Assembly (NCBI RefSeq): GCF_030684315.1
Contig: NC_081379.1
Span: 43,481,404-43,545,403 of the forward strand
Reading direction: 5' to 3'
Origin: Stegostoma tigrinum
Taxonomy: Eukaryota
DNA: 64,000 nucleotides
The notes under the pieces were generated by a model that ran no database searches, was not told where the DNA came from, and worked only from the letters and a program-made list of their open reading frames with translations. Both the position numbers and the translations under genes were made by a program. This document shows, one piece after another, positions 1 to 64,000 of the stretch (its first letter is position 1; each line of letters starts with the position of its first letter).

Positions 1-479
1 TTTCATTCTGCCCTGGACAGGTAGCCGGCCAAGTATGGACTGTTGGTGCCACTGCAGTTTCCTGTGGCATTGCCAGCCTGCAAAATCATCTTATGCTTGA
101 CGCCGATGGGCAAACAGCTATGTGGACAGAATCAGAGAGAGAATATTTCCTGTGGAAACTGAAGGGAAGTCAGTATGCTAAACATTATGTCCTGCATGTC
201 ACATCACTAGCTATTTCTGTCTATATTTGCTGATAGGCTCAGCCTATCAGCAACAAAAAGCAGGGAGAAAACTGCCTGTAACTTGCAAAGCAACTCCACA
301 GCCTTCTGCTTCCTTACCTGTTGATCCTTGTATCTTGGACAAGGCCTCGCTGATTGGATAGGATCCTTGGCAGGCCACATTCTGGCCCTCAGTCAACCCC
401 TTTGACCAGTCTGTTATAGACTAATGAATGAGGTCAGAGAATGCAAAGTTAGCACAAGTAGCAGAACGATGGAAGACCG

Positions 480-1656
480 AATGCAGAGAACAGGGTTAAT
501 TGTTAGCTATTCAATGGCAGAAGTTGGGAAATGGGATCTTCCGAGGCTCAGTGCTAAGACTGCTGTTGTCCACAATTTATATTAAAGATTCAGACTTTAG
601 AATCAAAAGCACAATTTGTACCGCTGGGTGTTGCAGGGTGATCGTCACTGCTGAGGACACCGAAACAAATGACAGGAAAACATTACTAAACTTGGCCAAA
701 TGACCACATCAATAGTTGAGTATTTTAGTGTTGACAATTGTATTGTATTTTTGTAGGAAGAATTAGCAAGCCATAACTTGCTTTGAAATTAGAAATGTTG
801 AGCAGCAAATGTGGCGGGGTTGGGTGAGTAAAATTTGAAGAGCTTGGTACTTCCTGATGTGACCCTGAATTGTTTAACTTCAATTTAAAATTTAGAATTC
901 AGTTTGGATTATTTTTAGTGAATGACCAGGTTAATGAGGGCTTCTAAATTCTCCCAAACTATTTCTCTGTTAATTGGAATTATATTGTGTTCCGTGCTTC
1001 CAACTTCAGTCTGCACTAATGTATCTATTTAGCATCAGTTCTGATTTGCGTTCTAGGATGGTTTTCCTCATGATTATCTGGAACAAAAATGCCCCGGTTT
1101 GATTACAGTTTAGTGGGAAAGTTAGAAGAATAGTTACAGCGTAGAATTTGGCCCTTCAGCTCTGTGCTGGCTCTTCAAAAGCCAGCCATCTAGTGGCAAT
1201 TGATGTATGAGGAGAGATCAAGTAGTTTGGGATTGTTTTTGCTGGAGTTCAGACAAATGAGGGGGAAACCTCATAGAGACATATAAAATTCTAACAGGAC
1301 TGGACAGGGTAGGTGCAGGGAGGATGTTCCTGATGGTGGGTCTGTCCAGAACCAGGGGTCGGAGTATGAGGATTCAGTGTAGACAATTTAGGACAGCGAT
1401 GGGGAGAAATATCTTCACCCGAAGAGTGTGGTGAGCCTGTGGAATTCATTACCACAGGAAGTAGTTGATGCCAGAACATTGAATGTATACAAGAGGCAAC
1501 TAGATATAGCACTTGGGACGAATGGAATCAAAGGTTATGGGGAGAAAGCAGGATTAGAGCAATGAGTTGGACGATTAGCCATGTTCGTGAAGAATGGTAG
1601 GTCAGGCTCGAAGGGCCGAATGGTCTTCTCCTGCCACTATCTTCTATGTTTCTATT
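480..1656 (+). mobile_element. Degenerate CR1 LINE fragments (RT remnant about 480-700; 3' end about 1200-1656)
   Basis: G.SVL..LL..IYI.D remnant; gctcgaagggccgaatgg 3'UTR and ctatg tail. Confidence 0.65.
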
Positions 1657-1679
1657 GTTCCTGATCACATAATAATCCA

Positions 1680-3560
1680 GTGCCCTTTTAAATGCTTTGA
1701 CTGAACCTGCCCTCCCTCCACAACCACCCCCCCACATACACTCACGTGTCCCCACACACACACCCAGATCATAAGCACTTACTGTATGAAAAATGGTTTG
1801 CCTACTATTGCCATATTGTCGTCTTGTTGTTTATGTAAATGTGTGCCTCTGATTCTTGATCCTGAGTTCAGTGGGAACTGTTTCTTCCTCAGCCTTCTCC
1901 AAGGATGAACAGTCCCATCATCTTCGGTTCGTCTACATAACTGTGGTTCCTCATCCCTAAAGCCATTCTCTTGAATATTTTCTACATCCGCTGTAATGCC
2001 TTCACAACTTTTCTACTGAGCAGTGCCCAGAACGAGACATACCACACCAATTGAAGCAGGAGTTTAACTTTCTTGCTTTTGTACTCCATGTCCCAATTAA
2101 TAATGCCTGCGATAGGTTAGCATGCTCTGTAATTTATTAACCACATTTCTCAACCCATCCTGAAACCTTCACTGATTTATGCACATGTACACCCAGATCC
2201 CTTCAGCCCCACATTCTCTTCAGTATCATATCCTTTATTTTACATTGTCTCTCTTCTGTCTATTTCCGTCCAAAATGAATCACTTCACATTTCTGCTTAA
2301 AATTTCATCTGCCGTATGTTTGCCCAACCTGTCGGTGTTTGTTCGAAATTCTGTAGTTTACATCCTCATAGTTCACAAGTCTCCCAAGTGTCGTGTCAGC
2401 TGCTAATCTTGACATTGTATCTTGTAGGCTAAGGCCTAGGCCACATATATATCAGGAAGAGTAGAGACCCAACACCAACGCTTGGGAACTGCACTATAAA
2501 CGTTCTTCAAAGCCACAAAACAACTATTAATCAGTATTCTGTTTCCTGATTTAAAAAAAAACAAAAGAGCTGTGGATGCTGCAAATCAGGAACAAAAACA
2601 GAAATTACTGGAAAAGCTCAGCAGGTCTGGCAGCATCTGTGAAGAGAAAATCAAAGTTAACATTCGGGTCCAGTAACCCTTCCTCACAACTTCAGAACAG
2701 TTCAGAGGAGGGGTCACTGGACCCAAAATGTTAACTCTGATTTTTGTTTTCTTCACAGGTGCTGCCAGACCTGCTGAGTTTTTCCAGCAACTTCTATTAT
2801 TGTTCTGCTTCCTGTTATCAGTGAATTTTGTGTCTGTGTTAATCTTGTCTCTTTATTCAAAGGGCTTTAACTTCCTGTGCAACTACATCAAACGTTCATT
2901 GGAAATCCATGTACATCACATCAACCCTCTCCATTACCTTAATAAGAACCTCAAACAAGCTAGTTAAATATAATCTGTCCTTAACAAGTCGGCGGTGGCT
3001 TTTCTTAATTAACCTGCATTTGTCAAAGTGATCCATTATTTTCTTCTGAGTTATTTTTCCTCGAAGTTTCCCCATCAGTGAGGTTAAATTAACTTATTGG
3101 GCTAATTGTTATGCCTTTTTTTTGTTCGAGGGTGGAACATTTGCAATACTCCAGTCCTCATTACCACCCCTGAGTCATATAGCATGGAAACAGATCCTTC
3201 GGTCCAACTAGACCAAGCTGATCATGTTTCCAAACTAAGGTAGTCCCACCTGGCCTGTATTTGGCCCATAGTTTTATGAAGATGAGAAAATTATGGCTAG
3301 TGCCTCCTCAATTTCCATTTTCACTTCCATCAGTATCTTTGAATGCTGCAGCATCTTCCTTCCTTGATGAAGAGAGATGCAAAATATACAGTTAATCTTC
3401 CACTGCCTCCCTGCATTAATGGTGTTTTGTGCCTTAATTGGTTCACTTCTTCTAATTATACAAATCAAAAAAACTTTTAGATTCCCTTTTCTATTAGCTG
3501 CCAGTCTTCTGTTATGCTATCCCGTTGCTTCCTTATTTCCTATTTCATTTTCTCTCTGAA
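1680..3560 (-). mobile_element. Old CR1-like LINE remnants, antisense
   Basis: Reverse-complement RT motifs (caaaatgaatcacttcacatt, tgtcgtgtcagctgcta). Confidence 0.45.
2549..2802. mobile_element. Older palindromic PLE-derived insertion with two decayed hammerhead motifs
   Basis: Inverted arms (gaaaagctcagcaggtctggcagcatctg / gctgccagacctgctgagttttt); near-TSD ttctg(t/c)ttcctg. Confidence 0.65.
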
Positions 3561-5045
3561 CTTTCTATACTTAGCTTGATTTTCAGTTATATTTTCCACA
3601 TGACGTTTGCAAGATTTCAATGTGGAGGAAGTATTACTGACTGATATAGTGAGAGATGTTTACTCCAGTCATTGGGACATAATACACCATGGATTTGTTG
3701 ATGCAAGAACAAAACGGTAACTTAGAGAGTGGTGGAGTGTCTGGAACAATTGCAGGAGTTTAAATAGGAGCTATACTTATCTTCAGCTACTGTAATGTCT
3801 GTGACTATATTGTAAGTTGGGTTACTAATTGGATGCTATTCTCCATTGGAACTCCTTTGTAATAGTGCCCTAACATTCCTCTGGCTTCAATAATACATGT
3901 GAATTTTATGCAATCAAGTGAGATTTGAAGCCAACTATCTTTTGCAAAAACATTTTTCTCCTTGAGTTAGTTGGTGAACATTCAACTCTGGGTCAGGGAA
4001 CTGTGGGTTCAAGTCCCGCAGTGAAAAAATGTGAAGAAGTGATGCACTGACAAAATAACTTCCCCTCTGGCTGAAATATTAAATTGTGACCTTTTGCTGC
4101 TTCCTGTGGTTGTTAAAGATCCCATGATAATACTTGAATGAGAACAGAGAGTCCTGAAAATCTATCCAACATTCCTGTCAGACTCTACTGGAAGATCATT
4201 CAATACTCATTCCATCAAATTGCTGTTTGTGGAGTGCAGCTAGTCAATGGCTGAAATGGTTCCATACTTTTAAACTGGCTTGTTGCATTATGCTTTAAGA
4301 TATTTCCTAATGCTGATGTATAGGCAGGTGAAAATATACAAGTGATGAGCTACTTACAGATTATATGATGGCATTTTCACTACTGTTTAATTGCCTCTAG
4401 TCACTTCTTTGTAAAATAAAATATGCTGTGCAGTTTTGTGTGAATGACTCTGACTGGAGTTAGTACTGAGAGGAATTTGAAGCAGCAGATTGTGACAGAG
4501 GGGGTTTAGGGGTGGAATTGTAATGAGGCTGAAGGTATTAGGTGCAAACATTCGCAGATGAGATGAAAGAAGAATGTTTTTAAAAGCTTCTAGGGAAAAG
4601 CCATTATATTAAACATAAACAGTCGTATCGTTTGCTGGATTTCTGCTTCATCATATTCTTCAAATCAGTCTCTCTCCAGAAAGAAAAACACGTGTCTTTT
4701 GATTGAATACTTGTGTTGCTGTTGTATTTCTTACGTTTAGCCACGTAATAATTGTTAGCAGGGACTCTACAATCCTATCTGCAACACTTACTTTAATAGT
4801 TGCAGCAAAAAATTCTACTTATGAAATATTTATGCCTGCGCCATGCAGACTCTCAGCGACTCTTGATTCCTCTTTGCCACTCTTGTGCAGTGCAATTCTA
4901 AAACTTTCAGGCCAACGCTACTACTGGTCGAGCGATTTGTAAGGTCACCAAGTATCCTCAAAAGTGTTGTGGTCATGTGCTATATGTCTAGCGCTACGGA
5001 GCGTAGACCAGAACTCTAGAATGGGTGATTCAAGACCATGCGAAA

Positions 5046-5372
5046 GATGGCATGATGGCCCAGTGGTTAGCACAGCTGCCTCACAGCACCAGAGACCTGG
5101 ATTCGATTCCACCCTTGGGCAACTGTCTGTGTGGAGTTCGCACGTTCTCCCCATGTCTGTGTGAGTTTCTGCTGGGCGCTCCGGTTTCTTCCCACAGTCT
5201 AAGGATTGGCCATGCTCAATTGTGCATAGTGTCCGGGGATGTGCAGCCGAGGTGGGTTAGCTGTGGGAAATGGCAAGGTTACAGGGGCCTGGTGGGATGC
5301 TGTTTGGAGGGTCATTGAGGGCTTGCTGGGCAGAATGGCCTGCCTCCACACTACAGGGATTCAATTATTCTA
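5046..5372 (+). mobile_element. HE1/V-SINE-type tRNA-derived SINE
   Basis: A box tggcccagtgg, B box gattcgattcc, V-domain gtggagtt.gcac.ttctcccc, CR1-like tail. Confidence 0.85.
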
Positions 5373-5597
5373 TGAATTGAAGGCTCCAGTACTTGGCATC
5401 TGCAAATAAACTTTGAGTTGTAGGTTCTAGCTTATAATAGAAATAATCTTCTCAATGATTGAACTCCACAATGTGATTGCTGTTAAGGTAATTGTTTTAG
5501 TACAGTATTTAACTACCGAAGAATCATTGTTTAAGTAAATATCAATGCCATGATAACACTTGTCTCATGAGTTGCCTTCTATTTTGTTCTGTTTTAG

Positions 5598-5789
5598 GGA
5601 TTTTTCGACTGCTTTTTTTAACAGTGTACCCATCACGGGATCACTTCCAGGCTCAGTGCTGTCGTCACACATCAACCAGCCACAGCCCTCCTCAGATTCT
5701 AATGCTGCCAAGTCTGTCTCCAGCAAGCTAACTCAGGACCCTGTACCAGCCGCTGCAAAATCAGCTGAGGAGACCCCCAACAAAGATGG
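5598..5789 (+). CDS. HIRA: HIRA internal coding exon (DFSTAFFNSVPITGSLPGSVLSSH...PNKDG)
   Basis: ttttag acceptor at 5596-5597, gtaagg donor at 5790; phase 2/2; DFSTAFFNS matches the HIRA segment just after the B-domain. Confidence 0.95.
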
Positions 5790-7411
5790 GTAAGGCACAC
5801 AATACTGACTACAACTGGATTGTATCAGTGGTATACAAGCTCTGTTTATGCACTGAGTAGAGCTAGTGAACTGGAGCTTTAGAGATGGAGGGCGTCATGT
5901 TAGCCCAAACCGATTACAGCTCAAGAAAAAGCAAATGAAGTTCCATGTGTAGCAAATTTGTGCATAGAATGTACGGTAAGAAGTATCAAGAACCAAAACA
6001 CGACTCTTCCTGTTGCCCCCTCCCCCACTTGGAAGGGCAGAATGTGATCTACAACAGGTGCCATCAGGCTATGGTGGTTATATTAGAACAACATTGCCAT
6101 CTAATGGCAAACAACCAGCAAATAATGACTGATCAGAGATGAAATAATTGAAGCAAACCAAAATACTGTGAATACTGAAATAGAAATAGTAAATTCTGTC
6201 AATGTTTTGGCAGCATTTGTGGAGAAAGAAACAGTTATCATTTTAGATTGAGACCTTTCAGCAGAAACGTTCCACTTAAAGGCAGGTGAAAGTTTATCTG
6301 GTGCCTTTATTTGGGACCTTGGTTTGAAATCGGCCCATTTGAATGGATTGGAAGACTTGCCCATTGACTTTAAAAGTTCACATCATAAACGAATCACAGC
6401 GCAAGACCAACCTTGAATTTGTTTCCAATATTATGATGTTGCCCTTTATTAGATGTCCAGTGGGATCTGATCACATCACATTGGAGCAGTAAGGGAGGCA
6501 GCTTTTCTGGTGTAGGAACAGTTTAAAAAGATCTTTACTCTTTAGCATTTATGAGCTGGGAATGTTTAGTCCTGTCATTGGTAATTGTTTAGTAATAATA
6601 CTGAAAACAAAAGAAACAATAAATGGAAATGAAAGCAGCTGTGATTTTCAAGCCCTGACATAGAGGGGTTTACCAAGTTTGTTTCACTTCTGATGAAGAG
6701 ACACCAGGCACAAAGCATGAGATGGTTTTCCTCCCACAGATGCTGCCCGACCTGCTGAGTTTCTCCGGTGTTTTCTGTTTTTGTTTCACTATGTTGCTGC
6801 TTAAAATCTTCTGCTCAAAAACTGCACTGTTCCAAACAAAATACCAAACAAGTTATGATGTCTTCTTCCTGAGGCTTTAACCTTATTCTGGTCCAGATCT
6901 TTTTTGGTAAAACTTTACTTCAGTACTTTTTCTCAGTGTTAAGTAACAAAATATTCTTGTCAGAATGCACTGGAATTGTAACAGCTTCAGTGCACAGTCA
7001 TGTGTCTTGCCTGGTCTTGAATTCTTTACAGATTTTGGCTCTCAGTAGTTCCCATTTATGCAATACTGGAATAACAAAAGATTGATCCAAAATGGTTTAC
7101 TAAGAATGAATAAATTAAGCAGTTGTGCGTATCTGTTAGCTGCACTAAATATTCTGACGCTCCCTAGAATGTTTTTCAATTTATCCGACTGATTTTTGTG
7201 GTCATTGCAGACCACGAGATTCAATGCAATATCTCTGTGCTGTCTGTGAAATTATTTTTTGTTCCCCTCCCCCACTCAAAAGGACAGTAATCCAAACAGG
7301 TGCCATTAGGCTGTGATGGCTATAATAGAGCAATATTGCCATCTAATGGCAAATGATCAACACTACAACAATAAAGTGCAACTGATCAGAGGAGAGATGA
7401 TTATGCAAAGC

Positions 7412-8781
7412 AACCCAGCAATTACAGACCAGTAAGTCTCACGTCTGTCATCTGCAAGGTGTTAGAAAGGATTCTGAGGGATAGGATTTATGACCATCTG
7501 GAAGAGCATGGCTTGATCAAATGCAGTCAACACGGCTTTGTGAGGGGCAGGTCATGCCTCACAAACCTTATCGAGTTCTTTGAGGATGTGACTAGAAAAG
7601 TTGATGAGGGTCGAGCTGTGGATGTGTATATGGACTTCAGTAAGGCATTTGATAAAGTTCCCCGTGGTAGGCTCATTCAGAAGGTCAGGAGGAATGGGAT
7701 ACAGGGGAACTTAGCTGTCTGGATACAGAATTGGCTGGCCAACAGAAGACAGCGAGTGGTAGTAGAAGGAAAATATTCTGCTTGGAAGTCAGTGGTGAGT
7801 GGGGTTCCACAGGGCTCTGTCCTTGGGCCTCTACTGTTTGTAATTTTTATAAATGACTTGGATGAGGGAATTGAAGGATGGGTCAGCAAGTTTGCAGACA
7901 ACACAAAGGTTGGAGGTGTCGTTAACAGTGTAGAGGGCTGTTGTAGGCTGCAGCGGGACATTGACAGGATGCAGAGATGGGCTGAGAGGTGGCAGATGGA
8001 GTTCAACCTGGATAAATGCGAGGTGATGCATTTTGGAAGGTCGAATTTGAAAGCTGAGTACAGGATTAAGGATAGGATTCTTGGCAGCGTGGAGGAACAG
8101 AGGGATCTTGGTGTGCAGATACATAGATCCCTTAAAATGGCCACCCAAGTGGACAGGGTTGTTAAGAAAGCATATGGTGTTTTGGCTTTCATTAACAGGG
8201 GGATTGAGTTTAAGAGTCGTGAGATCTTGTTGCAGCTCTATAAAACTTTGGTTAGACCGCACTTGGAATACTGCGTCCAGTTCTGGGCGCCCTATTATAG
8301 GAAAGATGTGGATGCTTTGGAGAGGGTTCAGAGGAGGTTTACCAGGATGCTGCCTGGACTGGAGGGCTTATCTTATGAAGAGAGGTTGACTGAGCTCGGT
8401 CTCTTTTCATTGGAGAAAAGGAGGAGGAGAGGGGACCTAATTGAGGTATACAAGATAATGAGAGGCATAGATAGAGTCGATAGCCAGAGACTATTTCCCA
8501 GGGCAGAAATGGCTAGCACGAGGGGTCATAGTTTTAAGCTGGTTGGTGGAAAGTATAGAGGGGATGTCAGAGGCAGGTTCTTTACGCAGAGAGTTGTGAG
8601 AGCATGGAATGCGTTGCCAGCAGCAGTTGTGGAAGCAAGGTCATTGGGGTCATTTAAGAGACTGCTGGACATGCATATGGTCACAGAAATTTGAGGGTGC
8701 ATCCATGAGGATCAATGGTCGGCACAACATTGTGGGCTGAAGGGCCTGTTCTGTGCTGTACTGTTCTATGTTCTATGTTCT
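7412..8781 (+). mobile_element. 5'-truncated young CR1 LINE with open RT C-terminal ORF (7459-8694)
   Basis: QHGF, DFSKAFD, SGVPQGSVLGP, FADNTK, LVRPHLEYC motifs; (TTCTATG)n tail. Confidence 0.95.
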
Positions 8782-9156
8782 ATTGGAGAAAAGGAGGAGG
8801 AGAGGGGACCTAATTGAGGTATACAAGATAATGAGAGGCATAGATAGAGTTGATAGCCAGAGACTATTTCCCAGGGCAGAAAAGGCTAACACAAGGGGTC
8901 ATAGTTTTAAGCTGGTTGGTGGAAAGTATAGAGGGGATGTCAGAGGCGGGTTCTTTACACAGAGAGTTGTGAGAGCATGGAATGCGTTGCCAGCAGTAGT
9001 TGTGGAAGCAAGGTCATTGGGGTCATTTAAGAGACTGCTGGACATGCATATGGGTCACAGAAATTTGAGGGTGCATACATGAGGATCAATGGTCGGCACA
9101 ACATTGTGGGCTGAAGGGCCTGTTCTGTGCCGTACTGTTCTATGTTCTATGTTCTA
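8782..9156 (+). mobile_element. Second tandem copy of the CR1 3' end
   Basis: Repeats 8409-8781 with about 10 differences; has its own (TTCTATG)n tail. Confidence 0.9.
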
Positions 9157-10240
9157 ACACACTCTGCTGAAATAGCAGTAGCAAATACTAGAAAAGTTCA
9201 GGCAGGTTTGGCAGCATCTATGGAGAGAGAAACATTTAACGTTTCAGGTCGAGAGCTTGCAGCAGAAACATTCCGCTCAAAGGGAGGTAAAAGCATATCT
9301 GTTGCCATTGTCTGGCACCTGAGTTTGAAAACAGTCCAGATTGAAGAAATGGAAAAAATCAAAGATGTAGACCTGACAGAGTGCTGCAATGCTTGGAATA
9401 TCACCTTTCAAATGAAGTGTTGAACCAAGACCCGAATCTACCTGAAAAAGGACCACACAGAGTCAAAAAACTACGTAGTTTCTCTCCACAGATGCTGTCG
9501 TACTTCCTGATTTTCTCCAGCAATTTCTGATTTTGTGTGTTTTCCCCGTATGTCTGCAATGGTGCATTTAAAAGATCCCATAGTATTATTTGAAAGAGCA
9601 GGGAAATCCTGCAAAACATTACACAAGTAGGTAATCAGATCCTTGTGACCTTAATATTTATGGTCTTATTGTGTCTGCAATGACCACAAAAATCAGTTGG
9701 ATAAATTGGAAAGCATTCTAGAAAGTGTCAGAATATTTAGTGTAGCCAGCAGACACGGTCATAACATGGGAGTTTACGGCACAAAAACTGTCGGCTGCAT
9801 TTTTCTTATCTCAGAACAATGTCTACAATTCAAGAAGCACTTCATTGACTAAAATGATTTAAGATAGCCAGTGCATGTGAAAAGAGCTATATAAATACAA
9901 GTCTCTTTTACAGAGTCCATTCAAATTATGGAAGTTTACTGTAGTGCTTTGTGATTTGTTTCTCAATACCAACCTTAATCTGACCCAGATCTTTGGTGAA
10001 ACATTATTTTAGAGGTTTAGTAAAAACAGAAAGTGTTGGAGAAATTCACAGAATTTACATCGCTAATCCATTTCAGTGTCTAGTTAAGGGGAACTCCTTA
10101 ATATCTATCCTGCTGAACTCCAGTAGAAATGTCCTGAACTGAGATAATTGGCATCCAGCAATCAATATCATCTTCCTTTTTGTCAGCTACGACTCCAACC
10201 AGCAAGGAATTTTCTCCTTGATTCCCATTGACTTGGGGTT

Positions 10241-10585
10241 TGCGGCACAGTGGCTCAGTGGTTAGCCCTGCAGCCTCACAGTGCCAGGGACCCAGGTTTG
10301 ATTCCTCACTGGGGCAACTGTCAGTGTGGAGTTTGCATATTCTCCCTGTGTCTGCGTGGGTTTCCTCCGGGTGCTCTGGTTTCCTCTCACAGTCTAAAGG
10401 TGTTCAGATTAGATGGATTGGCCATGCTAAATGGGTGTGTAAATTAGGTGGATTAGACATGGGAATGGCTGAGTTACAGGGAAAACGTAGGGTAATGGGT
10501 CTGGATGGGATGCTTTTCGGAGGGGCAGAGTGGACTTGTTGGACCGAATGGCCTGTTTCCACACTGTAGGAATTCTTTGTCTATG
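10241..10585 (+). mobile_element. HE1/V-SINE-type SINE
   Basis: tggctcagtggttagc A box, ggtttgattcc B box, V-domain. Confidence 0.85.
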
Positions 10586-12116
10586 TCTGTGACTTCTTGA
10601 TGCCACTTGGTCAAATGCGGCCTTGATATCAAAGTCAATTATTCTGACCTTGCCTTGGAATTCAACTCTTTTGTCCTTGTTTGAACCAAAGCTGTAATGA
10701 TGTTAGGAGCCTTTGCAGGGGGGCCCAAGCTGACTGTCAGTGAGCAGCTAGCTGGACCGTAGAAAGTAATTCTGATTTGTTTTTCTCCCTGTGGATACTA
10801 CTGGATCTGCTGAGTTTCTCCAGCATGTTGTTTTTATTTCAGACTTCCAGTAACTGTAGTACTTTGCTACTACTTTAGTATTTTATTTTCTTAGTTGAGG
10901 AATAAGATGCATTGTTTTTAATCAGTGGCAGCACCGCTGAGTTCCTATGTTTCATGTCATTGACTTTTTAAATATATTTGGCATCTTCGAAAGATAAGAA
11001 CGTGCACTGGTAGGAAGGGATACAGTGAACGATCAAAGTAAGCAGTCAGCCATTATTGTAGGCTGCACGTTTTAAAAATCATTGATGTGATGCCAGTATT
11101 TATTGCGCATTCCAAATTTCCCAGAGAGCAATTCAGAGCCAACCACGTTGCTGTTGGTTGGGAGTCACATCGGACTGTACTGGACCAGATTGTTTTAATG
11201 ACGAATGACTACGAGATCACCATTCCACCTGTTTTTTTTAATCCCAGATTTTTATTGAGTTCAAATTTTACCAGCTATCATGGTGGGATTTGGACTTTTC
11301 TTGAAGAAAAGATTATTAATTCACAGGATGTGGGCCTCAGTGGCTGGACCAGCATTTATTGCCCATCCCTGATTGTCCTTAAGAACGTGTTGATGAGCCC
11401 AGGGTTCAGGATTACATGTTCAGTAACATTATCACTACCCACCACATCCCGGATGTCTAACATTACGCATTCTATTCGGCATCGATAAAACAGTATTGAT
11501 CCAAGGAGCTTTTTGATGACCGGGTCTCACTCTGCTCTGTGACGTTCTTTTGTATAGTAAACTATAACTATGTCCATTCTGTGCGTATACTGTTTATCAG
11601 TATTTTCATACTATAATCGGCTGCACTTGCTTGACATGCAAGATTTAACCCAACAATTCCTGAATGCTTTTGTAACTGAAAACAAAGCCTTCATTTCGGT
11701 ACCAAATACACATTTTGAACACACTTAATTGTCTAAATCTGAGTTACACCAGGTGGCAGTCTAATCCATTGTTTATATTTAAGTTCAGCTAATTTCTCTC
11801 TTTTCTTATACCTTTATGCTTTTCAAAACTTACGCAGGTTATTTTGTTGCTTTCATATTATTTCCATGTAGTTATTTAAATTGCATAGTTGGATCATGCT
11901 TTTGTTTAATACATTTCAGCCATGGCTTAACTGGCAATACAAAAGGCAAGATATTTTGTGATGTCTGAAGGAAAACGTCTGATTGTAATAGTTAATTGTA
12001 ATTGACATTAAATTAGAGCACAAATTCCCTCTGAAATTGGGTCATCATAATCTTTGCTAGAAACCCTTTAACTATCTCCTCATCAAGGATGTTGAGAGCC
12101 AAAGGCGATAGCTAAA

Positions 12117-12431
12117 ATCATTGAATCCCTTCCGTACCGACCCTCCAAAAAGCATTCCTCCCAGGCCCAACCCTCTACCCCTATCCCTGTAGCCCTGCAT
12201 TTCCCATGGCAAAGCAACATAGTCTGCATAGTCTGGTCACTATTGGGCAAGTTAGCTTGGCCAATCCACCCAACCTGCACATCTTTGGAGAGTGGGAGCA
12301 GCCAGAGGAAGCCCACGCAGACATGGGGAGACCGTGCAAAGTGCACACTGACAGTTGCCCGGGGTAGAATCGAACTCGGATCCGTGGCACTGTGAAACAG
12401 CAGTGATAACCATTGAGCCACTGTGTTGCCC
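12117..12431 (-). mobile_element. HE1/V-SINE-type SINE
   Basis: Reverse complement of the same head and V-domain. Confidence 0.85.
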
Positions 12432-13274
12432 AAATTAATTGAAAATATTTTCAAAAAAAATTAAATACATCTCCAAAGAACCCTTCTCAAACTTTGCCTG
12501 TCCCAATATGTTTTACCTCCAGTTATGTACTTTTGACATGGAATTGCTGTTTTTATTATGTCACAAATATTGCAACAGACTGGACTTGGAAAGATCCCAC
12601 TTACAGCGTTGAAGTGTGTTATCATTGCTAAAAGCAAGTGATCATTAAGGGATTATAAAGAACTGCTATGCTTTTGTATTTGTTGGCATAATGGTATGGA
12701 CTTCCACCTGAGAGGGAAGAAGGTGTAGCACCTCGCATGACCCTTCTGACATTGCAACACTTCCTGTATACTGCCCTGAAGTGATAGCTTGGATTACGTA
12801 CCCAAGTCTGTCAAGCTTCTGATTTGTTTTAGAGAGCTACCATGGATGCTAAGCATGTTCTGTGCCTCATTGTGTATTGGAAGGCCGTAGGATCTTGCAA
12901 TGTTGCAGCTGGAGAATGGCAGCAATAATATATGTTTTCTAATGTCTGAGGAGCCACTGGAACACCATGTTTCATCATTGTAGGTTAGTCATAGTGGGAT
13001 ATGAGATAAATGATAAATTTAAAATACTGTTTCGAATTAAGTAGTAACAAAAGTTTGAAGTGCAGGAGAATACATTTAAGCTGAATGTCAGAAGTGCTTT
13101 GTACAAGTAGAATTTAATATAACTTTAACTTGATGCATCTATATTCATAGTGCCTTTCCTATAGTAACCTATCCTAAGGTGATATTAAAGAAGTTGCTGG
13201 TAATGGAGACAAGCCCAAATTTGTACAGAAGTTTGTCTGCAGTGTCTTTATAGATTGGTGAGTGAGGATGAGCC

Positions 13275-13605
13275 AATTTTTTAAATTTCAAAATATACTT
13301 TATTAACCAAAAATATTTTCATAAATACTCATAATCAGAAATGCAGTTCAGTTTTGTTCAGTAGCATATCAAGGAAACAAACAAACATTAGAGTTTGACT
13401 CAAACCAAGCAAACCAAAGACCTCTCTTACATGTAGAATGCTGTGTTTACATGCAATTGAGGCATGGGGAGTGTCCGATAACTGAGTAGACCTCCCATTT
13501 AGCAGGAAGATCTCAGACAGTGGCCTTTCCCCACTGTGTCCTGGTCGCAGCTGCCCTGAGCTTTAGTGTATCCCTCAGCGCATAGTCCTAGACTGTGAAA
13601 TTTGC
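13275..13605 (-). mobile_element. Tx1/L1-like LINE 3' end remnant
   Basis: - strand reads V*DYALRDTLKLRAAATRTQWGKATV, followed by a 3'UTR with an A-rich end. Confidence 0.5.
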
Positions 13606-14168
13606 AGATGTGCCAAATACCCTTGCTAATCTCTACCAGTGTTTTATGAGTTGACCTTGGTATTCCTGGGCCAGGAGCAAGACGGTCAAGTCCTGATTAA
13701 TTTGTAGTGACACCAACTGGGATTTATAATCAAACAACTTACGAACACTAGCTATCTGCATCTGGATTTGATGGGTACTCATTTGGGTGAGGAAATATGT
13801 AGTTGTCTCAACATATTTTAAACCTCTTTAGGATAAGGGATCTGGAATGAAAGGTAAACAACAGTAAACCTTAAATAGTTATTCAATGTAAAATTATGTA
13901 AAGTAGTCATGCAAAACTTGCATTATTGTTTTAAAAAAGTTGCCACATTGTAAATGCGTTTTAGTAATTCCTTTCACTTCAAGCACTTGATGCTAGTGGT
14001 ATTTATTATATTCCAATATAATCCATGTTCACTGTTAGATTGTAGGATGGAATGGCGTCTGTACATGGCAAATAATCCTGTAAATGGTTAATGGGATCTG
14101 GATATTATTGGGTTGTAATAGAGGTGGGAGTGGCATCTGTATGGTACAGTCTTGTCTTTGTTTCTCAG

Positions 14169-14339
14169 GCCTACAATTACGAGTACATCCACTGCCATAC
14201 CTACAAGCACGCAACTACTGACCTCACCTTCACGGATTGAACCAATGAAAGCTCTAGATTCAAGGTTCACGGAAAGATCCAAAGCGACTCCTGGAACAGC
14301 TCCCATCTCTTCTGCTGCCAGACAGAGTGACTTGGAAAG
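14169..14339 (+). CDS. HIRA: HIRA coding exon (PTITSTST...PSRIEPMKALDSRFTERSKATPG...DLER)
   Basis: tctcag acceptor, gtatgg donor, phase 2/2; IEPMKAxDSRFTERSKATPG is a conserved HIRA motif. Confidence 0.95.
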
Positions 14340-15989
14340 GTATGGCCAAGGCAAAATGAATGTGTACTGCATGGGCCCAGTTCAATTAGCGAAGGGAGGA
14401 ATGAGAATGTATTTATTTCTGAAAAATAGGTACAATAGGGCTGTGTAGTTGTGACTTAACACAACTTCATTACATGGACAAATATATCTGTATGCAATGG
14501 CCCATAGCTTCCATTATCTGGATCAGGGTGCAAAATAATTTTGTTTTCTTTGTGAGTACTCTTTGAGATTTTTTTTGATGTTATTTTTCAGTTTTGGGGC
14601 TATGTTTTTATTCCTGCGAACTGTTTTATTGTGTACCGCAGATATGTAGCTCTATTGCCTTTGAGATTTGTATTAGTATAGGAAGTATTTGGATCTGTAG
14701 GAGCAGAACTAGAAGAATGGATTAATATCCTCAGTAGTTATTAATCATCCAATTAACTTAAAGCCACAACACACAAAGAAAGTGTTGACTTTTCTAGGCA
14801 CTATGGTATTTAAATTAGCATAAGACAACAGGCATAAATCAGCAGCAAGCTTTTTGATTCAAAATAATCCATACAGAATTCAACACAAAAAAAACTCCTT
14901 TCGATAATGTATATCTTCACAAAGCTAGAATGCTTTAACCATGTACTGCACTGTTGTCATCTCTGACTTAAATTTAACTGTGTTCATTACAACAGCACCC
15001 ACTGTAGATTTGCCCCATGCAGTAGCTCCTGATATAAGAAGCCAAAAGCTAGAGAATCCACATTCATTTGCAGATAATTAATTACTTCAATGATTATACG
15101 TTTTTCAGCTCCTAGTTAGCTGAATGTACCTTTTGTTGACAGTTTGAAACTGATGTCTTCTTCACAGTCTCCCTTTTCCTCAATCAGCCATATCCCCTCA
15201 ACCCTTGCTACCACCATCTTTTCTCTCTCCAGTCCTGGACCTGTTGCAAAAAAGCAACCTTTGGCCACCATCACCCACCGTCACCATTGTAGTTTTGGCA
15301 AAAGAGGCTAACACATGGCCTCCAGCCTCTGACAGATGTCTCTTGTCAGCATTTGGCGTCCCACTACCCCTCTAATCAAAGCTTCACTGCTGTATTTGTT
15401 GCTGTTAGACTCTCTGGTGTAGTGACCTGTCATCAGCAAACACGAGAGAGAAACAGCCTGTGATTGGATGAGATGCTTCACATTATTCACTTCCATGCAT
15501 TTATCTGGTCACCCCGATAAGTGGATGTTCCTGGGCGCGTTGTGGATTTTTGAGCATGGATTTGTCCACCATACTCTTGTATTTTGAACCCTGATCCAGA
15601 TTATTAGAGATTGGATTTGAGTTAAAAATGTATGTCACAAACCTCTGGAAATCCAAAATGTGCACAGGATGTGGAAATTGCCAAGGAGGTTTATTCTACC
15701 ATTGGGCTGGTTTCTGATGCCTGGGACACTCTGAGAGTTTGTGGCGCTGAGCTCTGTGGCTTCATTTCAAATTACATTTTCCTTCATTGCATCTATCCAG
15801 CACCAGATTAATATAATGCGGACAATTTCAGTTTGAGTCGTAGCTGATTTGAAGAGGATGGACATATGATGGAGTTCTCTGTGAAGCTGATGTTGTTTCA
15901 CAGGGTTCACTGCTGTGGAGTGGATATGAGTACTGCTTTTAAAATTTGTGAAATAATGAGATAAAGCTACTGTGATTTCCTGTTTGTAG

Positions 15990-16194
15990 GAGTAAAGAAC
16001 AGGTACTCTGTAAAGACTTGAAGCTTAGAGAGGTTCAGGAGAGCAGCAGTGACAGTGAAGAGAAGATTCCAGCTTCCAAAATCTCATCACTGTCGAAACG
16101 TAAGAACGACACTGAGGGAGAAGTTGTGGAAAAGAAAAAGAAGGGTCGACCAAGGAAAGAAACAAAGCACACGCCAGTGACCACAGCAACTCAG
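15990..16194 (+). CDS. HIRA: HIRA coding exon (SKEQVLCKDLKLREVQESSSDSEEK...EKKKKGRPRKE...TQ), basic NLS/AT-hook-like KKKKGRPRK
   Basis: ttgtag acceptor, gtacgg donor, phase 2/0; ESSSDS-EK and EKKKKGRPRK match HIRA. Confidence 0.95.
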
Positions 16195-17234
16195 GTACGG
16201 GTCTGATCATCTCCTGCAAAAAAGGCTCAGTAATTCTTCACTCTGTGGGAAAATCTCCCTTCTCTCTGGCTGGCTGTCTAACCCTTAAACCAAGTTTAGT
16301 CCAAGATCTTTGTTGAGCTAACTGATCTTAGCCAAGGTGCCAGTGGAGATGCTAAATTTGTCCTCAATGTTTCTTGATGAGGAAATGGAAAATCTGTGTT
16401 GTTGTTGATATTTTGTATTCAACTTGTTCAGAAATGTTACTGCATTCCACTGCAGCAGGTGTGATATAGAACATAGAACAATACAGCACAGGGACATGCC
16501 CTTTGGACTTGCATTTTCATGCCAACTATGTTGCCATTCTAAACTAATCCCATCTCCCTGTACATGGTCTGTATCCCTCTATTCCCTGCCTGTTTGTGTG
16601 TCTATCTCAAGGCCTCTTAAACATTGCTCTTGTATCTGTTTTGACCGCCTCCCCTGGTAGTGTGTTCACTTGAACCTGGGCTTCCTGGCTTAAGCGTTAG
16701 GGATACTACTACTGTATCACAAGAGCCCTCCCTTCCCTGGTTATAATCTCTCCTGAATGGCATCTGTGTTGGTCAGAGGAAGGGGTTAAGGATTGATCTT
16801 GTGCAGCCCCAAGACCAAATATCTTACCTACAGTAACAATCTCTGTTTATTGTTGTAGAATGGCTACTTCAGCACAAGCCTTTTGATATTAAGGAACAAT
16901 GTCCCAATGCAATCTTTGGACCTTGCCACCATCAGGACATAGTCTATATCATCTGTCTGTTATGCTAAGCAAGTTGTCTTAACACTCATTTGGGCACCAC
17001 TACAGATTCTTTTTTTGCCAGGATTTGCTCCCTAAGTCTTTAACCCTCCTGAGGTATCGCTAAGCCGGTGATAATATTTGTCATGGTTAGCATTTGTTTT
17101 CTTGATTTGTGTGGTAGGATGTTCAGAGGGATTGAATGTACATTTTTCTGTCTGAGTTTGACTCAAGAGTGCAGTCCCGGCAAATGCTTCCTGCGCTCCA
17201 AATGTAAGTGTGTTAATTGTGTCAGTCCAATTCT

Positions 17235-17426
17235 TAAGCAGAGGTTGCTTGAAGAAACTCAGTGGATCTGGCAGCATCAGTTGAAAGAAAACAGAATTAA
17301 TGTTTTGAGTCCTGTGATCCTTCCTCAGAACATCACTACAGATGCTACCACTTCTGCTGAGTTTCTCCAGCAGTTTTTGTTTGTGTTTGTCCTGGATGTC
17401 CTCTAGCCCCAGTTCTTTGTTTTATT
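17235..17426. mobile_element. Older palindromic PLE-derived insertion
   Basis: Inverted arms; near-TSD tcagtcca(a/g)ttct at 17222 and 17427. Confidence 0.6.
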
Positions 17427-17604
17427 TCAGTCCAGTTCTCATTGGGTCTACATCAAAAGCACAGTCTGACATATTTTGACACACAGAAACCAATTGTAAC
17501 TTTTTGCAGCTTATATTGATATGTTTGGACAATTCAAAGAGAGGTTTACTCTGCACTGGACACACCTGACTTGAGAATACCTAGGAGAAACAAACTGATC
17601 CATT

Positions 17605-17942
17605 CTACAAGCCATAGCATCCTTACAGTGTGGAAGTAGGCCATTTGGCCTGTTGAGTCCAAATTGATCCTCCAAAGAGCATCCCACCTAGGCCCAACCC
17701 CCTACCCTAGCCCTGCATTTCTGGTGGCTAATCCACCGAGCCTTCACATCCCTGGACACTATGGACAACGTAGCATGGTCAATGCATCTGACCTCCAAAT
17801 CTTTGGATAATGGAAGGAAACTGGACCACCCAGAGGAAACTCACACAGACATGGGGAGAATGTGCAGACTCCACACGGAGAGTCGCCTGAGGGTAGCATT
17901 GAACCTGGACACTTGGCGCTATGAGGCTCACCACTGTGCCAT
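17605..17942 (-). mobile_element. HE1/V-SINE-type SINE
   Basis: Reverse complement of the same head and V-domain. Confidence 0.8.
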
Positions 17943-18044
17943 TCTCAATTAAGTCTATTAAGGCAAAAATTAATTTACGTCCCACTATTTACCAGCAAGT
18001 GGAGAATGTTAATTTAGATAATTTGAACAATGCTTTCATTTCAG

Positions 18045-18143
18045 GCTATCCCGTCAATAGAAAAGGAGGTGTCGCGTGTCTCAGCTCCCCTCGTTGTATT
18101 TAAACTCCCAACGCCGGCACCAAAGAAAGCCTTTAACATACAG
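18045..18143 (+). CDS. HIRA: HIRA coding exon (AIPSIEKEVSRVSAPLVVFKLPTPAPKKAFNIQ)
   Basis: tttcag acceptor, gtaaga donor, 99 nt, phase 0/0; resembles HIRA LKLPIPSPQRAFTLQ. Confidence 0.93.
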
Positions 18144-18651
18144 GTAAGAAATAGTATTAGCAGCAGCAGTTCATCGTCAGCTTTCAGAATTTCCCTGACC
18201 CAGGTCAGCACAGCATTTCAGAACAAGGTCACCAAATGAAATGGCAACGTCAAGGCTGAACTACAGATAGTGCTATGCGTGCCATCGTCATGGAGCTAAC
18301 ACTGTGTTGTCCAAACACACCTTACTTGGGAAAAACCTCTGCCAGCAGTTAGACTCAACTCTCTCTTCCCTTATCAGTCAAGTCTGAATTCGAGCATGTA
18401 TCCTGGTGGTGAAAGGATGATGTCTCTTTCATTACTCTGTAGATTGTGCATTTATTGATAAGGAAGTTATATAAAGATGTAAGACAATTTGCAATAGGAG
18501 AGCAGTATCACATCATACTTGTATTCCTCCATGTGAAATGGGTTCTGTAATTATATAAGTTAAATCGGGATGAGATGTTCAGTTGAAATCATAATTAAAA
18601 ATGTAAGTAAATGATCTGAGAGAAATTGTGTGGAGTAAGCAGTCTAACTCC

Positions 18652-19234
18652 ACAATGATGCCACCCGAAGGTTGCAGGAACAGCAACTCATATTCCGCCT
18701 GGGAACTCTGCAGCCATATGGTATCAATGTGGACTTCACCAGTTTCAAAATCTCACCTTCCCCTACTGCATCCCTAAACCAGCCCAGTTCGTCCCCTCCC
18801 CCCACTGCACCACACAACCAGCCCAGCTCTTCCCCCCCACCCACTGCATCCCAAAACCAGTCCAACCTGTCTCTGCCTCCCTAACCTGTTCTTCCTCTCA
18901 CCCATCCCTTCCTCCCACCCCAAGCCGCACCCCCATCTACCTACTAACCTCATCCCACCTCCTTGACCTGTCCGTCTTCCCTGGACTGACCTATCCCCTC
19001 CCTACCTCCCCACCTACACTCTCTCCACCTATCTTCTTTACTCTCCATCTTCGGTCCGCCTCCCCCTCTGTCCCTATTTATTCCAGAACCCTCACCCCAT
19101 CCCCCTCTCTGATGAAGGGTCTAGGCCCGAAACGTCAGCTTTTGTGCTCCTGAGATGCTGCTTGGCCTGCTGTGTTCATCCAGCCTCACATTTTATTATC
19201 TTGGAATTCTCCAGCATCTGCAGTTCCCATTATC
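18652..19234 (+). mobile_element. 5'-truncated Penelope-like element (GIY-YIG C-terminus + 3' pLTR with hammerhead motif)
   Basis: Encodes NDATRRLQEQQLIFRLGTLQPYGINVDF (PLE endonuclease C-terminus), C-rich spacer, hammerhead core; 9-bp TSD tctaactcc at 18643-18651 and 19235-19243. Confidence 0.85.
19109..19136 (+). ncRNA. Minimal type-I hammerhead ribozyme motif
   Basis: CTGATGA-A-GGGT(CTAG)GCCC-GAAA-C-GTC; loopless palindromic stem III (ACGT). Confidence 0.75.
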
Positions 19235-19235
19235 T

Positions 19236-19240
19236 CTAAC
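19236..19240 (+). promoter_or_regulatory. Branch-point consensus CTAAC for the HIRA exon at 19264
   Basis: CTAAC followed by a pyrimidine tract and CAG 21-23 nt downstream. Confidence 0.6.
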
Positions 19241-19263
19241 TCCTTTTCCCTGCTTGATTTCAG

Positions 19264-19412
19264 GTAAGCACTGACCCAGCTATGTACATAGAAGTGGAAA
19301 ATGAAGTTCCATCGGTAACAGGGTGGAAATTAAGCCGGTTAAAGTGCATGAGAGAAGGGAAACAGTGGGATACACTACTAACCAGTCGAATCCTCACTGC
19401 TGCAGGAAGCTG
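19264..19412 (+). CDS. HIRA: HIRA coding exon (VSTDPAMYIEVENEV...LSRLKCMREGKQWDTLLTSRILTAAGSC)
   Basis: tttcag acceptor, gtgagt donor, 149 nt, phase 0/2; not in the ORF track, translated by hand; matches the HIRA C-terminal domain. Confidence 0.95.
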
Positions 19413-20999
19413 GTGAGTATAAAGCCTGACAGTAATTGTGAGAGTTGATTTATAGAACCGGTGGGTTTTGAATACTGGAAGTCTCCGACTCTAATACTGA
19501 TTTTGTTATTCATCTAGTCCATTCACTATTAAACTTCTTGATCATGGCTGGGAGAGTAGTTGTTGATTTAGTGGTTGTGCTTAAAATAGTTAAGTATTTA
19601 GACTTGTTACTGATACATGTCGGATCTTTATGAATGCTGTTAAGAGTTGCAGTGTAGTAGGCTGTCTATGCACTTCTATATGATGTAACCAAGTATGTGA
19701 GTTGCTCTTTCACCTTGTCAGTCTGGGTTACTTCCATGAAGCTGCCATTATAATATAACGTTGCTGTAATAGTATGGGGTTTACAGTATTAAGACTATGG
19801 GTGACTAGCATGAACATTAATGAGGACAATAACAAAATTCAGATTTCATTTTGTGAGGGTATTTTGAAAACAAGATCGCTGACTCCATGTGACTAATGCT
19901 AGAACTTCTCAATGCATTTAAGAAGGATGTGTTGAGAGGGCAGAAGTGCTGAATTCTTTCTTGATCATTACTTTCTGGCCCCCAACAAGAAAGAATCTAG
20001 CCCAACTCTAGCATGATGTGTTGCAGGCTGATAACTTCCTAACTTGTGACAGTGGTTTTCCACCAGGCAACTTCCCAGTCCCTCCATGTTTAGGTAATTG
20101 TTCCCAGAGAGGTGTGCAGGTTTTCTCTCCTCATTCCTTGGCAGGTTTTGTGACTAGGGGTCTGGGAAAGAGAATTAACTTTAAACCCTGTCACCTAAAG
20201 TCAGCTGTTGGAACAGTTATTTTGTATTTAGACGCATGGGTTCCTTTCTCACTTACCCCCTGCTATATGAAGCACGGGTTTCAATTTGAGACGCTTTATT
20301 TAAATAGAGCTGAGTGTCACATCAGGAGCCAAAGAGTGGACGGGTTGAACTTCACAGCTTAGCCACTGCAACTCAAGTCGAGAAATTATTTATTGGCACT
20401 TGCAAGGCAAGGTGGCAAAAGTTCATTCAAGGAAGAAAAATGTAGCTGTTTTGATTTAGAACAAAAACCATTTAAAATTAGAGCCTCTACTTTGACTCCT
20501 TTACCAGACAATTTCACACTGGGGCTGAATGGACATGTTCTCTGTTTTATGATTCTGTGATAAATGGTCAAACTTATATCTAACTACATACTGGCCATGA
20601 AGCTCACAAGATTGAATTTCAAAGAGAAAACCTGATTTACTGTGGGAAGTTTCTTAGGGGTCCAGAATAATTTAAGAGAACTTTATTCAATAGGTGGAAT
20701 GTTCCAGAAAACCTTATGGTCAGCCTGCAGCGATCCATTAAAATGTGTTTAAATCTACGGGTTAAGTGCATGTTTCAAATTGACCATTTCTAGGATAGTT
20801 CATAAATACGACTGTTGTATTATCTTCAAGATTGCGTCTTCCTACAGATTGCTTTCTCTTCTTTCACCTGTGATGCTTTGCGTTATGACCAAAGAAATAT
20901 AACAGTTATTTTCTAGAACTCAGGCCTGAACGATAGATATAAACAGGCATAGCACACTCACCTGTGCAAATCAAATGAAGCAAAAACACTTGACTCGCC

Positions 21000-21550
21000 C
21001 AAATACAGTGGCTACAAGAGCAGGTTAAAGAAGTAACTCACCACCTGACTCTCATCCTGTCTACCACCTACAAGATGTGTCAGGAGTGTGACAAGTACAG
21101 CTCCAACACCACTCAAACTTGACTCCGTCTGGGACAAAGCAACCCTCTTGATTGGCATCACATCCACAAACATCCACTCCTTCCACCACCAGCAGTCAGC
21201 AGTAGCAGCAGTGTGTACTACCTACAAGATGCACTGCGCAAATTCATCAGCATCTTCTGAATCCATGGCCACTTTTATCTAGAAGCACAAGGGTCGCTGA
21301 TACACCACTTCCTAAAAATTCCCCTCCAAGTCACTTACAATTGTGACTTCAAAGTATATCGCTGTTCCTTCACTGTTGCTGGGTCAAAATCCTGGAATTC
21401 TCTACTAAATGGCATTGTGGCTGTACCCACAGCACATGGACTATAGTGGCCTAAGAAGGCAGCTCATCACCACCTTCTCAAGGGCAAATAAGGACAGGCA
21501 ATGAATGCTGGTTTTGCCGAGCAACTCCCCCATCCCGCAAGTGAATTCAA
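21000..21550 (+). mobile_element. 3' portion of an L2/CR1-clade LINE (same family as 53028-55790)
   Basis: gttccttcactgttgctgggtcaaaatcctggaattc and gggcaa..aatgctgg..gtgaat tail. Confidence 0.7.
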
Positions 21551-21649
21551 TTAAATTTACAAGAGGGAAAATAGAATGCTGCTGTGAATGTCACTTCTGG
21601 AGCATATCTGTACAATAGGTTTTGAGCCATAGATAATACTTTAATTAAA

Positions 21650-21845
21650 ATGCAACACTGCGAATGCTAGAAAGGTGAAACAAATGCAGGGAATACAAGA
21701 GAAAATCAACAGGTCTGGCAGCCTGTGTGGAGACAGAAGCAAGTTTTTCATTCTGAAGAAGGCATACCAGGCTTGAAATGTTAACTCTGTTTCTCTCTCC
21801 ACAGATGCACTCAGACTTGCTGAGTTTCTTGAATATTTCCCTGTG
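21650..21845. mobile_element. Older palindromic PLE-derived insertion
   Basis: Inverted arms; decayed core ctgaagaaggcat..gcttgaaatgtt. Confidence 0.55.
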
Positions 21846-22801
21846 TTCGATAATGCACTTGTAATGATATCAAAGACCTTTCAATAGAAAGCCACAAAAA
21901 TCAACAAAATTCAAGTCCTGGCATTAGTCGAATATGATGTGACCTACAATTCATCTACATTTTACAGACTGTTGGAGCTAGTGAAAATGCCAGTCCCTAA
22001 GTGTGTTTTTTGGTAACAAACAAACTGGCATACTGATGTCAACATTGTTGGGTGCAGGTGGCTCCTCTATTCAGAGACCTAACCTCACCTTGATTTGAAG
22101 TCACTTAATCAGATACGGTTTGCCTTTATCAAATCTATGCTGGCTTACCCTTTTGAATGGCTGCTTCTCAAAGAGAGAATTGATGTTGCCTTGGACAATT
22201 TCCCTAATGCTGATGTTAGACTGACCTGCAATTGCCAGGTTTGTCCCTCTCCAGTCTCTATTGAGCAGTGTGTAAAATTTGCAATCCCCTTGCTGTTTGC
22301 ACACCACCAACCCCCCCCAAGCCTTATCCTCTGACGCCACTCCTTTAACCAAGGAGGGTTGAAAGACTGTGATCAGTTTTGGCCCTGCTTCTGTTATCTT
22401 ACGTGAGTTTCCTTCAGTGACATAAGAGGCAGCCTAATTAGAATATGCTTTGTTAAGCTCTAATGATGCCTATATTTTTAGGACTGCCTTTCTATCCATT
22501 TTGATTCTTTTCAATATTTGCCTCCTACTGTGAAATTAACTTCATTATCTTCTTTGAAGAAGGCAGATATAAAGTAATTAATTAATCCGTCAGTCGTGCC
22601 CTCTGTTTGTACAGGATGATTCCTGTTTTCATTGCTAATCAGCTCTACTTTATCTTCTATTTTTGGTTTGGCATATTAGTTATAAACTGTACTATGAAAA
22701 ATTGATTTTTTTGTTTCCTTTGCTTATGAAAGTGAGGTGAAGCTGGTCCACTTTTGCAACCCTGTGTCAGCAAAGAAAGCTGAATTCTGAAACTGATCCA
22801 G

Positions 22802-22896
22802 CTCTCTGATGAAGGGTCTAGGCCCGAAACGTCAGCTTTTGTGCTCCTGAGATGCTGCTGGGCCTGCTGTGTTCATCCAGCCTCACATTTTATTAT
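22802..22896 (+). mobile_element. Short PLE-derived insertion with intact hammerhead motif (core 22806-22833)
   Basis: Near-identical to 19105-19200; possible 6-bp TSD atccag. Confidence 0.8.
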
Positions 22897-23256
22897 CCAG
22901 GCATGGGGGATGTTTATGGGACAAAAGAGGGAATGATTTACTCTGCACCTGACCTTTCCTATTCAAATTCGGGGGCATTCCCTATTCTCCACAATGCCTG
23001 TAGATCAGTTTCAAAACTGAGCACTGTGTCCTTTTTTGCAGCAGCCCACACACCAGCTATTGCTTTCTCTCCCAGATTTGAAATTGTTGTTGAATTCTGG
23101 GAAACTTTGGAGTTGGGTAGAGATCTTTAAATTTTTTTTGTCCCAAAGTTGACTTGAGGCTGTAGCCCTGAGATAGAGTGCTTTGATTCAACCACCCAGC
23201 TCCCATCCAGGCAATATTACCAACACATTGTGATGCTGATATGGATTATTGTGGTC

Positions 23257-23422
23257 AGAGGTAATGTGAACTGCAGATGCTGGAGAACCCAAGATAACAA
23301 AGCGTGAAGCTGGATGAACTCAGCAGGCCAAGCAGCATCTCAGGAGCACATCATGTCAGCTTTTGTGCCCCTGAGATGCTGCTTGGCCTGCTGTGTTCAT
23401 CCAGCTTCACACTTTGTTATCT
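23257..23422. mobile_element. Palindromic PLE-derived insertion, hammerhead core missing from the centre
   Basis: Inverted arms; TSD tggattattgt(g/c)gtc at 23242-23256 and 23423-23437. Confidence 0.8.
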
Positions 23423-23660
23423 TGGATTATTGTCGTCTTGGAAATTCTGAAGGATGGAGAAATTCCTATCTTAAACAAAATCCACCCTTTTGCTATCAGG
23501 CTGTGGTTTCTCCCCATCAGTAGGATTTCTCCACAACCCCCTGTTGATGAGGTGTGGTTTCTCTATTACCCCCAACTCCTGCTCCAATTCTGATGCTATT
23601 AAGCCTAATTAATGCAGAGTTTCAGTAAAACTCATTCTGATCCATTTTATTCCTTTGTAG

Positions 23661-23822
23661 TGACCTTGTAAGTGTAGCATGTGAGGAGCGGACAGTCTCT
23701 GTGTTTTCAGCAAGTGGGCGACGGCTGCTCCCTGCCATCCTTCTACAGTCGCCCATCTCTACACTGCATTGTGCGAGCCACTTTGTGATGGCTCTGTTGG
23801 CTACTGCTACACTTTCTGTCTG
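23661..23822 (+). CDS. HIRA: HIRA coding exon (DLVSVACEERTVSVFSASGRRLLPAILLQSPISTLHC...TLSVW)
   Basis: ttgtag acceptor, gtaagt donor, 162 nt, phase 2/2; GRRLL..I.L.SPISTLHC motif. Confidence 0.95.
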
Positions 23823-23941
23823 GTAAGTGCTTAAAAGTAGCACCCAAAATGCCCATCCAAATTGCTCACAGAATAGGAGCGTGAGGATGAATGTTGTGCA
23901 GAAACAACCAACTGACCTTTGCATGTGTGTGTGTTTCTGTT

Positions 23942-23960
23942 TCTTTCCTTCTCTTTCTCT

Positions 23961-23992
<32 letters not shown>
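23942..23992 (+). repeat. (CT)n microsatellite followed by a C run
   Basis: Direct observation. Confidence 0.9.
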
Positions 23993-23997
<5 letters not shown>

Positions 23998-24719
23998 CCC
24001 CCCCGCCCCCTTCTTGGGGTAGGCAAACATTGATGATGATACAATGAATACGATGTAATTGAGATAAATTCTCAGGAAAGGTTTAAAAAGCACCTCAATT
24101 TCTAATGGCAATATTTAAATGAAAAATATTGTTGAGATATGTGGATTTCCCATTAAAATTAAATGGGCAAGAATTCGAACTGTGATGAAACTAAAAATGA
24201 TTCTGCCACCACAGGTCTCTTAATATGCAAAATATGATAAATGTATGGAGTAATCTACTGGGCAGGGGATTGTAAAAAGAAAATTAGTTACTCCAGTTGA
24301 GGCCAGCAATAGCCTTGTTCTGGCTAAGATTAGCAATTTAATGTGATTTAGAAGCTAGGATCTTCTGGACAATCCAGACTCATGCTGCATTTGGTGCTCA
24401 TTCTTCCGTTTGGCACATAACTGTGTCTCATGATGATGAAAACTGACATTCAACATGAAACTAACTAACATAATCATTTGAGATTAAAACCTGTATGCGT
24501 TGAATTTATTGTTCTAAACAATCTAGATACATGGAAGTTTAGCGGCACAGAGGTGAGCTTCTGATCGCATTTAAGCTAATATGGCTTTCTAAGCTTATTG
24601 CACTGATGAAGGAACATCTCATATCTGGTGTTGCCCTGAAGCTCAGTAACTAGAGTTATTGGTGCCCACTGGGGCTGCACCTTGCTGATGTTACACAGGC
24701 CACAATTTTCAACACAAAA

Positions 24720-26120
24720 GATAGAAACATTGAAAGTAGGTTAGGGCATTTGGTCCATGGAGCCCGTTGTAGCATTCAACATGATTATGGCTGATCCTCT
24801 ATCCTAACACCATATACCTGCTCTCTCCATATATCCCTTGACACCTTTAGCCTACAGAAATCTATCAGTTCCTTTCATAAATATATTCAGTGACTTAGCA
24901 CCCATAGTTTTCTGTGATAGAGAATTCCACAAGTTCACCATCTTCTGAGTGAAGAAATTGGTCCTCATCTCAATCTGAAATGACCTGTGATAGAGTTAAG
25001 GTGTATCCTGAGACTGTGAGCCTTTATTTTGGGCCCCCTGACCACAAGAATCATCATCGTTCATTCAGTCCATCTAGCCCTGACAAAAGTTTACATATTT
25101 CTATGAGACACCGTCTCATTTTTCAAAATCCAGGTGAATACAGGCCCCATTAACTTAAACTCTCCTCCTATGGCAAACCTGCCAACCCAGGAATCAGTTG
25201 GATTAATCTTTGCTGCATTCTCTCTTTGCCAAGTATATCTTCTCTTAGGTAAGGAGACCAAAACTGAACACACTACTCTCACCAAGGCCCTGTAGAGCTG
25301 CAGTAAGCCTTCCATGCTTCTATATGCAAATCCTCGTGCAATGTAGGCCATTTACCTTCCTAATCTTTTGCTGTACCTGCATATTAGTTTTCACTGACCA
25401 GTATACAATGACGGTCAGATGCCTTTGGACATCTGCGTTTACCAATCTGTTACCATTTAACTAATACTTTGCCTTGCTGTTTTTTTTTCACTGAGGTGGA
25501 TAATTTCACATTATCCTCATTATACAGCATTTTCCAAGCATTTTCCTATGCAGTCAACTTGTCTGAAGCCTCTTTACACCCTCCTCACCATTTACAATCC
25601 CACCCAAGTTTTGTGTTATCAACAAACATTGAAATATTACATTTGAACCCCTCATCCAAATTATTGATTACATATTATGATTGTGAGGGCCCAAGCACTA
25701 ATTCCTTTGGTACCTGACTCGACATTGCCTTCCACTCTGAAGATGACCCATTTATTCTGACTCTCCGTTTCTTGTCTGTCAACCAATTCTCAATCCATGC
25801 TCTCATACTACCAACAATTCCATATGCTTTGATTTTGCATAATAACTTTTTAAATGGTAGTTCATAACAACTTCCCTCATCTATTCTGCTTGTTATGTTC
25901 TCAGAAAACTCTATTGTCAAACATGCTTTCTTTTACACAATTGCATGTTGGCTTTGTATAATTTCAGCTCTATTTTCTAAGTGTTGCTATTACAATTTTG
26001 TAATAGACTCCAGCATCTTTCCTACTGTGCAAGCTAGGCTAGGTAGTCTGTAAATGCTGATTTTTTTTTCCTCTCCTTTTTTAAATAAAGGGATTAATTT
26101 GTCACCTTTAATCTATTGGG
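24720..26120 (-). mobile_element. Degenerate CR1 LINE, antisense
   Basis: ORFs 25091-25351 (LLQLYRALVR) and 25675-25920 (WIENWLTDKKRRVRING). Confidence 0.8.
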
Positions 26121-26166
26121 ACTGTTTCAGAATCTTCAATTGAATTTTGTTTTATTGTTTTTCCAG

Positions 26167-26225
26167 GGATGCAAAGAAGCAGACTGTTTTGGTGAAAGAC
26201 GAGTCTCTAATCACTATATTATCAG
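26167..26225 (+). CDS. HIRA: HIRA coding exon (DAKKQTVLVKDESLITILS)
   Basis: ttccag acceptor, gtactt donor, 59 nt, phase 2/1; resembles DVHRQVVVVKEESLHSILA. Confidence 0.9.
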
Positions 26226-26933
26226 GTACTTCAGCTTTGATTTCTATTTATTCATACTTCGTATTCCTTACTATAAAAGCAGATATGACACTTCTTCTGA
26301 GAGACAGTTACTGGACTTAAAGCGTTAACTCTATTTCTTTTAGACCTACTGAGTTTCTACAGCATTTTTGTTTTAATTCAGTTTCCCAGCATCTGCAGGT
26401 CTTTGTTTTATGAATGACGTAAGTGATGGAGCTTTAAGTAGAAACTCCTCCCATTTTTCTTCCTCAACCATCTTCTGTTTCCCTTCAATGACTTAATATT
26501 CTGAAACCTTTCTCTTGTATTCGATCAAATGTGGCATATATTCTCACAGTCAGATTGGCCTGTTTCAGTATTCTGTTTCAACCTGAAACCTGGTTTGCTT
26601 GAGCATTGTGCTGAATTCGGATTTGTGGACTCAGAAACTTGCTGGTTGGCTGCAATACATATCCACTGTGGGGCAGAGTTCAGGAAAAGGGATCTAACCT
26701 CTAGCTCAGCCTCCTGGGCAGTATGTTGGTGCCCTGTATTTATAAAGCCTTTCCAGCTAATATTGTAAAGTTGCAGCTTTACGATGACACAGGGGTCAAC
26801 TACTCAATCCATCAGTCCCACTCCTCTGTTTTCTTAACCACAGCTGCTGTTCCCCTTTTTTGTTTTAGAAACTCGAATTTCTTTTCCATTTCTCTACGTC
26901 ATGTAAAATAGAAGGATGTTACATGATATACTG

Positions 26934-27177
26934 GTTTCAGAGATAGAAGGAACTGCAGATGCTGGAGAATCTGAGATAACAAAGTGTAGAGCTGGATGAA
27001 CACAGCAGGTCAAGCAGCATCAGAGGAGCAGGAAAGCTGATGTTTCAGGCCCAGACCCTTCTTCAAAAAATTTCTTCAGCCATTTCTGAAGAAGGGTCTA
27101 GGCCCAAAACATCAGCCTTCCTGCTCCTCTGATGCTGCTTGGCCTGCTGTGTTCATCCAGCTCTACATCTTGTTATC
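26934..27177. mobile_element. Palindromic PLE-derived insertion with two degenerate hammerhead motifs
   Basis: Inverted arms; 15-bp TSD ttacatgatatactg at 26919-26933 and 27178-27192. Confidence 0.8.
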
Positions 27178-30100
27178 TTACATGATATACTGATGGGACT
27201 CATTTCTGTACTTTTTTTCTTTTACAGTTGGATGGCAGTTTCCATGAATAGTCATGAACAACAGATATTATAATGTATATTCATCAAGTGCCTTTAACAT
27301 AAAGCCTTTCCTATAGTCCTTCACAGTAAAGGACATGGACACTGAGCCAGAAAGGAGACCAATTAGGAGTGACCAAAATCTTGGTTGAAGGATGGGTTTT
27401 AATGGACAAAAAAGATGATGCTGAGAGGCTTATGGAGGGAACTTTAGAAAATATGCAGCTAAAGACAATACAGCAAAAAAGTGATGTGCATCGGAAGCAC
27501 ATTTGATATGGAAAATGTGACTAAAGTGGTTTCTGAGCTGGAGACTAGATAAGACCATAGGAAAAAACTTCAAGACCAAGACTAGGATTTTAAACTTAAT
27601 GTGTGGGGAGTTAGAGGAGCTTGGTTGGCACTGCAATGATGGGCAAGTGGGACTCAACTTGGAAAGGTCAAATAAAAGCAAAGTATTGCAAATGCTGGAA
27701 ATCTGAAGTAAAAACAGACGATACTGGAGAAACTCAACAGGTCTGCCTGCATCTGCAGAGAGAGAAACAGGGTTAAGGTTTTGAGTTTAATGATTCTTCA
27801 AAATATATCTTATGTACCGGAATTTAGGTCAAGTTAGAGTTAATGGGTAAGATTATTGAAGTAATCACTTGTTGAGAAGTGTACTCTTTAATGATTAATG
27901 GCAAAAAAAATTGCCGTGGTAGGTTAAACGCGGACAGCGTATAGAGGTGAAAGTGAATGGGAAAGTATGGGATCTGAAACAGTTCAGGAATAAAACGTCT
28001 TTCATTATTCATACAGTGTAAAAGTTAGCATTCGCAATTTCTTTTCATCAGCCACCTTTCCTGAGGGCTTTTGTCTCTGGCTTATTTTTCAACTTAGTGA
28101 GAAGGGAGTCTTCATGCTGACTAAAAGACAGAAATTTCTATATTGGCAATAGTAGGCATCTTTGCCCCCATAAATATCTCAATTGATTCTCTTTCTATGG
28201 AATGGATTAGACGAGGGTCGTCCCTTTAGTTCTTTGTCCTTAACCATAGATAGTGTCATACATGTGAACTTAGGACTGGCGAGTGTTCACTGGGCTATTT
28301 GTTAATTACACCTGGTTTGTAATGACCCCCGACAGGCTGTTTTGTTGGGTTAAAATAGAACAATTGTGCCTTTTTCTGCCATTGCAGTCTCGGTTCTTTT
28401 TTGTATTTTCCTGTGCATTTCCTGTGCATCTGTTTCTGAGCAATCAAATTGAACTTGAGCAAAGCAAACACTGCTTTTTACACTCTCCTCCAGTTCACCA
28501 CCTCGTTTCCTTTTCCCCAGCAACCCACCCACCAGTACTATCCACCATGTCACAGGTGACTAGCAGGCATGTGAATTGCTGGCGTTTACATTCAGGTTTT
28601 CAGCCTAGGCCTTCTGGTTCTCCATCAGTCCATTTAACTTCATGTTCCCAAAGTTTTCTAGCCTGGCATTTTTGCATGCAGATCTAACTGGGGCATCCTA
28701 ACAACCCAACTCCAGATTAAGAAGAGCAGAAACACTCCAAATTAAAACAAATCTGGCAAAGTAGCAGGTTTCCACCAAATCCTGACCAAGATTTATATCT
28801 GAATCAGCAGCGCTAAAACAAATTAGCTGGTGAATACCTAATTGCTGTATCTGAGGGACCTTTCTGTATACAAGCTGAGTCCCCTGTTTCCTACATAACA
28901 ACAGCACCTACACATCTTACCAAGCAAAGTGCTAATGTTTGGAGCAGTTAGTAACTCTGTACAATGAAATACAAGACTTAAATTTTCACAGGAGGAGAGC
29001 AGCTCCGCACAAACATTCTCACCAAGTCATTGGGGTTCCTTATGCAGTTAACAGGAGTACATCTGAGGACCTTTGATCACCTGGCCTGACAGCTTTTAAT
29101 ATTTGCAGTAGTCTTGAAGAGTAGTCTTGCAGCATTGTTTCCATGTCTTCAGTAATGCATGCACAGTTTGAAACTGAGTCCCTGAATTGTCCTGAACCTG
29201 TTTAGCCAGGCCCATTTTCACTGTGGGTGAACCAGTTGGTGAGTTCCCAAGTTTCCCAGTCCTTGATGATTGGGAATAAGTCCAGGGATTCATGAATTCG
29301 GTTGTCTGTGTTTTGTTGCATTAGTACCTTGGGACAAAATGTGTTATGGAAAATATTATAAGGTGCAAGATATTACAAGGTGTAAGATATTAGTTCTGAA
29401 AAGATTTTCTTTTGCAAGTGATGAATGATGTATTTGGCATTTTCAGTCAAAATCCCAATCCTCCTTTGGGTAACTATGACTCAATATGTCCCTGCCAAAT
29501 TACATGACAAGATTAGAGAAACTACAGTCACTCACTCTGTGTTCTCCTTTGTCAGCCATGGCTCAATTGGTCCCAGCTCTGAGTCAGGAGTTTGTTGTGT
29601 TTCACTTGCTCTACATGACTTGAGCACAAAAATCTAGGCTAACGTTGCATGTCAGAGGTGCTGGCTTTTGGGTATTAAACCAGGGCCCTCCTGTGCCACC
29701 TTAGACGGATATAAAAGATCCAAACACATCACATCAAAGAAGAGCAGAGAGCTTATCAGTGATAATGATCAATTTCTGATGATTACTTTGTTGTTTGTGC
29801 AACTCGCAAACTGGCTTTGCCACATTACAGTAACAATTGCATTTAAAGTATTTAATTGACTATGACGTGCTTTCAGACATCCTGAGGTCTTGAAGAAGCT
29901 AGACAAAATGCACGTCTTCCATTTTCCCGACCTTCCATCTTAATTCACCATGTGGAGCAAATTTCCTGAGCAAGATCCACCAGCCGACATTGGATCAAGG
30001 AATGGGAGACCGTCAACCGGACTGTATGTGAAGGACTAATCTCCTTTAAATCATCAAATGAGAAAACTGCCAGTTGCCTCTGATGATTGGCAGTTGTTAA

Positions 30101-30784
30101 AAAAACAAATTTCTAAAAATTTGTTCTCCATTGCTGGCTGGAGAACTTTGACAGATAAAAATAAGTTGCAGGCAGAGCAATCTGTAGTTGGCAGTGAATA
30201 TCAAATATAAGGTAATTGCTGACAGAATTAGGGAGGAGATGCATTTATTTTAGCACTGCAATTAACAGCATCTGGAATGCTGTGCTTGATAGTGTGGTTG
30301 AAGTAGGTTCGTATTAATATTCAAAAGAGAATTGGAAAATATACTGAGAAACAAAGTAATGAGATGAAATGAAACAATCTCTGTTCCTAGTGCAAAGCGA
30401 GTTACCGTGATCCATGTGCACATATGCAGTTGCACCTATGACATAAGGCCAAAATAATGTTAAATTTTGAACTAGTTGTAAGATCTGGAAAGAACAGTAA
30501 TGATTATAATCAATCTGTAAATTTTTGAGCAGCAGAGTCTAGTTTCAATGAAAAGACTTAATTGTCAGTCAACATTGCACTGCACCTGTACAGAGACCAG
30601 ACCATTTAACAGTCAGTAGAAGTGCCAATCTGCAAAGACATTTACAGTCTATCACTGGGTTTTCCAGAATGTTGCTAATTTAGAATTTAGTGTACAAAAT
30701 TGTTGTGATCTGTCTATTTGTTTCTGGTTGGAATGTATTTTACTGCAATCACACTGCTGTTTCTGTCTCATTCACTCAAGCACA

Positions 30785-30787
<3 letters not shown>

Positions 30788-30816
<29 letters not shown>
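30788..30816 (+). repeat. (CT)n microsatellite
   Basis: Direct observation. Confidence 0.9.
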
Positions 30817-30820
<4 letters not shown>

Positions 30821-31166
30821 CTTATGGACTGCAATGTTCCATCTAGTGGTGTCATTATACCCATATATAGTCTGTGGAAAGATGGCTTAGTGCCTTCAAA
30901 GAACTCTCATAGTCAAAATGGGATGAGTATTCAATCTTATGTTGCAAAATTTGGTAATGCCTAGGACTGCTTCAATGTCACAGTGCATTGCCGATTACAG
31001 TTTCACTTGCAACTTAGATTTTGCTGCCACAGACTTCTCCATGAAACAAAACTGGTTTCAGTGATTGGTGATAATGGAAACTGCAGATGCTGGAGAATCC
31101 AAGATAACAAAGTGTGGAGCTGGATGAACACAGCAGGCCAAGCAGCATCTCAGGAGCACAAAAGCT

Positions 31167-31194
31167 GACGTTTCGGGCCTAGACCCTTCATCAG
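31167..31194 (-). ncRNA. Minimal hammerhead motif, minus strand
   Basis: Reverse complement reads CTGATGAAGGGTCTAGGCCCGAAACGTC. Confidence 0.75.
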
Positions 31195-31202
31195 AGAGCT
31201 GT

Positions 31203-31230
31203 CTGATGAAGGGTCTAGGCCCGAAACGTC
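31203..31230 (+). ncRNA. Minimal hammerhead motif, plus strand
   Basis: CTGATGAAGGGTCTAGGCCCGAAACGTC. Confidence 0.75.
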
Positions 31231-31904
31231 AGCTTTTGTGCTCCTGAGATGCTGCTTGGCCTGCTGTGTTCATCCAGCTCCAAACTTTGTTATCTTGGTT
31301 TCAGTGATTCATCATTTTCTCGACTGGAATGGGAATCGCTGCCAAAGTCAGCACTGGCTATTAAAGTAAGAAGCATATTGTAGCTCATATGCTGTGGTGG
31401 AGAACCAACGTGAGCCAATGTGTAAATTTGAATTGTTACGTGCAATCGGGAGCTTTGGTTAAGTATGCAAGGAATAATCTGGAATCTACGTGAAGGTGTC
31501 ACATTCATGATGTTCTACTCCTAAATTGTGGAATTCGTGAGACAGAGTGGTGTATTATAAAATACATTGGATTTGGTAAGGAAGACTGCTATACCACAGA
31601 ATGCACAATAAACGCAGACAAGAGTGTTACAAAATTTACTATACTCTCAGGCCAGCACTAAAAGTGCTGTATTGTAGAATATACAGTAATCCTTAACATA
31701 AGATGCTGTCCATCAGGACTTTAAGTATTACTGACTGCACTGTGACCCCTGACCACATATTCGAGGATGTGACTCAGTTTACTGTACGGTATAATCATCT
31801 TGTATGTTGAGCAAACTCCACTGGTATTGTTCCTTGATTTTTGGCATCTATATTTTGTGAAGATTGTGGCTGAGCTTTGATATTTTCTGACCTTTTGTCT
31901 GCAG

Positions 31905-32010
31905 ATAACGATACCACTATAACACAATCGCTGCTTACACACCATGGTGTCCCCGTGGTCACTCTGTCCAATGGCAAGTCGTACTGCTTCAACACTTCCC
32001 TATGCACGTG
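31905..32010 (+). CDS. HIRA: HIRA coding exon (NDTTITQSLLTHHGVPVVTLSNGKSYCFNTSLCTW)
   Basis: ctgcag acceptor, gtaagg donor, 106 nt, phase 1/2; LLT.HG.PV..LS.GK.YCFN motif. Confidence 0.95.
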
Positions 32011-32317
32011 GTAAGGAGTAATGATTTGATTGGTTTAAAAGTGAATCTTGATGTTCTGGTGATCAAACTTTGCATTTTCTTTTAATTTGACAGACAAATA
32101 TTGCTTCTGGTTCAAGCGGGGAGGATTCTGCATGGGTGGGAGATGTGGGTATTATAAGAGACATTTCGATAGACAGTCAATAAATGTACAGCAGAGTCCA
32201 GTCATTATTAGTAATCTGGATCTCATCATTCGTCTTCTACACAGAAACAGTGCACTGTGCATGCTGAGCACTCACTATAACGTACAAATATATGGATTTG
32301 GGGCAGGAGTGGGTCAC

Positions 32318-32800
32318 AGAATCATAGATTTATACAACATGGAAATGGCCCGTTTGGTTCAATATATCCATGCTGACCAGATATCCTCAACCTAACCCTT
32401 CCTATTCATGTACCCATCTAGATGTCTTTGAAATGATGTAATTGTACCAGCCTCTGCCACTTCCTCTGGCACCTTCATGTTCCGTACATGCACTGTCTTC
32501 TGCGTGAAAAAGTTGCCCCTCAAGTCCCTTTTAAATCTTGTCCCTCTCACTTTAAACCTGTGCCCTCAAATTCCAGACTTCCTTACCCTGGGAAAAAGAC
32601 CTTGGCTATTCACCCTAATCTATACCCCTCATCGTTTTATAAACGTTTATAATGTGACCCCTCAGCCTCTGACACTGCCAGAAAAAAAGTTCAGCCTATT
32701 TAGCCTCTCTCTATAGCTCAAACTCTCCAATCCCAGCAATGTCTTGGTAAATCTTTTCTGAACTCTTTCAAGTTTAAAAACAATATAACTATAACAGGGA
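32318..32800 (-). mobile_element. CR1 LINE 3' end, antisense
   Basis: agaatcataga tail and cctctgccacttcctctggca motif. Confidence 0.7.
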
Positions 32801-33690
32801 GACCCTCGAAGATCATGGCTGATCTGTTTGTATTTTGAATTTCATATTCCCATTTACCCCTGGTAGATTCTTGGGAAGCCAGGGAATCTAAGACAATCTA
32901 CTCCTTCCTTAATAATAATAATCCTCAATCTGTTTCTGAGGCAGAATTCCAAACTTGCACAACCTTCTGAAAAAGAACATCTCTCCTTATCTCTGCTTAA
33001 AAGAGTAATCCCTAATTATGATGTTCTATGGTGAATGTATTAATACTTCAGTGAATAGGGACAAGTTATAGTGTGGCAACCTAGTTATGGTGTTGGAATC
33101 GCTACACTTTCTGACGTCCATCTGAGAGTCTGCAGTATAGAAAGAGGTTCTTTAGCTTGAGATGCCTGCATTCATTCTTTGAAGGATCTACCCAATTAGG
33201 CCTGCATATCTCAGCAAATATTTTTCCTTTCCAAGTAATTATCCAATTCCCTGTTGATCACTGATTTGGATTCAGGTCTTAATGCAGATCAGTGCAACAC
33301 GGCTGTTCTCAGAGCCATTGGCGCTTTGAAAGTTGATTGGTGATTGTACCCATGACCATTTTGTTAGTAGGAAGATGCCCTCCTTGGTAACAAACCGCTT
33401 ACAGCCCAATCGTTTTGAGTCAGAGCTTTGTGATACAGTTTTTAACCAGCCCATGTGTAACTGCTATGAGAAGGCAGCCCAATTACCCATGTAGTATCAG
33501 AATGGTCAGAACATGTCGTTTTTGTTTAAGAGGGCTGTTAAGTACTTCCAGCATCGTTTTGTTCTTTTGTTTTATTTGCTTTTTGGGGGATTTTTAAAAG
33601 CATTTTTTAAATGCAATTAATAATTTTAAATTGAATTTTGTAATGAAAGAATCTAAGCAGATCTCAAAATAGCTGACTGAAACCACTGAT

Positions 33691-33818
33691 AATGGGAACT
33701 GCAGATGCTGGAGAATCCAAGATAATAAAATGTGAGGCTGGATGAACACAGCAGGCCAAGCAGCATCTCAGGAGCACAAAAGCTGACGTTTCAGGTCTAG
33801 GCCCGAAACGTCAGCGTT
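33691..33818 (-). mobile_element. PLE-derived insertion folding back at the stem II loop
   Basis: 17-bp TSD tgactgaaaccactgat at 33674-33690 and 33819-33835. Confidence 0.8.
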
Positions 33819-34980
33819 TGACTGAAACCACTGATCTGATTTGAATAACTGGGGAAGTGTAACTAAACTGTACTTGCAAATAGACCAAACACAGCAGTCA
33901 AACAACATAAATAGCACATGGGAGTATTTATTTGAATCAGATTTAAATGCCTTGAGTGTCTGGGATTTTCCCTTACTAAAAACAATCTATTTTGCGGCCA
34001 GCAAACTGGTTCTGTTTGTAGAGATAACAGACTGGCCTTTCTGTGTAACACATTGGATCCTCACAGGGGAATGACTAGTGTATCTGTTGAAACGTACAGA
34101 CACAAATATACACCATAGCTGCTTCCAAAGCGTCCTTTATTAAACAGTATCGAAGTAGTGTATACAAATGAGTTAAAGTTTTTCTGTATGGTACATGCTT
34201 GATGTTTAGTATTGTTTTTATTCCCGGTAGCTGAAAATGGTTAATATTGAAAAGTGTAGCATTGGATTGGTTTCTTACTGTGACCTGTGTCATCAGTGGG
34301 AAACTTGAGTGTAATTTTCCCAGGTTTTGTTACAGCTTGTTAAAATACAGAATAGAATGAATGTATTAAATCAGATAACAGTAAATACCGCCTGGTAGCT
34401 GCTTTAAAATGTTTGCCACTTTGAATTTGCAAATCCTTCCAGTGCATGTGTGCTTTCCTCCCCAAGAGAATTGTTAATGTTGCTAGATCAGATCATGGCC
34501 AAACGTGAAAAGGGTGAACAGAAAGACCAGTTAAATCAGAGTGTAGTGCTTTGGCTACAATAATAATCATGAAACTCTAGTTAACATTTTGGGTCCGGTG
34601 ACCCTTCCTCAGAACTCTAGGCATTTTGTGCTAAATTGGCATGAGGTGCAGAGTATCATTGAGTGTTTGGCCACATTCGATAAGTGTAAATGCAACTCAG
34701 CTCAACTCAGCTACAGTCAGGAATAAGAGTCAGCAAGAAGACAGAGTAAGTGTTCATTATTCCTTCTGGGGGAAAAAGGTATCACTATGGTGTACAGATG
34801 GAAGAGTAGATCCCTTATCTATTTGTGTGACTCAAGCTAATGGCCTTTTTTCTAGGTTACGTTTCACAACCTTTGTGAATCTGTAATGATCTGACACCAA
34901 AGCAGGCATGATACAGATAGTCCAACTTGTGTTATTCACCTTCAGGCCTCTTGTTTCATTTGCATTGTTTTATTTTTCAG

Positions 34981-35103
34981 GAATTTGATCTCGGATAAAC
35001 AGGACTCACTGGTTCAGTGTGCCGATTATCGCAGTTGTTTAACTTCTCAGGAGGCCATGTTGTGCTCAGGTCCATTGGCTACGGTGCAAGGCTGTGGGAT
35101 CAA
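34981..35103 (+). CDS. HIRA: HIRA coding exon (NLISDKQDSLVQCADYRSCLTSQEAMLCSGPLATVQGCGI)
   Basis: tttcag acceptor, gtaagt donor, 123 nt, phase 2/2. Confidence 0.95.
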
Positions 35104-35958
35104 GTAAGTGCCAACATTGCTGATCTGTCCATCATTGCATTAAAGAGACAACTGGCATAATGTTATTGGAACTCAGTTGTTAATTTTTCCGAAGTTGCTG
35201 ATTAGAAACATTGGTCCAAAATATTTTCTGGAGAAGTGGTCATATTGATTCCCTATTAACTTCTGCATGAATTCCAGTTTGATCCAAATGGCTGTGCACT
35301 TGTGTAAACAATTTCTAAAGCAGCAAAGTTACTATCAACTTCCTGAAGTGACCTTCCACCTCAGTATGTTTGCAAAGTGATACAGAGGAATAGCCATTGG
35401 TGGTGCTGTGACTTTGTGTTCTTTCACTGTAAGTCAAATGATGTATCAAGGCCTGTTCTTGCTGATTATTGTGGGAATACCAGTGGATGTTCTTCCTTGA
35501 ACAGAACATAGCTACCCCTCTTCCCCAAGGATGGAAGGCAGACCTTGAAGGATGGGAAGAAGATTCTGGAGGTTTGCCTTTGAGAAATGTGCACCTTCAC
35601 TTTCCAACAAGCGGCCTGAGCGGATTTCTTGACTTGCAAACGCCCCCCTTGATCTCCTTCCATCAGCTTTAAATTTGAGGCAGGTGGGACCACAGCCATT
35701 ATATGCCCATTTACTGGCTTCACCTGTACCCTATAGAAGTACAAAACAGCCAGGGCAGGCTGGGGGTCAATGGGAGGCCCACCTAGGAAATTATACAGAT
35801 TATCCCACCAGTAAACATCTCCTGTGGAAAATAAAATTCTGGACCCTGTGAGTTTTTTTATGTGAAAGGATAACAGCAACAATGTCTACAGCCCACTTTG
35901 TGCCCAGGATGTGATTTCATTGCTGTTGAGCTGTAAAGTCAATCTGTGTATTTTCTAG

Positions 35959-36122
35959 TGCTGGACGCCAGGCTGCCAGACTCTCCTCGATGCCTCATGT
36001 TTTACAGCGAGGGACAACACTGGCTTATCTGGAAAATCAGCTTGCAGCTGCAATGACGCTAAAATCTAGCCAGGAATACCGTCACTGGCTTCTCATCTAC
36101 ACCCGCTATTTAGTAAATGAAG
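35959..36122 (+). CDS. HIRA: HIRA coding exon (AGRQAARLSSMPHV...TTLAYLENQLAAAMTLKSSQEYRHWLLIYTRYLVNE)
   Basis: ttctag acceptor, gtagcc donor, 164 nt, phase 2/1; TLAYLENQ and EYRHWLL motifs. Confidence 0.96.
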
Positions 36123-36204
36123 GTAGCCTTGCTTCTCAAGACCTTTGCTTGAGATTGATTGATTTTTACTCAAGTACTGTGCTAACAATTGTGTCTTATT
36201 GCAG

Positions 36205-36293
36205 GATTTGAGCCTCGCTTAAGGGAGTTGTGTAAAGATTTGTTGGGCCCTGTTCATAGCTCTTCCAGTAGTCAGTGGGAGTCAACTGTCCTG
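36205..36293 (+). CDS. HIRA: HIRA coding exon (FEPRLRELCKDLLGPVHSSSSSQWESTVL)
   Basis: ttgcag acceptor after an 82-nt intron, gtaagc donor, 89 nt, phase 1/0. Confidence 0.95.
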
Positions 36294-36893
36294 GTAAGCA
36301 CTAAATCATTTAACACATCAGGCAGAGATCTTTGTTGTGTGATAGCAGTATTAAAGCACTGGTGTATAGTGCAGTTATCTACATACATAGTCAGAACGTG
36401 GCCAGTACTTTTCAAGCAATACGGTTCTGTTTAGATCTGTGTAATTTCAGAAATGCTGCAGTTTGTTATTTTCAGTTTTATTTTGTTTTGCTCAGTAAGC
36501 AATTGAACTATTCAGAACAGTATACTTTGGAACAAGACCAGGAAACTCCCATGTGAAGGCAACTGATCTCAGCCAGCTTGTGTTATGGGTTGACAAGTCA
36601 GCTCTACCACCTTTTGGCCAGAAATGAAGGAAATCGGAGAGTCCCTGCATCTGATGGTTACTCTTTGAGAAAAGATTGTTGGCGCTGAGAACAAAGCTGT
36701 GGCATTCACATGCTCAAAACCCCCTGTGAAGGCTCAAACTTGAATTACCACTTAGGAGTTAGAGGTGTTAGTTTAACCATGTTCTGGCTAGATATCTTCA
36801 GCTGACAATATGTTTTGTGTGGAGGCAGAAAAGAGGGAATGTAACAGTCCAACTTTAACCAGGGGCATGACTGGGGCATGTTCTGCCCCAGTC

Positions 36894-36990
36894 TCTCTGA
36901 TGAAGGGTCTAGGCCCGAAACGTCAGCTTTTGTGCTCCTGAGATGCTGCTTGGCCTGCTGTGTTCATCCAGCCTCACATTTTATTATATT
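36894..36990 (+). mobile_element. Short PLE-derived insertion with intact hammerhead motif (core 36897-36924)
   Basis: 17-bp TSD gcatgactggggcatgt at 36865-36881 and 36992-37008. Confidence 0.85.
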
Positions 36991-37257
36991 AGCATGACTG
37001 GGGCATGTCACTTGCTTTTCTTCCCACATTCAACTTCATCTTCCTTCGAGGGAATATAAGGAAACATTTTTGCATGAAAAATTAGGTGTTAAATAATTTG
37101 TTCTATTTATTTTAATTTCAGCAAAATTTGCCGACTCCACACTGTGTAGCCATTGTATAAGAGGGAAGAGGCAGGTCTAGGACTGAAACACTTAACATTA
37201 CGAGTTGGGAATTGCAAGCTGCAGTTTGCCCTGTGACTGTGTCTGGCAACACCTGCC

Positions 37258-37387
37258 TTCTTAAGGAGGGTCCTGACCCGAAACGTCAAGCTTTCCTGTT
37301 CCCCTGATGCTGCTTGGCCTGCTGTGTTCATCCAGCTTCACACTGTGTTATCTCAGATTCTCCAGCATCGTCAGTTCCTACTACCTC
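37258..37387 (+). mobile_element. PLE pLTR fragment with variant hammerhead (stem II GGGT-CCTG-ACCC)
   Basis: Homologous to 19110-19237. Confidence 0.7.
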
Positions 37388-37399
37388 AGTAAAAGTAAA

Positions 37400-38470
37400 G
37401 AGGTCCTTTTCTAAATGACAGGCACAGGGTTCAGTGTTTGGCTCCCAGCTATTCACAATATATGTATTATTGACCAAGGTTTTGGAGTAGAATTGTAACT
37501 TGAGTTGTGGCTGTTGAGGTTGGTTGGCTCGCTGAGCTGGTTTGATGTTATTGATTTAGATGAGGAAACTGTCATACTTCCAAGTTTGCAGGAGACACAA
37601 AACGAGGTGGGAGTGTATGCTGTGAGGATTGCAAAGACACTTCAGTGTGCTTTGGACAAATTAAGTCAATGGAAAAGTACATGACAGATGCAGTATATTG
37701 TGGATAAATGAGAGATTATCCACTTTGGTAGCAAAACCTAGACAGGTACCAAAAACTAGGCAGGCCAACCGAATGGTGATTGATTGGGAAAGGGAGTGGT
37801 GCAATGAGATCTGGTAATTTTTGTACACCAGTCATTGAAAGTGACCATGCTGGTGAAGAGGGCCAAAGGTATGATGGCCTTTTATACCAAGAGGATTTGT
37901 ACAGGAGCAGGAATATTTTGCTGATACTGTCAAGGGCTTAGGTAAGACCATGTGGAGTAACATGTGCAGTTTTGTCTCGTTATCTGAGGAAAGATGCTCT
38001 GACTATGTAGAAAGTGCAGCAATGGTTTACTGGCCTGATTCATCGGGTTGTGAGACTGACTATGAGGAGGGATTGGATTGGTTGGGACTCTATCCAATTG
38101 AGTTTAGAATAACGAGGAGGGAGTCTCATAGAAACCTACGAGATTCTAACAGGATTAGTCAGGGTGCAAGAAAGATGTTCACGATGCCCAAAACCAAGGG
38201 TAACAGTCTAAGGATAAGAGGTAGGCCTTTTAAGATAAGGAGAAATTTCATCAACAAGAAGTCAACTAGCAGAAGCCAATTGAGGCCAAAACATTGAATG
38301 TTTTCAAGAAGGAATTCAATATAGTTCTTAGGGCTAAAGGATGAAAGGTTATGGGGAGAAAGTGGGAACAGGGTATTGGATGATCAGGCATGATCATATT
38401 GAGTGGCATGGATGGCTTGAAGGGTCAAATGCCCTGTTCCTGCTCCTACATTCGATGTTTCTGTGTTTTT
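37400..38470 (+). mobile_element. Degenerate CR1 LINE 3' half
   Basis: QGSV.G.QLFTIY and FAGDTK remnants; 3'UTR with cctgttcctgctcct tail. Confidence 0.75.
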
Positions 38471-38664
38471 CTAGCAGTTTTTGTTTTATACATGTGGGTA
38501 AGAGATTGTGTGCTACAGTCTGTACTTGTAACTGTGTGAGATTGATTTCTGTGGTATGCAAACTCATATCCTTTAGTGCTAGACTTCCCAATCAGTGATG
38601 TAAGAATTAGAGCTGTTGCAGTTTCTGAGCATTTATCTGAAAGGTCTTTTCGTTCCAAATGCAG

Positions 38665-38781
38665 GGACTGCGGAAAAGAGAGCTGCTAAAGGAAATGCTT
38701 CCTGTGATTGGACAGAATCTCCGATTCCAGAGACTCTTCACGGAGTACCAGGACCAGCTGGACCTTCTGAAAGACAAGTAG
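38665..38781 (+). CDS. HIRA: HIRA terminal coding exon (GLRKRELLKEMLPVIGQNLRFQRLFTEYQDQLDLLKDK*)
   Basis: atgcag acceptor, in-frame TAG at 38779-38781; matches the HIRA C-terminus. Confidence 0.96.
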   Translation, partial: GLRKRELLKEMLPVIGQNLRFQRLFTEYQDQLDLLKDK

Positions 38782-39526
38782 CATTACCCCGTAGTTTTTT
38801 TTCTTTGAGGATCAGACTGTGCTAGTTCTCGGGGAGATTTGCTGTGGTCAGCTGGTGACCCCGTTTGGGAGAGATGGACTTGTGAGGATTTGGGGTTCGA
38901 CCTGGGAGAGCCGCCTACGTTTAGTTCCACCAAGCTGGCCTACCTCAGGTCGCGACGTTATCGCGGAAACGGCGTTGCTGGTCTGAATGCATCACTTCGC
39001 AACTAGAGACCGTGCAGTGCACGTGTACACAGTTGATCTGCGGCGGTACTGCAGGACATGGGTGACCGGGCGGCCAGTGCTCCAACCCAGTGTTTGGTTG
39101 GAGGTGACCAAGATTGATGACTCTACCCAACTTGTACACTGGCCTCCTTACTTACCAGATAGAGTGACTTCGCACCCTGTGCCCACAATAAGCTACCAAG
39201 TCAAATGCTGTATGACACTCAGCAATTTACTGGTTGTTCCTTTCCATAGAGAGGAAAGGGCAACGTAGATGTGAAAGCCATCAGGCTTCAAGTCTCCTCA
39301 GTTAGAGGATGAGCTGCTGAGTTCAGACTTTTCACCGTGTAGTTTTCAGTTTGCCTGATGTACTAAGTTACACATTTGTTTACTGTCAGTCGTTGTTAAA
39401 AGTGTGAATGCGAGAAAAAGAAATTCTAATGAGTGACCATGAATATGGCAAAGTTGTACAGAAACCTAATCCGCCCTTTGGTACCTTTTAACTTTATACA
39501 GGCAATTTTTTTGTTCTTTTTTATAA

Positions 39527-39532
39527 AATAAA
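39527..39532 (+). terminator. Candidate HIRA polyadenylation signal AATAAA
   Basis: AATAAA about 750 nt after the stop, U-rich upstream and GU/U-rich downstream. Confidence 0.55.
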
Positions 39533-41809
39533 GATAGAATATTGTATCTCTGTTTTCCCCTGTTGGAATTACAACATTCCATACGAGGCAACCCATGTAG
39601 AAGTATGTCTACTTATGTGTTAACCAAGCCCTGGTGTAGGCAAAGAATACAGATTGTTCTTGCTGAACTGAACAGTGATTAATATGATGATAAATGCTGC
39701 AACACTGAAGTCACAGTGAAACTATCTGAATTTTGTATGAAAGTCAAGTTGATCAAGGCTGTGTCTACAGTTGAGCAGCCTGCAGCCCCATCTTGAAACC
39801 ACGAGAGCCTCAAGGTTTCACGTTTGACTTTTCAATACCCTGAACGTCTAATTGAACGTCAGCAGCTGTGATCTGAGTATTGCAATGGAGCAACAGCACC
39901 CTCTTTCCTGACTCTTAAAAGCATAACTCCGAAGTTTCAACCCTGAACTACAGACCATTTACTGCAACACAAACACCTCTGTCCTTCCTCTTGTTGACGA
40001 CCATCCTTCTGCTATCCTGAATTCTCAACACCTTGTGGTATGACAACTTCCTGGAATGTTTGATCCAGGAAACACATCCTTCCCAAAGCTCCAGCTGCCC
40101 CTCAAGCTCAGAGTTTAGTAGTAATAGACATTCTCTACACACACGAGCCCCCAAGGCACATGAAATATCTTGATTTCCAATGTGATGCACTAACTACCAG
40201 CAGTAGGTCTTATCTACTCATTACAGCCTTAAAAGAAACTTGATTTTTCTTACAATCTAGTTGTACCTTTTTTAAGCTTAATTTTAATTAATGTTTCTTG
40301 ATGTGTTGTGTGCTACTGCTTACGTTATTAATTTACTTGCCATGATTTCTGATTTTAGTTTTTTGGCTCCTAGTTTGAGATAATGAGAAATATTTACCAA
40401 ATAATCACTTGTTTCCCTGTCATGTTACACCTTGAGTTTTGTTTTAATCCAACTGCCTGATACAATTTGCTTCGAATTGATTTACACATTGTCAAACTCC
40501 TTCACCACTGCCCCCTGTGTAACAATCAGCTCTTGCTCCTACCTCTGCCTTGTTTTGCTTTTTCTTGCCCTGCTCTCACTCAGCTCTCCCTGTTCGCTGC
40601 TGGTCTTGTGCTTGTTCTGACACCGTTGTTAACTTCCCACTGAGCTCACACTGCTGGAGTAAATTGAAAAACAACCCAGAATGGACTTGAGCGTTATTTG
40701 CTTTCTGTTTGCAGAGTTACCTGCGCTGTGTACAATCTTGTACGGGAATATTTTTAAGCTGGGCAGCATCACAGTATATGAGGCTGAATTATCTGGATAG
40801 CTCTCTGTTGGTACTGCTGGGGTCTAATCAGGGAGACTATGAAAGAGCAATACTGGAGACAATGGGGTATTGCTCGTGACCATACTTGGGTGGGTGGATT
40901 GGTGGGTTTGCATATTTAGTTCACCGTCATTTCTCCCACGATGGGTAAAGCACTAGCAAAGAAACGGACATGAGCAACAGTAGACCCAGGCTGTCTCCTG
41001 GGGGTTGCCCTATAAATAAGGCCCATTAAGGACATAGGATGGACTGGTAAACCCTTTTATGAGAGGCCTAATCCTCCTGAGATTTTTGAATTAAAGTTAG
41101 GAGAGTTAGCAGTTGATAACTTGATCTCTCTAATGTCTATTATTGCAATGTGAAATTAACTGGATAACATTTTTTTGTTGAATAAGCTCCTAATATTCCT
41201 TGGTGGTGCCAGCAAGGTTCGGCCTCCTGGGCCCATCTGCTCCAGGCCTGCTTCCTGCTTTTTCTCCTTACCGTTTTTGTTCTCTTGCTTTATTTATCCT
41301 CCTTCTTCATCTTCTGGTCAGGGGAGGGGCGGTAGGTGACATCACGGGGGGAGTAGCCAGAGTGGGCGGTGGCCTGGAATGGCAGGATGTCATTGGTTAG
41401 CTGGCTTGGGACTCATGGAGGCAGCGAAGATGAACCTTCTTTCAGCTTTACCTTTTTATTCTTTTCATTGACGTATTCGAATGTTGTGGGATTGTGATGA
41501 CAGTTGAAGCTTTTTACTGTATTTTACCATGTTATTCGTTGTAGAGTACAAGTGGTGATGAATCAAATCATTAAATTGTGACGTAAATAATATTGATCCT
41601 GACAGAAATGCCATGGATTTTTGAAAGGGTCTTCCTTTCCAACATTGTGTGAAATAGCACTAGCAATCTGTATCTGTGGTTATAGAAGGGTTAATTGGAG
41701 CAGGCTTGGGGGCCTGAAAAGCCTCCTGTTTCTGTGGCACTAAGTTGCTCGAGCTCCATGTAAATTGCATTCAAATTCATGTTTCCAAAGTGACATGCCC
41801 GGTTGTATT

Positions 41810-44240
41810 TTTCTTAATTCGTTCTGGGATGTGAGCTTCACAAGATCAGCATTTATTGCACATCCCTAATTAGTAAGCCACCGTCTTGAACTGCTGCAGT
41901 TACACTTCAAGAGAATGTTCCAGGATTTTGAAGCAGCAACAGTGAAGGAACAGCGATGTAGTTCCAAATCAGATTGGTATGTGACTTGGTAGAAAATTTG
42001 AAGGTGGTGATTGTCTCATGTCGACTGCCGTTGTCCTTCGAAGGCATGAATTCAGAAGATATTGTCAAAGGAGCCTTGGTTAGGTACTGCAGTCCTTCTT
42101 GTAGATGGTACACATTGCAGCTATGATGTGCCACTATTGGAGGCCATCAGTGTTTAAAGTGATGGATGGGGTGTCAATCAAAGGAACTACTTTGCTTCAG
42201 ATTGCCAGTGAGTTTCTTGAGTGTTGTTGGAATTACACTCATCCCTGGCAACTGGAGAATATTCCATTTGTCTCCTGCTTTGTGATTTTTAGATATTGAT
42301 AGCGGTATTTGGAGGTGATTTACTTACAGAAGAACATAGAACATTACAGCGCAGGGATGATTTGCTCTTGCTCTTGCTCTTGCAGTCAGTGGGTCTTGAA
42401 GTTTATCACTCATGGTAACTCCTTGGATGGTGATAGTAGAACAATTCTGAGCCAATGTCACCGAAGGAATGGTGATATATTTCCAACTTGGGATGGTGAC
42501 TGGCTTGGAGGGGAACTTGCAGTTGGTGGTGTTCTCATATGTCTGCTGTCCTTGTCCTTCTAGATGGGGAGGCAATGGCCTAGTGGTGTTATCGCTGGAC
42601 TATTAATCCAGAGACCCAGATAACATTCAGGAGACCTGAGTTTGAATCCTGCCTCGGCAGATGGTGGAGTTTGAATCCGATAAATATTTGGAATTAACAG
42701 TCTAATGGTGGCCATGAATCCATTGTCAATTGTTGGAAAAATCCATTTGGTTCACCAGTGTTCCTTAGGGACGAAAACTGCCATCCTTACCTAGTTTGGC
42801 CTGCATGTGACTCCAGACCCACAGCAATGTGGTTGACTCTTAACTGCCCTCTGGGCAGCTGGAGATGGGCAACAAATGCTGCCTGGCCAGTGATGCCCTC
42901 ATCCTGTGAATGAATAAAGAAAAAAGGAATCAGCAATGGTTGTCAATTGAATGTCAAAGAGAGCTGGATGAATTCTCTCTTGTTGGAGTTAGTCATTGCT
43001 TGGTGCATGTGTGACACAAATGTAATTTGACATTTATCAACATAAGCCCGAGTGCTGCCCAGATCTTGCTACTAGGGGCTTTGGTTCCTTCATATTCTGA
43101 AGTGACCAGTCTTGAAGACTGCAGTGGTCAGTGAACATCCCCACTTATGACCTTATGTTGTTTTAAAAAATCAGTTGTGGGGTGGGGGTGTCACTGGCAT
43201 TTATTGTGTGTCCCTAGTTGCCCTGAGAAGGTTCTGTTGAGTTCCCTTTTGAATTGCACTCCATATGCTGTAGATAGATCCACAATGCTGTTAGGGAAGA
43301 AATTCCAAGATTTTGAGCCAATGGCGCTGAAGGAATGGTGATACATTTCCAAGTTGGGATGGTGACTGGCTTGGAGGGGAACTTGCAGTTGGTGGTATTC
43401 TCATATGTCTGCTGTCCTTGTCCTTCTAGATGGAAGTGGTTATGGGTTTGGAAGGTGCTGTCTAAAGGTCTGTGGTGAACTTCTGCAATGCAGTGCTGCT
43501 GCTGAGTGTTGGTGGTGGAAAGAATAGATGTAGCCATCAAGTGGGCTGCTTTGGTTTGGATAGCATCATGATTCTTGAGTGTTGTTGGAGCTACACTCAC
43601 TCAGGCATGTGGAGGGTATTCCATCACACTCCTGCCTTGTGCTTTGTTGATGGTGGACAGGCTTTGGGGATTCAGGAGGGTAGTTACTGTCTGCAGTATT
43701 CCTAACCTCTGTCCTGCTGCTGTAGCCTCTATTTATGTGGTGAATCCAGTTGAGTTTCTGGTCAATGGTAACCCCCAGCATGTTGATAGTGTGGGATTCA
43801 GTGATGATGAGACCATTGAATGTCAAAAGCAGTGGTTAGATTTTCTCTTATTGGAGATTACAATTGCCAGAGGGAAGGTTACTGATAAAGCAAGTAGAGA
43901 TGCATGGGCCTGGGATATAATAATGAGAAATCTTTGTAGGCTGAAATAACTGATCTCAAGCAACCATTTTCCTTTCTCTGAGGTAAGCTTCCAACCAGTG
44001 AAGAGTTGACCCAGGTGCCTTTGACTTCATGTTTGCTAGATATCACTATTTCTATGCTCAGTCAAATGCTTCCTTGATTTGCAAGGCAGCCAGTCTTATA
44101 TCACCTCTTGAATTTAGCACCCATTGGCCATATTGCAATCAAAGCTTTGATGAGATCTAGAGAGTAGTGACCCTGGCATTCGTACTGACCATCAGTGTTA
44201 CACTTGATAGCACTGTCAGTGACATTTCTCATCACTTTGC
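41810..44240 (-). mobile_element. Cluster of antisense L2/CR1-clade LINE fragments
   Basis: ORF 43566-43826 (LGVTIDQKLNW) and repeated 3'UTR pieces homologous to 55500-55790. Confidence 0.75.
42567..42925 (+). mobile_element. tRNA-headed SINE-like element sharing 5' and 3' ends with the LINE at 53028
   Basis: tggcctagtgg A box, gagtttgaatcc B box, tail gggcaacaaatgctg...gaatgaataaag. Confidence 0.7.
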
Positions 44241-44527
44241 AGAGAACTTCTATGGGCTACATAAGCAAAGTTGTTGCCATAGTCCCAGAGGACCGTAGGG
44301 GGCTGCTCTCTCATTAGAGAGAGACCAGTGGTGGTGATTTAACCCAAGGGTCACCACACATCAGGGAAGGGATGAAGTTGAGAAGGTGGGACCTCAGTCA
44401 GTAAGTGAAAATAAGCTCAATTTCTCTCACTGGGGAATTGTTTATTTTACAGTTTGTTTCTGGCCATTATTTGTAGATTTCCAAAAGTGGAGCTGAAAGC
44501 TGGTGGTGGAGCACTTTGACACTCTGC

Positions 44528-44543
44528 CCACCAGAGGGCAGCA
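44528..44543 (+). promoter_or_regulatory. CTCF-like motif CCACCAGAGGGCAGCA
   Basis: Close match to the CTCF core consensus in non-repeat sequence. Confidence 0.45.
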
Positions 44544-44736
44544 ATAGCCAACCTATCATTGCAAGACTGCACCTATCTGGTGTGGCAGTGATGTCAATTT
44601 CAGTTCCTCGACAGTCAATTCAAGAGCAAATTTCAGCTTTTATTTTACAGTACATTAAACCTCTGACTGTGTACTAACTTATCTCTGAGAGAAGGGAAGG
44701 CTGTCATTCACAGAGATTTTCAAACACTGGAAACCA

Positions 44737-44826
44737 GAAGGGTCTAGGCCCGAAACGTCAGCCTTCCTGCTCCTCTGTTGCTGCTTGGCCTGCTGTGTTC
44801 ACCCAGCTGTACACCTTGTTATCTCA
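44737..44826 (+). mobile_element. PLE pLTR fragment, hammerhead 5' core truncated
   Basis: gaagggtctaggcccgaaacgtcagc... homologous to 27090-27177. Confidence 0.7.
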
Positions 44827-45096
44827 TAGTCAAGGTTAGATGCAGATGAAAGTTCCCTTGTAATTTCAATCTCCCTACCCTTTTGCTAACCAAGTTTTCC
44901 TCCTGACACCATTTCCAAAACTGCCTTCCCCCAAACCATGCTGAGATTCCACTTGCCTTGTTCATTTTTATCTCAACCTTAAGGAGTCACTTCCACACTT
45001 GAACTTCACATTAAAAAGAAACAATGTTTTACAACTGCAACCATTGAAATGGAGATGGCCTTTTTGATAAGCATCAAGTTGGAAATTACTAAGTTG

Positions 45097-45272
45097 AAAA
45101 CACCAAATGCTGGAAATCCCAACAGGTCAAACAGCATCTATGGAGAACGAGTCGTCTAGACTTGAAATGTTAGCTTAAGTCTCTTCATGGATACTGCCTG
45201 ACCAGCGGTGTTCTCCAGCATTTGCTGTTTTGGGTACAGATTCCAGCATCTGCAGTAATTTGTTTCTACATT
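45097..45272. mobile_element. Older palindromic PLE-derived insertion
   Basis: Inverted arms; TSD ttactaagttg at 45086 and 45277. Confidence 0.6.
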
Positions 45273-47169
45273 GAAGTTACTAAGTTGTTAGGGAAACTGT
45301 CTTGTTAAAAGATTCACTCAGATCGTCTTATTATTCACCTGCAACTTGGCACCATCCTGTTTTATCAAGCCTCCAGTTTCCAGCCAGTAATATCTTCATG
45401 TGTCACCCTACATTATTCTTTCCTGTCAGATGATGTTGCAGTGAAGTTCCACAGCATGTTTTACTACATTAGAAAGGTGTTGGGTAAGGTCAAGTTTTAT
45501 TGAAATGCTGGTATTTCCACAGAATGCATTGTGCCTTCTAGTCTTTGTCAAAAATATTATTATAAACACATAAAAGGTGGAGATCTCACCAGCTCTCTTG
45601 AAGTTTAGAATGATTCATTATTTGTCTGATCAGTTAAACATCCATATTAAGTCTTCAAAGAATGGGGCATCTTATTACTTATGTTATCTTCCATTTCTCT
45701 TGATTTGTTACTAGCACAAAGCAGGAAGAATTCTACAGGTTCCATTTCTTGTGTTTTGCAAATGACAGTTGTGTTTACAGGAACCTGGTGAGGAAAAAGT
45801 GCAAAGATTTTGCTGCTTTCTCTTTTTAAACAGACCAGTCAACATATCTTGGTGCATTCCCATCTTATCATATTTTATTTTGACATTTTATTTCTACGAT
45901 TGTGTTTGACCATATTAAAGCATTTTAAAGGCTGATTGTATTTTTGCTTAATAAAAAAATTGGGGGGGGGAAATGTTTGTAAAAAGACACATATACGTTT
46001 AAAGGAAACCTTTTTTAAAAAGAGCTTGGCCTGTAAGTTTAATAAAATGGAAGCACCCAAACTCTTTAAAGATTTTTTTAAAAATCAGTTCTCAATTTCC
46101 ATTTCAACCCAGCGTTTGAAACACCACATAATAAGTTTTGGATCGGAGACTATCAATGCAATATGTAATCAACTTTTAATCTAAAAGTTAAGAATGGCTT
46201 TGTTGAACAAAAAGTAAAAGGCAAACAGACTTCTAAGTTTTAAAGTCTTTTTCTGGAATTGGATAGACTTTGTATTGGCACCCCAATATAAATCTTTATA
46301 TGAGTTTCTGTTTTACAAATGTCTAATCAATTGTAGTCTGTTTTGTTTTGCATTGTTGGTTACCAGAAAAATCAGGCTATTGACTATATCATCTCATTGC
46401 GAACCATACAGGCTACAAACACTGTTGAATTTACCACAGAAATCCTTTGAAGTAAATTGGTTTTGAAAATTTCATTCTGAGATTCATGCGTTTAGTTCTG
46501 GTGATGTCAGCAGCAAATTGCACATCACATTTAATCAAGAAATACACTTATCCTGTCATGAATGTGACATTTTCTCATTCAATTTGTGGATCATGGGGAT
46601 AGTTATGATTTTTTTTTAAATTTCAGATTCAGAAAACTATTTTTGCCACTGTAACTTGCTTAACCTGTACATATTCGTCTATCTTTGTTTATGGTATCTT
46701 TCCCCTGAGGTTTCAGGAGAACATAATGAGTTTTAATTATGTTCTTCAGGGAATTATGGTCTGTGATAAAACCTTGATTGTTCAAATTGCTCACAAATAC
46801 ATTATGCTGAGGAACAACACAAGATTTATGTTGGGAAATTTGATATTCTGATGGATTGTACAGGCTGAAAACTTGGGGTAAAATGTGTTAAGGACTGAAC
46901 TCTGTCCATCTTCAATATGTGCTCATCAATATTATCAACCTGTCTCCATTCCCTGATATGGTTCCTACATTCTAAAATTTAAAAAAGAAAAACTATCCAT
47001 TCTCTGGAATTATCACTCCAACTTCAGTCATCTTTTCTGAAATCTTGGATATGTTGTTGACTGAGAGAACTGCATTCTCTCGCATCTCAGTTTTGTTAGC
47101 TAAGCTATATGCATGGGGAGGTGTGTTAAAGTCCCTTGTAAAGTCTCAGTTGGGCTCCAAACTGCATTT

Positions 47170-47300
47170 TGGACATGATGTGGAGGTGCCCGTGTTGGAC
47201 CGGGGTGGATAAAGCCAGATCTATTTGATATCACAAGCTTTCAGAGTACTGCAAAAGCTATTGATTTAAAATCAATCTATTGGACTATAACCTGATGTCC
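47170..47300. mobile_element. Fragment of a probable second PLE pLTR family
   Basis: gacatgatgtggaggtgcc..gttggac and tattggactataacctg motifs with a decayed gaaagct core. Confidence 0.4.
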
Positions 47301-49689
47301 TATTTTGGATTTAACCAGGATGCATGACTCAATAGTGTACTAAATATTTTTAAAAAGCATTTTGTGAAATGTTTGTTGAACAATTATTAACAAAAAGAAA
47401 GGAAGATAGTTATCTTAGAAAGGTGTTTTTTTTAAATAAGGGAAGAAGGATATCACCAGATGGTTCCCTAGATTATTAGAGTTCTCCTTGGTATGTACAT
47501 TACCAAATCTATGAATAACATTGCACCAGTGCGGACCCTCCAGTCAATCACTCCATCAATTTCTTTGCAGTCCTCAATGATAGACCAGTCCACTCCATGG
47601 AGAGCAATTAGTTTCTGTGCCCTTTTAAGTCCAATTTCTGGCTCCATTTTCACCTTCTAAGGCCTCCATCCATGTGGTTCAACATGTGAGTCTAACAAAC
47701 AAGATCACACACTACTGACTTGGACATTGATCGGCATTTATTCATTGTCATTGAGTCAAAATCCTGGAACTTCCTACATAATAAAACTGTGAGAGTACCT
47801 TTCATGCATAGCCTTTAGCAGGCAAAATGGGCAACCCATCATCACATTCTCGAAGACATTTCAGGATAAGCAATGTATGCTTGCCTTACCCCAGCACATA
47901 GACCACCTGAATGAATAAATAAAGAAATGAAGATCCGGGCTGAGAAGTTCAAGCTGACTTCCATTCTTTGTCTTATCGCACTAAGACAATGCCCTGTATG
48001 AATGAACCACAACATTTTCATCTTCAATTCTTCTCAATAAAGGATAGCATTCCCTTTGTTGTCTTAATGACTTGCTATACCTGCATACTAAATTTTTGTG
48101 ACTCACGCATCAGCATATTTAATCTCTGTGCCTCTGAATTCTGTAGTTTGTCCTTTAAATAATAATCTGGGTATTTATTACTTCACATTTTCCCAGATTT
48201 CATGCTGTCTGCTGCATCTTTTCCCACTTCGTCATCTTAGTGATCAGTTTGAATCCTTATTATGTCATCTTCACAATGTACTTTCCTACCTGGCTTTGTA
48301 TCATCTGCAAATTTTGCCATTTCTCTTGCAGAAAACATGCAAATTATGGAAAATTGCCACTGATGGTTCTACAAGTTCAGGAGCTACCACTTTAAAGATG
48401 CCAGGGTGAAGTCCATTAAGGTCAACAGCATGACATATTCCAATGAGGAAGAAGGATCGTAGGAGGGCGATATCCAACCACAATTAACCAGGAAAGTTAA
48501 GGATAGCATCAGATTGAACGAAAACAAAACCTACATTTTGGCAAATGTTAACGATAAGGCAGGGGAGTGGGAAAGTTTTAAAAAGAGGGAGAAAATAAAC
48601 TTTGAGGCTAAACTGCAAGCCTCACAGCACAATCAATGATATTCTTGCACTGCAACAACAAAACTGGTAATTGCTGGAAAAACACTCAACAAGTCTGGCA
48701 GCACGCATGGAGAGAAAACAGAGCTGACATTTCCTGTCTAGTGACCCTTCTTTGTTAAAGGATTGAGAGTAAGCCAGGAAAAATAAACAAAAATGAAAAT
48801 AATGATGGTGAACAAAAAAAAATGACAGAAATATTTTATTGGAGAAAGGAGCAGAACATCTTTAAGTTGGGCACACCTGGAAGAGAAGTGACAGTGAATT
48901 AAACACTAAAACGAAAAGCTAATGCTGGGTTACACTTCCTACGATGCTGTTTCTTTACCTTCAGGTGTGGTCACGGTGTCTCCACATCCATTTTTTTAAA
49001 AAAATCATTCAAGAGCTGTTGGCTTCATTAGGCCAGTATTTCTTTCCCTTCTCTCACTGTCCTTGAAAAATTTGTGATGAGCTACCCACTTGAATAGCTG
49101 CATACATTTGGCACAGCTCAAAGTTTAGTGAAGGAGTTCCAGGATTTTGACCCGGCCGCGCGAAGGAACGGCAATACTCTGTTCAGTTGGCTGGATGGCT
49201 GGTTTGCAGTGCAACAAGATACCAATAGTTTGGGTTCAATTCCCCTACAGCTGAAGGACTATCCATCTCAACCTTGCCCCTGGCTAAGGCTTGGTCTCAG
49301 CCAAACCCCACCACCAGTCTCTCTAATGTGAGAGCAGGAGCGAAATTCCGCAAGTACTCTTGGTAGATTTAAGGAATTTTAATCAGTCTGTTCAGACATA
49401 TTGCCACACACCTTCTTGTTATGTAGAATTTGAACACGGACTGCCTAGTCCAGAGGTAGGGACACAACCGCACCACAAGACCCCGTTTTCGAAAGAGCAT
49501 TTTTTATTTGTTTGTCGGCTGTGAACATGGCTGACTGGCCATTTTATTGCTTGTCCCTAGTTACCCTGATTTCATTGCCATTTGAATGCATGCGATTGAC
49601 TTTCCCAATCTTTGAAACCTATTTTCAATGTTTAGCAATTTATTGACTGAACGATGAATTTATAGGCGTGCACTCTTCCTATTATCTAC

Positions 49690-50287
49690 TCAGAACAGTC
49701 GTCCTGTGCACTGTCCCAAACAGATTCTCGGTGGTGGAGTCAATCTGCAACCCCAAATCAGAGTTTGCCTAATCCTCCGATTGTAGCTGTCTGATAGTTA
49801 AATATCCAGTTTTCGTCAGTGATTCACTTCTGGAGTTTCGAGTTGAGTGTCTGCTCACAGTTTGGGGGCTATGGTGCAGAATATACTGACGGGCAATCTC
49901 AGATTTTGGCTGGTACTAGGAGACAGCTGTGTGTCCCAGGTCGACCCCAGTCGATGTCAACACACACAGCAAAAACAAAGTTGCTGGAGAAGCTCGGTGG
50001 ATCTGATAGCATCCGTGAAGAAAGCAAGGGTTGATGTTTCGGGTCTGGCGACCCTCCCTTAGAACACAGTCGATGTCAAGTTTATTTCAATACTTTTTCC
50101 CAGGGCTAGGGGTTTGTTCAGGAGAATAGTCACTTTTGAGCCTGTACACGAAGGAAGATGTTGAAAGCTTCAGACACACAAAACAAAACGTCACTCACAG
50201 CAAATCATCTAGGTACAAAACATTGCAGAAAGATTTACCTGACATTAAAAATATCAGCACGCTGCCAACGTGAAATCACTCAGACAT
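49690..50287 (-). pseudogene. Decayed immunoglobulin-light-chain-like leader + germline-joined V-J pseudogene
   Basis: 49-nt phase-1 leader exon 50287-50239 (MSE*FHVGSVLIFLMSG, gtaaat donor); V exon from the acceptor at 50141. With the TE at 49961-50066 and one TSD copy removed, a single frame reads ..VS*YQPKSEIARQYILH..TGYLTIRQLQSED*ANSDL..DSTTENLFGTVHRTTVL, then A|gtagat. Confidence 0.65.
49961..50066 (-). mobile_element. Older PLE-derived insertion interrupting the Ig-like V exon
   Basis: 13-bp TSD cagtcgatgtcaa at 49948-49960 and 50067-50079; stem II GGGTC-GCCA-GACCC-GAAAC on the - strand. Confidence 0.75.
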
Positions 50288-50696
50288 TGTGAAGGTTGAG
50301 ACGAGAACCAAAAGATTAATTCAGGCTGCTGCATAAAACGGACAATTATCCAATCCCTCCTGTCATTTTTTTTATTCACCGTAATAAGCAGTACGGTGTG
50401 TCTGTACCTTACAAACCCTTCCTACGATGACAGAACTCAATTGGACAATCTGAACTAATACGAAATCTGCTCTAACAAGAAAGTTACCTATCTTCCAGAA
50501 GTAACAGTGTTAGAGCATCAACAGTTCTGAACTTCCAGAAATTACCAACACAGATTAGCCAACATGATAACAACCATTTTTGCAGGTCGGCTTCAGTAAT
50601 ATGAATTGTTAGGTTCCTGATACACGTATAAATTCGTAATCTAACGGGTGCAAATTCCACTTTTAAGAGATCAAATCTCATTTTTTGGTCAACAGA

Positions 50697-50706
50697 ATGC
50701 AAATGA
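50697..50706 (-). promoter_or_regulatory. Octamer/decamer motif TCATTTGCAT in light-chain orientation
   Basis: Exact ATTTGCAT on the - strand fitting TNATTTGCAT, about 410 bp upstream of the leader ATG (farther than usual). Confidence 0.3.
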
Positions 50707-50814
50707 GAAAAAAAACACTACTTTAAAAAGGACATAAAATACAAGGAATGTTTGCAGCTTTGGATAAATAAGTGATGTTGACTGCTCCAGATAAAACAAT
50801 ATTACTTCTGGTAC

Positions 50815-51614
50815 ACTGTGTCCAGATAAACATGTTAGTGTGATCAGGATAAATCTACCTAGAGACAGACTTTTGATTGGCTTTCCAACAGATATCGTAT
50901 TGTGGATTCAGGAGAGCTTAGTGTAGTAGCAAGCTCGGATTGGTCGCAGTTCAGCACAGAGCCTATGACGGAGAATGCGAACCAAGCAGGTCCGAAACCT
51001 CGGAAGCTTGCTTCACCATCTTTCCATCATTAAAATCTCTTGCACTATAAAACTCGCACTCACCACTGAAAGAGCAGGGATAAACTACATGCCGAGTTTC
51101 TTAAAGAAATTATCCTAAAACTCAAAGGGATAAGAAAAAGCCCAAATCCAACCAAGCAACCAGTTAACTAGAAACTGGTCATCGTTGAATAGAGACCTTC
51201 AATGTATCAGGGAGGAATGGAACAGGATGGTGTAACCAACTCATCTAGATTTGTGAATTTTGACTGATGTTACCCAATTGTATTCTACTGAGTATCGTTC
51301 ACCCCTTCATGACATTTGTGTCTTGACTGTTTTCCTTTGTGTGTCAATGTGTGGAAATTATGAAAGGAGTAAAGTTTAAGCTACATAAAATTGAAATCTT
51401 GTTCTTTTACTATTCCCATTAAAGTTATATTCTTATAATAAATAGAGTAATTTTTATTGCTACTGAAGAAACTTGGAGTGGTTTCCTCTTATCGTAGGTA
51501 GCAGTCAATCAGAGTTGGGACTTCTGGTCGTATCATTAAATAGTCACATTTATGGCGATATTAGGGAATATTGTGCCTTGAATGTGCAGTGCACTATCCC
51601 AGTGGATCACGACA
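50815..51614 (+). mobile_element. Possible solo LTR
   Basis: Ends in ...cccagtggatcacgaCA with an AT-rich poly(A)-signal-like region; 5' boundary uncertain. Confidence 0.3.
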
Positions 51615-51959
51615 CAATTAACTAAGGCCTGCCAATGTTACCATTTGTGGAGCTGTATAAAATGAGATCATTATTTGTTTTTTTTACGGTTTCAGGTACT
51701 ATTAAGAATGTTATGGGACTTGGTGAAGGGAGGAGAGGCATGCTCCACACCCACAGTGAAGCACTTTGTCCCATTCTGCTGATCCAGCTCAGTTATGGTG
51801 GCGGGAAGTAAAACACATTGGATTTGCCAACTTTATTGACAGCAATGATTCAATTCACACTTACAAAGTAGCCATGGATTGCATGCTGTAAATTTGAATT
51901 AATATTCTATGTAAAGAGAATCCTGAGGCATTTTATATGTATTTTGGAACGAGAGGATA

Positions 51960-54900
51960 GCTCGGGAAAAGGTAAGTCAAGGACAAAGAAAGAAATTTAC
52001 GTCTGAGCCGGAGGATGTCCTTAATGATTACCTCATATCAGTATTCCTTAAGAAGAAGGACATGGATGATAATAAGATTCAGGAGGGCTACATTGATATT
52101 CTAGTGTATCATGAAATTAAAAAAGAAGTGTTGGGCATCTTGAAAAACATTAAGGTAAACAAGTCCCCAGGGCCTGTTGGGATCTATCACAGGATACTGA
52201 GGGAAGCATTTGAAGAGATTGCTGGGGCCTTTACAGAGGTCTTTGTATTCCCCTTTAGTCACAGTTGAAGCACCAGAAAACTGGAGAATAACCAATGTTG
52301 TTCCTTTATTTAAGAAGGGATCAGGGAAAGTCCAGGAAATTATATACTGGTGAACCTTACGTCAGTGTAAGGGAAATTATCGGGCAAGATTCTTAGGAGT
52401 AGTCTTTACACACAAAGAAACCTGTTCAACTATATTGAATGATTGACTCTTAACTGTCCTCTGGGCAATCAAAAGTGGGCAATAAATGCTATCTACACAG
52501 TGACACCCTCATCCTGTGATAAAGGGATAAAAAAAAAACAACAGGTTGATTAGAATGACTATACATGTGGCCAATTATATGAATTTATTATACACCAGTC
52601 AGTACTGATGTACACCCCTACCCCCATCTTGAAATATAACAGCCTTAACATTGAAACTTGGTGTCGTGTGATTTTTGACCTTGGAAAAGAATGGACTTAT
52701 TATGAATAGTCAGTATGGTTTTGTGCACAGGACATCTGGTCTCACAAAATTGATTGAGTTATTTCAGTAAGATGACTGACACAAGATGATTGATAAGGCA
52801 AGTAGATACTGTCTGCATGGACTTTAGTAAAGCATTTGACAAGATCCCTCATGATAGTCTGTCCAGAAGACTAAGTCACATGGGATCCACTGTGAGTTGG
52901 TAAGTTGGATACAACATTGGCTTGGTCATAGAAGAAATAGGTCGATGTGGAGGGGTGTTTTTTTTTCTGATTGGAAGTCTGTGACTCAGCGGTGTTCTGC
53001 AAGGATCAGTGCTGGGACCTTTATAACAGGAGTACATGATAGCCTCATGATATTATCACTAGACTATTAATCCAGAAACCCAACAAATTTTCTGGTGACT
53101 CGGGTTTGAATCTCACCATGGCAGTGGTGGTATTTGAATTGAGTAATTAAAAAAAAGTCTGGAATTAAAAATCTACTGACCACCATGAAATCATTGCTGA
53201 TTGTCAGAAAAAAACCCATCTAGTTCATGAATGTCCTTCAGGAAAGGAAAACTGCCACCCTCACCTGATCTGGTCTACATGTGACTCCAGATCCACAGCA
53301 ATGTGGCTGACTCTCAACTGCCCTCTGAAATGGCCTAGCTAGCCACTCAGTTGTACCAATCACTACAAGGTTGCAAAGAAATTAAACCTGATAGACTAAC
53401 TGGCATTGACCCACGCACTGGAAAAGAAAACGGCAGAAACAGCCCTGTCAAAAGAATGTAATGTCCTCCTCACTAACATCTGGGAGCTAGTGCCAAAACT
53501 GGGAGGGCTGACTCACAGACTAGTCATTTGTGACCTCATCCTTACCAATCTGCCAGCTGCAGTTGCATCCATCCATGACAGTATCAGTAAGACTGACCAT
53601 TGCACAGTCCTTTTGGAGATGAAGTCCCACCTTCATATTGAGAATAATTTCCATCATGTTGTGTGGCACTATCACTGTGCTTTGGGACAGACTTTGCACT
53701 GATCTAGCAACTCAACACTGGGCATCCATGAGGAGAATTGTAGCAGAATTGTACTCCAGCACAATCTGCAACCTAATGGCACAGCATAGTCCTCCCTTGA
53801 CCATGACCATCAAACCAAGGGATCAACCCTGGTTCAATGAAGAGTGCAGGAGGACGTGCCAGGAGCAGCACCAGGCATACCTGAAGATGAAGTATCAACC
53901 TGGTGAAGACACCAAACAGGGATAATTGCATGCCAAACAGCAAAAACAGCAAGTGATAGACAGAGCTATGCAATGACACAACCAATGGATCCCATCTAAG
54001 CTCTGCAGTCCTGCCACATCCAGTTGTGAATGGTGGTGGACAATTAAACAACTCACTAGAGAAGGAGGCTCCACAAATTTCCCCATCCTCAATGATGGAA
54101 AAGCCCAGAACATCAGTGCAAAAGACAATGCTGAAGCATTCACAGCAATCTTCAGCTACTAGAAGTGCTGAGTGGATAATCCATCTTGGCCTCCTCCAAC
54201 AACTCACAGCACCACAGCTACTAGTCTTCAGCTAATTTGATTCACTGCATGTGATATCAAGAAATGGTTGGAGACACTGGATACTGCAAAGGCTACAGTC
54301 CCTGATAATATTCTGGGAATAGTACTGAATACTTGTGCTGTAGAACTTGCTGCTCCCTTAGCCAAGCTATTCCAATACTCTTATCTTTTTGGCAATGTGC
54401 AAAACTGCCCAAGTATATCCTGTACATAAAAAGCAGGATAAATCCAACCCAGCTAATTACCACCCCAACAGTCTACTCTCAATCATCAGTAAAGTGATGG
54501 AAGGCATCATCAACGGTGCTATCAAGTAGCACCTGCTCAGCAATAACCTGCTCAGTGATGTGCAGAATGTGTTCTGCCAGGGCCACTCAGCTCCTGATCT
54601 CATTACATCCTTGGTTAATACATGCGCAAGAGAACTGAATTCCAGAAGTGAGGTGAGAGTGACAGTCTTTGACATCAAGGCTGCATTCAACCAAATGTGG
54701 CATCTTGGAACCCTAAGAAAACTGGAATCAATGGGACAAACACTCCAGCGGTTGCACTCATACCTTCACACATAGACAGATGGTCGTGACTGTGGGAGGT
54801 CAATCATCTCAGTTCCAGCTCATCTCTGCAGGAGTTTGTCAGAATTGTGTCCTCGGCCCAACTATCTTCAGCTGCTTCATCAATGACCTTCCCTCCATCA

Positions 54901-56125
54901 TAAGGTCAGAAATGAGGATGTTCACCGATGACTGCACAATGTTCAGCATCATTTGTGACTCCTCAGATACTGAAGCAGTCCATGGTCACATGCAACAAGA
55001 TCTGGAAAATATCCAGGCATTGGCTGACAAGTGGCAAATGACATTCATGCAACATAAATGCCACGCTATGACTATCACCAATAAGAGACAATCTAACCAC
55101 CACCCCTTGATATTCAACGGTGTTACCATGACTGAATTCTCCACTATCACCATCATGATTATCATTGACCAGAAACTCAACTGGCCTCACCACATAAACA
55201 CCACAAGAGCAGGTTGCAAGCTAGGAATATTGCTGTGAGTAACTCGCTTCCTGACTTCTCAAAGCCTGTCCACCATCTACAAGGCACAAGTCAGGAGTGT
55301 GATGGAATACTCCCCACTTGCCTGGATGAGTGCAGCTCCAACAACAGTCAAGAAGCTCCACACCATCCAGGACAAAGCAGCCACTTGATTGGCACTATAT
55401 CCACAAACATTCACTCCGTCCACCACCGATGTTCAGTAGCAGCAGTGTGTACTATCTAGAGGAAGCACTGCAGAAATTCACCAAAGATCCTCATACAGCA
55501 CCCTCCAAACCCATAAACACTTCTTTCTAGAAGGACATGGGTAGCAGACATATAGAATTACCAACACCTCCAAGTTCCCCTCCAAGCCACTCACCATTCT
55601 GACTTGGAAATATGTTACTGTTCCTTCACTGTCGCTGGGTCAAAGTCCTGGAATTCCCTTCCTAATGACATTGTGAGTCAATATACAGCTGGTAGACTGC
55701 AGCAGTTCAAGGATGCAGCTCACTACCACCTTATCAAGGGCGACTATGCATGGGCAAGAAATGTTGGCCACATTTCACAAATGAATAGAAGAACTATATA
55801 TGTAACATGTCTCTCCTCCGTTCACCAAGACCCATCACTTTCTTAATAGTAATAGCCGCGGGTGACACGAAAATTAGTGGAGTTGTGGATAGTGAGCACA
55901 ATTGTCAAAGGATATCTCAGAATCCCTGACACTCCTGTTTATATCTGTCAGCCAGGATTTACTGATTGGACCAGGTTCACAGCCGCAATATGGGAATTTA
56001 TATTCTACGAGGTCCACCTAGCTAATTTGGTTCGTTACTACGGGATTAGTTTAGAGTGGCATGATGATCGACACTAAAATGATGGGCTGAACGGCCTGTT
56101 CCTGGGCTGCACTGTTCTATGTTCT
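51960..56125 (+). mobile_element. Degenerate CR1 LINE split by a nested LINE
   Basis: KSPGPVGIYHRILRE and DFSKAFDK before 53028; resumes with A.DTKI.GVVDSE near 55858; CR1 tail at about 56125. Confidence 0.7.
53028..55790 (+). mobile_element. L2/CR1-clade LINE with tRNA-like 5' head and fragmented EN/RT ORF
   Basis: DLILTN, DHCTVL, QPWFNEEC, FDIKAAF, GPTIFSCFINDL, FTDD motifs. Confidence 0.85.
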
Positions 56126-56892
56126 GCACGCGCTGAAGCAGAGCCCAGCGAAAATAAATCATTTCGTTAGTTTGCACTTGACATTACAAAGTTCTTTAGA
56201 AGTGTCTAACAAATTTAGCACAATAGTTTAGATGATGATTTGACCGCACTGACAATCTGAACTCGCTATCCACAATGCATGCCTCAAATGGCTTGATCGA
56301 ATTTCCAAAGAAAGACGCGCTCGCCTCTGTGCAAGTTATCAGGAGTCAACGGGATTTATACCCGTCTTTTAAGACTGGGTTTATTCATTTGCGTACGTAA
56401 GAACTAACTGGCATTTAAATGCTGTAGAGATTGAAAGCGACAGTATATAAAATCCGGTGAAATATAAACTCTTCAACCTGTGCTCCAGAGCCAAATTTGA
56501 CTCCAAATAGCCCACGGATATACTAACTGTTGTCCAGCAAATGCAGCACAGTTGGCTGGAATCATTCAGGCATTCACGAAACCAGTTCTCATTCTCCTTT
56601 TGTCACTCCCTCTCGAAAGTTCACATCATTCCCTAACATTTTGTCCATTTATCCAAAACCTTATTTTTCGGAAGATATCCGATACTAGTAAGTCAATGCT
56701 TCTGGGAACCACCTCCGGCTTAATCTTTATTGGAAGTGGCTTTTGTTGTTGAGCATGTATCCCATTGACCCAGGCCAATTTCGTTAAGAGCAATGTTCTA
56801 GATTCAACATTTCCACGTTATCTTGTACATCGGACTAAAGGCACCTGTCGGATGTGTAATTTCAATACAGAAACACCACTCATTTCACTCAG

Positions 56893-56983
56893 AGATCATG
56901 GGAACTGCAGATGCTGGAGAATCCAAGCTAACAAAGTGTGGGGCTGCTTGGCCCGCTGTGTTCTTCCGGCCCCACACTGTGTT
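56893..56983. mobile_element. Internally deleted palindromic PLE-derived insertion
   Basis: 16-bp TSD cactcatttcactcag at 56877-56892 and 56984-56999. Confidence 0.75.
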
Positions 56984-57004
56984 CACTCATTTCACTCAGC
57001 CTTC

Positions 57005-57160
57005 TCTCCGCCCTCTGGCTTCTCAATCTGACGTAGCGCGAACTGACGTCGCTCGACAAGGCGTCATCGGAATAACGGGCCTCGCAAATCTAAGTCTCGG
57101 CGCTGATGCCAATGCCGTCGCGTCCTGATGATGCGGACGTGCGTTTTGCGCACGCGCAGA
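57005..57160. promoter_or_regulatory. Small CpG island with promoter-type motifs
   Basis: Dense CpGs against a depleted background; CRE-like TGACGT at 57029 and TGACGTC at 57044; NRF1-like TGCGCACGCGCA at 57147-57158. Confidence 0.55.
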
Positions 57161-57377
57161 TTTATTTAGTTTCATCTTCAGAATTTGAGCGACTAGCAAT
57201 CCTTTGGACCGGCAGTTCAGTACTTCCGTTCATCTGGACTAATTCTTCCAATTTGCCTCTGAAGCACCAATTACTTTCTGTCTCTTAATTTCATAAAATA
57301 CACGAAATTTATATTTACTGCGTAGAGCCTTGAGTTGAGAACAGGTGGAACCTTATCAAATTCTGTTTTCTTTTTCA

Positions 57378-57620
57378 GGGAGGCAGTGGTCTACTGGTGG
57401 TAACACTAGACTATTAATCCAGAAATCCAGGTAATGCTCTGAGAAAAAGGATTGTTGATTGTTGTGAAAACCCATCTGATTCACCAACGTGCTTACAAAA
57501 GATGTCCGCTGTTATTCCGTGGTTTAGCCTACAGGTAATTCTAGACCCACTGGGCCACAAGGGATGGTCAGTAAATGCCAGCCTAGCCAACAATGCCTAC
57601 ATCCCAAGAAAAAATAAGAT
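57378..57620 (+). mobile_element. Degenerate copy of the tRNA-headed SINE-like element
   Basis: ctagactattaatccagaa head and aaatgccagcctagcc tail. Confidence 0.55.
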
Positions 57621-58944
57621 TAAAATTTCATTATATAACCTGGAGGAGTTTGCTGAGAGTAGCCAACAGTCCTGGTACACAAGACCTCAACACTATAATC
57701 AGTGGTATGTCCATTATCGATAGCTACTTTGTACTCTTAGATGGAGTTAATTAATTTGCAAGGGGTGGGATGACATTATATGACTTATATGAATGCAGTG
57801 AAAAGTTTACAAAGTCACCATGCACAGTGCCATCTTAAGTACAAAGGTACCTGAGTACATGATCTTAGGAATAAAAGGTTCAGCACTACAGCCCTTCAAG
57901 CTGATTTCACCAGGGTTCATCACCAAATTGCACTGGGTATTGCCATCAGATTGCACCAGGTCTCACCTGCAGATCATGCCAGGACAATACCTCCAGATCA
58001 CGCCAGGATTGACAGAAGAGACATGTCTGTCGGGGAGCAATGCATTGTAATTGCTATGAATAGTAATTGACTTCCAAAAAACACCATCCTGTACTGTTCA
58101 AAACACCTTCAAAATTTCATTTGCTTGTTGTAGCTGTAGAAGTCTTATGTGTTATTATGAATTATTTATCCTTACTTAATGCCCAGTTAGCCACCTCTGA
58201 AGCATAGCCCACTCTATTGCTCAAAATTCCATGATTTGGATTACACTACAGACAAATGTATTTGTGAATGGAACCAGCAAAATTCTTAATGAACAGTGTC
58301 CCTGGTCTCAAAAATGTCATCCATCAATCTCTTTCCCAATCACGCAAAATATGTTAGTGTTTCTTTGCCTCGGGAATAGGAGAGCTGGGGAGCAGGTTTC
58401 TGACTTGAACTGCATATCATCAGGAGAGATCCAGCCTTCTTGATGCCAAAGAAGCAGGAAGGATTTGCTCATCAACATAAGTTATCATTCTTGTGGTCTC
58501 CTGAACTAGTTTTAAATACCTTAATAAGGCAAGGAAGAATTGCTAATTGATTCATACTTGTTGGGGGATGTTACCAGCTAGTTCACTTCAGTCTCCTGGA
58601 GATTACCTTATCAGGAAAGGCTACAGACGCTAGGCCTATATCCTCTGGAATTTAACAAAATCACAGGTAAGTTAACTGAAGCATATAAGATCCTAAGGGG
58701 ACTTGACCAGGTAGATGTGGAATGGATGTTTCCTCTTGGGGGAACATCTAGAATCGGGATCGTAGTTTACAACTAAAGAGTTGCCTTTTAAGGTAGAGAT
58801 AAGGAAGATCATTCTGTCAGGGAGTTGTGAGTCTTCGAAATTTCCTTCCTCAAAATGTATAGATGCCAAATCTTTAAACCTTTTAACTATTGAGGTGGAT
58901 AGAATCTTGATTATAATGAGCCAGACTTGATAAAAGACCTTAAA

Positions 58945-61238
58945 ATAAGGGAACACTTAGGAGGTAGCGATCATAATATGGTAGAGTAGTCTGCAGTTTG
59001 AAAGAGAGAAGGCAAAATCAGATGTAACGGTGTTACAGTTAAATAAAGGTAATTACAGGGGCATGAGAGAGGAATTGACGAAAATTGATTGGAAGCAGAG
59101 CCTGGCGGAGAAGATAGTAGAGCAACAGTGGCAGGAGTTTCTGGGTGTAATTGAGGACACAGTACAGAGGTTCATCCCTAAGAAAAGAAAGATTATCTGA
59201 GGTGGGATTAGACAGCCATGGCTGACAAAGGAAGTCAGGAAATATAGCAAAGAAAAAGAGACAGCCTATAAAGTGGCCAACAGCACTGGGAAATGAGAAG
59301 ATCGGAAAGGCTACAAAAACAAACAGAGGATAACAAAGAGAGCAATAAGGAAGGAGAGGATCAAATATGAAGGTAGGCTAGCTAGTAACATTAGAAATGA
59401 TAGTAAAAGCTTCTTTCAATACATAAGAAACAAACGAGAGGCAAAAGTAGACATTGGGCTGCTCCAAATTGATGCTGGAATGCTAGTGGTGGGAGATAAG
59501 GAAATAGCTGAAGAACTTAATAAGTACTTTGAATCAGTCTTCACAGTGGAAGACATGAGTAGTATGCCAACAATTAGGGAGAGTCAGGGGGCAGAGTTGA
59601 GTATGGTAGGCATTACAAAACAGAAAGTGCTAGAAAAGCTAAAAGGTCTGAAAATTGATAAATCTCCTGGCCCCGATGGGCTACATCCTAGAGTTCTGAG
59701 GAAGGTGGCTGAGGAAATAACGGAGGCTTTGGTTGTGATCTTTCAAAAGTAACTGGAGTCAGGGAGAGTTCCAGATGATTGGAAAATTGCTGATGTAACC
59801 CCCTTATTTAAGAGAGGATCAAGGCAAAAGATGGAAAATTATAGGCTGATTAGCCTAACCTCGGTAGTTAGTAAAATTCTAGAATCCATTGTCAAGGATG
59901 ACATTTCTAAATTCCTGGAAGTGCAGGGTCAGATTAGAACAAGTCAGCATGGATTTAGTAAGGGGAGGTTGTGCCTGACAAACCTGTTAGAATTCTTTGA
60001 AGAGGTAACAAGTATGTTAGACCAGGGAAACCCAGTAGATGTTATCTATCTAGACTTCCAAAAGGCCTTTGATACGGTGCCTAACGGGAGGCTGCTGAGT
60101 AAGGTGAGGGCCCATGGAGTTCAAGGTGAGCTCTGCCTTGGATTGAGGATTGGCTGTCTGATAGAAGGCAGAGAGTTGGGATGAAAGGCTCTTTTTCGGA
60201 ATGGCAACTGGTGATGAGTGGTGTCCCGCAGGGTTCAGTGTTGGGGCCGCAGCTGTTCACTTTATATATTAATGATCTGGATGAAGAGACTGGGGGCATT
60301 CTGGTGAAGTTTGCTGATGATACGAAGATAGGTGGACAAGCAGGTAGTACTGAGGAGGTGGGGAAGCTGCAGAAAGATTTAGACAGTTTAGGAGAGTGGT
60401 CCAGGAAATGGCTGATGAAATTCAATGTGAGCAAATGTGAGGTTTTGCACTTTGGAAAAAAGAATACAGGCATGAACTATTTTCTACACGGTGAGAAAAT
60501 TTGTAAAGCAGAAGTACAAAGGGATCTGGGAGTGTTGGTCCAGGATTCTCTAAAAGTTAACTTGCAGGTAGAGTCCTTGATTAAGAAAGCAAATGTAATG
60601 TTGTTGTTTATCTCAAGAGCGTTGGAATATAAAAGCAGTGATATGCTTCTGAGACTTTATAAAGCCCTAGTTAGGCCCCATTTAGAATACTGTGTCCAAT
60701 TTTGGGCCCCACACCTCAGGAAGGACATACTAGCCCTGGAGCATGTCCAGCAGAGATTCACATGGGTGATTCCTGGAATGGTAGGTTTAACGTGTGATGA
60801 ACGGCTAAGGATCCTGAGATTGTACTCTTTAGAGTTTAGAAGGTTGAGGGGCGATCTAATAGAAACTTACAAGATAATGTATGGCTTAGAAGGGGTGGAC
60901 ACTAGGAAGTTGTTTCCATTAGGTGGGGAGACTAGGACCCGTTGGCACAGCCTTAAAATTAGAGGGGGTAAATTTAAAACAGAAATGAGACAACATTTCT
61001 TCAGCCAGACAGTGGTGGGCTTGTGGAATTCATTGCCACGGAATGCAGTGGAGGCCGGGACGTTAGATGCCTTCAATGCAGAGATTGACAAATTCTTGAT
61101 CTCACAAGGAATTGAGGGCCACGGGGAGAGTGCAGGGAAGTGGAGTTGAAATACCCATCAGCCATGATCTAAATGGTGGAGTGGACTTGATGGGCTGAAT
61201 GGCCTTACTTCCACTCCTATGTCTTATGGTCTTATGGA
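58945..61238 (+). mobile_element. CR1 LINE (about 2.3 kb, frameshifted ORF2) nested in an older CR1 3' end (58560-58930 and 61240-61370)
   Basis: ORFs 59480, 59831 and 60181 with KSPGPDGLHP, DFQKAFD, FADDTK; (TCTTATGG)n tail. Confidence 0.92.
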
Positions 61239-63069
61239 CTAAATGATTATGCGGGTGTGCAAGAATGCAGTGTTGAGGTTAAAAGTCCAGATCAGCCATG
61301 ATATTATTGAATGACAGGGCAGATTGGAAGGGAAGAGAGGTCTACTCTTGTTCCCTGCTTGAATGTTTCTTGATTGTGTAGCTTTGGCTGTATAGGAAGT
61401 GTTTATATCATGATTCTTAAGACAGCATGACTAAGACTGGTCAGTTGGACCAATTTTACACTTATGTATGTTTTTATTCTTCCTGCATGGCATGAGGAGC
61501 TGTATCTGCAAACACATCAAATTTTGATTTGAATCAGCTTTATTGTCACATGTACTCAAATAAGTGCATGTTTACAGTCGCTGCAGTACAGTGCTATCTT
61601 AGATACAAAGGTACCTAGGTTCAGACACTTAAGATCAATTTCTTAGGAAACAAAAAAAATTACAAAAGTAATGAAATAGTCTAGCATTCCTATTATGGTC
61701 ATAGGAATAAATTAGAAAAGTAAAGAAGAAACAAGTAAAGACCTAGTCCATGCAGCATCTAGCCTCAAGGAAGACTTCCATCACCTTGTCATTCCTTGAT
61801 ATATATTGTATATATCCATGGGTTGAGATAGATTTTCCACAGATAAACAAAATGTATGATTGTGACTCATCAGTCCATGTTACAGTGCTTGAGACATATC
61901 AGCTCATCCAATTTCTCAGAGCCCAACATCACACAACTGAATAAGTCTGTGATGTCCTGAATTGCACAGCTGCTGATGAGACTTGTGGTGGGTGGTGATA
62001 AAGCCATCATCAGACAGTATCTTTTGTGAACTGATCCTCAATACTATTGATATTGGTTACGTGTCTGTCCATGGCTGTAATAGTCATAATGGCCTGTCCC
62101 CAATTGCCTTGGAGTCTCAGTCTCACCTCTGGTTGCATAGTAGGATAGGAAATATAATCAGAGTGATATAAGCAGGTGATTTTGCAGGTGACTTTGAAAA
62201 TTTTGCAGAGAGAGATTAGGCTGAGGATTCAATGATAATTTCAAAGGATGATGGAGCCAAATTTGTTTTCTTTTAGGAGAGAGTTGATGATAATCAATTT
62301 AAAGGGAGGTGACCGAGTATCCCTAGTGATGGAAAAAAAAGCTTTAATTGTTTAAGTTCACATAGAAAGTGGCCAAGGAAGTTACAAAAGCCGACTTACT
62401 GAGGAAGAAAGAAAAGAGTGTAATGTACAGAATGAGGTGCAGTTGACAATTGTGATACCAATCTATCAAATTTATAACATCAGACTCTCTACTTGGCAAA
62501 CAGTGAAAGCAGCATAATCTATAGGGAGCTGAGAGATTCCACAATCAATGAATCAGTTCAAAACGTTGCTTCATTGTCAAATTCAGTCATGAAAAATGGT
62601 GGGGGGGTGGGGGGTGTAGTTAAGGAACAAAAAGGAAGAGGAGATTATGTGAACATCCCAATAAGTGAATGATTTCAGAGCTCAAAACTGCACCAGAATG
62701 GACAAAACAGAAACATTTTAAGCCAGAACTGTGAACACAAGGTGAGGTATTTAGCAGTGGAGTGAGAGTGAATTGTCACGAAATAAGGCAGAAATTGACT
62801 AAATGTAATTCAAGGTAGACCTTAAATACCTTCGGATCGGTGGAAAACTCGTCAACATTTTTAGTCAAATGTAGCACAAACATGAATGGGCTGTGGTTGT
62901 AAAGACTAATGACTTTGCCCTACTTCTTTGCTTCACATGCTAACCTCATCCATCTCCAACTGCTTCATTATGACATTTCCCGCTATCAGAAAGTCAGAAA
63001 TTGGGCTATTGTCTGCTGACTTCTCAGCTCCATTCAGAATTCATCAGATAAATATGCCTATATTAGCTT

Positions 63070-63480
63070 TGATTTATTATTGTCACATGTACCAATTGCA
63101 ATGAAAAGTATTGTTTTGTGTGCTATCCAGACAGATCATTATCTTACATAAGTACCTCAGAGTACCAGAACAGAATGAAGAATGTTGTGTTACAGCTACA
63201 GAGGAAGTGCAGAGAAAGATTAACTCTAATATATGGGAGTACGTTAATAAGCCTGATAACAGGAAGGAATAAGCTATTCTTGAATCTGTTGATACATGTT
63301 TTCAAACTTGTATATCTTTCATCCAATGGAAGAAGGTGGAAGAGAATGTAACTGGGATGGGAGGGGTCTTTGATTATGTTGGCTACTTTTTCAAGGCAGC
63401 GGGAAGTATAAGTGGATGCACTGGAAGGAATGCTAGTTTTTGTGATGGACTAGACTATGTTCACAACTGTCTGGCGACTC
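63070..63480 (-). mobile_element. Rex1/Babar-like LINE 3' end
   Basis: RYTSLKTCINRFKNSLFLPVIRLIN resembles the R.RNSFFP.AIRLLN C-terminal motif; tgacaataataaatc tail. Confidence 0.55.
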
Positions 63481-64000
63481 TACATCTGGCAAGATACAGC
63501 CTAGTTACTTACCTTGGCATTTAATGATTTTGCAATCACCATTCTATTCTCAAGGACTGACCCATTGTCTATTGAAGTGAGGCAGACACTAGGTTTCCTG
63601 CAGGAGGCTGGTAAGCTCTCCCAACGCCTTGATATAATTTACAAACCAAATGTCAAAAATGTGATGGAACACTCTTGCCTTCCTTTACTGTAGCTGTACC
63701 AATGATTAAGATGTTCAGCATCACCTAGGAAAGAAAAATAATCCACTTATTCAACACTTGAACAACCATGCTCAGCGTGGACTCATTTAATTTCTTTATT
63801 TTTCGCAGTATATACTGTCTGGAGTGCAACAAGGTATCATTTATACAATTTTCAAACACATGAACTCAATCATTTAGAAGGACAGAGGCTGCAAATATAT
63901 GGGGATATCATAATCTCCAGATACTTTTGCAATTACACACCATCCTGACTTGGGCACTTTCAGCTGTTCCTTCACCATCATTGCATCAAGTCTTTGGAAC

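Follow-up and report, generated by a model that had tools for sequence, protein, structure and literature searches.

The hammerhead-bearing repeats in a 64,000-nt stretch of Stegostoma tigrinum DNA (the window, with positions given on its + strand) are, from their sequence, the terminal repeat (pLTR) of a young Penelope-like element (PLE), which we call Neptune-type from its motifs and host group. The short copies of this repeat have 5' ends fixed at two places, -4 and +28 (offsets being counted from the C of CUGAUGA in the ribozyme core), beyond what plain random truncation would give, and those at the predicted cut site are likely a genomic footprint of self-cleavage. The short units are probably pieces of the terminal repeat of the autonomous PLE, made by internal priming near the front of its RNA and run-off of the RNA 5' end. 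The class of element is known, and so are its motif, tail and inverted layout; a one-base peak of ends at a catalytic site over thousands of insertions would be rare in vivo evidence of cutting.

Repeats of the window and their parent element

Five identical hammerhead cores described in the earlier note were recovered as exact 28-mers at 19109, 22806, 31203 and 36897 (+) and 31194 (-), with 0 expected by chance (100 shuffles), and a further copy with 3 mismatches lies at 27086. Blast and nhmmer gave nine insertion loci in 18652-44826, or 1 per 2.9 kb, in agreement with the claimed density of about one copy per 3 kb; the exact core occurs 92,176 times in the genome (1 per 35 kb) and so the window is denser than the genome. 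The claimed unit size of 90-250 bp also held, with 88-241 bp in 8/9 window insertions, while 61 of 118 sampled genome copies reach at least 50 nt upstream of the core and thus about half are not short. The loci are separate insertions, as had been proposed, with TSD-like repeats of 9-17 bp at six of the nine (10 nt or more were common to 8 of 2,000 random flank pairs), the others being one locus with a 6-bp repeat and two decayed copies without a TSD. The features of the window are as follows.

18652..19237 (+): 5'-truncated PLE copy with the end of the endonuclease ORF (18657-18884), 3' UTR, hammerhead, both priming sites and tail; 9-bp TSD at 18643-18651 / 19235-19243
19109..19136 (+): minimal hammerhead core; predicted cut at 19136/19137, from known hammerhead numbering; putative RNA start at 19105, from the 5'-end positions of copies
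19194..19237 (+): two predicted internal reverse-transcription start regions, each ending in ATTATCT (about 19201 and 19236), with a 35-nt tail between them
22801..22897 (+): short untailed copy, starting at -4 after G; flanking repeat of 6 bp only
23254..23426: head-to-head pair without most of the core; the minus arm has a tail, the plus arm has none; 11-bp TSD
26939..27179: head-to-head pair with a CUGAAGA core, belonging to an older subfamily; 15-bp TSD
31070..31298: head-to-head pair with exact cores at 31194 (minus arm, tailed) and 31203 (plus arm, untailed); 14-bp TSD
33688..33820 (-): minus arm with a tail, fused inside stem II to an inverted fragment of 27 nt; 17-bp TSD
36893..36990 (+): short untailed copy, starting at -4; 17-bp TSD; a short inverted piece of target DNA lies at its 5' junction
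37259..37387 (+): tailed copy, decayed, from an older subfamily; a TSD was looked for and none found
44737..44824 (+): untailed copy, decayed, from an older subfamily; a TSD was looked for and none found

The core has the anatomy claimed for it, namely CUGAUGA, an extra A, stem II (4 bp, GGGU/GCCC, with loop CUAG), GAAA, a loopless ACGU stem III and GUC, together with the weak stem I that had been pointed out (2 bp only). Its identity as a minimal type-I hammerhead of PLE origin is thus upheld at the sequence level, as CUGANGA, the extra base, stem II, GAAA, a palindromic 15.2-16.2 and NUH are all present, although stem I is shorter than the 4-5 bp of the type. A Rfam search gave no hammerhead family at E<=1, and its miRNA matches are the palindromic insertions.

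The longest copy, which had been linked to a PLE endonuclease, does encode the last 75 aa of the GIY-YIG region of the element (18652-19237). The parent unit is 3.6 kb, with an ORF of about 1,075 aa (RT, CxxC linker and GIY-YIG) beginning at +167, and open frames of at least 1,071 aa were present in 68 of the best 150 matches (hand count), full ORFs being 1,073-1,079 aa; 65 of these 68 intact-frame matches and 98 of the 100 downstream-anchor sites listed were examined. Domain matches to RVT_1 (E 3e-5) and GIY-YIG (E 0.004) are both below the curated cut-offs, and PF00078, PF26215 and PF01541 are present in homologues of the ORF. Endonuclease-bearing copies are 97-98% alike with graded truncation, and the two repeats inside one element diverge by 0.30% vs 1.17% between elements, being identical in 12/17 cases. 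A 27-mer from the RT had 517 genome matches, which represent a minority variant and so give no copy number, and the same applies to a search with 7 matches.

The single ORF in which RT is followed by a CX2-5CxxC linker (CNRRKCYTC in the translations) and, at the C terminus, a GIY-YIG endonuclease, the heavy 5' truncation, the pLTRs from partial tandems (direct or inverted), the inverted 5' copies, the 30-40-bp tail at one end and the ribozyme in the pLTR are all as in EN+ PLEs of the Neptune clade (PMC8557442; PMC3846280); the linker is a Neptune feature common to Nematis as well (PMC8557442). Unlike those elements, this one has a very high copy number, is young, has sharp 5' ends at -4 and +28, and begins its ORF 167 nt past the core, not inside it. 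Its TSDs are mostly 13-17 bp, compared to 8-10 bp reported in rotifer (PMC8557442; PMC3846280).

Fixed 5' ends of the short copies

Counted genome-wide as matches to start patterns with two mismatches allowed, 9,498 copies start at -4 (4 nt upstream of CUGAUGA), in most cases following an additional G, and 3,622 start at +28, directly after GUC, compared to 593, 967, 723 and 595 at +25, +27, +29 and +30 respectively; 29/30 of the fetched +28 matches were true ends. An unbiased sample of ends, taken from one 3-Mb end of contig C1, had 32/95 at-risk copies ending at -6 to +6, six arms (from 4 insertions) ending exactly at +28 and one end at +7 to +27. Core-anchored arms ended within 6 nt of the core in 34/101 cases, about 40 times the upstream rate. 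Palindromic junctions account for 60 of the first 100 +28 matches listed, and without them the +28 excess is only about 2-fold over +29 and about 1.5-fold over +27; an older subfamily lacking the palindrome gave counts of 356 vs 217 vs 54 with a narrower pattern, the +29 control holding subfamily variants, and 11/20 (by eye) or 14/20 (by script) of its +28 matches were true ends. The base preceding the end was G in 82/100 of the -4 matches listed vs 20/100 at +28 (hand counts), and this G at -5 could in most cases also stem from the other arm of the pair, whose last base is G; junctions with a clearly untemplated G were few. A splice junction at -4 was rejected because the element has no AG ahead of that position and no common upstream exon appears.

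ORF-bearing copies did not stop at the upstream ribozyme (0/43 at -6 to +6 and 0/45 at +27 to +29; p=1.4e-6). A capped -4 RNA was therefore rejected as the template of full-length copies too, and as these copies read through the ribozyme their template is narrowed to a circle, a multimer or a jump. If there were one kind of long RNA, on which reverse transcription stalled early where a hairpin or a bound protein covers the ribozyme, neither cap nor cleavage would be needed; a stable hairpin covers 0 to +29, and an enzyme that has just initiated may be less processive than after copying 3.5 kb, which would explain the 0/43 upstream stops. However, if the block lay at the base of the hairpin, ends would be expected at +30, and the count there is background (595); the +28 peak has a width of one base and sits at the catalytic site, ends inside the hairpin (+7 to +27) number 1/96, and the G at -5 is left unexplained. 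We consider stalling to be quite unlikely.

Head-to-head junctions that are palindromic and centred on the AGCT of the cut site numbered 709, compared to about 50 loci for ACGT and 23 for GGCC as control palindromes, all with 4-nt microhomology. Their frequency would suit an origin of head-to-head copies by self-priming (fold-back) on an antisense template, with fixed ends where fold-back is easy, as proposed for rotifer Penelope elements (PMC3846280). This is very improbable given that equivalent 4-nt palindromes close by serve 14-30 times less often, that single copies without an inverted partner have the same -4 and +28 ends, that paired arms end at two different sites with almost no exceptions, and that internal priming on sense RNA from both strands has been shown in vitro (PMC11167929).

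Paired arms and the origin of the short units

The 3' ends of 223 copies cluster at +90 to +97 and +126 to +132 (about +92 and +129), and exactly one arm was tailed in 80/87 inverted pairs. Subfamily variants were common to both arms in 59/74 pairs, compared to 21.7 when shuffled, but the arms differ T/G at +54 in 5/74 pairs and so not all pairs stem from one molecule.

The earlier note took the short units for a non-autonomous retroelement family of their own, and this is not supported, as their sequence matches the pLTR of the abundant autonomous element, the main haplotypes are found in long and short copies alike, and some short arms extend beyond the tail as far as the 5' UTR and ORF of the autonomous element (15/105 tailed short arms run at least 8 nt into one or the other, 3 of these 15 extending 55-110 nt into the ORF). 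A shared transduced flank was looked for among 228 short arms and no repeated unique 3' flank was found, two repeated 20-mers being element-like. We also weighed whether short copies carry an internal promoter and are self-transcribed and re-mobilised in trans, like a SINE or a monomeric retrozyme. They do have a fixed 5' start (at least 9,498 begin at -4) and individual TSDs, and the RNA starting at -4 could be a short species of its own because ORF-bearing copies never end at -4; an internal promoter is present in D. virilis Penelope (PMC2377424), pLTRs are able to mobilise other DNA in trans (PMC3846280), and 3' transductions would be hidden by internal priming. Older haplotypes are mostly short (20 start-class and 3 long copies, vs 40 and 69), as would also follow from a short-only lineage, and rare haplotypes are short-only, at small n. 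Against this, all four of the commonest haplotypes have long members, short arms at times continue into the autonomous 5' UTR and ORF, the 228 short arms share no unique 3' flank, junctions vary between insertions and are not recopied, and only 1/101 core arms has a short head-to-tail partner, making a SINE-like origin unlikely. Short copies may still be re-mobilised in trans, older haplotypes being mostly short.

A proposed RNA cycle and the ribozyme

In the mechanism that we propose, both nicked target strands would prime cDNA (twin priming), one at each internal site. The -4 end would be the capped transcription start, with the cap copied as G, and +28 would be the 5' end left by ribozyme cleavage, so that run-off from capped or ribozyme-cut RNA would yield short copies, and the two cDNAs would be joined head to head, often via the AGCT palindrome exposed by the cut. 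Long copies would come from a template continuous across the ribozyme, circular or multimeric; a circle from cutting at both repeats appears the likeliest, and we give it an even chance, with multimeric read-through RNA and template jumping ranked behind it. Cleavage, cap and circle are all steps that we infer from sequence.

In vitro, a Poseidon PLE has been reported to prime internally and to cleave two strands, with ribozyme cutting assisted by protein (PMC11167929). Like this element, Poseidon PAc of Anolis (Frangieh et al. 2024, PMC11167929) has two adjacent internal reverse-transcription start sites that delimit the tail, cutting and extension of both target strands, and a ribozyme near the front end of the RNA. 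PAc belongs to another clade, however, and unprocessed RNA was concluded to be its main substrate; no Anolis RNA reads ended at the cut site and cleavage was not needed in vitro, which counts against our model.

More tentatively, and with rather more doubt than belief, the genome could be read as preserving every stage of the PLE RNA cycle in fossil form, with a capped precursor (-4), a ribozyme-cut linear RNA (+28) and a ligated circle which alone gives full-length, more-than-unit copies. If so, the minimal hammerhead would be an active in vivo switch making the transcript a productive template, and most of the 100,000 stubs would be the price paid when RNA is primed before it has circularised. 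The role of hammerheads in PLEs has been called unclear, with a parasite of the element allowed (PMC8557442); here the question is directly testable because the family is young, with many intact ORFs and exact predicted RNA ends.

Metazoan non-LTR retrozymes (PMC7229834; Li et al. 2026, 10.64898/2026.07.22.740005) share the type I hammerhead, the short non-coding units and a kinship to pLTRs, but they form head-to-tail tandem repeats of 150-450 bp, whose hammerheads are as a rule canonical and whose circular RNA is abundant, whereas the units here are single or head-to-head with a minimal core. No head-to-tail hammerhead array was seen in the window and one short direct pair was found among 101 arms, a layout unlike that of retrozymes. 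The minimal hammerheads described in metazoan PLEs (Cervera and de la Pena 2014, PMC4209133) resemble those here in being type I with an extra base between 9 and 10.1, G10.1-C11.1, a palindromic loopless stem III and mostly single motifs from truncated copies. Their consensus stems II and I are 7-8 and 4-5 bp compared to 4 and 2 bp here, stem I being 2 bp in a D. virilis variant as well (PMC4209133). Dimer cleavage and a circular template were proposed for them without in vivo evidence (PMC4209133), whereas here copy ends map to the cut site.

The predicted fold of the monomer is an inactive hairpin in which CUGAUG pairs with CGUCAG (-11.4 vs -5.1 kcal/mol), and a predicted active-like dimer (-13.3 kcal/mol) lies far above the dimer minimum (-38.0). 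A survey of 294 cores for covariation was dominated by one family; in older families the pairing of stem II is kept, as judged by eye. Among 92 copies, variation per site was 0.76% in the core compared to 1.70% outside it, the variable core sites being N7 and loop II.

Hammerhead copies and their parent element

Exact copies of the 28-nt minimal hammerhead core were found at 19109, 22806, 31203 and 36897 (plus strand) and 31194 (minus strand), bearing out the earlier note's claim of identical cores at these positions; a sixth copy in the window had 3 mismatches, and shuffled sequence gave no core matches. Nine insertion loci lie in 18652-44826, of which eight are 88-241 bp long and six have a flanking duplication of 9-17 bp. 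The 3.2-Gb genome contains 92,176 exact cores and 115,739 copies of a 29-mer situated downstream of the core. Positions below are counted from the C of CUGAUGA, so that +28 is the base directly after GUC; copies end near +92 (untailed) or +129 (tailed), the tail being the 35 nt between these sites. Other features of the window were:

56891-56976: insertion of the young family beyond this interval, a tailed minus-strand arm plus a short inverted piece, without core, with a 16-bp target-site duplication (TSD)
2607-2788 (a head-to-head pair), 6688-6769, 21753-21830, 27684-27759 and 45042-45257: degenerate members of one or more older families that resemble Penelope-like elements (PLEs), with another stem II and a GUU triplet
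7375-8694, 54717-55238 and 59297-61149: open frames of further non-LTR reverse transcriptases, which we take from their motifs to be CR1/L2-like

Walking upstream at locus L113 recovered a full-length unit, 3,579 bp flanked by two repeats, and its TSD measures 11 bp. Unit length ranges from 3,576 to 3,717 bp because the copy number of a 27-nt minisatellite inside the ORF varies (L113:6599-6726, L281, L284, L287); the C-terminal tail of the ORF is encoded by a 39-nt repeat (window 18756-18864). A protein search with the unit's N-terminus gave open frames of at least 1,071 aa in 68 of the 150 matches listed (counted by hand), and across 30 copies, whose 5' ends were graded, the endonuclease stretch agreed at 97-98% (lowest mean, 92.5%). 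Beginning at +167, the ORF encodes a reverse transcriptase, a CNRRKCYTC linker and a GIY-YIG domain; its nearest named protein, from a shark, is 76% identical, and the element is a real PLE of an already known kind. This layout is that given for Neptune and Nematis in PMC8557442, and Li et al. 2026 (10.64898/2026.07.22.740005) report Neptune and Poseidon as the only vertebrate PLEs, so we call the element putatively Neptune-type, a name taken from ORF layout and vertebrate range.

Insertion ends and head-to-head pairs

The 3' ends of 223 copies, picked regardless of length, clustered at +90 to +97 and +126 to +132, both sites ending in ATTATCT, and exactly one arm was tailed in 80 of 87 head-to-head pairs. 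This fits the in vitro behaviour of a PLE protein which cuts and extends both strands, initiating at two internal positions that delimit the tail (PMC11167929). TSDs of at least 10 bp, mostly 13-17 bp, flanked 54 of 68 short pairs, and both arms had subfamily variants in common in 59 of 74 pairs (21.7 after shuffling). Hand counting of 57 pairs in unbiased loci gave 9 long-long, 46 short-short and 2 mixed, against about 16 mixed pairs expected if arms were independent, the 2 being a lower bound as a locus edge hid at least one more (L006). Loci L289 and L297 each consist of two long head-to-head arms, both of them matches of the protein search, with open frames exceeding 1,080 aa. Four near-identical long insertions on contig C44 (L142-L145), with intervals of 25 kb and 586 kb and one common inversion junction, are probably a segmental duplication. 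At window 36865-36892 a piece of the target is repeated in inverted orientation between TSD and element, which suggests a template switch onto target DNA.

At the 5' side, 34 of 101 core-anchored arms in the first 3 Mb of contig C1 ended no more than 6 nt upstream of the core. A second sample of 118 copies was anchored downstream, removing the bias of core anchoring: 32 of 95 copies at risk ended at -6 to +6, 6 arms (4 insertions) at +28, one at +7 to +27 and two at -7 to -49, while 61 of the 118 reached further upstream than -49. Genome-wide starts, counted with patterns requiring two non-matching bases ahead of the start, numbered 9,498 at -4 and 3,622 at +28, with 593, 967, 723 and 595 at +25, +27, +29 and +30. 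A palindromic junction on AGCT accounts for 60 of the first 100 listed +28 matches, and without such junctions the excess over +29 drops to about 2-fold; they number 709, against about 50 loci on ACGT (5 bases upstream) and 23 on GGCC (26 bases downstream), so microhomology alone is insufficient as an explanation. An older subfamily that lacks this palindrome gave replicate counts of 356, 217 and 54, which are only suggestive since subfamily variants were present in both test and control.

The base preceding the end was G in 82 of 100 listed cases at -4 compared to 20 of 100 at +28, and in 12 of 15 cases at -4 with T one base further upstream. Cap copying would yield a G ahead of the end, as in L1 and cDNA work, but many of these G's could equally derive from the partner arm. 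The context at -4 presumably resembles a TCT initiator. In the literature searched (most subscription papers and Repbase were beyond its scope), no report was found of PLE insertions that begin where the hammerhead cuts, and the value of the finding lies in the statistics of insertion ends.

Template form and origin of the short copies

Among 65 fetched ORF-bearing copies, none of the 43 reaching +6 of the upstream repeat ended at -6 to +6 (P = 1.4e-6 against the 32 of 95 above), and none of the 45 reaching +30 ended at +27 to +29, which taken alone is weak given the 6% rate at +28. This suggests that the templates of long copies continued across the ribozyme. Repeats within one element differ by 0.30%, compared to 1.17% between elements. 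Were a linear RNA cleaved at its 3' ribozyme, the 3' priming sites, being downstream of the cut, would be lost and only short run-off copies would be possible; a circular template would allow internal priming and more-than-unit cDNA, in line with the proposal in PMC4209133. Multimeric read-through RNA or template jumping in place of a circle would fit the long copies too.

The earlier note had read the short copies as a separate non-autonomous family, for which we found no support: all four commonest haplotypes have both long and short members, and 15 of 105 tailed short arms run at least 8 nt beyond +129 along the autonomous sequence, 3 of them deep into the ORF. We read the short copies as by-products of the autonomous element. 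Their re-mobilisation in trans is a live rival, favoured by the older of these haplotypes being mostly short (20 start-class and 3 long, against 40 and 69), but every one of the four retains long members and no unique 3' flank recurred among 228 short arms. Retrozymes are defined by head-to-tail arrays, whereas none was present in the window.

The ribozyme

The core agrees with the description of minimal hammerheads except that stem I is 2 bp, and Rfam hammerhead models gave no match. Tests of sequence conservation gave weak results. The predicted fold buries the core in a hairpin, and an active-like dimer is predicted to exceed the dimer minimum by about 25 kcal/mol, so that cleavage would need help. 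The ribozyme of an Anolis element cuts only with the element's protein present, according to PMC11167929, where that element's main ORF also begins at the ATG spot in the ribozyme core, whereas here the main ORF begins 163 nt later. The core ATG here opens a frame of 13 codons (window 19113-19153), and ribozyme cleavage would take this ATG away.
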